A stretch of 64,000 bases of DNA from an uncultured Acidobacteriota bacterium (GCA_963805975.1 CAWDVR010000002.1:192001-256000); one strand, 5' to 3'. Counted from the first letter of the stretch, positions 1 through 64,000 are shown. Notes: generated by a model from the letters alone, not told the origin. Numbers and translations: made by a program.

Positions 1-372
1 GTGCAGGAGATCGCCCTTCCCGGCACGCCGCTCGGCCGGCTGGGCCGCAACTATGGCCGGGGCTCTTACCCTCTCGAGCCCGGCGACCTCGTGGTCTGGC
101 TCTCCGACGGCTTCATCGAGGCGCTAGGCCCGGCCGGGGAGCCGTTCGGCTACGAGCGGCTGCTCGCGGCGTTGCGAGGCCCGGCGGCGAGCGCGGTCGC
201 GGTGCGCACCCAGCTTCTGGCCGCGGTCGAGGCACACGCCCAGGGCGTGCCCGCGGACGACGACCGCACGCTGGTGGTGATGCACTACCGGGCGCCGGCG
301 GCGACGACCGTGGAGGCGGGGGCCGGCGAGCCGGAGCCACCGCCCGGTCCGGAGAGGCCGAGCAGACCGTAG
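1..372 (+). CDS. PP2C/SpoIIE-family protein phosphatase, C-terminal part (5' truncated by window)
   Basis: ORF with 'GTPLG', 'LEPGDLVVWLSDGFIEA', 'FGYERL' and 'DDDRTLVV' motifs typical of SpoIIE/RsbU phosphatase domains. Confidence 0.85.
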   Translation: MQEIALPGTPLGRLGRNYGRGSYPLEPGDLVVWLSDGFIEALGPAGEPFGYERLLAALRGPAASAVAVRTQLLAAVEAHAQGVPADDDRTLVVMHYRAPAATTVEAGAGEPEPPPGPERPSRP

Positions 373-1043
373 ATGCGCTGCACGTAGTTGCGGGTCTCAC
401 GGTACGGCGGCACGCCGCGGTAGCGGTCCACCGTGCCCTCGCCGGCGTTGTAGGCAGCGAGCGCGAAGTCGAGATTGGGCTCGTAGCGGTCCAGGAGCCA
501 GCGCAGGTAGGTGGCACCGGCCTCGAGGTTGCGCTTGGGATTGTGGATCTCCGAGCGGCCGACCCCGAAGCGGCTGGCGGTGGCCGGCATGAGCTGCATC
601 AGGCCGCGGGCACCCTTGGGCGAGACGGCACGGCTCTGGAAGTTGGACTCGGTCTTGACCACGGCCGCCACCAGTGCCGGGTTGAGGGAATGGCGCCGCG
701 CCGTCTCGAAGATCAGGTCGCCGTAGGGGGTGTAGGGCACGTCGTGGCCCTCCGCGAAGCGCCACGAGAAGGCCGGGGCCAGGGGCGCAGCCTCGGAGGG
801 GGCCGGGGCCGGCTCCTCCCGAAACGGCACCTCGTCGGCCACCACGCGCTCGATGCGCAGCAGGGCGAGGGTCAGGCGCCCGCCGGAAGGCAGCGTCAGG
901 CGCACCTGGTCGTCGTTGATGATCTCGAAGGATCGAACCTTGAAGAACTGGCCGTCGTCGAGCACCACCAGATCGCCATGGGCCGCGGATGCGCACACGA
1001 GCCCTATCAGGGCAGGAGAAAGCCAGCGGGCGAGGGGCGCCAT
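285..1043 (-). CDS. Lytic transglycosylase (SLT domain) with signal peptide
   Basis: N-terminal signal peptide; 'VKTESNF', 'AVSPKGARGLMQLMP', 'ALAAYNAG' and 'ETRNYV' SLT motifs; 3' end overlaps the convergent gene. Confidence 0.93.
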   Translation of the reverse strand: MAPLARWLSPALIGLVCASAAHGDLVVLDDGQFFKVRSFEIINDDQVRLTLPSGGRLTLALLRIERVVADEVPFREEPAPAPSEAAPLAPAFSWRFAEGHDVPYTPYGDLIFETARRHSLNPALVAAVVKTESNFQSRAVSPKGARGLMQLMPATASRFGVGRSEIHNPKRNLEAGATYLRWLLDRYEPNLDFALAAYNAGEGTVDRYRGVPPYRETRNYVQRIYGLLGLSGPGGGSGSPAPASTVVAAGAR

Positions 1044-1088
1044 ACGGGACAGTCTACGCGACTCGAGGCCCGAGCGTCCAAGAGCACC

Positions 1089-2003
1089 CTACGACCGGGG
1101 GTGAAAACGATCATAGAGATTACGAAGACGCTGCTGGTGGATGTGGGTGTAGATCTGCGTGGTGGTGATGTCGGCGTGGCCGAGCATCATCTGCACGGCC
1201 CGCAGATCGGCGCCGTGCTCGAGCAGGTGGGTGGCGAAGCTGTGGCGCAGCACGTGTGGGTGCAACCCGGCAATGCCGATCCGCCGGCCGTAGGCGGCGA
1301 GGATCTTCCAGAACCCCTGGCGCGTCATCGGGTCGCCGAAGCGGTTCACGAACACCACCTCGTGCCGGCCGCGGGCGAGCCGAGGCCGCACCTCCGCGAG
1401 GTAGCGCGCGATCCAGCCCTCCGCCGCCTCCCCCACCGGCACGACGCGCTCCTTCGCGCCCTTGCCGAAGGCGACGAGGAAGCCGGCATCGAGCCGGAGC
1501 TGGGGCAGCGAAAGGCCCACCAGCTCGCTGACCCGCAGGCCGGCGGCGTAGAGCAGCTCGAGCATCGCCTTGTCGCGCAGCCCGAGCGGCGTCGCGAGAT
1601 CCGGCGCCGCCAGCAGGGCCTCGACCTGGGTCTCGGAAAGGACCGTCGGCAGGTGATGGACGAGGCGCGGCGGCAGGAGGTTCACGGCCGGGTCGTCCGG
1701 ACGATCGCCGGCCGCCACCAGGTGGGCGTAGAAGCCGCGCACCGAGGCCAGCGCGCGGGTGACGCTCCGCGGTGCCAGCCCCCGCTGGCGCAGCGCGCGC
1801 AGGTGCGCGGAGAGGGCCGCGGCGTCTGCCGCCAGGAGGTCGGTGCCGGCTTTGGTCAGACCTTCAGCAAGCTGTAGGAGGTCGCTGCGGTACGCTGCCA
1901 GCGTGTGGGGCGACAGTCCGCGCTCCACGGCGAGCGAGTCGAGATAGCGGTCGAGAGCACGCCGCCAGGCGGGGGCCGGAGGTGTTGGGTTCGGCGAAGT
2001 CAT
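1089..2003 (-). CDS. xerD: Site-specific tyrosine recombinase XerD
   Basis: 'RDKAMLELLYAAGLRVSEL', 'GKGAKER', 'HPHVLRHSFATHLL' and 'LGHADITTTQIYTH'; start set at ATG 2003 because 2011-2036 is a REP palindrome. Confidence 0.92.
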   Translation of the reverse strand: MTSPNPTPPAPAWRRALDRYLDSLAVERGLSPHTLAAYRSDLLQLAEGLTKAGTDLLAADAAALSAHLRALRQRGLAPRSVTRALASVRGFYAHLVAAGDRPDDPAVNLLPPRLVHHLPTVLSETQVEALLAAPDLATPLGLRDKAMLELLYAAGLRVSELVGLSLPQLRLDAGFLVAFGKGAKERVVPVGEAAEGWIARYLAEVRPRLARGRHEVVFVNRFGDPMTRQGFWKILAAYGRRIGIAGLHPHVLRHSFATHLLEHGADLRAVQMMLGHADITTTQIYTHIHQQRLRNLYDRFHPRS

Positions 2004-2010
2004 CGGCACT

Positions 2011-2036
2011 GTAGGGCGACCGGCCGTCGCCCCTAC
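2011..2036. repeat. GTAG-family REP-like palindrome
   Basis: GTAGGGCGACCGGCCGTCGCCCCTAC, intergenic; near-identical to 63401-63427. Confidence 0.75.
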
Positions 2037-2037
2037 C

Positions 2038-3288
2038 TCATCCACTCAGCGCCGTGGCGTACGTCTGGCAGAGGCCCAGGATCTCCTCCTCGTCGAGCAC
2101 CCTCTCCGACGCCTTGGCGCGCAAGAAGATCGCCGCCACCAGCTCCGGCGTGGGCGGGAGGCCGCGGTCCTTCAGCCAGAAGATGACGTTCGACTCGCCG
2201 CTCATCGGCCCCACCTCGATCTCCTGGCGGCGGCCGACCAGGCTCGCCGGCACCCCGGAGTAGATGCGGTCGGCCAGCCAGTCGTCACCCTTGGCCCGCG
2301 CCTTGATGATCGCCGCCGCGTGTACGCCGGTGCCGGTGCGGAAGGCGTCGCGGCCGATCACCGGGTAGTTGTCCGGCAGCGGCACGCCGGTAGTCTCCGC
2401 CACCCGGTGGCAATACTCGGGGAGCTTCCTGAGGTCGCGGTCCCCCCAGCCCAGGAGCTGGAGGTTGACCAGCAGCAGGTCCATGGGTGCGTTGCCCACC
2501 CGCTCGCCGATCCCCAGCGCCGTGGCGTGCAGGCGATCCGCACCGGCCGCGGCGGCGGCCAGGCAGTTGGCGATCGACAGGCCGCGGTCGCGGTGGCCGT
2601 GCCAGTCCACTTGGACGCCGTCCGCGATGCCGTCCACCACGCCGCGAATGAAGCGCACCAGGTGGCCGGCCCCGGTGGGCGTGGCATGGCCCACCGTGTC
2701 GGCGATCACCACCCGCCGGGCCCCGGCGCGGACCGCAGCGCCGTAGAGCCGCGCGAGGTCGTCGGGCTTGGCGCGTGTCGTGTCCTCGGTCACGTACATC
2801 ACCGGCAGGTTGGCGCGCACGCCGAGCTCGACCGCGGCCTCGGTCAGCGCGAGCAGGCGGTCCATGTCCCAGCCCTCGGCGTACTGGCGGATGGGGCTCG
2901 AGCCCAGGAAGCAGGCGACCTCGATCGCCACTCCCACCCGCTGCGAGATCTCGATCACCGGCTCGATGTCCGCCGCCAGCGTGCGCGCCGCGCAGTTGAG
3001 CTGCAAAGGGAGCCTGCCGTCGACCACCTCGCGCGCCAGCCGCTCGACGTCGCGCACCACGTGCTGCCCGGCGCCGGGCAGCCCGATGTTGGCGGACTCG
3101 ATGCCGAGGTCCACCATCAGATGCAGGATGGCGAGCTTGTCCTCGATCGAAGGGGTGCGGACCGACGGCGACTGCAAGCCGTCGCGGAGCGTCTCGTCGT
3201 TGAGCTCGACGCGGCCACGGGCGGGGAAGAGATCGTCACCCGCCGCGCGGTTCCAGTCGTAGATCAGATCGCTCTCTTCGAAGGCCAT
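2038..3288 (-). CDS. LeuA-family (DRE-TIM) synthase: 2-isopropylmalate/homocitrate/citramalate synthase-like, no regulatory domain
   Basis: 'DETLRDGLQ', 'IADTVG', 'HGHRDRG' and 'GIGERVGNA' motifs; 416 aa. Confidence 0.85.
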   Translation of the reverse strand: MAFEESDLIYDWNRAAGDDLFPARGRVELNDETLRDGLQSPSVRTPSIEDKLAILHLMVDLGIESANIGLPGAGQHVVRDVERLAREVVDGRLPLQLNCAARTLAADIEPVIEISQRVGVAIEVACFLGSSPIRQYAEGWDMDRLLALTEAAVELGVRANLPVMYVTEDTTRAKPDDLARLYGAAVRAGARRVVIADTVGHATPTGAGHLVRFIRGVVDGIADGVQVDWHGHRDRGLSIANCLAAAAAGADRLHATALGIGERVGNAPMDLLLVNLQLLGWGDRDLRKLPEYCHRVAETTGVPLPDNYPVIGRDAFRTGTGVHAAAIIKARAKGDDWLADRIYSGVPASLVGRRQEIEVGPMSGESNVIFWLKDRGLPPTPELVAAIFLRAKASERVLDEEEILGLCQTYATALSG

Positions 3289-3320
3289 GGCATCCTCTCC
3301 GGCTCGCGAAACGGCCAGCT

Positions 3321-4487
3321 TTGGATTATAAGGTGCGGGTGCTGACCACCATCGAGACGGCCGGCTGCCTGGTGCTGGGCGGCGGCGTGGCCGGCGCCGC
3401 GGCGGCCTGGGCGATCGCCAAGCGCGGCGAGAACGTGCTGCTGGTCGAGCAGTTCGAGCCCGGCCACACGCGCGGCAGCTCGCACGGCGACGGCCGCATC
3501 TTCCGCTTCTCCTATCCCGAGCCCGTCTACGTCGAGATGGCGCGCCGGGCCCTCGCCGGCTGGCGCGAGCTCGAGCGCACGACCGAGGAGCCTCTCCTCC
3601 ACCTCTGCGGCAACTGGGACTGCGGGCCCCTGGGCAGCCCGGAGCTCGAGGCCGTCGAGCGCAACCTGCGGGCCGCCGGGGTCGCCTGCGAGCGCCTGTC
3701 GGCCGCGGAGTCCAACGACCGCTTCCCGCTCTTCCACGTGCCCCCGGGCTCGGAAGCGCTCTACCAGCCCGAGGGCGGCGTGCTCTACGCCCGGCGCGCC
3801 ATGACCGCGCTGTGGGACGCGGCCCAGGCCGCGGGCGCCCGGGTAGTGACCGGTGAGCCCATCCTGGGCATCGAGGCCGGCAGCCACGGCGCGGAGCTGG
3901 TGGCCCGCGGCGGCCGGCGCTACCGCGCGCCGCGGCTGGTGGTGGCCGCCGGCGGCTGGAGCGCCAGCCTCCTCGCCGCTCTCGATCTGCCGCTACCGCT
4001 CCAGGTGACGCGCGAGCTCGTCGCCTATTTCGCGCCGTGCAACGAGGTCGATCACGGCCCCGGCCGGATGCCGACCGCGATCGACCATCACCAGCCCGAC
4101 ACCTTCTACGCCCTCCCCGCGCTGGAGGTCCCCGGGGTCAAGATCGGCTGGCACCGCGCCGGCCGGCCGATCGAGCACCCGGACGAGCCCGCGGCCCTCG
4201 ACCGCGACAACCTCGCCGCCGTCGAGGCGTTCTCCCAGGAGCGCTTCCGCCACCTCCACCCCCGCCCGCTCGAGATCTCCCACTGCCTCTACACCCTCAC
4301 TCCCGACCACCACTTCATCCTCGACCGCCACCCCACCGAGCCCACCCTCGCCCTCGCCGCCGGCCTCTCCGGCCACGGCTTCAAGTTCGGCCCGGCCCTG
4401 GGCGAGGTCCTGGCCGCGCTGGTGTTCGGCGAGGACGTACCGTTGCCGATCGGGATGTTCGGGGTGGGCAGGTTTGGCCCCACCTAG
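3321..4487 (+). CDS. FAD-dependent oxidase, monomeric sarcosine oxidase / N-methyltryptophan oxidase (SolA) family
   Basis: 'LGGGVAG' dinucleotide fold, 'GSSHGDGRIFR', 'CLYTLTPDHHFILD' (FAD-linking Cys) and 'SGHGFKF'; exact start uncertain (3321 TTG or 3339 GTG). Confidence 0.87.
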   Translation: MDYKVRVLTTIETAGCLVLGGGVAGAAAAWAIAKRGENVLLVEQFEPGHTRGSSHGDGRIFRFSYPEPVYVEMARRALAGWRELERTTEEPLLHLCGNWDCGPLGSPELEAVERNLRAAGVACERLSAAESNDRFPLFHVPPGSEALYQPEGGVLYARRAMTALWDAAQAAGARVVTGEPILGIEAGSHGAELVARGGRRYRAPRLVVAAGGWSASLLAALDLPLPLQVTRELVAYFAPCNEVDHGPGRMPTAIDHHQPDTFYALPALEVPGVKIGWHRAGRPIEHPDEPAALDRDNLAAVEAFSQERFRHLHPRPLEISHCLYTLTPDHHFILDRHPTEPTLALAAGLSGHGFKFGPALGEVLAALVFGEDVPLPIGMFGVGRFGPT

Positions 4488-4516
4488 AGTCCGGCTGCGC
4501 TCCGGTTCCCCGCCCG

Positions 4517-7324
4517 TCAGGCGCCGGCAGTGATCAGCGGTGAGAGCCCCCTCATGAACAGCAACAAGGACTGGAAGGCCTCGGCCGCGGTGAGCACCGC
4601 CGCCTCGACCAGCGGACCCAGCATGGCGAGCAGGTAGACCAACAGCGCCAGCAGCAGGATGAATAAGAACACCAGCACCAACCCACGCGCCCAGCTCGGC
4701 TCCTTGGCCGGCACACAGTCGGCGAGGCCACCGCCATTAGCGCCGCCGGAGATCAGGTAGGCACCGGCGCCGGTCGCCTCGTCCCGCACGATGTAGCCCA
4801 CGCCCTTCCACGGGCCGGTGTCGATCTCGCGTTCCGAGATCATCACGGACTTGCCCAGGCTGACCGCGGTCTGAACGTCCTGCTCGACCTCCTCGGGCAG
4901 CTCGAGCAGGGGCAGGGCCGCCGCCGCGTTGGCCGAGGTGATGCGGTAGATCGGAACGTCGAGCGCGATGGCGTCGGAGAGCAGTTGCATGGCCGAAATG
5001 CCCCGGATGCTCGGCGCCTCCCGGTTCTCGAGCTGGTCGAACACCGAGCCTTCGAGGTACGAGCTGGCCGCTCCGGCCTGCTTGACGAACGCCACGACCT
5101 TGACCGCGTCCGCACCGGCCACGGCGAGGAGCGACCGTCGCACGTCCATGGCGCGGCCGGAGTACACCGCCGAGCGGGGCGCGCCGAAGAGGTACGAGAC
5201 CGAGAGCGGCGAGCTGAAGAGACCCACAGACGGCAGCCGCGCCACGCGCACTCCCAGGGACCGTGCCGAGATCTCCGCCAGATAGTCGCTCTCCGCCCAG
5301 TAGTGGAGGGCCACCTGGTGGTAGTACTCCCCGGCGGCCTCGACCGGATGGTCGGCGAAGCGCTTCTCGATCACCTGGCGATTGATGCCGTTGCCGGTGA
5401 CGCCCAGCACGATCTCGTCGCCGGCGATCACCGAGTACGACAGGGTCTCGGGACTGGCGGGCCCGTCGAGTCGAACGTCGAGCAGGAGCTCGCCGCCCAT
5501 CCGCAGGCTGCCGCCCCGCGCGAGCTCGGCATCGTCCAGCCGCACTACCGGCACCACGTTGACCAGATAGACCGGCAGGGACGCCGCGCCACCCTCTCGC
5601 GCGGCAGCCAGGACGGCCGCGTCCGCGGGCGTGGCAGGCTCGAAGGTGAGCCCCAGCCTCCCGCTGCCGAGCCGTGGCAGGCTGAGCTCCGCCGCAACCA
5701 CCGCGTCACCCGACGCGCGGTCCGCCTCGGAGGCGAAGGCCGAGATCCGCACTCCATGACGCAGGCTCGCAGGCCAGGCGCTGGTAGCCGCGGAGCGCTC
5801 GACCACCCGGTAGGGCAGCGAACCCGGCAGCACGCCGAGCGTTCTTGCCGTGATGGAAGGTCCACCCAACAGACCGTCCAAAGTCTGCTCGAGGCCGTGG
5901 GAAAAGGCGTAGTCGTCCACCTCGACGACCCAGGTGCTCAAGCGCTCATCGATCACGTCGTCGTCGACGTTGGTGATCCGGCCCAGGGACTCGTCGACCT
6001 CGAAGAGCTGGTCACCCGGCTGGACCAGCGGCGGCGGCGGAACGTCGCTGAAAACCGCCGCGCGAGGCCGAAAGGTGTGCTGCTTGAACGACGCATCCAG
6101 GGCAAGCCAGGTGTCGGCGCTTTCCACGGCCGTACCGCGACCCGGAACGAAGTTCACCAGAGCCTCGACCCAGACATGCTCGATGCGCAGATGGGTGACG
6201 ACGCCCTGCGCGACCAGGCCCACGGTCTCGACGCCGCCCTGCCCGAGGAGCTGCTGCGCCACTTCGAGGTCGGCCGCACCGCCGACCCAATTGACCACCT
6301 GGGCCGAGGGTACCTCGACGGTCCCGCGCACATAACGGCTGGGAATGCCGGCGGCGCGCAGCAGGGCGATCAGCAGGCTCGCCGTGTCGGTGGCGTTGCC
6401 ACGACGCGCATCCAGGGTGAGCTGCGAGCCCTGCACCGAGCCGCCGGTCGGCACGTAGTCGATGTGGTTCCTGACCCAGTTGTAGATCTCGAGGGGCCGG
6501 TTGCCGAGGGAGGCGGCAAGAGCCTGGATCTCGGGAGTGATCTGCACCTCCTCGGTCGGCTCGAGGTCGCTGGCGTCGACGGCCCGTGCCGGCGAGAGCT
6601 GCGCCGTGGACGAGGTCTCGAGCCTGGCCCGCTCCGCCGCCCTGCGGGTCAGCCTCGTAGCCACACCCGGCGTGGCGCTGCGGAAGGGCAGGCGATCCGC
6701 CTGGAGCCGCTGCCAGGGCCGCTCCGCATGAGAGCCGGCCAGCCCGGAAGCCGCTCGACGCAGTGCCGCGTCACCACCGTCCTTCGCCGTCTCGAGCTGC
6801 TGGCGCACCTGGGCCATCGCCGCGCGATAGTCGGCCACGGCCCGTGCGTGCCGGGCCAGGATCTCGGACGGCAGGCGCGCGGTGCGCAGCCATTTCTCCT
6901 CCTCGGCGAACTCGGCGAGAGCTCGTCGATCGAGATCGGCCGCTCGAACCGCGATCTGGTCGAGGCTCGCCGCCTGGCTTCCGACCCCAGCGTTCGAAGT
7001 CGTCAGCCGCTCGAGCTCCCGGCCCAGAGCGCCGAGATCGCGGCCCACGTCGAGAGCTCGCGGAGAGCCGACGGTGGGCACCTTCGAGGGTCGAGGAGCC
7101 GCTGCCGTCGCCTCCAGCCGCTCGGCCGCCCGGCGAAGCTGGTCCTTCTCCTCGGGAGAGAGCGCGAGCCGAGGCTCGTCGATCCAGCGGCGCAGCATCT
7201 GCGCCGGGTTCTTGGCGGCAGCCCGGTTCTCGGCCCAAGCAGTGCCGCCGCAGGTGGTGAAGACAAAGGAGAGAAGGGTCGCGATCGCCGTCCTCGCCTG
7301 CGTACTCGTTCGTCGGGTTCGCAT
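4517..7324 (-). CDS. Secreted transglutaminase-like domain protein (catalytic Cys absent) with C-terminal hydrophobic segment
   Basis: Signal-peptide-like N-terminus; 'GNATDTASLLIALLRAAGIPSRY', 'HVWVE' and 'WLALD' transglutaminase-like core; 'GAYLISGGANGG' followed by a TM helix; GAGGA RBS before ATG 7324. Confidence 0.75.
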   Translation of the reverse strand: MRTRRTSTQARTAIATLLSFVFTTCGGTAWAENRAAAKNPAQMLRRWIDEPRLALSPEEKDQLRRAAERLEATAAAPRPSKVPTVGSPRALDVGRDLGALGRELERLTTSNAGVGSQAASLDQIAVRAADLDRRALAEFAEEEKWLRTARLPSEILARHARAVADYRAAMAQVRQQLETAKDGGDAALRRAASGLAGSHAERPWQRLQADRLPFRSATPGVATRLTRRAAERARLETSSTAQLSPARAVDASDLEPTEEVQITPEIQALAASLGNRPLEIYNWVRNHIDYVPTGGSVQGSQLTLDARRGNATDTASLLIALLRAAGIPSRYVRGTVEVPSAQVVNWVGGAADLEVAQQLLGQGGVETVGLVAQGVVTHLRIEHVWVEALVNFVPGRGTAVESADTWLALDASFKQHTFRPRAAVFSDVPPPPLVQPGDQLFEVDESLGRITNVDDDVIDERLSTWVVEVDDYAFSHGLEQTLDGLLGGPSITARTLGVLPGSLPYRVVERSAATSAWPASLRHGVRISAFASEADRASGDAVVAAELSLPRLGSGRLGLTFEPATPADAAVLAAAREGGAASLPVYLVNVVPVVRLDDAELARGGSLRMGGELLLDVRLDGPASPETLSYSVIAGDEIVLGVTGNGINRQVIEKRFADHPVEAAGEYYHQVALHYWAESDYLAEISARSLGVRVARLPSVGLFSSPLSVSYLFGAPRSAVYSGRAMDVRRSLLAVAGADAVKVVAFVKQAGAASSYLEGSVFDQLENREAPSIRGISAMQLLSDAIALDVPIYRITSANAAAALPLLELPEEVEQDVQTAVSLGKSVMISEREIDTGPWKGVGYIVRDEATGAGAYLISGGANGGGLADCVPAKEPSWARGLVLVFLFILLLALLVYLLAMLGPLVEAAVLTAAEAFQSLLLFMRGLSPLITAGA

Positions 7325-7394
7325 GAAAATCCTCATTTCGTCCTGATGTGCGTAAGGCGAGGCTGCCGCCGTCCGGATGGATCTCGCACCGGTG

Positions 7395-7817
7395 TCAATC
7401 GCAAGGGTCCCCACAGTTCAAGGCGATGGTGACCTCACAGGCCGTGATCTCCGCACTCTCAAGTGTCACCTGATACCTGTGGCCAGAATTGCCGCCGCTC
7501 CAGCAGGCGAAGTTGATCTCGATGCGAGCGTTCATACAGGCTCGCCAATCCTCCTTGGCCTCCTCCAGGCCCTGGCAGTCATTCGGCGGCAGGTCCGCGC
7601 ATTTCGGCGGACTACTGCCAGGGCCGTTGGGCTTGCAGAAGAACTCGACCTCGTCTTGTAGAGTGATACACATCTCGACCGGGCAGGTCCGCCCGGTCTC
7701 GCTCGCCGGACGTTCGCACACCCGCTCCGCCGAGGCGTCCAAGGCCGTCAGTGCAAGGACCCACAGTGCCGCGTGCAGGGCGGCACCAAGTCCTGTCGTC
7801 ATCCGTGGTCTCGTCAT
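7395..7817 (-). CDS. Small secreted Cys-rich protein with Ntox16-like domain (140 aa)
   Basis: C-terminal part of the listed ORF 7395..9182; own ATG at 7817 with AAGGA RBS; signal peptide; 'CMNARIEINFACWSGGNSGH' resembles the Ntox16 Cxx(A)R...C(F/W)xGG(D/N)xxH pattern. Confidence 0.7.
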   Translation of the reverse strand: MTRPRMTTGLGAALHAALWVLALTALDASAERVCERPASETGRTCPVEMCITLQDEVEFFCKPNGPGSSPPKCADLPPNDCQGLEEAKEDWRACMNARIEINFACWSGGNSGHRYQVTLESAEITACEVTIALNCGDPCD

Positions 7818-7837
7818 GTCGGTCTCCGTCCTTTCCT

Positions 7838-10800
7838 TCACGGGCACACCGTCGAATCGAACAGCGGTCCCTGGTCTATGCATTGGCCATGGCCTCCGCC
7901 CTGGCTCTTCGGCACGCACACCCTCACTTCGCCTTCGCAGGTCCCGCCGTTGGCGTCGAAGGCGGTAAAGCTCAGGCGGTACATCCGGCTGTCGCCTCCA
8001 CCCTGGCGCTCGGCCCGTACGCTCACCGTGGCGGTGCCGACGCCGGTGGCGTCGGGGCAGTGGTTGCCGGTGCCGCCGCCGCGGGTGGGCTCGTCCTGGT
8101 ACGCGGCCGTCACCACCCACTTCACGGGCTCGCCCTCGGGGTCGGTCAGCCCCTCGATGCCGATCGGCACCATCTGGTGGTTCGGCGGCCACAGCCGGAC
8201 CGGCGTCGCCTTCGCCTTCGAGCAGTCCGGCGGCAGGTTCGAGACCGTCACCGCCAGCGCCTCGCTGTCGAGCGTCACGCGGACCGCCGTCACCGGAAGC
8301 TCGGCCGCGAGCACCACGAGGTAGCTGCCGGCGGCGAGGCCTTGGGTGGCGAGGCCCTGGGTGGAGAGACCGGGGCTCGCCGAGTGGCTGGCGCCGGCGG
8401 CGAGGGTGATGCCCTCGCTGGCGCTCGCCAGCATCGCGCCGGTGTCCGGGTGGACCAGCAGCACCTCGAGCAGCAGGCCGGCGAGCTCGGTGTTGCCGTC
8501 GTTGGTCACCGTGTAGCTGGCGGTGACGAGCTCGCCGGCCTCCACCTCCACCGGGTCGAGCGACAGCTCGCCCGACAGGCCGGCACCGCTGCCCGCCGAG
8601 CTTTCGATCTCGAAGCTCACCGAGCACTGGCTGAGCGCCGTGACGCTCGAGCCGACCGTGAAGAAGGCCTGGTAGCTCCCCGCTGCGAGGCCCAGGGCTT
8701 CGAAGCCGAAGCTCGCCGAGTGGCGCGCCCCGGGCGGCAGGGTCGGGAGCACGCGGCTCTCGAGGAACACCAGCTCGTTCGCCCCGTTCCTCGCCTCGAG
8801 AGCGAGGGTGAGACCGGTGAGCGTCGACAGATTCGAGGTGTTGGTGACCTCGCCGGTCATCGCCACCCGCTCGGTCGAGAGGTAGGTGAGCGCCGAAGGC
8901 AGCAGGCGGCAGCTCGTGGCGCCGGCGGGCACGGTGTCGGGAGTGCCGGGGTTGCAGTCGTCGTCGATGCCGTTGCCGGGGATCTCTGTCTGGCCTGGAT
9001 GGACGTTGGGGTCGCCGTCGTCGCAGTCGTCGACCGCCGGGAAGCCGTCGTCGTCGCCGTCCTCGTCGCCCAGGTTGTCGCAGGTGGCGAGGTCGAAACG
9101 GCAGTCGGCGGCGCAGGCGAGCGCCCCGGAGGTGAAGCCCAGCGACGAGCAGCTCTCGCCCCGGAGATCGGCGCCGTCGCACTCCTCCTCGTCGCGGTTG
9201 GCGAGGTCGTCACCGCAGTAGGGGTGGAGAGTCACCTGCCGCAAGCCGCCACCGAAGAGGTAGGAATCGTCCTGGGCGAAGCCCGCAGCGATCAAGCCGT
9301 GCGGCTCGGGCGAGCTGGTGCGGTGCGTGCCATCGGCCACGGCAAGGCGCGCCGCCGAAAAGCCGGTGGCGCCGATCGGCTGGAAGCTCGCGGCCGGCAC
9401 CACCGCCCCGTCCAGCCGCACCGAGCCGATGGCGCCCGTCGGCGTGAGCAGGGTGAAGAAGTTGAGGTAGCCCGGCGTGCCGGTGGCCAGGCTGTAGGAC
9501 TCGAGGAAGAGCTCCGAGGGCAGCAGGGTCAGCATCGAGGGATCGCCGAGGCTCGCGCCAGGGCTTTGAGTCCCGGTCATCAGCTGGGTGACGAGGATCG
9601 GGCCGTTGGCGGCGAAGAGGTGGTCTCCGGCGAGGGGTCCGATCTGGAGGAACTGGCCGCTGTCGAGCTCGCCCTGCGGCACGCCATCGAGCGTCACCAC
9701 GGTCTCGTCGGCCGCGGCGAGAACGCGGTAGTACGAGCCTCCGAGCCGGAACGGCACGCCGGCCGCCAGGGCCGAGGTGCCCCACAGCGGCAGGGGCAGC
9801 GCCACCTCGAAGATCGGGTCGCAGAACGGCGTCGCAACCGGCACGTTGGCGCAGATGTTGCCGTTGACCACCAGCACCGGCTGATCGGAGACCACGCGGC
9901 TGCCGGTCAGGTCCGAGCCCTGGTCCAGGCCTTGAGCGAGGTAGCCGAAGCCGCGGTCGAGGGTGATGGTGAAGGGCACCTCGGCCGGGGCCGGGGCGCC
10001 CGGGGCCGGCTGCTTGAGCGCCGCCTTCGGGGTGATGGTCACGGTGGTGTCGTCGACCGTGGCCACGACCAGGAACTGCGGCCGGTCCTGCGGCACGATC
10101 GCCGAACCGGTCATGGTGGTGACCAGGTACTCGGTGCCGAGCGCGTCCACGGGCAGGGCCACCGAACCGTCGTTGCCGCCGCCGAAGAAGTACTGATTGA
10201 TCATGGTGACGGAGATGTCGGCGTCGGCCGACAGGCGCACGGCGTTGTTCCGCGCCTGGCCGGGGACCCAATCGGTGGCGGCATTGCTGCGCACGGTCAG
10301 ACGCTTCGCCGTGCCGGGGGTGATCGTCTCGGTGTAGGGCAGGAACGGCGAGTTGACCGGCTGCTCCACCCGCACCGTGGTCGGCACCTCGCTGGTGACC
10401 AGGAAGTAAGAGAAGACGGTGTTGATCGGGCTGGGGAGGAAGCCGATCAGGAACTCCTTGCCTTTGTGGTCGATCACCGTCGCCGGCGCGTCGCAGGCGG
10501 CGATGTCGAGCTCGCAGGTGGAGCCACAGCCCAGGAGGCCGGTGCCGAGGCCGAGGGCATCGCAGGTGAGCCCACCCAGGTCCGGGAAGTCGCACTCCTC
10601 GCTCGGCTGGTTGATCAGGCCGTCGCCGCAGGCCGGCGTCGAGGTGCAGGCCGAATTGTCGAAGGCGCCGCAGCTCGCATCGCAGGCGAGGTTGCCGGCG
10701 GAGTAGCCCTGGGACACGCAGCTCTCCCCCCCGAGGTCGCTGCCGTCGCAGATCTCGAAGAGCTGGTTGCGCACGCCGTCGCCACAGGTGGGCGCCGCTT

Positions 10801-11848
10801 CGCAGGCGGAGGTGACGAGCGTGCACTGCGAGCTGCACGCGAGCGTGCCCGGCCCGAGGCCCAGGCCCTCGCAGCTCAAGCCCGCAGGCACTTGGCCGTC
10901 GCAGGCTTCCCACGGCAGGTTCACCAGCCCATCGCCGCAGAAAGGCACTTCGGAGAGCGCCTGCAGGGCGAGGAGCACGCGGGCCGTGGTGAAGGCGTCG
11001 CCCTGCCAACTGCCATTGGGAAGCTGCTGGCCGGTGAGATGGGCGGTGACCAGCCCGACCTCCTGGCCGAACGCCGGCACCGCCGCCAGCGCCTGGGCGG
11101 CGAGCGCGCTGGCGATCAGCCGATCGGGACCGGGCGGCCCGAAGCTGCCGTCGGGGTTTTGCCGGCCGGCGAGAAATGCCACCGCTTCGTCGATCTCGTC
11201 CTCGAGCTGGAATCGAACCCGAAACGGCAGCATCGCGGCGAGCGCCCGGGCGGTGCAGAAGACATCGCTCTCCTCCTCGGAGGTCGAGCCGGCGACGCAG
11301 GGAAAGCCGCCATCGCTCGCCTGCACTGCCAGCAGGCGCAGCAGCCCCCGGCTCAACAGCTCGTCGCTCGCCTCCGGCCGGCCCACCAAGGCCTGAAGCG
11401 CCAGGGCGGTGGCCAGCGGCTCGGCCGTGAAGTCGGCAGCCAGGCCCCAGCCGCCCTTCGGGTCGGCCGCGGCGACCAACGCGGTAGCCAAGGCGACGAC
11501 ATCACCCGGCTCCGCGGCCAGGGCCGCCAGACGGTGCGCGAGATCGTCCTGGTCCGCGACGGGCGAGGCGTTGAGGAAGCCGGCGGCCGCCGCGCGCCGG
11601 GCCACCTCGCCGGAGGCGAGGCGCGCAAACGCCGCGAGCGCCGCGGCGGTGGCCTCGCTCCGCCGCACCACGCCGCTCGTCCAACCGCCGTCGGCCTGCT
11701 GGGTGGCACGAAGGAACTGCAAGCCTGCCACTTCGGGCTGTGCCAGAGCGGTGGAAGCGAAAGCCAGCAGCAGGCCGAGGGCCGCCAAGACGGCCGGCAA
11801 GCCACCAGGGCTGGTGGGTGAACCTACGGGGCGAGGCTCTACAGGCAT
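7838..11848 (-). CDS. Large secreted multidomain protein: prenyltransferase/squalene-cyclase-like alpha-barrel repeats, CGDG Cys-rich repeats, IgGFc-binding domain, MopE-like metal-binding motif, CARDB/Ig-like domains
   Basis: Signal peptide; 'QQADGGW', 'QNPDGSF', 'QLPNGSW' repeats; four 'CGD(G/D)..N...E.CD' repeats; 'DHKGKEF...[10 protein letters not shown]...GDPSM'; '[26 protein letters not shown]'; 'LWPPNH' C-terminal domain. Confidence 0.8.
   Translation of the reverse strand: [1336 protein letters not shown]
10490..10950 (-). repeat. Three tandem ~50-aa Cys-rich repeats within the large secreted protein
   Basis: FCGDGLVN.., TCGDGVRN.., ACGDGLIN.., each followed by C..LG...G.L.C...C; a fourth copy lies near 9080-9220. 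Confidence 0.8.
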
Positions 11849-12101
11849 GGAAGTCCTTCCTTTCGGCGACCCCGGGGTCGCGAAATCGCGGGCAATCTCA
11901 GAAGGTGGGGGAGGCCCCCCGGCGCAAGGCCGAAGGTCTCAGCGTCCACCGCTCACTTGAGAAATCGGATTCGGCGGGAAAATCCCGCCATGTGTCTCCG
12001 TGAGGGATGGAGCTATGGAGCGAGCCGCCCGGCGCGAGCAGCGGCTCGGAGGCCTGCCCGGCGAGCCGGTCGGTGCGGGGAGACTTCGGGGATCTGGGGT
12101 G

Positions 12102-12914
12102 CTAGCCGATCGTGACGGTGATACCGGCGGCTTCCAAGTCGCCCTTGGCTGCCTCCGATTTCGCCTTCGCGCTGCCCACTCCCTGCGGCTGATAGTAGTG
12201 GCCGGCGCTCACGGAGATCGAGATGCTCTTGTAGCCGAGCCCCTTGAGAAAGCCCACCAGCCCGATCAACCTCTCCGTGCAGCCCGTGGTGTTGCGCTTC
12301 CCGCAGGTCCCGCGCTTCGTGCTGCAGGGGCTGGCGGTCAGCTCGTTGATCACCAGATGCATCTTCGCGTCCTTGGCCATCGAATCGATGACCGCCTTCA
12401 GCGTGTCCGACGGTTCGGGAGGGTACTTCCCCAGGCCGATCCAGAAGGCGCAGTGCTCGACGAAGTCCACGCACGCATCCTCGGCGTGCTCGGTGTCCTC
12501 GGTGAACGTGTACTTCTTGCTCCAGGCGTCGCCCACCGAGTACCCGTTGACCGTGGCCTTGAGCGAGACCGAGCCGTAGCCGGTCGGCACCTTGAGCTCG
12601 TCGAACCCCATCTCGCCAGTCCCGAGCATGCGCTGCACGGCAAAGGAGTGACGAGCTCGGTGCGTCGCGGGCTGGCGGCCCGTGGAAGCGGCGGCTCCGG
12701 CTCCCTTCGCCTGGGCCGCCGACACCACCGCCCGCAGGTGCGCCGCCGGGCCGACCTTGGCTTGCACGAGCGAGCCCACGGCGCGCTGGACATGAGGCGC
12801 CACGACCCGCGCGGCACCCGGCGCCTGCTTCGCCTGAAAAGCCCCCGACACCGCCTTCTGGACGTGCGCGGCCATGGCTTTGGAAGGGGCTTTCGGCTCG
12901 CGCTCCGGCGGCAT
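12102..12914 (-). CDS. Putative zinc-dependent (AID/APOBEC-like) deaminase effector with repeated N-terminal leader
   Basis: HxE ('EHAED') and 'SPC....C' Zn motifs; 'ISISVSAGHYY' and 'GDLEAAGITVTI' parallel the AID strand4/RLY and 'GL..L..AGV.I' elements; GGAG RBS. Confidence 0.7.
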   Translation of the reverse strand: MPPEREPKAPSKAMAAHVQKAVSGAFQAKQAPGAARVVAPHVQRAVGSLVQAKVGPAAHLRAVVSAAQAKGAGAAASTGRQPATHRARHSFAVQRMLGTGEMGFDELKVPTGYGSVSLKATVNGYSVGDAWSKKYTFTEDTEHAEDACVDFVEHCAFWIGLGKYPPEPSDTLKAVIDSMAKDAKMHLVINELTASPCSTKRGTCGKRNTTGCTERLIGLVGFLKGLGYKSISISVSAGHYYQPQGVGSAKAKSEAAKGDLEAAGITVTIG

Positions 12915-12985
12915 CGACAGATCTCCGATCAGATGAGACTCACTTCGTAGGCAGGCTCGACACTACTCCCCGACTCGGTCGACGT

Positions 12986-14302
12986 TCAAGCGGTGCTCTT
13001 CGACCCCTCTCCGCCTCCGCTCTCCTCCACCGCGTCCGCCAGCTCCTCGACCGAGCGCAGCTTCCGACTGGTGGCGGCGAGGGCCGTGGTGAGGAGGAGC
13101 AGCGCGCCGAGCACCATCGCGAAGAGGGCCACGCCGCGGCCGGGGCCGGTGCCGATCGCGGAGCCGAGGCTCGCGGCGAGCGCGCCGTCCGGCGCGAGCA
13201 GCGGCTCGAAGACGTAGTCGGCGAGCGGTCCGGCGAGGAGCGAGGCGAGCGGCACGGCGACCAGCGCCACGGTGCGCCGCAACGCGAAGACGCGGCCCTG
13301 CAGGTCGGCCGGCACCTTGCTCTGCCAGATCGCCTGGCTGCACGCGCTGATGACGGAGAAGGCACCCAGGAAGACGGCGGCGGCGGCGGCGATGTAGATC
13401 GCGTGGGGCCGCATGCCGGCCGCGATCAGCGCCAGGCCCTGCACCGCGAGCGCCGCGAGGATGCCTGCCAGGCGCCGCCTGGGCCCACCCCACACCGCCA
13501 TGACGATGCCTCCGACGATCAGGCCGGCGCTCGCCACCGACATCACCTTGCCGAGCACGGCCATGTCCGCGAAGCCGAGCACCATGGGCTGGAGCAGCAC
13601 CACCACCATGCCCATCGCGAAGTTGGAGAGGACGAAGAGCACCAGCAGGCCGAAGAGGCCGGGCCGTTCCCGGATGTAGCGCCAGCCCGAGGCGATCTCC
13701 GCGCCGAGCGTGCCGCGGCTCCCGGCGCCCGCGGTGCTCGGCGGCGGCGCCGGGATGGCGAGCGGCAGCAGCACGAGGAGCGCGACCACCGACGCCGCCA
13801 CCTCGGTGAGGGCCACGCCCCGCAGGCCCGCCCGCGCCACCAGCACCGCGGCGACCAGGGGCGCCAGGGCCTGGGCCGCGGTGAGCCCGAGCTGCAGGAG
13901 GCCGCTGGCGCGCCCGTAGTGCCGCTTGGCCACCAGCACGGTGACCGAGGAGGCGAGGGCCGGCCAGCGCAGCGACTGGAAGCAGCCGGACACCACCAGC
14001 AGCGCGTAGATCGGCACCACGGGCAGAGGCTCGCGGCCGACCAGCAGCACCATGGCGACGGCACAGGCGCCCGCGCCGGCCACGGAGATCATCATCGCCC
14101 GGCGGCGGTCCCAGCGGTCCACGAGGGCGCCGGCCACCGGGGACATCAGGACCACGGGAACGGTGGTGAAGAAGGAGACCAGCGCCAGGCGGGTGACGGA
14201 GCCGCCGGCCTGGTAGGCGGAGACGCCGAGCGCAAAGGCCGTGGCGTAGTTGCCGAAGGCGCAGAGGATCTGGGAGAGCCAGACGGCGAGGAAGGTCGGC
14301 AT
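12986..14302 (-). CDS. MFS transporter (DHA3/MefA-like exporter) of the NRPS-PKS cluster
   Basis: 'MPTFLAVWLSQ', 'AGALVDRWDRRRAM' and 'QSKVPADLQGRVF'; ~12 hydrophobic segments; own ATG at 14302, just after the TE stop at 14308. Confidence 0.88.
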   Translation of the reverse strand: MPTFLAVWLSQILCAFGNYATAFALGVSAYQAGGSVTRLALVSFFTTVPVVLMSPVAGALVDRWDRRRAMMISVAGAGACAVAMVLLVGREPLPVVPIYALLVVSGCFQSLRWPALASSVTVLVAKRHYGRASGLLQLGLTAAQALAPLVAAVLVARAGLRGVALTEVAASVVALLVLLPLAIPAPPPSTAGAGSRGTLGAEIASGWRYIRERPGLFGLLVLFVLSNFAMGMVVVLLQPMVLGFADMAVLGKVMSVASAGLIVGGIVMAVWGGPRRRLAGILAALAVQGLALIAAGMRPHAIYIAAAAAVFLGAFSVISACSQAIWQSKVPADLQGRVFALRRTVALVAVPLASLLAGPLADYVFEPLLAPDGALAASLGSAIGTGPGRGVALFAMVLGALLLLTTALAATSRKLRSVEELADAVEESGGGEGSKSTA

Positions 14303-14307
14303 GGGGC

Positions 14308-18321
<4,014 letters not shown>

Positions 18322-18325
<4 letters not shown>

Positions 18326-21300
18326 CGCGCCTCGCCGAGCTGGGAGAAGACCTCCTCGAGCTCCGCGCCCTCCAGGCTGACGCCGGCGACGTCCTCGCCG
18401 GCGGTCGCCGCCGCCGAGCCGGCCGGCGCGCTGCTCTCGAGCAACGCATCGAGGGGCGCCACCAGGACCGCCAGCTCGGCGATCGTCTGGTGCTCGAAGA
18501 GCTGCTCGGGCGACAGCTCGAGGCCGGCGTCGTTGGCGCGGGCCACGAGCTGGATGCCCATCACCGAGTCGCCGCCCAAGTCGAAGAAGTTGTCGTGGAT
18601 GCCGATCTGCTCGATGCCGAGCGAGCCCTTCCAGATCTCGGCCAGCTTCTCCTCCATCGGGTTGCGCGGCGCCATGTAGGCCGTGGACAGGCTCGGCCGC
18701 GCGTGGGACGAGCGCTTCGCCTGGACGCCGTCGCCGCGCCCGGCGAGGCTGGCGCGGGTGAGCGAGTTGACCTGCTCGAAGAGCGCCGCCAGGTCCTTCG
18801 AGGTGGTGGCGAGCTGCGCGAAGCTGTGGTCCTTCGCCAGCACCCGGCGCAGGGCTTCGACGCCCTCGTGCGGCAGGATGCCACTGCCGGCGTCGGGATC
18901 GAAGGCGGCATCCGTTGTTGCTCCCGGGGCCGGGGTGGCCGCCGGGCGCGCCGGCTGGGCCGCAGGCTCGCCCTCGGCCGGAGCTGAAGGCTGGCGACCG
19001 GTCGCTTCCGCGGAGCGGCGCAGGGTGTCCACCGCCTCGCCCACCCGCTTCAGGGTGAACTGGTCGATGCGCACCAGCTCCTCGCCGCTCTCGTCGAGCA
19101 GCGACACGTCGACCGACAGGGTCTCCTTGCCGCCGCCGGGCTCGCCCTGCCGGCGCAGATAGCTGTAGATCTTGGCCGGCAGCGGCTTCCTCATCTCCAG
19201 GCGCTTGTAGGAGAGCGGCAGGAAGTTGCCTTCCTCGATGAAGCCGAGGATGCCGGTGGCGACGTCCACCAGCGCCGGGTGGAGGCCGAAGCTCCCCGCC
19301 TCGGCCGCGAACTCCTCCGGCAGCTCGAGCACCGCCAGGGCCTCGCCCTTCCCGGCCGCTCCCATGTGCACGCGCTTGAGGCTCTGCCAGCGCGGCCCCC
19401 AGCGCACCACCCCGCCCTCGCCCATCATCACCGGCTCGTTGAACTCCACCACCTGGTCCGCGCAGCGGGCGAGGAGCTCCTCGATGTCGAAGCGCGGGGC
19501 CGCTTCCCCTGCCGGAGCGGGGGCCGGGCCCACCTTGCCGCGCACGTGCGCGGCCCAGGTCGCCTCGGCACCGGCGGTCTTCGGCGGCCCCTTGCTGGCG
19601 ACGCGGAAGCTGAAGCCGTTGCCCTGTTTCTCGAGCGTGGTGCGCACCTCCTTGCTCTCCCCGTCGGCCAGCATCAGGGGCCCGAGGAAGAACACGTCAC
19701 GCAGCTCGACACCGCCCAGGCCGCCGTGCTGCTCGAAGACCGCCGCGTGGTGCGCGTAGGCGGCACGGGCGATCTCGAGATAGGTGGTGCCGGGGACCGT
19801 GGCGGTGCCCAGCACGCGGTGCTCGGCCGCCACCCAGTGGCGGTCGGTCGAGAAGTCGGTGGTGTAGATCGCTTCCGCCGCGGTCTCGAAGGTCGAACGG
19901 TCGAGCAGCGGGTGGAGCGGCACTAGGGTCGGTGGTCCGCCGGCCGCCGGGCTGCCGGCCGCCGCTGCGCCGCCGGGGATCAGGCCGGCGTCCACCGCCA
20001 TGCCCACCTCCCCCCAGGCGCCCCAGTTGATCGAGATCACCCGCGTGCCGTTGGCGCCGGAGCCGTTGGTGCCAGAGCGCGCTTGCGCGTAGGCGTCGAG
20101 GAAGGAGTTGGCGGCGCAGTAGTCCACCTGCCCGAGCCCGCCGGCGAGCGCGATGGTCGACGAGCAGAGCACGAAGAAGTCGAGCTTCTGGCCGGCGAGC
20201 GCCCGTTCGAGCATCAGCGTGCCGCGGAGCTTGGGCGCCAGCACCGTCGCCGCGGTCTCGGGCGACTTGAGCTGCAGCAGCCCTCGTCCGGCGACGCCGG
20301 CGGCGTGGATCACGCCGTCGATGCGCCCGAAGCGGGCCAGCGCCTGGTCCACGGCGGCGCGCACCTGGGCCTCGTCTCCCACGTCGGCGCTCACCACCTC
20401 CACCTCGGCGCCCATCGCTTCCAGCTCCTTCAGCTTCAGGAGCCGGCGGCTGATGCGGTCGCGCTCGCCGTGCTTGCCGATCCAGGCCTCCCACTCGGCG
20501 CGAGGCGGCAGCGCCGAGAAGCCCATCGGCACCAGCCGCGCCTGGAAGTCGCGGGCCAGGAACTCGGCGAAGGTCAGGCCGATGCCGCCCAGGCCGCCGG
20601 TGACGAGGTAGACGCCCTTCTTCTTGAAATGCAGGCCGGAGGGACCGACCGGCGCGAGCTTCACCGGCTCGTAGGCCCGCACCCAGCGGTCCTCGCCGCG
20701 CCAGGCGACGATCGGCGCCACCACCGGCACCTCGGCCATCTCGGCGAGCAGGCGGTCCACCAGGGCCGCATCCTCCACCGCTCCCGAGGCCGGCAGGGCG
20801 AGGTCGATCGCCACCACGCGCAGGTTGGGGTACTCCTGCGGGATCACCCGCGCCGGCCCCTGGAGTGCCGCCTTCTCCGGCGCGAGATAGCTCTCGCCGT
20901 GGACGCGGTGCAGGTTGTTCGACACCACGCCGATCGCGATCGGCTGCCGCGCCCCGGCCCGGCCCACCGCCTGGGCGAAGAAGAACAGGCTCCAGAAGCT
21001 CCGCGCCTCGGCCTCGATCATGGCCTCCGGCGAGAGCTCGGGGAGGGCCTCGGTCACGTTCCAGAGATGGAGCGCGCGGGGCGGCACGCCGCCGTCCGCG
21101 GCCAGATCGGCGAGCAGAGCGTCGTACTCCCTGGCGCCGCCGGGGGCGAGCGTGTAGGCGCCGCTCCCGAGCTTGGCGAAGCTCTCGCCGGGCACCACCG
21201 TGGCGACGCGGTGGCCCAGGCCACGGAGGCGCGTGACGACCTGGTCCGCCAGCCCGCGGCCATCCGCGAACACCAGCCACGAGGCCGGCTCGGCCTCCGG

Positions 21301-24124
21301 CTCTGCGCCGGCCGCCGGCTCGCTTCCTGCGGCCCACGCCGCGGGCAGGGCCGGCGGCCCGGACGGCTTCCAGTACGGGGCATAGAACCAGTCCGCGATG
21401 TCCTCGTTCTTCTTCGCCACCTTGGGGCCGGCGAGCGCGGACAGGTCGCCGGGCTCCACCCAGTAGCGCTGGCGCTCGAAGGCGTAGCCGGGCAGCGAGA
21501 CGCGGCGGCGCTTCTCGCGCCGGTAGAGCTTCGCCAGGTCGACGCCCACACCGGCCGCCCACAGCTCGCCCAGCGAGCGCAGCGCGAAGGCCAGGTCGTT
21601 CAGCTTGTCCTTGGGATGGCGCAGCGAGGAGAGCGCCGGCTGCTCCTTGGCGCGGGCCGGGTGCTGGCGCGCGAAGGTGGCGAGCGTCTTGCCGGGCCCC
21701 ACCTCGAGCAGGCAGCGGGCGGGCTCCTTGAGCAGCTCCGCCAAGCCGTCCGAGAAGCGCACCGCCTGTCGCAGGTGCCGGGCCCAGTAGGCCGGGTCGG
21801 TGGCCTCGGCGGCGGTGATCCAGGTGCCGGTGACGTTCGAGACGTAGGGGACCTTCGGCGCCTGGAGCTCGATGCCGGCGAACTCCTGGAGGAACGGCGC
21901 CAGGATGGGCTCCATCATCGGCGAGTGGAAGGCGTGCGAGGTGCGCAGGCGCGAGGCCGCCACACCTTTCTCCTTGAGCCGGCGCTCCAGCTCCTCGATG
22001 CCGGAGTCCGGGCCCGAGGCGACCAGCCGGTTGGGCGCGTTGAGGGTCGCGATCGACAGCCCCTCGGGCAGCACCGCGGCGAGCTCCTCCTCGGTGAGCG
22101 GCACGCCCACCATCGAGCCGCGGGGCAGGCCGTGCATCAGCCGGCCGCGGGCCGCCACCAGCTTGAGCGCCTCGGCCAGGGTGAAGACGCCGGCGACGGT
22201 CGCCGCCACGTACTCGCCGATCGAGTGGCCGATCATCGACTCGGGCTCGATCCCCCAGCTCATCCACAGCCTGGCCAGCGCGTGCTCGATCACGAACAGC
22301 GCCGGCTGCGTGACGTGGGTCTCGGCGAGCTTCTTCTCCGCCTCCTCGGTCGCGCCCTCGGGGTAGAGCACCTGGCGCAGATCGAAGCCGAGATGAGGCG
22401 CCAGCAGCTCGCAGGCGCGGTCGATCTCCGCCCGGAACACCGGCTCGCTCTCGTAGAGCCCTCGGCCCATGTTGGGGTACTGCGCGCCCTGGCCGGAGAA
22501 CAGGAAGGTGACCGGACGGTTCTTGCCGTTGACCACGGCGGTCGCCGAGCTGTCGCGGTCGAGGGCCCGGAGCGCGCGCACCGCGTCCTCGTGATTCTCG
22601 GCGACCACCACCCGCCGCACGTCGAACGGCCGCCGGCCGATCGCCAGCGTGTAGGCCGCGTCGGCGAGCGGGAGCTCGCGGTGAGCGTCCAGGTACGACG
22701 CCAAGCTGCCGGTCATCTGCTCGAGGGCCTCCTGCGAGCGGGCCGAGAGCACCAGGAGCTGCCGCGGCCGCGAGGGGCCGGAGGGCGGCCGGGCCGGCGC
22801 CTCCTCGACGATGACGTGCGCGTTGGTGCCGCCGACGCCGAAGGCCGAGATCCCCGCCCGCCGCGGCACGCCGTCCGCCACCTCCCAGGGCCGGTGCTCG
22901 GTGTTGACGTAGAAGGGGCTCTCCGGCAGGTGGCACTCGGGGTTCGGCTCGTCGAACAGCAGGCTGGCCGGGATCTCCTTGTGCTCCAGAGCCAGCACCG
23001 TCTTGATCAGGCTGGCGGCACCGGCCGCGGCGCCGAGATGGCCGATGTTGGTCTTCACCGAGCCCAGGGCGCAGAAGTTCTTCTTCTGCGTCTGCTCGCG
23101 GTAGACGCGGGAGAGCGCCGTGACCTCGATCGGGTCGCCCATCTGGGTGCCGGTGCCGTGGGCCTCCACGTAGCCCATGGTCTCCGGGTGCACCTCGGCG
23201 GTGAGCATCGCCGCCCGCACCACGCGGGTCTGGCCGTCGACGCCCGGCGCCGTGAAGCCGACCTTCTGGGCGGCGTCGTTGGTGACCGCCGAGCCGCGGA
23301 TGATGGCGCGGATGGCATCGCCGGCGGCCAGCGCGTCGTCCAGCCGCTTGAGCACCACCACTCCCACGCCGCTCGAGAACATGGTGCCGCGGGCCTTGGC
23401 GTCGAAAGTGCGGATGTGGCCGTCCGGCGAGTAGATCTGGCCCTCGGTGTGCTGGAAGCCGACCTCCGGCACGCGGATGCCCACGCCGCCGGCGAGCGCG
23501 ATGTCGCAGTCGCCGGAGAGCAGGCCCTGGCCGGCCAGGTGCACCGCGACCAGCGCCGTCGAGCAGGCGGTCTGCACCGTGATGCTGGGCCCGCCCAGGT
23601 CGAGCTTGTAGGAGACCCGCAGGGCCACGTAGTCCTTGTCGTTGGCCACCTGCACCGTGAAATCGCTCACCTCGGCGACCAGCGCCGGGTTGGAGTAGAG
23701 GTTGTTGAGGTAGCCGGGCATGCGCGCCCCGGCGTAGACGCCGACCACGCCGGAGAAGCGCTCGGTGTCGTAGCCCGCGTCCTCGAGCGCGTGCCAGGCG
23801 CTTTCGAGCAGCACGCGCTGCTGCGGGTCGATGACCTCGGCCTCGCGCGGGCTGATGCCGAAGAAGCCGGCATCGAACCACTCGTTCTTGGAGAGCTCGC
23901 GCGCCGCCTTGACGTAGCCGGGGCCGTGGAGCTGGCGCGGGTCGGCGCCGCGCGCCAGGAGCTCCGCGTCGGTGAAGAAGGTGAGCGTCTCGACGCCCTG
24001 CTTCAGGTTGTTCCAGAAGGTCTCGAGGTCGTCGGCGCCGGGGAAACGGCCCGCCATGCCGACGATCGCCAGCTCGAGACCCGTCCGCTCCTCCGAACCA
24101 GGCTGCTCCTGGGGGGTGTCTGTC

Positions 24125-24147
<23 letters not shown>
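18322..24147 (-). CDS. Type I modular PKS: KS-AT(malonyl)-KR-DH-ACP
   Basis: 'TACS', 'HGTGT', 'NIGH' (KS); 'GHSIG' and 'HAFHS' (malonyl AT); 'TGGLGGIG...YCAAN' (KR); 'HRVLGTATVP' and 'HPALVD' (DH); 'GGDS' (ACP); probable start MSNSEN at 24147. Confidence 0.92.
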
Positions 24148-39795
<15,648 letters not shown>

Positions 39796-39798
39796 CGC

Positions 39799-42219
<2,421 letters not shown>

Positions 42220-42387
42220 ACCTTGGTCCCTGTCTGGTCGCAGTGCCCCGCGCCGCGATCACCCGCGGGCGGCGGGGAGCGCAGGCCGAATTCGGGGCGT
42301 TGACGAGTTTTTTCCCGAGCCTTCCGACCCGAGGCGTATCTCAAGTGCAAAGCGGACGCTCAAGCGGGACGTTCGTTACCTCTGGCG

Positions 42388-43692
42388 CTACACCGCTGCA
42401 CCATAGCGAATCAGAACCTCCGAAATCGCCCGCGCTCCAAAATCGACCGCTTCGACCGGGATGCGCTCGTCCGCGGCGTGGATGGTGGTGATGAAGTCGA
42501 GCCCCGGTGGCAGCTTCATGGGCGTGAAACCGTAGGTCTGGATGCCCAGCCGCGCGAAGAAACGGCCGTCGGTCACCGCCGGCAGCAGCATGGGCACCGG
42601 CACGGCGCCGGGGTCGGCCGCGCGCAGCACCGCGGCCAGGGTGTCGAAGAGGCCGAGGTCGACCTCGGCGCGGCCGGCCTCGAAATCCAGCACCTCGAGC
42701 TCGACCCCGGGGCCGAGGAGCGCCGCGAGCTCCGCCGCCAGGGTTTCCGCACCGAGGCCCGGCAGCACCCGGCCGTCGAGCTCTACCGTCACCTCGCTCG
42801 GCACCACGTTGAGCTTCTCGCCGCCGCGCACCACGGTCGGCGTCGCGGTGTTCGAGAGCCAGGGCGCGAAGCCCCGGCCCCTGGCCCCCAGCCAGCCCAG
42901 CACGCGGTCGGTCCACGCCGGGTCGGCGAGCCGCCGGTAGATCAGGCTGGAGGGGAACGGCAGCGCCCGGGCCATGGCCAGGAGGCGCAGGCGGGCGGCG
43001 GGGGTCACGTGCGCCGGCAGGCGGCTGCCGTCGAGGCGCGAGAGCAGCCGCCCGAGCTTGGGCATCGCTCCACCCACGACACCGAGTGCGCCGTGCCCGC
43101 CGGGCCCGCGCACCGTGGCCCGCACCCGGCAGGACTGCTTCTCCGCCACCTGGATGGGATAGAACCGCCGCCCGGCGAGGTGCTGGGTGAAGCCGCCGAA
43201 CTCGCCCAGCGCGTAGCGCACGCCCGCGAACTGCTCGGCATGCTCCTCGACCAGGAACCGCGCGCCGTAGCCGCCGCCGTTCTCCTCGTCCGCGAGCACG
43301 GCCAGGATCACGTCCCCGGCCGGCGCCAGGCCGCTCTCCCTGGCGCCGAGGACGGCCGCCAGCATCATCGCCACGCCGCCCTTCATGTCGAGGGCGCCGC
43401 GGCCCCAGACGCAGCCGTCGGCGATCTCGCCGGCGAACGGCGGGTGCTGCCAGCGCTGCTCGGCCGTGGTCACCACGTCGACGTGGCCCTGGAGCAGGAG
43501 CGGCGGCATCGCGCCGCGCCCGGGCAGGCGGGCGATCAGGTTGGGGCGCTCGGGGTCCTTGCCCAGGAGAACGGTGGAGATGCCGGCCGCGCGCAGCCAG
43601 CCGTCGACCGCCACGATGCACTCGCGCTCGCGGCCCGGAGGGTTGGTGGTGTCGAAGCGCAGCAGCTTCTGGAGGAGCTCCGCCGCCGTCAC
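42388..43692 (-). CDS. M20/M25/M40 family metallo-hydrolase (DapE/ArgE-like)
   Basis: 'QGHVDVV', 'GRGALDMKG', 'ADEE' and C-terminal 'IHAADER'; ATGA-type overlap with the upstream NRPS. Confidence 0.9.
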   Translation of the reverse strand: MTAAELLQKLLRFDTTNPPGRERECIVAVDGWLRAAGISTVLLGKDPERPNLIARLPGRGAMPPLLLQGHVDVVTTAEQRWQHPPFAGEIADGCVWGRGALDMKGGVAMMLAAVLGARESGLAPAGDVILAVLADEENGGGYGARFLVEEHAEQFAGVRYALGEFGGFTQHLAGRRFYPIQVAEKQSCRVRATVRGPGGHGALGVVGGAMPKLGRLLSRLDGSRLPAHVTPAARLRLLAMARALPFPSSLIYRRLADPAWTDRVLGWLGARGRGFAPWLSNTATPTVVRGGEKLNVVPSEVTVELDGRVLPGLGAETLAAELAALLGPGVELEVLDFEAGRAEVDLGLFDTLAAVLRAADPGAVPVPMLLPAVTDGRFFARLGIQTYGFTPMKLPPGLDFITTIHAADERIPVEAVDFGARAISEVLIRYGAAV

Positions 43693-46600
43693 GCGATGTC
43701 CACCAGGGCTCGCGCCAACGCCTCCTGCCCCACCTCGCCGAGCAGGCTCTCCTCGACCGCAGAGGCGAGGCCGGCCACGGTCGGCGACTCGACCAGCGAC
43801 CGCACCGCGAGCTCGACGCCGAAGGTGTCGCGCACCCGCGACAGCACCCGCGTGGCGAGGAGCGAATGGCCGCCCAGGGCAAAGAAGTCGTCGTGGCGGC
43901 CGATCGAGCCCACGCCCAGGAGCTCGGTCCAGATCTCGGCCACCATCTCCTCGATGGCGTTGGCGGGCGGCTCGTACGCCTCGTGCGCCGCCGCGGCCTC
44001 GGGCGCCGGCAGGGCGCGGCGGTCGAGCTTGCCGTTGGGCGTGAGCGGCAGGGCCTCCAGGAAGACGAAGGCCGAGGGCACCATGTAGCTCGGCAGGCTG
44101 CCGCCCAGGAAGGCGCGCAGCTCGGCGACGCCCAGCTCCGTGACGTTCAACTCCGGTGGGTTCGTCTGCGCGGGGCCATCGAGCACCAGGTACGCGGCGA
44201 GGAAGGCGTTCAAGCCCTGGCCCTGCTCCTGGCGGGCGACCACCACGCAGTCGCGCACCCGGGGGTGCTGGCGTAGCGCCGACTCCACCTCCCCCAGCTC
44301 GATGCGGAAGCCCCGCACTTTCACCTGGTGGTCGATGCGGCCCAGGAACTCGAGCTTGCCGTCGGGCCGGAACCGCACCAGGTCGCCGGTGCGGTAGAGC
44401 CGCGCTCCAGCGGGCTGCGCCGGGGCCCCGTCGGCGGCGCCGGCCAGGGGATGGGGCACGAACTTCTCCGCCGTGAGGCCCGGCCGCCCGAGGTAGCCGC
44501 GGGCGAGGCCCACGCCGCCCAGCAGCAGCTCGCCCGCCACCCCCACCGGCACCGGGCGGCGCTCGCGGTCCAGCACGTAGGCGCGCGTGCCGGCGAGCGG
44601 GCGCCCGATCAGCACCGGCCCGTCGCCGCGCGGCACCAGCTCGCCGGTCGAGTAGGTGGTCTCCTCCGAGGGGCCGTAGAGGTTGTAGACCCGCGCCGCG
44701 GCGGTGCCGGCGTAGAGCTCGTCCACCAGGCTCCGGGCCAGCGGCTCGCCGGCCAGGTTGATGGTCTGGACGGACCGCGGGAAGCCGCCGCTCCGCGCCA
44801 GCTCGGCCGCGGCCGAGGGCACGGTGTTGACCAGCGTCACCCGGTCTGCGGCAGGCAGGCCCGGCAGGGCGAGCGCGTTGTCCGCCAGGATCACCGTGCC
44901 GCCAGCCGCCAGCGGCACGAAGAGCTCGAACACCGAGAGGTCGAAGCAGATCGAGGTCGAGGCCAGGGTGCCGGCCAGCTCCTCGCGGCTGAAGACCGAG
45001 AGGCCCCAGCGCACCATGGCCACGGCGCTCCGGTGGGAGAGCGCCACGCCCTTGGGCTTACCCGTAGAGCCCGAGGTGTAGATCAGGTAGGCGAGGTGGT
45101 CGGGGTCGACCCGCGCCGGCTGTGGCAGCGGCGACTCGGGCGGCTCGCCCGGTTCTTCGGCATCCCCCTCTTCGAGATCCCCCTCTTCGAGATCCAAATC
45201 CTCGACCCAGAGCACCTCGAAGTCGCCGCTCGGCTGCCGCCTCGCGAGCTGGCGCTCGGACACCAGCACCGAGACCCGGCTGTCGGCGCAGAGCAGCGCC
45301 AGGCGCTCGGCGGGATAGTCGGGATCGAGCGGCACGTAGGCGCCGCCCGCCTCGAGCACGGCGAGGATCGCGACCGGCAGCGGCAGCTTGCGCTCGAGGA
45401 AGATCCCCACCCGCACCTCGGGCCCGACCCCCAGCCGTGCCAGGCGCCGCGCCAGGCGGCCCGCCCGGCAGTCCAACTGGGCATAGGTCAGCGCTTCGGT
45501 GCCGGCGATGACCGCCACCGCGCCGGGTGTCGCCAGGGCCTGGCGCCGAACCAGGCCGTGCAGCAGATCGTCGCTCGCCGCCGCCTCGTGCCCGCTCCAG
45601 TCGACGAGGATCTGCCGCTCCTCCTCCGCGGTCAGCACGGCCAAGGTCGAGAGGCGCGCGCCGGGTGCGGCCAGCGCCGCCTCGAGCAGCCGCTGGAAGT
45701 GTCCCAGCAGGCGCTTCGCCGTCGCCTCCTCGAAGAGGTCGGCGTTGTACTGCAGCGAGGCCAGAAGGCCGTCCCGCTCCTCGGCGATGGCCAGCGTCAG
45801 GTCGAACTGCGAGCCGCCGTGAGAGAGCGGCTGCGAGTCGAGGGTCAGGGCGCCGAGCGAGACGTGGGCGTCCGGCGCCGAGAGCACGTAGCGGGCGAGG
45901 CCATCCTCGCCGGCCCACCGTGCCTTGAGCCACACGAACATCGCCTGGAAGACCGGCGAGCGGCTGGCGTCGCGGCCCGCCGCCAGCTTCTCGGCCAGCA
46001 GCGGGAAGGGATAGCGCTGGTGATCGAACGCCTCGCTGAGCGTGGCCCGCGCGCGGTCGACCAGCTCGTCGAAGCTGGGATCGCCGGCGAGGTCGGCGCG
46101 CACCACCACCGGGTTGACGAAATAGCCGACCACACTGGCGAAGCCGGCGCGGTTGCCGACCGGCGAGCCGACGGCAAAGTCCCGCTGGCCGGTCCAGCGG
46201 CCGAGGAGCGCCTGGAACGCGGCCATGCCGACGGTGTAGGGCGTGGCACGGTGGGCGCGGGCGAGCTTGCGGAGCGCGGCGACTACTGGGCCCGCGATCT
46301 CGAGCTGCGCCACGTTGCCGCGGTAGGTCTGCACCGGCGGCCGCGGGCGGTCGGTGGGCAGGTCGAGCTCCGGGGTGCCGGCCAGCTTCTCCTGCCAGTG
46401 CGCGAAGTCGGCGGCGCCCTCCGCGCTCAGGACGTGCGCGCGTTGGCCGGCCACGAACTCGGCGTAGGTCGCCGCCGGCCGGCCGAGCTCGGGCATCTCC
46501 AGGAGGCCGGGCCGGTAGAGGCCCGAGAGCTCGTGGATGAGCAGGCCGATCGACCAGAAGTCGGCCACCGCGTGGTGTACCGAGACCACCATGTAGTGCT

Positions 46601-47012
46601 CGCCGGCCGAGGAGCGCAGGACCGTGATGCGGATCAGGGGGCCGGTCTCGAGGTCGAACGGCCGGTAGGCCTCCTCCTCGAGCCGGGCCTGCAGCGCTTC
46701 CGGAGAGAAGCCGGAGGCGTCCAGCAGCCGGAAGTCGAAGCGCGCCTCCGGCGAGACCACCTGCACCGGCTCGCCGGCCTCTTCGTGAAAGGTGGTGCGC
46801 AGCGTCGCATGGCGCTCCACGAGCCGGCGGAGGGCACGGCGCAGGGCCTCGAGGTCGAGGTCCCCGCGTACACGGCCGGCCGCTGCCAGGTTGTAGGCGG
46901 AGCTGTCCGGAGCCAGGCGGGCGAGATACCAGAGGGCCCGCTGGCCGAACGACACCGCGAGCCCTGGGCTCTCGGCGACGGGGTCGAGGAGGTACGAACG
47001 CTGTGCTTGCAT
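43689..47012 (-). CDS. Initiating NRPS: C(starter-like)-A(Ala)-T
   Basis: 'HHAVADFWS' C domain at the N-terminus; manually read code DLFNNALTYK (Ala type); 'GGHSL' PCP. Confidence 0.9.
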   Translation of the reverse strand: MQAQRSYLLDPVAESPGLAVSFGQRALWYLARLAPDSSAYNLAAAGRVRGDLDLEALRRALRRLVERHATLRTTFHEEAGEPVQVVSPEARFDFRLLDASGFSPEALQARLEEEAYRPFDLETGPLIRITVLRSSAGEHYMVVSVHHAVADFWSIGLLIHELSGLYRPGLLEMPELGRPAATYAEFVAGQRAHVLSAEGAADFAHWQEKLAGTPELDLPTDRPRPPVQTYRGNVAQLEIAGPVVAALRKLARAHRATPYTVGMAAFQALLGRWTGQRDFAVGSPVGNRAGFASVVGYFVNPVVVRADLAGDPSFDELVDRARATLSEAFDHQRYPFPLLAEKLAAGRDASRSPVFQAMFVWLKARWAGEDGLARYVLSAPDAHVSLGALTLDSQPLSHGGSQFDLTLAIAEERDGLLASLQYNADLFEEATAKRLLGHFQRLLEAALAAPGARLSTLAVLTAEEERQILVDWSGHEAAASDDLLHGLVRRQALATPGAVAVIAGTEALTYAQLDCRAGRLARRLARLGVGPEVRVGIFLERKLPLPVAILAVLEAGGAYVPLDPDYPAERLALLCADSRVSVLVSERQLARRQPSGDFEVLWVEDLDLEEGDLEEGDAEEPGEPPESPLPQPARVDPDHLAYLIYTSGSTGKPKGVALSHRSAVAMVRWGLSVFSREELAGTLASTSICFDLSVFELFVPLAAGGTVILADNALALPGLPAADRVTLVNTVPSAAAELARSGGFPRSVQTINLAGEPLARSLVDELYAGTAAARVYNLYGPSEETTYSTGELVPRGDGPVLIGRPLAGTRAYVLDRERRPVPVGVAGELLLGGVGLARGYLGRPGLTAEKFVPHPLAGAADGAPAQPAGARLYRTGDLVRFRPDGKLEFLGRIDHQVKVRGFRIELGEVESALRQHPRVRDCVVVARQEQGQGLNAFLAAYLVLDGPAQTNPPELNVTELGVAELRAFLGGSLPSYMVPSAFVFLEALPLTPNGKLDRRALPAPEAAAAHEAYEPPANAIEEMVAEIWTELLGVGSIGRHDDFFALGGHSLLATRVLSRVRDTFGVELAVRSLVESPTVAGLASAVEESLLGEVGQEALARALVDIA
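45162..45195. repeat. 15-bp tandem duplication (ATCCCCCTCTTCGAG x2) in the A-domain variable loop
   Basis: Encodes DLEEG-DLEEG-D. Confidence 0.7.
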
Positions 47013-47212
47013 GGTGCGGTGTTACGACGACGACGTTCAAGTGCTCGAAAGGACGCCAAACGGGACACCGACGGAGAGCAAATCCGCCCTCAACTTCTGA
47101 GAACACTAGGGTTATGAATGGCTGTTTCTTTGAGTGCCAAGGCCCTCTTTCTCTATTACCGAAAGAGCGATCGTCCCGCGAGGCCTCCCAGGCCGGGCGG
47201 TCGGCCTCTGCC
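47013..47212 (-). promoter_or_regulatory. AT-richer intergenic region; probable promoter of the NRPS-PKS operon
   Basis: 200-bp non-coding gap with visibly lower GC directly upstream of the first NRPS gene; no specific boxes assigned. Confidence 0.4.
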
Positions 47213-48295
47213 TCAGCCCGCGACGGCGCGGGCGAGGAGATCCCCGACCTGGCCGGTGGTGAGCGTACCGCCGAGGTCCACGGTGGTCTGGCGGGCGCGG
47301 ATCGCGTCCCGCACCGCGGACTCCACCACCGCCGCCGCCTCGGCGTGCCCGAGGTAGTCGAGCATCAGCGCCGCCGAGAGGATGGCGCCCATCGGGTTCG
47401 CGCGCCCGGTGCCCGCGTACTTGGGGGCCGAGCCGTGCACCGGCTCGAACATCGAGGTGCGGCCGGGATGGAGGTTGGCCGAGGCGGCGAGCCCCAACCC
47501 TCCCTGGAGCGCCGCCCCCAGGTCGGTCAGGATGTCGCCGAACATGTTGTTGGTGACGATGACGTCGAAGTTCTCCGGCGCGCGCACCATCTGCATGGCC
47601 AAGGCGTCGACGAAGAAGTGCTCGGTGGCGATCCCCGGATAGTCCCGCGCCACCTCCGCGAAGGCGCGCTGCCAGAGGCCGTGCGCGTGCTGCATCACGT
47701 TCGACTTGTCGGCCATCGTCACTTTCTTGCGGCCGTTCGCCACCGCGTAGTCGAAGGCGGCGCGGAGGATGCGCTCGACGCCCTTGCGAGTGTGGATCTC
47801 CTCCTGCATCGCGACCTCGTCCGGCGTGCCCTTCTTGAACACGCCCCCCACGCCTACGTAGGCGCCTTCCGTGTTCTCGCGGAAGACCACCATGTCCACG
47901 TCCTGCTCGGTCTTGCCCTTGAGCGGGCAGAGGCGCGCGTCGTAGAGCTTCACCGGCCGGAAGTTGATGTAGAGGTCGAGGCCAAAGCGGGTGCCGAGCA
48001 GGATGTCCGCGGCGTGCTTCATGTCCGGCACGCGGGGATCGCCGTAGGCGCCGATGAACACCGCGGCGTGGTGGTCCCGGAAGTCCTCGAGCGCGCCGGC
48101 CGGCAGGGTCTCGCCGGTCGCGAGATAACGGTCCGCGTCCCAGTCGAGGTGCGAAAGCTCGAACGGCAGGGCGAAGCGCTCGCCCACCGCCGCGAGCACC
48201 TTCACCGCTTCCGCCGTCACGTCCTTGCCGATGCCGTCGCCGGGCAGGACGGCGATCTTCTGTGGCCGCCGATCGCGGGGATGGGTCTCGTTCAT
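47213..48295 (-). CDS. Isocitrate/isopropylmalate dehydrogenase family protein (LeuB/tartrate/homoisocitrate DH-like)
   Basis: 'PGDGIG', 'RENTEG.Y', 'DKSNV', 'NMFGDILTD' and 'EPVHGSAP'. Confidence 0.88.
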   Translation of the reverse strand: MNETHPRDRRPQKIAVLPGDGIGKDVTAEAVKVLAAVGERFALPFELSHLDWDADRYLATGETLPAGALEDFRDHHAAVFIGAYGDPRVPDMKHAADILLGTRFGLDLYINFRPVKLYDARLCPLKGKTEQDVDMVVFRENTEGAYVGVGGVFKKGTPDEVAMQEEIHTRKGVERILRAAFDYAVANGRKKVTMADKSNVMQHAHGLWQRAFAEVARDYPGIATEHFFVDALAMQMVRAPENFDVIVTNNMFGDILTDLGAALQGGLGLAASANLHPGRTSMFEPVHGSAPKYAGTGRANPMGAILSAALMLDYLGHAEAAAVVESAVRDAIRARQTTVDLGGTLTTGQVGDLLARAVAG

Positions 48296-48366
48296 GTCAG
48301 GGGGGGCTCCAGGGAAGGGTTCGGGCGAGGCGGCGGGAAAATATCACGGCGGCCGCAGCCCCTCGC

Positions 48367-49143
48367 CTACGCCGCGACACGCTGCCCAGTGCGGCGCGCC
48401 GGGTCGGCGGCGACCAGCGGCGCCGAGGCGGGGAGCGGGGAGGGGACCAGCCCGAGCGCCAGCTCGAAGCTCATCGGCACCTCCGGGCAGAGGAAGGCCG
48501 AGTGCAGCGGCGTGAGCTCGGAGACCCCCAGGGCCTCCGCCGCCAGCCCGCCCTCGAGGACCTCGGCCTGGAGGGGCCAGGCCTCGACCCGCGGGTGCGC
48601 GGCATCGATCCGCGACAGCCGCTCGCGGCGCAGGACATAGCCGCGCGGCCGGTGGCGGAAGTAGGTCACCGTCGCCTCCCAGGAAGAGAGCCGCGGCCCG
48701 CTGCCGGCCATCGGCGACCCCAGCCGGGCCTCGACCGCGAGCCGGCTGCCGGCCCCGACCGACCAGCGCCAGGAGTCGCTCCCCTCGCTCGCCACCCGGG
48801 CCGGGAGCTCGAACTGCGCGGCGCTCATCGGTTGCCGGTTGAGCCAGGCCGCCGGCAGCACCCAGGCCGGCACCAGCATGCGGCGGAAGAGCACCGAGGG
48901 CACGTTCTGGCCGTCCTGCACGTAGAGGCGGAAGTTGGCCTGCGGATGGCTGAGGCGAGGCAGCGGCAGCGCCTCGAGGTGCAGGCCCTGGTGACGGAAC
49001 ACCACGGCCGAGGCGAACACGACCTTGCAGCCGGCGTCCTCGTGCACCTCGTAGGAGAGCGGCGCGGGCGGCGCGGGCAGGCTCGAGAGCGGCAGTGCCC
49101 AGTTCAGGTACAGGCAGTCGCGGAGAGTGGAGCGCACCTTCAT
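48367..49143 (-). CDS. DUF2071/YqjF-like protein
   Basis: 'LYLNWALP...LP', 'QANFRLYV' and 'HPRVEAWPLQ' resemble DUF2071. Confidence 0.65.
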   Translation of the reverse strand: MKVRSTLRDCLYLNWALPLSSLPAPPAPLSYEVHEDAGCKVVFASAVVFRHQGLHLEALPLPRLSHPQANFRLYVQDGQNVPSVLFRRMLVPAWVLPAAWLNRQPMSAAQFELPARVASEGSDSWRWSVGAGSRLAVEARLGSPMAGSGPRLSSWEATVTYFRHRPRGYVLRRERLSRIDAAHPRVEAWPLQAEVLEGGLAAEALGVSELTPLHSAFLCPEVPMSFELALGLVPSPLPASAPLVAADPARRTGQRVAA

Positions 49144-49183
49144 GAGCGGGCGGCGGGCGGGGAGGGACTGGAGCTCGAGCGAG

Positions 49184-50197
<1,014 letters not shown>

Positions 50198-50317
50198 CGC
50201 GTTTCTCGGCTTCGCCCGATCGTCACGCTCGATCGCAATTGGGAGAAGGATCGGTCAAAAGCTATCACCAGGGCTCGGGAGCGTCAATCAAGTCGCTGAC
50301 AGGTAAACGTTTCCGTC

Positions 50318-51046
50318 TCAAGTGTAGAGCGCGAGAAAGCGGTCCAGCAGCCGGTCCGACTCGGGGCTGGGCCGGAGCTGGGCGTCGAAGGTGGCCACCG
50401 CCTCGTCGCCGCCCGGCAGGTAGTCGCGGTAGACGCGCACCCGGGCCCGCATGTCGGGCTCGGACATCTCGCTGTGGAACTGCGAGCCGTAGGCCGGCTT
50501 GCCGGCGACGCGCACGAGCTGGTGGCGGCAGCGCTCGCTCGAGGCCAGGGTGAGGAGGCCGGCAGGCGCCTGGTCGATGCGGTCCTTGTGCCCGAGCTGG
50601 ATGGCGAAGCGCTCGGGCAGGCCGGCGGTGAGCGGGTCGCCGCGGCCGGCTTCGGTCAAGAAGGCATCGAAGGTGCCTACCTCTGCAGTCGCCTCGTCGG
50701 TGATCACCGTGCCGCCCAGGACGTGGCCCAGGAACTGGTGCCCCCAGCAGGAGCCGAAGAACGGCCGCTCGTCGTCGATCAGGCGCCGCACCACGCCGGC
50801 GAGCGGCGCCGTGAACTCGTACTCCTGGGTCACCGAGTGCGAGCCGGCGCCGCCCAGGATCACGGCGTCGGCGCCCTCGGTGTCCTGGTAGCGGATGGCT
50901 GGGCGCTCGGTGACGTTGTAGACCATGAGCTGCGCGCGGGATATCCGGCAGCGCTCGAGCACGCAGCCGCGCTCCTGCTCGGCCGCCACCGGATGGTCGC
51001 GCACCTGGATGAGGAGGAGCCTGACCTGCTCTCGTGGCTTCGCCAT
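50318..51046 (-). CDS. Type 1 glutamine amidotransferase (GMP-synthase-like)
   Basis: 'GSCWGHQ' nucleophile elbow and 'QFHSE'. Confidence 0.85.
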   Translation of the reverse strand: MAKPREQVRLLLIQVRDHPVAAEQERGCVLERCRISRAQLMVYNVTERPAIRYQDTEGADAVILGGAGSHSVTQEYEFTAPLAGVVRRLIDDERPFFGSCWGHQFLGHVLGGTVITDEATAEVGTFDAFLTEAGRGDPLTAGLPERFAIQLGHKDRIDQAPAGLLTLASSERCRHQLVRVAGKPAYGSQFHSEMSEPDMRARVRVYRDYLPGGDEAVATFDAQLRPSPESDRLLDRFLALYT

Positions 51047-51868
51047 CTACTTGCTCACCAGCTCGCCGGCGCGGCGGCTCGCCTCGACGATGGTCTTGAT
51101 CAGCGTCACCCGCAGGCCGCCCTCTTCGAGCTGCAGAATGCCGTCGATGGTGCAGCCGGCGGGCGTGGTGACGGCGTCCTTGAGCTGCGCCGGGTGCTGG
51201 CCGGTCTCGAGCACCATGCGGGCGGCGCCCAGGCAGCTCTGCGCCGCGAGCTCGGTCGCGATGTTCCGCGGCAGGCCCACCTTGACGCCGCCCTCGGCCA
51301 GCGCCTCGATGACGATGTAGATGAACGCCGGGCCGCTGCCCGAGAGGCCGGTGACCGCGTCGAAATACTTCTCGTCGAGCACCAGGGCGCGGCCCAGGCG
51401 CTCGAACGCGCCGTTGGCCAGGGCGAGCTGCTCCGGGCTCGTCCACCGGCCGCCGCAGAGCACGGTCATGCCGGCGCCGATGAGCGCCGGGGTGTTGGGC
51501 ATGGCCCGCACCACCGGCACCGATGCCGCCAGGCGCTGCTCGATGAACGACGTCGAGACGCTGGCCAGGATCGAGAGCACGAGCTGGCGCGGCTCGAGCA
51601 CGTCCCTGAGCTCGGCCAGGAGGCCCTCCGCGCCCTGCGGCTTGACGCCCAGGAGCACCACGTCCGCGCCGGCCGCGGCCTCCCGGTTGTCGAGCGTGGT
51701 GGCGACGCCGAGCTCGCGGCCCACGGCCTCCAGCCGCTCGGCATGGCGGGCGGTGGCGACCACCGACCCGCGCTCGACCACGCCGGATTCGATCCAGGCG
51801 CGGGCGAGGGTCGAGCCCATCTTACCGGCGCCAAGGATGGCCAAACGTCCCAGTCGTGTCGTGCTCAT
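51047..51868 (-). CDS. proC: Pyrroline-5-carboxylate reductase
   Basis: 'ILGAGKMG', 'GVKPQ', 'RAMPNTP', 'SGSGPAF' and 'VTTPAGCT'; start MSTTR at 51868. Confidence 0.93.
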   Translation of the reverse strand: MSTTRLGRLAILGAGKMGSTLARAWIESGVVERGSVVATARHAERLEAVGRELGVATTLDNREAAAGADVVLLGVKPQGAEGLLAELRDVLEPRQLVLSILASVSTSFIEQRLAASVPVVRAMPNTPALIGAGMTVLCGGRWTSPEQLALANGAFERLGRALVLDEKYFDAVTGLSGSGPAFIYIVIEALAEGGVKVGLPRNIATELAAQSCLGAARMVLETGQHPAQLKDAVTTPAGCTIDGILQLEEGGLRVTLIKTIVEASRRAGELVSK

Positions 51869-51941
51869 GGTCGTAGATCCTGGAGCCAAACGGCCGGCAC
51901 AGGCTTCTGACGGCCGGCACAGGTCCGGCCGTCTGGCTTTC

Positions 51942-52847
51942 TCATTCGCGGCCGCCGGCGAGCATCGCCTTGAGCACGTGGCCCGCGACCTCGGGGTTCT
52001 CGCGCAGGCGGCGGATCGAGTACGGGTACCAGTCGACGCCGTAGGGCACGTAGACCCGGAGCCGATGACCCTGCTCGAGGAGGATCGAGCGCAGGCCCTC
52101 GTCCACCCCCAGGAGCATCTGGAACTCGTAGCGGTCGCGCGGCACGCCCAGCTTGTCGACCAGCGCCGTCGCCGCGCAGGCCAAGTGCTCGTCGTGGGTC
52201 GCAATGCCGACGTAGACGCCGCGGGTCAAGAGCTTCTCGAGCGCCGAGACGAAGTTCCAGCGCACCGTGTCGTAGCCCTTCCAGGCCACCCGCCGCGGCT
52301 CGATGTAGATGCCTTTGCACAGCCGCACGTTGGCGCCCTGGGCGGGCAGCTCGTCGATGTCCTTCAAGGTACGCCGCATGTAGGCCTGGAATACCACCCC
52401 CAGGTTGCCGTGGCGCTCGAACAGGCGGCGGTAGATGCGGAGCGTGGAGTCCGTGGTCGAGGCGTCCTCCATGTCGATGCGCACGAAGTTGCCGCGCTCC
52501 TTGGCGGCGACCACCAGGCGCTCGATCGAGGCCTCACAGAATCCCTCGTCGATCTTCAGGCCCAGCATCGTCGGCTTGATCGACACGTTCGAGTCCAGGC
52601 CCTGGGCCGCGATCTCCTCCAGGCAGCGCAGGTACTCTTCCACCGAGGCCTCGGCCTTGGCGCGCTTCGAGACCTCCTCGCCGAGCACGTCCAGCGTCGC
52701 CATGGCGCCCTGGGCGTTCAGGCGGCGGACGGTGGCGAGCGCTTCCTGGCGGGTGGAGCCTGCCACGTAGCGGGCGGCCACCCGGCCGACGATGAACTTC
52801 GGCACCAGCGGCAGCGTGGTGACGACCAGCCGGGAGAAGAGGCTCAT
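51942..52847 (-). CDS. Proline dehydrogenase (monofunctional)
   Basis: 'RYVAG', 'SIKPT', 'IDMED', 'RLCKGIY', 'ATHD', 'EFQMLLG' and 'YVPYG..WYPY..RR..E'. Confidence 0.92.
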   Translation of the reverse strand: MSLFSRLVVTTLPLVPKFIVGRVAARYVAGSTRQEALATVRRLNAQGAMATLDVLGEEVSKRAKAEASVEEYLRCLEEIAAQGLDSNVSIKPTMLGLKIDEGFCEASIERLVVAAKERGNFVRIDMEDASTTDSTLRIYRRLFERHGNLGVVFQAYMRRTLKDIDELPAQGANVRLCKGIYIEPRRVAWKGYDTVRWNFVSALEKLLTRGVYVGIATHDEHLACAATALVDKLGVPRDRYEFQMLLGVDEGLRSILLEQGHRLRVYVPYGVDWYPYSIRRLRENPEVAGHVLKAMLAGGRE

Positions 52848-52898
52848 CGGGCGGTCGCGACGGTCCGGGGAGGCGGTTCTCGGTAACGGGGACGGCTG

Positions 52899-54254
52899 CT
52901 AGGGCGCGACGGCCACGGCGGCCGGTGGAGAAAGGGCCGCGACCGGCGGCTGCAGGTCGTCCACCACCCAGCGCACGGCGCGCGAGCACGGGCAGGTGCC
53001 GCCCACCCGGGCGAGGGCCGGCATCTGGGCCGCCGCCTGCTCCGGCGTGCGCTCGCCGGAGACCACCGTGCGCAGCGCCGCCACGTAGTCCTTGAAGTCC
53101 TTGCCGGCGAGATAGGGCTCGGGGAGCGATGCCCTGAGGTGCGCGAGGTAGGTCTCGAGGCTGTCGTAGGTCTCGCCGCGCGTGCCGGCGAGGGTGAAGG
53201 CGGGAACGCCGCGGCGGCGGCAGAAAGACGGGTGTGGTGCCCGGAGCAGGTCGTCGTGGGACACGCCCTGCTCGCTCCCGCCGTCGGCCAGCAGGCGCTT
53301 CAGGAGCGCGTCCGCCTCCTCGCGGGAGAGCTCGGGGCAGCGCGCCCGCACGTAGCGCTGGTTCAGGTCGTGGATCAGCTTCTCCACCTCGGCGAAGTAC
53401 TGGCCTTGCGCCTCGGCGTTCTTCATCGGCTTCAGGCCCATGCGCACGTTGCTTCCGCCGCCGCGCTCGTCGCCGAACATCTCGAGGCCGCGCGGCAGCC
53501 ACTTGTTGAAGGCGCGCTGCAGGGTGTCCATGGTGACGAAGACCTCGCCCTTGGCCGCCTCCTTCACCCAGCGCCGCATCGGCACCACGCCGGCCGCCAG
53601 GTGGAAGGCCTCCTCGCGCAGCATCGGGGGCATGCTCTCGGCCATCGGCTTGTAGGCCGAGACCTGCTGCATGGCGAGCTGGTACTTGCCCACGCGGTCG
53701 ATCAGCGCGCAGAAGACCACGCTGTCCACGAAGCTGTCGAAGGCGATGTTGAAGGCGCCCAGGATGTGCGAGCCGGTGCGCATGGAGAGGATCTCCTCCA
53801 CCATCTCGGCGCCGGTCTCCTTGGACACGCAGGTCCAGTCGTCCTCGAGCAGCAGGTGCAGCATCTGGTAGCCGTGGCGCAGCTCCTCGGCCATCATGCG
53901 CAGGATCCAGATCTGCTCCTCTTCCTCCTGTGCGCGGGCGAGCACCTCGCGGTGCTGCTGGATCGAGCCGAACTCGGTCGAGGCCTGGGCGCGGATGGCC
54001 CCCAGGAGATGATGCGCCTGCTCCGGGCGCAAGTCCTGGGCGCGGGTGCGCTTGGGCTGGCCCTGCTGATCACCGCACTCGATCTCGTCGCAGATCCCCA
54101 GCTCGCGGTAGGCGCAGAGCTCGAACGGCTTGTCGTTGGGGAAGTAACGGTCCCAGTTCTCGACCAGGAACGGGTAGTCGGTGAGGTAGGTGTCCCGCCA
54201 CTTCAAGACCGCGTTGTGAAAGGGCTTGGGCAGGCTCTGGGAACGGGTGCGCAT
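52899..54254 (-). CDS. Ferritin-like diiron protein, BoxB/PaaA (aryl-CoA epoxidase)-like
   Basis: 'QASTEFGSIQQ', 'EELRHG', 'GAFN', 'DRVGKYQL' and 'MLREEAFH' match the BoxB layout; start MRTRSQ at 54254 with AAGGAG RBS. Confidence 0.75.
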   Translation of the reverse strand: MRTRSQSLPKPFHNAVLKWRDTYLTDYPFLVENWDRYFPNDKPFELCAYRELGICDEIECGDQQGQPKRTRAQDLRPEQAHHLLGAIRAQASTEFGSIQQHREVLARAQEEEEQIWILRMMAEELRHGYQMLHLLLEDDWTCVSKETGAEMVEEILSMRTGSHILGAFNIAFDSFVDSVVFCALIDRVGKYQLAMQQVSAYKPMAESMPPMLREEAFHLAAGVVPMRRWVKEAAKGEVFVTMDTLQRAFNKWLPRGLEMFGDERGGGSNVRMGLKPMKNAEAQGQYFAEVEKLIHDLNQRYVRARCPELSREEADALLKRLLADGGSEQGVSHDDLLRAPHPSFCRRRGVPAFTLAGTRGETYDSLETYLAHLRASLPEPYLAGKDFKDYVAALRTVVSGERTPEQAAAQMPALARVGGTCPCSRAVRWVVDDLQPPVAALSPPAAVAVAP

Positions 54255-54292
54255 CGCGTCTCCTTGACGACTGCTGACAGGCGCCGGCTGAC

Positions 54293-54787
54293 TCAAAGGT
54301 GCTTGACCAGCGGCCGCAGGCCGCCGGCCTCGAAACCGACGCTGGCGAAGAAGCGGGCCAGGTCGCCGCGCTCGGCCTCGACCAGGGTGCGGACCACGGC
54401 CGCGTCCCGGCGGCGGAAGTGGGCGAACATGGCCTCGGCCAGGCGCTGGCCGATGCCCAGGCCGCGGCACGAGGGATCGACGCCCAGAACCTCCACCCAG
54501 CCGGTGGGCTCGTCGAGACCGAACTCCCCCGACCGCACCTCGCCCAACATGAACCCCACCACCCTGCCTGCCAATTCCGCCACCATCGAGGCGTCCGGGT
54601 CGCGGCGGAGGTAATACGCCAGCCGGCGCTCCCAGACCTCCGGCCGGTAGGCGCCGCCGATCTGCTCGTCGATCCCGGTGATGGCGTCGAGGTCGAGCTC
54701 GTTGGCCGGACGCACGAGAACGTCTGTGCTCAGGGTCTCGCTATTGGGGGTCTCCGTGTCGGGGGTCACCGTGGTGGGGGTCGCCAT
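54293..54787 (-). CDS. GNAT family N-acetyltransferase
   Basis: 'LGVDPSCRGLGIGQRL' acetyl-CoA motif; 'FFASVGF'. Confidence 0.85.
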   Translation of the reverse strand: MATPTTVTPDTETPNSETLSTDVLVRPANELDLDAITGIDEQIGGAYRPEVWERRLAYYLRRDPDASMVAELAGRVVGFMLGEVRSGEFGLDEPTGWVEVLGVDPSCRGLGIGQRLAEAMFAHFRRRDAAVVRTLVEAERGDLARFFASVGFEAGGLRPLVKHL

Positions 54788-54869
54788 GGCGGGATTGTAC
54801 CCGCCCCGCTCGACCCGGAGCAACGAAGCGGCAAGTGTTGCAGTCCGAGCCGGGCTCGCCGGCCCAGGA

Positions 54870-55070
54870 TCAGGTCTTGTCGATCTGGATGCTCGACTTG
54901 GTGCCGCCGTTGGCGACCGCGACCATGATCCCCAGGCCGAGGGCGATGATCAGGCCGATCACCGTCCAGGTAGTCCCGATATTGGCCAGCACGCCCGTTT
55001 TCCACAGCGCGGCGAGGATGCCGAGCACCACAATGACGTATCCGGCGAGATATAGACCAGTCCATTTCAT
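54870..55070 (-). CDS. Small two-TM membrane protein (66 aa)
   Basis: MKWTGLYLAGYVIVVLG...; GGAGG RBS; two hydrophobic helices. Confidence 0.7.
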   Translation of the reverse strand: MKWTGLYLAGYVIVVLGILAALWKTGVLANIGTTWTVIGLIIALGLGIMVAVANGGTKSSIQIDKT

Positions 55071-55227
55071 TTCTGCCTCCTCTGGATCGTAACGACACCA
55101 TTCCCGGGTCGTGACCGCTGGGGAGCGGGAGAAGCAAGGCGCGCGCCAGGCGCCCGGCTCCTTGAACGGCGGGGGAGGCCGAAGGTATCCTGCGAACGGC
55201 ATGGGGGATCTGGCGCACCGCAAGGAC

Positions 55228-56310
55228 ATGACGCACTGGAAGGAGAGCGCGGAGATCCTCTCCCGGCTCGGGTCCCTGGCTGCGGCGGGCCGGCGGGCCG
55301 CGCTCGCGACCGTGGTCCGCATCTCGGGCTCCGCCTACCGGCGGCCCGGTGCCAAGCTCCTCGTAGAAGACGAGGGTCACACTCTCGGCAGCGTGAGCGG
55401 CGGCTGCCTCGAAGCAGACGTGCGCGAGATCGCCCAGGCCGTGCTCCTCTCGGGCGAGCCGCGCCTGCGGCACTACGACACCGGCAGCCACGAGGACATG
55501 GTCTGGGGCCTCGGGCTGGGGTGCAACGGCGAGATCGACGTCTTCGTACAGCCGGCGACGGAGGGTCCGCTCGCGGCCCTGGCCCACCCTCTCTCGACGC
55601 TTCTCGCGGGCGATTCGCCGTTCGCCGTCGCCACGGTGGTCGAAGGCGGCCGCCAGGCGGGCGAGGCCCTGGTCGTCGGGACGGGCGAGACCCATGGCTC
55701 GCTGGGCTCCGCGGAGCTCGACCACCTGGCCGTCGAGTGGGCCCTCCGGCCGGGCAGGGCGGGCCTCTCGGACCTCTACCCGCTCGGCGACCGGCTGGTG
55801 TTCTTCGAGCACCTGGCGCCACCGCTCCACCTCGCGATCTTCGGCGCCGGGGACGATGCCATGCCGCTCGCCGCCTACGCCGCGGACGCCGGCTTCCGCG
55901 TCACAGTGCTGGACCACCGTCCGGCCCTCCTGTCGCCGGCGCGTTTCCCCCAGGCCACCAGGCTCGTCGAAGGGCGGCCGGACGGCACCCTCGAGCTCTC
56001 GAACCCGGCCCGCACGCTCGCCGTGATCAAGACCCACTCCCTCGCTCACGACCGCGAATGGGCGCGGCGCCTGCTCGCGGCCGGCGTGCCGTACGTGGGT
56101 CTGCTGGGGCCGCGGGCGCGCACCGCGGACCTGCTGCGCGACATCGGCGCCGAGGGCGACGAGCGGGTCTTCGGACCCGTGGGCCTCGACCTCGGTGCCG
56201 AGGGCCCGCACCAGATCGCCATCGCCGTCGTGGCCGAGCTCCTCGCCTTCAGCGCCGGGCGGGAGCCACGGCATCTCTCGCAGCGGCACGAGGCGGCCCA
56301 TGCACGATGA
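55228..56310 (+). CDS. XdhC/CoxI family molybdenum-cofactor maturation factor
   Basis: 'GSAYRRPGA', 'GSVSGGCLE', 'GLGCNG', 'YVGLLGPR.R' and 'PVGLDLGA'. Confidence 0.9.
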   Translation: MTHWKESAEILSRLGSLAAAGRRAALATVVRISGSAYRRPGAKLLVEDEGHTLGSVSGGCLEADVREIAQAVLLSGEPRLRHYDTGSHEDMVWGLGLGCNGEIDVFVQPATEGPLAALAHPLSTLLAGDSPFAVATVVEGGRQAGEALVVGTGETHGSLGSAELDHLAVEWALRPGRAGLSDLYPLGDRLVFFEHLAPPLHLAIFGAGDDAMPLAAYAADAGFRVTVLDHRPALLSPARFPQATRLVEGRPDGTLELSNPARTLAVIKTHSLAHDREWARRLLAAGVPYVGLLGPRARTADLLRDIGAEGDERVFGPVGLDLGAEGPHQIAIAVVAELLAFSAGREPRHLSQRHEAAHAR

Positions 56311-56905
56311 AGCGCCGCCGGTCGCCGGCGTGCTGCTCGCCGCGGGAACCTCGAGCCGCATGGGGGTCAACAAGCTCCTGCTGAAGATCGCCGGCGAGAC
56401 CGTGCTGCGGCGAACGGCGCGACGGGCGCACGCGGCCGGGCTCTCACCCCTCCTGGTGGTGCTCGGTCACCAGGCCGGGGAAGCGAGCCGGGAGCTCCTC
56501 GGGCTGGAGTGCCGAGAGGTGCAGAACCCCGGTTACGAGCAGGGCCTGGGCTCGTCCCTCGCGGCCGGCTTCTCGGCCCTCCCCGCGACCGCGCCGGCCG
56601 CGGTCGTCCTGCTGGCCGACATGCCGTTCGTCACCGCGGACATGCTGGCCGCGCTCGTCGCCCGCTACCGCGCGACCCGGGCCCGGCTCGTGCTGTCCGA
56701 CTACGAAGGGGTGCCCGCTCCACCGATGCTCTACGACCGCTCTCTCTTCGCCGAGCTGCGGGCGCTGGCGGGAGACGAGGGCGGCCAGCGCGTGGCGGAG
56801 CGCCACCGGCACCAGGCGGAGGTGCTCCGCTGGCCCGCCGCCGCGCTCGCCGACCTCGACCTGCCGCAGGACTACGAGCGCCTGGCCGCCGGGGCCGCGC
56901 CATGA
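56300..56905 (+). CDS. Molybdenum cofactor cytidylyltransferase MocA-like nucleotidyltransferase
   Basis: 'LAAGTSSRMG.NKLL', 'LADMP' and 'DLD.PQDY'. Confidence 0.88.
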   Translation: MHDEAPPVAGVLLAAGTSSRMGVNKLLLKIAGETVLRRTARRAHAAGLSPLLVVLGHQAGEASRELLGLECREVQNPGYEQGLGSSLAAGFSALPATAPAAVVLLADMPFVTADMLAALVARYRATRARLVLSDYEGVPAPPMLYDRSLFAELRALAGDEGGQRVAERHRHQAEVLRWPAAALADLDLPQDYERLAAGAAP

Positions 56906-57792
56906 AACCGGAGATCGCGGCCCTCGAGGCGGCCATGGAGCGGCAGGGGTACATCGCCGACCCGGCGATCGCCACCGCTCTCTTCCTGGCCACGGAGATG
57001 CGCCGGCCGCTGCTGATCGAGGGCGATGCCGGGGTGGGCAAGACCGAGATCGCCAAGGTGCTGGCACGGCACTTGGGCACCGAGCTGATCCGCCTCCAGT
57101 GCTACGAGGGCCTGGACGTCTCGACCTCGCTCTACGAGTGGAACTACCAGCGCCAGTTGCTCGCCCTGCGGCTGGCCGAAGGCGCGGGCCGGAGCGCGGG
57201 CGAGATCGAGCAGAAGATCTTCGGCCGCGAGTACCTGCTCGAGAGACCGCTCCTCGCCGCCATCTCCCGCCGCGAAGGCCCGCCAGTGCTGCTGATCGAC
57301 GAGGTGGACCGCGCGGACGACGGCTTCGAGGCCTTTCTGCTGGAAGTGCTCTCCGACTTCCAGGTCACCATCCCCGAGCTGGGCACGATCCGCGCCGAGC
57401 ACGTCCCCTACGTGGTGCTCACCTCGAACCGCAGCCGCGAGATCGGCGACGCGCTCCGGCGGCGCTGCCTCTACCTCTACCTCGAGCACCCCTCGCTCGA
57501 GAAAGAGGTGCGCATCCTCCACGCGCGGGTGCCCGAGGCCGGGGCGCGGCTCGCGGAACAGATCGGCCGCTTCATGCAGTCGCTGCGCGCCCGGCGGCTC
57601 AACAAGGCGCCGGGGGTCGCCGAGACCCTCGACTGGGCGCGGGCCCTGGTACACCTCGGCCGCGATCGCCTCGACCGCGAAATCGTGGAGCAGACGCTCG
57701 GCGTGATCCTGAAAGACCACCGCGACCTCGCCGAGCTCTCCGGGGGCGAGCTGGAGAAGACGCTCGCGGTGGCGGGCGCGGAAGCGGGATGA
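56902..57792 (+). CDS. MoxR/CoxD-type AAA+ ATPase
   Basis: 'EGDAGVGKT', 'RLQCYEG', 'LLIDEVDR' and 'DALRRRC'. Confidence 0.9.
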   Translation: MKPEIAALEAAMERQGYIADPAIATALFLATEMRRPLLIEGDAGVGKTEIAKVLARHLGTELIRLQCYEGLDVSTSLYEWNYQRQLLALRLAEGAGRSAGEIEQKIFGREYLLERPLLAAISRREGPPVLLIDEVDRADDGFEAFLLEVLSDFQVTIPELGTIRAEHVPYVVLTSNRSREIGDALRRRCLYLYLEHPSLEKEVRILHARVPEAGARLAEQIGRFMQSLRARRLNKAPGVAETLDWARALVHLGRDRLDREIVEQTLGVILKDHRDLAELSGGELEKTLAVAGAEAG

Positions 57793-58928
57793 GCGCGGCG
57801 GGCGACATGACCGAGCCCCCCCTCGTCACTCACCTGGCCCTTTTCGGGCGTGCGCTCCGGCAGCGTGGAGCGCGGGTGAGCCTGAGCGACGAGGCGGATG
57901 CGCTCGAAGCGCTCACCCTGGTGGATTTGGTGGACCGCGACGAGGTGCGCCGCGCCCTGCGGGTGTCGCTCAAGATCCGGCCGCGGGATCTGGCGGCCTT
58001 CGAGGAGCTCTTCGCGCGCTTCTGGGAGAGCTTCGAGGAGCCGGCCGGAGGCCCCATGCCCTGGCCGGCGGCGAGCGTCCCCACTCGTCTCACGCCCGGG
58101 GCCGGTCGGCCTTCTGGCAAGGCAGAGCCCGGCCGCGAGCGCGAGGTGCCCACCGGCGAGGAGATCGGCTACAGCCCGGAGGCGGTGCTGCGCGGCAAAC
58201 CGTTCACGGACTGCTCCGCGGCGGACCTCGCTGCCATGGAGCGGCTGATGGCCCGGCTGGTGCTGCGGGTCGCGACCCGCCCCAGCCGCCGGCTCGTTCC
58301 GAGCCGCGGGCCGGGCGTGCCCGACCTGCGGCGCAGCTTCCGCAAGGCCCTCTCCCACGGCGGCGAGATCCTGACCCTGGCCCGGAGGCGCCGGGCGGTC
58401 GAGAGACCGCGCCTGGTGGTGCTCTGCGACACCAGCGGTTCCATGGACCCCCATGCGCGGTTCCTGCTCGCCTTTGTCCTGGCGCTCCGGCGCGTGGCGA
58501 GCCGGAGCGAGATCTTCGCCTTCAACACCACCCTGGTGCGGCTCACGCCCTGGCTGCGGCCCGGCCAGGTGGACCTGACCCTGGCGCGCCTGGCCTCCGG
58601 CGTCCCGGACTGGTCGGGCGGCACGCGGATCGGTGAGTGCCTGGCGGCCTTCGAGGAGCAGTATCTCCCCACCCTGGTGGACTCGAAGACGGTGGTGCTG
58701 ATCCTCTCGGACGGTCTCGACCGTGGCGACCTCGCGCCGCTCGCGGGCGCCATGAGATCGATCCGGGCCCGCGCCCGGCGAGTGCTGTGGCTCAACCCGC
58801 TGGCCGGCGATCCGCGCTACGAGCCCACGGCGCGCGCCATGGCGGCGGCGCTGCCGTTCGTGGACCGCTTGCTGCCGGCCCACAATCTCGATTCCCTGGC
58901 CAGGCTCCTTCCCCTGCTGACGGCCTGA
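57789..58928 (+). CDS. CoxE-type VWA domain protein
   Basis: 'CDTSGSM' MIDAS, 'WSGGTRIG', 'SDGLD' and 'WLNPL'. Confidence 0.9.
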   Translation: MSAAGDMTEPPLVTHLALFGRALRQRGARVSLSDEADALEALTLVDLVDRDEVRRALRVSLKIRPRDLAAFEELFARFWESFEEPAGGPMPWPAASVPTRLTPGAGRPSGKAEPGREREVPTGEEIGYSPEAVLRGKPFTDCSAADLAAMERLMARLVLRVATRPSRRLVPSRGPGVPDLRRSFRKALSHGGEILTLARRRRAVERPRLVVLCDTSGSMDPHARFLLAFVLALRRVASRSEIFAFNTTLVRLTPWLRPGQVDLTLARLASGVPDWSGGTRIGECLAAFEEQYLPTLVDSKTVVLILSDGLDRGDLAPLAGAMRSIRARARRVLWLNPLAGDPRYEPTARAMAAALPFVDRLLPAHNLDSLARLLPLLTA

Positions 58929-58948
58929 GCGCAACCCAGAGGTGAGAA

Positions 58949-60013
58949 ATGTCGATACCAACCGAACCCATCGGCAGCATTCCTCGCCCGCGCGCCCTGA
59001 TCGAGGGCGTGCGGGCCTTCCAGGCGGGGGGCCTGGCGCAGAAAGAGCTCGATGCGCTCTATGACGCCGCACTTCGCGACACTCTGGAGCGCTTCGCGGC
59101 CACGGGCTCGCCGGTCATCACCGACGGTGAGCAGACCAAGCCCAGCTTTGCCACCTATCCCGTGCACGGGCTCGAGAACCTGGCGCCGGACGGCGCCGTG
59201 ATCCCGTTCGCCGACGCCCACACCCGCCAGCTTCCGCGGCTGACTGCCGGACCTTTCCGCTACCGGACCTATGCCGAGTCCTATCTGACCGCGGCGCAGC
59301 AGCGCACGAGCCTGCCGGTGAAGCAGGCCGTGATCTCGGCCTCGGCGCTCAGCCTGCTCTACCCGCAGGACGAGTTGGAAGGCTACTCTCGCGAGGCCTT
59401 CCTCGACGACCTCCTGAACGAGCACGAGGCCGACATCCGCCGCTGCCTGGCGCAGGGTGCCTACAACGTGCAGATCGACTTCACCGAGGGCCGGCTGGCG
59501 GGGAAGCTCGATCCCAGCGGCGGGCTCCTCAAGAGCTTCGTCGAGCTCAACAACCGCGTCCTGCGGCGCTTTTCGCCAGAAGAGCGGAGTCGGATCGGCG
59601 TCCACACCTGCCCGGGCGGCGATCAGGACTCGACCCACAGCGCGGACGTGGACTACGCGGAGCTGTTGCCCAGCCTGTTCGAGCTCGAAGGCGGCAGCTT
59701 CTACCTCCAGATGGCGAGCGAGAGCGATCGGCCGCGGGTGCTGGGGATCCTCAAGGAGGTTGCGAGAGCGGGGCAACGGCTCTTCGTCGGGGTGACCGAT
59801 CCGATCGATCCCAGGGTGGAGACGCCGGAAGAGGTCTGCGACCGAGTGCTGGAAGCGGCCGAGTACCTGCCGCTCGGTCAGTTGGGCACCACGGACGACT
59901 GCGGCTTCTCGCCGTTCGGCGACGATCTTTCGACCAGCCGCGAGATCGCCTTCGAGAAGATCCGCGCCCGCGTCGCCGGCACGGCCCTGGCGGCCCGGAA
60001 GCTCGGGGTCTGA
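58949..60013 (+). CDS. Cobalamin-independent methionine synthase II family protein (MetE C-terminal-like)
   Basis: 'IGSIPRP', 'ITDGEQ', 'QIDFTE', 'HTCPG' and 'DDCGF' Zn motifs. Confidence 0.85.
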   Translation: MSIPTEPIGSIPRPRALIEGVRAFQAGGLAQKELDALYDAALRDTLERFAATGSPVITDGEQTKPSFATYPVHGLENLAPDGAVIPFADAHTRQLPRLTAGPFRYRTYAESYLTAAQQRTSLPVKQAVISASALSLLYPQDELEGYSREAFLDDLLNEHEADIRRCLAQGAYNVQIDFTEGRLAGKLDPSGGLLKSFVELNNRVLRRFSPEERSRIGVHTCPGGDQDSTHSADVDYAELLPSLFELEGGSFYLQMASESDRPRVLGILKEVARAGQRLFVGVTDPIDPRVETPEEVCDRVLEAAEYLPLGQLGTTDDCGFSPFGDDLSTSREIAFEKIRARVAGTALAARKLGV

Positions 60014-60036
60014 TCGGCCGGAGGCCGAGTGTCGGC

Positions 60037-60945
60037 CTACGCCACTGTGCTGTAGACCGTCCGCCTGTTGTTGCTGGCCCAGGTCACAGTCACCGTGTAG
60101 TTGACGGCGGCCCCGACGGCCGGCCCCAGCAATCCGGTCAACGTCGCCGCTGGGTCGATGACTCGGCTGAAAAGGCCGCCCGCCGCTGCGGCCCCGTTGC
60201 GAGCGAAGCCGAGCGTCGTCGGCGCCCGAGCCGCCGGGTTGCGGTAGAAGCGCGCCCGGCCCCTCATCACGAAGGACCCCCAAGTCGTCCTCAAGACATC
60301 GGTCATGAAGCGCAGAGCCCCAACTCCGTTCCAAGGTATGAGGGAACAGAGCCCGAAGGTATCAGTGCCGCCGTCGCTGACGACCCCGCCGGCGGATACC
60401 GTCCACAGCTCCCAGTAGTGGGTCTCGGTCGCGTGCACCGCACTGGCCGGGTTCTGCACGTAAGCGTTGAGAGCCGCCCCGGCTAGCGGCAAACCTGTGG
60501 CGTAGTTGGTGACGTTGAAGGTGCGCCAGACCTCCTGCACGATGAGCCCCGCCACCGGGTTTGCCACGTTCCAGTCTCTGACCCGCTGGAAGTTGCCGCA
60601 ATAGCCCTCCTGATCCTGAGCGGCATCGTGCACCGCGGTGAGGACCGGGTCCGGCGGTGGCAGCAGTACGAGGGGGGCGGAGACCCTCCTGCGCTTCGCC
60701 GGTGGCGCTCGTGATGGCTGGACGACGGGGGCGGCGGGCTGAAAGGCCCGTCCGGGCGCCGGGGAGAGGAGGCTGGTCTGGATTCGCCCGCCGGGATCTC
60801 GCGTCGCGAGTCGGGCCTGAGCCGCCCCGATCGCCGCCTGGACGTGCGGCGCCAGCCGCGAGCCGCTCACTTCGAGAGCCTTCGGTTGCGCCGGCCGCAG
60901 CGCGGCCTCGACGTGAGGCGCGAGCTCGTGCCGCTTGCCTTGCAC
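60037..60945 (-). CDS. Hypothetical effector-like protein with repeated APHVxAA leader and NLS-like motif
   Basis: 302-aa ORF with 'LAPHVEAALRPAQPK' and 'LAPHVQAAIGAAQAR', then 'PPAKRRRV', then a globular region of unknown family. Confidence 0.6.
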   Translation of the reverse strand: MQGKRHELAPHVEAALRPAQPKALEVSGSRLAPHVQAAIGAAQARLATRDPGGRIQTSLLSPAPGRAFQPAAPVVQPSRAPPAKRRRVSAPLVLLPPPDPVLTAVHDAAQDQEGYCGNFQRVRDWNVANPVAGLIVQEVWRTFNVTNYATGLPLAGAALNAYVQNPASAVHATETHYWELWTVSAGGVVSDGGTDTFGLCSLIPWNGVGALRFMTDVLRTTWGSFVMRGRARFYRNPAARAPTTLGFARNGAAAAGGLFSRVIDPAATLTGLLGPAVGAAVNYTVTVTWASNNRRTVYSTVA

Positions 60946-60960
60946 CGGCCCGGCGCCAGC

Positions 60961-62331
60961 CTAGCTGCACGCCGCCGGGTCGGGCGCGCCGTCGCAGACC
61001 GGCAGGGTCACGTCCGAGGCGAGGGCCGGGTCGGTGACGTTGTCGAGCTGGATGGCGTCGAAGCCGACGCTGAAGCGGTCGTTGGCCTTGAAGATCGCCA
61101 TCACCCAGTTCTGGGTCACCGGCTCGAAGGGCACCTGGCTGCCGGCGACGGTGGTGTCCAGGTCGAGATAGAGCCAGCCGAAGTCGAAAGGCACGGGGAA
61201 GTCCGGCCCGTCGACCTGCACCCGGTTGGCCTCGAGCGGGCAGGGCAGCAGGAAATCGCCGGGGATGGGCGGCGAGAAGGGGCTGGTCTCCGCCACGTCC
61301 GGGTTCTCGTTCTCGTCGAAGACCACGATCTGGTTCTGCGACAGCGGGAACGGCTGCGGCGTGGCACCGCAGGCGAAGGGAAGCTGGGTGCGCTTGCTGT
61401 CGCGCCAGCAGATGAGCTCGGTGCCGCCGTCGAAGCCGCGCACCGCCTTGGCGGCGGCGATCAACGGCGCCGGAAGGTCTTCCTCGACGGCCACGGCGTA
61501 GCGCACCGCGAAGGTGGAGGCCAGGCCCTCGCGCTGGTCCGCGCCGCCGCTGAACTTGCGGTAGAAGGTGTAGTTGGCGGCGCCCAGAGCGTCGCTCGCC
61601 TCGGCATGGACGAGGGTGAACCCCTGGGCATAGTTCTGGTCCGGATGGACGTAGAAGTAGTCCCCCCAGAGAACGTTCTCGTTGTTCGCCGCGCCGTTGC
61701 CGCCGGCGATGAAGTAGCCGGTGTCGCCGGGGAAGTCGAGGGTGCAGAAGTTGACGCTGTCGACCGTGATGTAGCCGCGGGCCACGTTGTCCCCGTGGTT
61801 GCGGCCCGAGCACAGGCCACCGAAGACCACCGGCGAGCCCAGGCCGACGTGGGCGGCGCGGATGTGAGCGAGGAGCACGGCGGGCAGGGCCGGCAGCGGG
61901 AGCTGGCCGTTGCAGGAGGTCGAGCCGGGGCCGACGCCGGTCACCGGGTTGGTGACGATCGAGAAGATCCCCACCGGCGAGATCGAGTCGGCATCGTTGA
62001 CGTGCTCGGTCGCGGGCACGGTGCCGGTGGTGAACAGGTCGCGCAGGTTGAAGGTGACCACGTCGTAGCCGGTGAGATAGACGTTGAAGTCCAGGGTGGG
62101 CACCGAGTAGTCGGTCCACAGGGTGACGTGCGCGATGGCCGGCGCCTGGCTGGCGTTGTTGATCGAGAAGAGCGTGGTCGAGCCGTCGGCGCCCCCGTCG
62201 AGGTCGACCTCGAAGTAGGGCAGCAGGAGGGTGGCCGCGGGCACCGCGTCGACGGTGCCGATCTCGGCCTGAGCGGGAGCCAGCGAGGCCGTGGCCAGAA
62301 GCGCGAAGCACACCAGACGCGTAGCATTCAT
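60961..62331 (-). CDS. Secreted hypothetical protein ('VPAATLLLPYFEV' family)
   Basis: Signal peptide ending AQA; GGAGG RBS; beta-rich sequence with paired Cys. Confidence 0.75.
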   Translation of the reverse strand: MNATRLVCFALLATASLAPAQAEIGTVDAVPAATLLLPYFEVDLDGGADGSTTLFSINNASQAPAIAHVTLWTDYSVPTLDFNVYLTGYDVVTFNLRDLFTTGTVPATEHVNDADSISPVGIFSIVTNPVTGVGPGSTSCNGQLPLPALPAVLLAHIRAAHVGLGSPVVFGGLCSGRNHGDNVARGYITVDSVNFCTLDFPGDTGYFIAGGNGAANNENVLWGDYFYVHPDQNYAQGFTLVHAEASDALGAANYTFYRKFSGGADQREGLASTFAVRYAVAVEEDLPAPLIAAAKAVRGFDGGTELICWRDSKRTQLPFACGATPQPFPLSQNQIVVFDENENPDVAETSPFSPPIPGDFLLPCPLEANRVQVDGPDFPVPFDFGWLYLDLDTTVAGSQVPFEPVTQNWVMAIFKANDRFSVGFDAIQLDNVTDPALASDVTLPVCDGAPDPAACS

Positions 62332-62418
62332 GACGGTCCTCCCTCGTTGGCGCCAGGTACAGTCGAGATCGATTCCGGCGATGTTACCGCAAGCCGCAAC
62401 GCGGTGGTGAGGCTGCCG

Positions 62419-62453
62419 CGATGTCGTCCTTCGCTGCGCTCAGGATGACATCG
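62419..62453. repeat. REP-like hairpin (GTCATCCTGAGCGCAGCGAAGGA type) overlapping the lipA stop codon
   Basis: CGATGTCGTCCT-TCGCTGCGCTC-AGGATGACATCG inverted repeat. Confidence 0.6.
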
Positions 62454-63396
62454 GCAGGAGCGATGGTCCGCCCACGTGCTCGTGCGCGTGGTAGCTGCTG
62501 CGCACCAGCGGCCCGGACTCGCAGTGCGCGAACCCCAGGGCGAGGGCGTGCTCGCGGTAGGCCGCGAACTCCTGCGGGTGGACGAAGCGGTCCACCGGCA
62601 GGTGCTTCTTCGTCGGCTGCAGGTACTGGCCGATGGTGAGGATCTCGACGCCGGCCGCGCGGATGTCCGCGATCGTCGCCCGCACCTCCTCCGCCGACTC
62701 CCCCAGCCCCACCATGATGCCGGTCTTGATCCGCCCGGCGTAGCTCCCGGCGTCCCGGCGGCGCGACGCCTCGGCGAGGAGCCCGAGGGTCCGGTCGTAG
62801 CGGCTCCCGGGCCGCGCCTGGCGGTAAAGGCGCGGCACGGTCTCGGTGTTGTGGGAGAAGACCTCGGGCCGGGCGCCGAGCACCAGGTCGAGCGCCTCCG
62901 GCACGCCGCGGAAGTCGGGGGTCAGCACTTCGACCGCGGTCTCCGGGTTGCGCTCGTGAACCGCCGCGATGACCTCGGCGAAGTGCCGGGAGCCGCCGTC
63001 CGGGAGATCGTCGCGGTCCACCGAGGTGATGACGGCGTGCCGGAGCCCCATCACCGCCACCGCCTCGGCCACGTGTGCGGGCTCCTCGGCGTCCACTCCC
63101 GCCTGCGGCCGGCCGGAGGTCACGGCGCAGAAACCACAGCGCCGGGTGCAGACGTCGCCCAGGATCATGAAGGTCGCGGTGCCGTGCTCGCCCCAGCACT
63201 CGTAGATGTTCGGGCAGCGCGCTTCCTGGCAGACCGTGTGGAGGTTCAGGCCGTCGACCAGGCGCTTGATCTCGTGGTACCGCGACGGGGTCGCGAGGCG
63301 GATGCGCAGCCACTCGGGACGTCCGGAGCGGGCGGGCGGCGCGGCGCGGGGGCCGATCTGAACGAGGGTCTCGCTCACGGCGCGGGAGCTTACCAT
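62440..63396 (-). CDS. lipA: Lipoyl synthase
   Basis: 'CQEARCPNIYEC' and 'CTRRCGFC' Fe-S motifs; 'VRSSYHA'. Confidence 0.96.
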   Translation of the reverse strand: MVSSRAVSETLVQIGPRAAPPARSGRPEWLRIRLATPSRYHEIKRLVDGLNLHTVCQEARCPNIYECWGEHGTATFMILGDVCTRRCGFCAVTSGRPQAGVDAEEPAHVAEAVAVMGLRHAVITSVDRDDLPDGGSRHFAEVIAAVHERNPETAVEVLTPDFRGVPEALDLVLGARPEVFSHNTETVPRLYRQARPGSRYDRTLGLLAEASRRRDAGSYAGRIKTGIMVGLGESAEEVRATIADIRAAGVEILTIGQYLQPTKKHLPVDRFVHPQEFAAYREHALALGFAHCESGPLVRSSYHAHEHVGGPSLLPMSS

Positions 63397-63400
63397 CCGG

Positions 63401-63427
63401 GTAGGGGCGACCGGCGGTCGCCCCTAC
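63401..63427. repeat. GTAG-family REP-like palindrome overlapping the nadC stop codon
   Basis: GTAGGGGCGACC-GGC-GGTCGCCCCTAC, perfect 12-bp arms. Confidence 0.78.
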
Positions 63428-64000
63428 GCTTCGATGTCCAGCGCCACGTCGAGGCTCGGCGCGCTGTGGGTCAGCCAGCCGATCGACAGCAGATCCACCC
63501 CGGTGGCGGCGACCTCGGCCGCGGTCTCGGGGGTGATGCCGCCGGACGCCTCGGTGACGGCCCGGCCGCCCACCCGCCGCACGGCCTCGCGGAGCAGCGC
63601 GGGCGGCATGTTGTCGAGCAGGATGGCTTCGACCCCGGCGGCGAGCGCGGCCTCGAGCTCCGCGAGGCCGGCCACCTCGACCTCGATCTTCACCAAGTGG
63701 CCGGCGGCCCGCCGCGCCCGCGCCACCGCCTCGGCCACCCCGCCCGCGATTCGCAGGTGGTTGTCCTTGATCAGGATGGCGTCGTCCAGCCCGAAACGGT
63801 GGTTGGCACCGCCGCCCAGCCGCACGGCGTGCTTCTCGAGTAGGCGCAGGCCCGGCGTGGTCTTCCTGGTGCAGACCACGCGGGCGCGGCTGCCGGCAAC
63901 GGCGACCACCACGCCGCGCGTGGCAGTGGCCACCCCCGATAGATGGCCGAGGAAGTTGAGCGCCGTGCGCTCGGCCGAGAGCAGGGCCCGCGCCGGGCCG
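63424..64000 (-). CDS. nadC: Nicotinate-nucleotide pyrophosphorylase (5' truncated)
   Basis: 'TRKTTPG', 'NHRFGL.D..LIKDNH', 'LLDNM' and 'EASGG'; the frame extends beyond the window end. Confidence 0.95.

Follow-up and report, generated by a model that had tools for sequence, protein, structure and literature searches.

Two orphan genes with a shared N-terminal repeat leader

The window, a stretch of 64,000 nucleotides, comes from the genome of an uncultured Acidobacteriota bacterium (G000; 5.36 Mb, 70% GC), and the named close homologues of the genes of this genome belong to Thermoanaerobaculia. On the minus strand of the window lie two orphan genes for putative effectors of 270 aa (12102..12914) and 302 aa (60037..60945), both of which begin with a leader of short repeats. 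In the first protein, the repeat HMM locates three copies, AAHVQKAV...QAK (12825..12878), APHVQRAV...QAK (12753..12806) and AAHLRAVV...QAK (12699..12752), and an AVQR boundary (12630..12641) separates this leader from the cargo; a VQR-like motif is present in 83 of the 97 family representatives described below. Two copies, APHVEAAL...QPK (60874..60927) and APHVQAAI...QAR (60805..60858), precede a VVQP boundary (60715..60726) in the second protein. A preliminary description of this DNA had reported these ORFs, repeats and boundaries (AVQR and PVVQ), and every one of them is present as given there. That description had also noted that neither protein has a Sec signal, and indeed the best 9-residue hydropathy values are 1.0 and 1.1, with no hydrophobic signal-like stretch at either N-terminus. 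The gene next to the first ORF, 434 bp away, encodes a large surface protein, and the second ORF faces a convergent neighbour at 27 bp. A genome of the same genus has an orthologue of the first ORF with 78% identity. For lack of a clear ribosome-binding site at its GTG codon, the exact start of the second ORF is uncertain. Pfam and NCBIfam gave no match to the window proteins; these libraries may not contain every model of the MIX, FIX, RIX, PIX and WHIX domains.

The cargo of the first protein (12105..12629, minus strand) is predicted to be a Zn-dependent deaminase of the CDA/APOBEC-like type, as judged from its HxE and PC...C zinc motifs and its modelled fold. The motifs HAE (H143-A-E145) and SPC (S-P-C197) and the later cysteine (C212) are invariant in 13 homologues, and the predicted fold matches APOBEC3A/3G (E 3e-5), which upholds the deaminase call made earlier; a search of PDB sequences with the deaminase alignment found nothing. 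The cargo of the second protein (60040..60657, minus strand) is a beta-rich domain of no named family, modelled confidently and carrying the conserved motifs YWExW and DTFG. For this domain, Foldseek returned no match at E<=0.001, the best VIA result (Z 5.9) was a generic beta-sandwich, and an Atlas search gave no match. At its start stands a basic cluster, PAKRRRV (60682..60702), which is NLS-like by pattern match only, and a paralogue of the same cargo is found within a leader array on contig C1. Elsewhere, both cargos are preceded by DUF4157 or by other low-complexity leaders, or they stand alone (DUF4157-fused homologues make up 1 of 13 matches for the deaminase and 5 of 11 for the second cargo), and these varied N-termini indicate module swapping. 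A search for anti-phage defence genes with PADLOC matched none of 13 proteins.

The leader defines a dispersed family of proteins with variable cargos

An HMM was built from the five window repeats alone and run against the 50,947 six-frame ORFs of G000. Ten ORFs matched at E<0.01, eight of which lie outside the window. As a negative control, the reversed ORFs gave no match (best E 0.2). A looser pattern found at least two repeats in 13 ORFs and in none of the reversed ORFs, and looser searches raised the number of leader genes in G000 to about 18, three of which are frameshifted. The leader consists of two to five copies of the consensus A-[PA]-H-V-[QA]-x-A-[VLI] (in its looser form A-[PA]-H-V-x-x-A-[VLI]) joined by flexible spacers, and in 153 of 290 repeats the core is followed, at a distance of 9-10 residues, by a Q-[AP]-K-type triplet. 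All 86 aligned repeats have the histidine, an invariance that is partly due to how these were selected. The preliminary description had called the leader helical, and this part of it is tentative, as three of the five window repeats are helical in the AlphaFold models, in regions that are mostly below pLDDT 65. No shared promoter motif stood out in the DNA upstream of the leader genes, where the best p value (2e-5) was inside the range of random gene sets, and an Atlas search with the leader yielded clusters without names, plus a single weak lead to DUF4157 at 0.79.

Because the leaders are rich in Ala, Pro and Arg in a genome of 70% GC, and because 3 of the 18 leader genes are frameshifted, the leader could be a low-complexity coincidence or a functionless relic of gene duplication. 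We regard this as very improbable, given the empty reversed controls, the invariant histidine, the all-or-none distribution over 131 genomes described below and the conservation of the core beyond that of the spacers. In nine orthologue pairs, which were found via the repeat itself and hence favour the core, 137 of 160 residues of the 8-residue core are identical (86%), compared to 386 of 560 in the spacers (69%) and 76% in the cargo. Synonymous change is equal in these pairs (0.28 for the core and 0.30 for the spacer), so the constraint acts on the protein. The reading as coincidence or relic is therefore already largely refuted.

A leader profile was applied to 1.84 billion representatives of public proteins, and 97 clusters at 50% identity were found to carry the leader; one of these matches, P0237, looks spurious. 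The first repeat lies within 40 aa of the N-terminus in 86 of the 97 clusters. In 4 of the 97 representatives it lies beyond 100 aa, and all four have DUF4157 ahead of the repeats, which then stand directly before the cargo. When cargo boundaries were set by a heuristic, the 94 cargos longer than 40 aa grouped into 80 families; across all 97 representatives, the median cargo length is 183 aa. Pfam names 18 of 96 leader proteins, among them 6 deaminases, 2 HNH nucleases, 3 papain-like proteases, an ADP-ribosyltransferase and an RNase, and leaves 78 of 96 without a match. DUF4157 is present in 4 of the 96, and most leader proteins do not have it. The further members thus mostly carry the repeats at their N-termini and are fused to diverse C-terminal domains, and the dispersed polymorphic family proposed earlier, with a constant leader and variable cargo, is borne out by the HMM matches, the 97 clusters and the roughly 80 cargo families. 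The family has the constant N-terminus, diverse C-termini and toxin-type cargo domains of polymorphic toxins. Taken together, these results show that the leader repeat family is real, selected and lineage-restricted.

Leader-rich genomes encode a canonical T6SS

Among 61 relatives, 6 are leader-rich with 8-37 matches each, and the remainder have 0-1. TssB is encoded in 6 of 6 leader-rich genomes compared to 11 of all 61 relatives. When 131 genomes of the order were considered, TssB was found in 7 of 7 leader-rich genomes and in 16 of 131 overall, and the distribution of the leader was all-or-none (at least 8 matches or at most 2); the seventh leader-rich genome, G556, played no part in building the model. 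Since the leader-positive T6SSs form only about two lineages, the Fisher p value of 8e-6 for leader and TssB overstates the association. The leader is missing from 9 of the 16 TssB genomes; one of these is G160, although the accessory genes of its T6SS are the same. None of 380 genomes of the phylum is leader-rich (a maximum of 3 weak matches), though 44 match TssB, and the demonstrated range of the leader family is narrow.

In all but one of the 7 leader-rich genomes, leader genes are part of the T6SS locus or lie next to it. Five of them follow clpV in tandem in G152, succeeded by a DUF4157 gene with internal repeats; four follow clpV in G155, and clpV is likewise followed by leader gene(s) in G133. 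One leader gene lies directly before vgrG in both G000 and G152, and G151 and G191 have leader genes near clpV. No leader gene was found in the 58 kb fetched around the T6SS of G556. In the window genome, which holds a full T6SS gene set, two eCIS loci and six DUF4157 genes, 4 of the 18 leader genes are no more than 10 kb away from the T6SS (expectation 0.17), although these four are neighbours of each other and hence not independent; the other 14 lie away from it. Its tssC and tssF were called as short pieces, which reflects assembly error or decay. Alignments of Hcp, TssC, ClpV and VgrG showed no visible leader-specific feature. In being confined to T6SS-encoding genomes (7 of 7) and in having members in T6SS clusters or beside vgrG (6 of 7), the leader proteins resemble a T6SS cargo effector class.

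The secretion systems surveyed were T6SS and eCIS. Four of 6 leader-rich genomes, compared to 1 of 55 others, have a gene for a Methyltransf_28 protein with TPRs, which we take to be NDUFAF7-like; in G000, G133 and G191, this gene and a leader gene are direct neighbours. The leader might accordingly be a recognition or modification site of this methyltransferase-TPR protein, or else the signal of another secretion route. We consider this improbable, since the query used found no match in the leader-rich genomes G152 and G155, and since the 61 methyltransferase loci of other taxa include none with the leader and 11 with DUF4157. On the basis of these loci, we rejected the methyltransferase as a general partner of the leader.

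Leader genes of G000 lie apart from its eCIS loci

The preliminary description had proposed that the leader loads cargo into a secretion or injection machine encoded elsewhere, and had linked motifs of its type to DUF4157/eCIS(PVC)-associated toxins. In an eCIS alternative, the leader would serve an eCIS, or an eCIS and the T6SS together, as a system-specific signal for loading that is read by a Pvc15-type ATPase, and clustering with T6SS genes would reflect a shared "weapons" region. The build of the leader proteins, with a disordered N-terminus, an optional DUF4157 and a variable C-terminal domain, is that of the eCIS cargo described in the accessible text of bioRxiv 10.64898/2026.05.27.728243; two eCIS loci are present in G000, eCIS markers occur in 5 of the 7 leader-rich genomes, and immunity genes are often missing for eCIS toxins, as stated in the accessible part of PMC3482391. 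However, none of the 18 leader genes of G000 is near either of its two eCIS loci (0.28 expected), and these genes thus do not share the position in or near an eCIS operon that is typical of eCIS cargo. The DUF4157 cargos inside the G000 eCIS locus start differently, with a GNQA motif that none of the 97 leader proteins has. An eCIS tube gene is present in 4 of 6 leader-rich genomes and in 31 of all 61 relatives, and 27 of these 31 genomes have no leader. The same-family genomes G153, G154 and G156 have an eCIS and neither TssB nor the leader. G133 has no tube or Pvc16 match and does have a divergent tail cluster, and G155, a 360-contig assembly, has no tube, sheath or Pvc16 match and is the only leader-rich genome without a tail marker; the Pvc16 search matched in no genome, which alone does not prove that Pvc16 is absent. 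In the co-occurrence check proposed earlier, TssB is found in 7 of 7 leader-rich genomes and eCIS markers in 5 of 7, and relatives with an eCIS only are leaderless. Genome co-occurrence and gene position both point to the canonical T6SS and do not support eCIS/PVC as the main machine, and we regard the eCIS alternative as unlikely. The machine served by the leader is probably not an eCIS.

A DUF4157 subtype shares the T6SS link

We compared 133 distinct DUF4157 domains in the fetched loci, 24 with an RVRNPF motif and 109 without it. Of the 24 domains with the motif, 9 have T6SS genes as neighbours and none has eCIS genes there; five of these nine come from loci picked for their T6SS and four from scans that were not so chosen. 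In contrast, 45 of the 109 domains without the motif lie beside eCIS-like genes (19 of them on an ATPase match alone) and one beside T6SS genes. The subtype also occurs as a stand-alone gene (HExxH) in T6SS loci, and it was found in 0 of the 380 phylum genomes. Four weaker DUF4157 matches (142-152 bits) are from TssB-negative genomes and have no such motif, and in two of these genomes they lie in or beside eCIS loci. These results show that the DUF4157 subtype has the same T6SS link as the leader.

Immunity genes are not seen next to leader genes

By in-house gene calling, no small co-oriented gene was found downstream of any of the 14 intact G000 leader genes examined, 7 of which face a convergent neighbour, and the leader array of G152 leaves no gaps for immunity genes. 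The adjacent immunity gene of polymorphic toxins is therefore not seen in these two genomes. Cargos were also scored for NLS-like patterns. Of the 94 cargos, 11 have such a pattern, compared to 3.0 in shuffled sequences (maximum 8 in 500), an excess that shrinks with local shuffling (mean 5.4, with 11 reached by 3 of 300); the background is 18 of 1,465. The lack of visible immunity genes and the NLS-like motifs together suggest eukaryotic targets, e.g., protists or fungi.

DNase- and deaminase-type cargos without neighbouring immunity genes would also be expected if the repeats were an auto-inhibitory or chaperone-binding propeptide that replaces the immunity protein and is removed at VQR, with export specified elsewhere. 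The stand-alone DUF4157 (HExxH) genes in T6SS loci and the 4 of 97 representatives with repeats between DUF4157 and cargo fit such a propeptide as well. It is hard to see, however, how one conserved helix could directly inhibit about 80 unrelated folds, and we hold this explanation to be rather improbable. A propeptide role is compatible with T6SS loading by the leader.

Proposed function and comparison with known systems

The reading that we narrowly favour, based on gene content and position, is that the leader addresses orphan toxin-like proteins to the canonical T6SS, which would inject them, probably into microbial eukaryotes. The repeats would each fold into a short helix and bind a T6SS component multivalently, so that the leader would act as a multivalent loading signal, most likely into Hcp rings. 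The Hcp tube is the first choice because the cargos are small and because many types would share a machine with one VgrG. As the partner of the leader, Hcp is a tentative candidate, a ClpV- or DUF4157-type adaptor is a more doubtful one, and VgrG is unlikely. The VQR boundary would serve as a swap point for new cargos, and the T6SS-linked DUF4157 subtype may also cleave there. Cargo proteins of eCIS may be the source of the architecture of disordered leader, optional DUF4157 and variable cargo. We put forward, tentatively, that a canonical T6SS captured the cargo-addressing logic of eCIS, with a short repeated linear signal, a DUF4157 subtype as adaptor or peptidase, and dozens of immunity-free, partly nucleus-directed toxins.

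If this is correct, the leader would provide a portable T6SS signal peptide of about 15 residues. With so sharp a repeat of 15 residues, cargo recognition lends itself to direct tests by peptides and point mutants. The leader marks about 80 cargo families, most of them unnamed and including APOBEC-like deaminases, in a group of uncultured acidobacteria whose T6SS is nearly absent from the literature that we found. No description of the leader motif was found in openly accessible papers, and effector tables in their supplements may list members; the accessible parts of PMC6653060 and PMC12210884 hold nothing on it. QAK/VQR-type motifs had been called established markers of DUF4157/eCIS toxins, a description that we did not find in the literature, although such motifs are visible in the DUF4157 proteins compared here. 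According to the accessible text of a 2026 preprint (10.64898/2026.09.28.754971), T6SS effectors have no characteristic secretion signal.

As described in the accessible text of PMC12135965, MIX, FIX, RIX, PIX and WHIX are T6SS effector classes with N-terminal secretion domains. Like the leader family, they combine a constant N-terminus with a variable toxic C-terminus, are partly orphan and partly beside vgrG, and occur only in T6SS-bearing genomes. They differ in being domains described there as loading on the spike, whereas the leader lies in a disordered region and consists of a short linear repeat. Immunity genes accompany WHIX effectors (PMC12135965), and none were seen for leader proteins. 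The Hcp-lumen cargos Tce1 and Tce2 are also small, in part encoded far from the T6SS cluster, and active against eukaryotes; according to the accessible part of PMC13323088, they bind Hcp via effector-specific folded surfaces with no common motif, whereas leader proteins share a motif and have Hcp only as a candidate partner.

For eCIS cargo, the disordered N-terminus is needed for loading and DUF4157 is dispensable, as far as the accessible texts of 10.64898/2026.05.27.728243, PMC11297309, PMC3482391 and PMC8213781 describe it. AlgoCIS Cgo1/2 and PVC Pdp1/Pnf resemble leader proteins in their disordered N-terminus, optional DUF4157, variable C-terminal domain and shared cargo domains. In these accounts, eCIS signals have no conserved sequence and are loaded by the Pvc15/Alg15 ATPase (10.64898/2026.05.27.728243, PMC11297309), whereas the leader has a sharp repeated consensus and a link to the canonical T6SS. 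PVC-metallopeptidase (DUF4157) toxins likewise comprise deaminases, nucleases and peptidases, often with no immunity gene (accessible parts of PMC3482391 and PMC8213781); unlike them, few leader proteins have DUF4157 (4 of 96), and the subtype that is present is located in T6SS loci. An earlier account of DUF4157 from such loci describes it as a C-terminal periplasmic toxin (accessible text of PMC6899460). Taken together, and as far as these partly accessible sources allow the comparison, the leader family departs from eCIS cargo in gene position, resembles it in build and resembles MIX, RIX, PIX and WHIX in its proposed working, and the repeats likely form a T6SS cargo leader of a new, short and linear kind that is built like eCIS cargo.

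Methyltransferase-TPR genes near DUF4157 or leader genes in some loci

A gene encoding a Methyltransf_28 domain together with TPR repeats is found on contig C1 of G000, the genome containing the window (L001:7367-8950), and it belongs to a conserved family with more than 1,000 homologues. Among 61 further loci carrying this gene (L053-L113), DUF4157 genes were found within 8 kb in 11, from several phyla, and in these 11 loci the methyltransferase gene often lies immediately upstream of the DUF4157 gene. Leader genes adjoin it in G000 and in the leader-rich relatives G133 and G191. It is possible that the Methyltransf_28-TPR protein is an enzyme that modifies the cargo.

Integrity and surroundings of the leader genes

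In G000, frameshifts were found in three leader genes, the methyltransferase gene, tssC and tssF (regions L001:8964-12090, L016:6700-7340 and L018:12453-16734), and they reflect either assembly error or decay. The four-gene leader array encloses a 136-aa gene (L001:10481-10888) that matched no Pfam family. The leader gene at C1:1006.8k (L002:6700-6800) begins immediately 3′ of a stretch whose sequence resembles the 3′ end of a tRNA. The first leader gene of the window (12102-12914, minus strand) is followed by the gene for a 1,336-aa surface protein (7838-11848) with IgGFc-binding, prenyltransferase-like and Cys-rich repeats. Judged from the sequence, a large NRPS/PKS-like cluster spans 12986-47012; its ORF 12986-18325 encodes an NRPS module continuing into an MFS-like transporter, a fusion that looks like a frameshift artefact.

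Related leaders and secretion clusters

In other organisms, T6SS loci end with the RVRNPF-motif DUF4157 subtype without the APHV leader (L137:9431-10984, L142:5157-6515). Homologous cargos also stand behind different proline-rich repeat leaders (P0006, P0008). Leader dialects may thus be specific to lineages. On contig C12 of G133, a divergent contractile-tail cluster (L226-L227) comprises a 774-aa sheath, a 136-aa tube-like gene, gp25, PAAR, baseplate J and Rhs, and neither gp19 nor Pvc16 was matched in this cluster. DUF4157 genes adjoin TssM- and TssJ-like genes in G188 (L214-L215) and G595 (L216), two genomes in which TssB had no match. In G188, a complete eCIS cluster is followed directly by the TssM- and TssJ-like genes (L214-L215), which suggests that the eCIS is coupled to a T6SS-type membrane complex.
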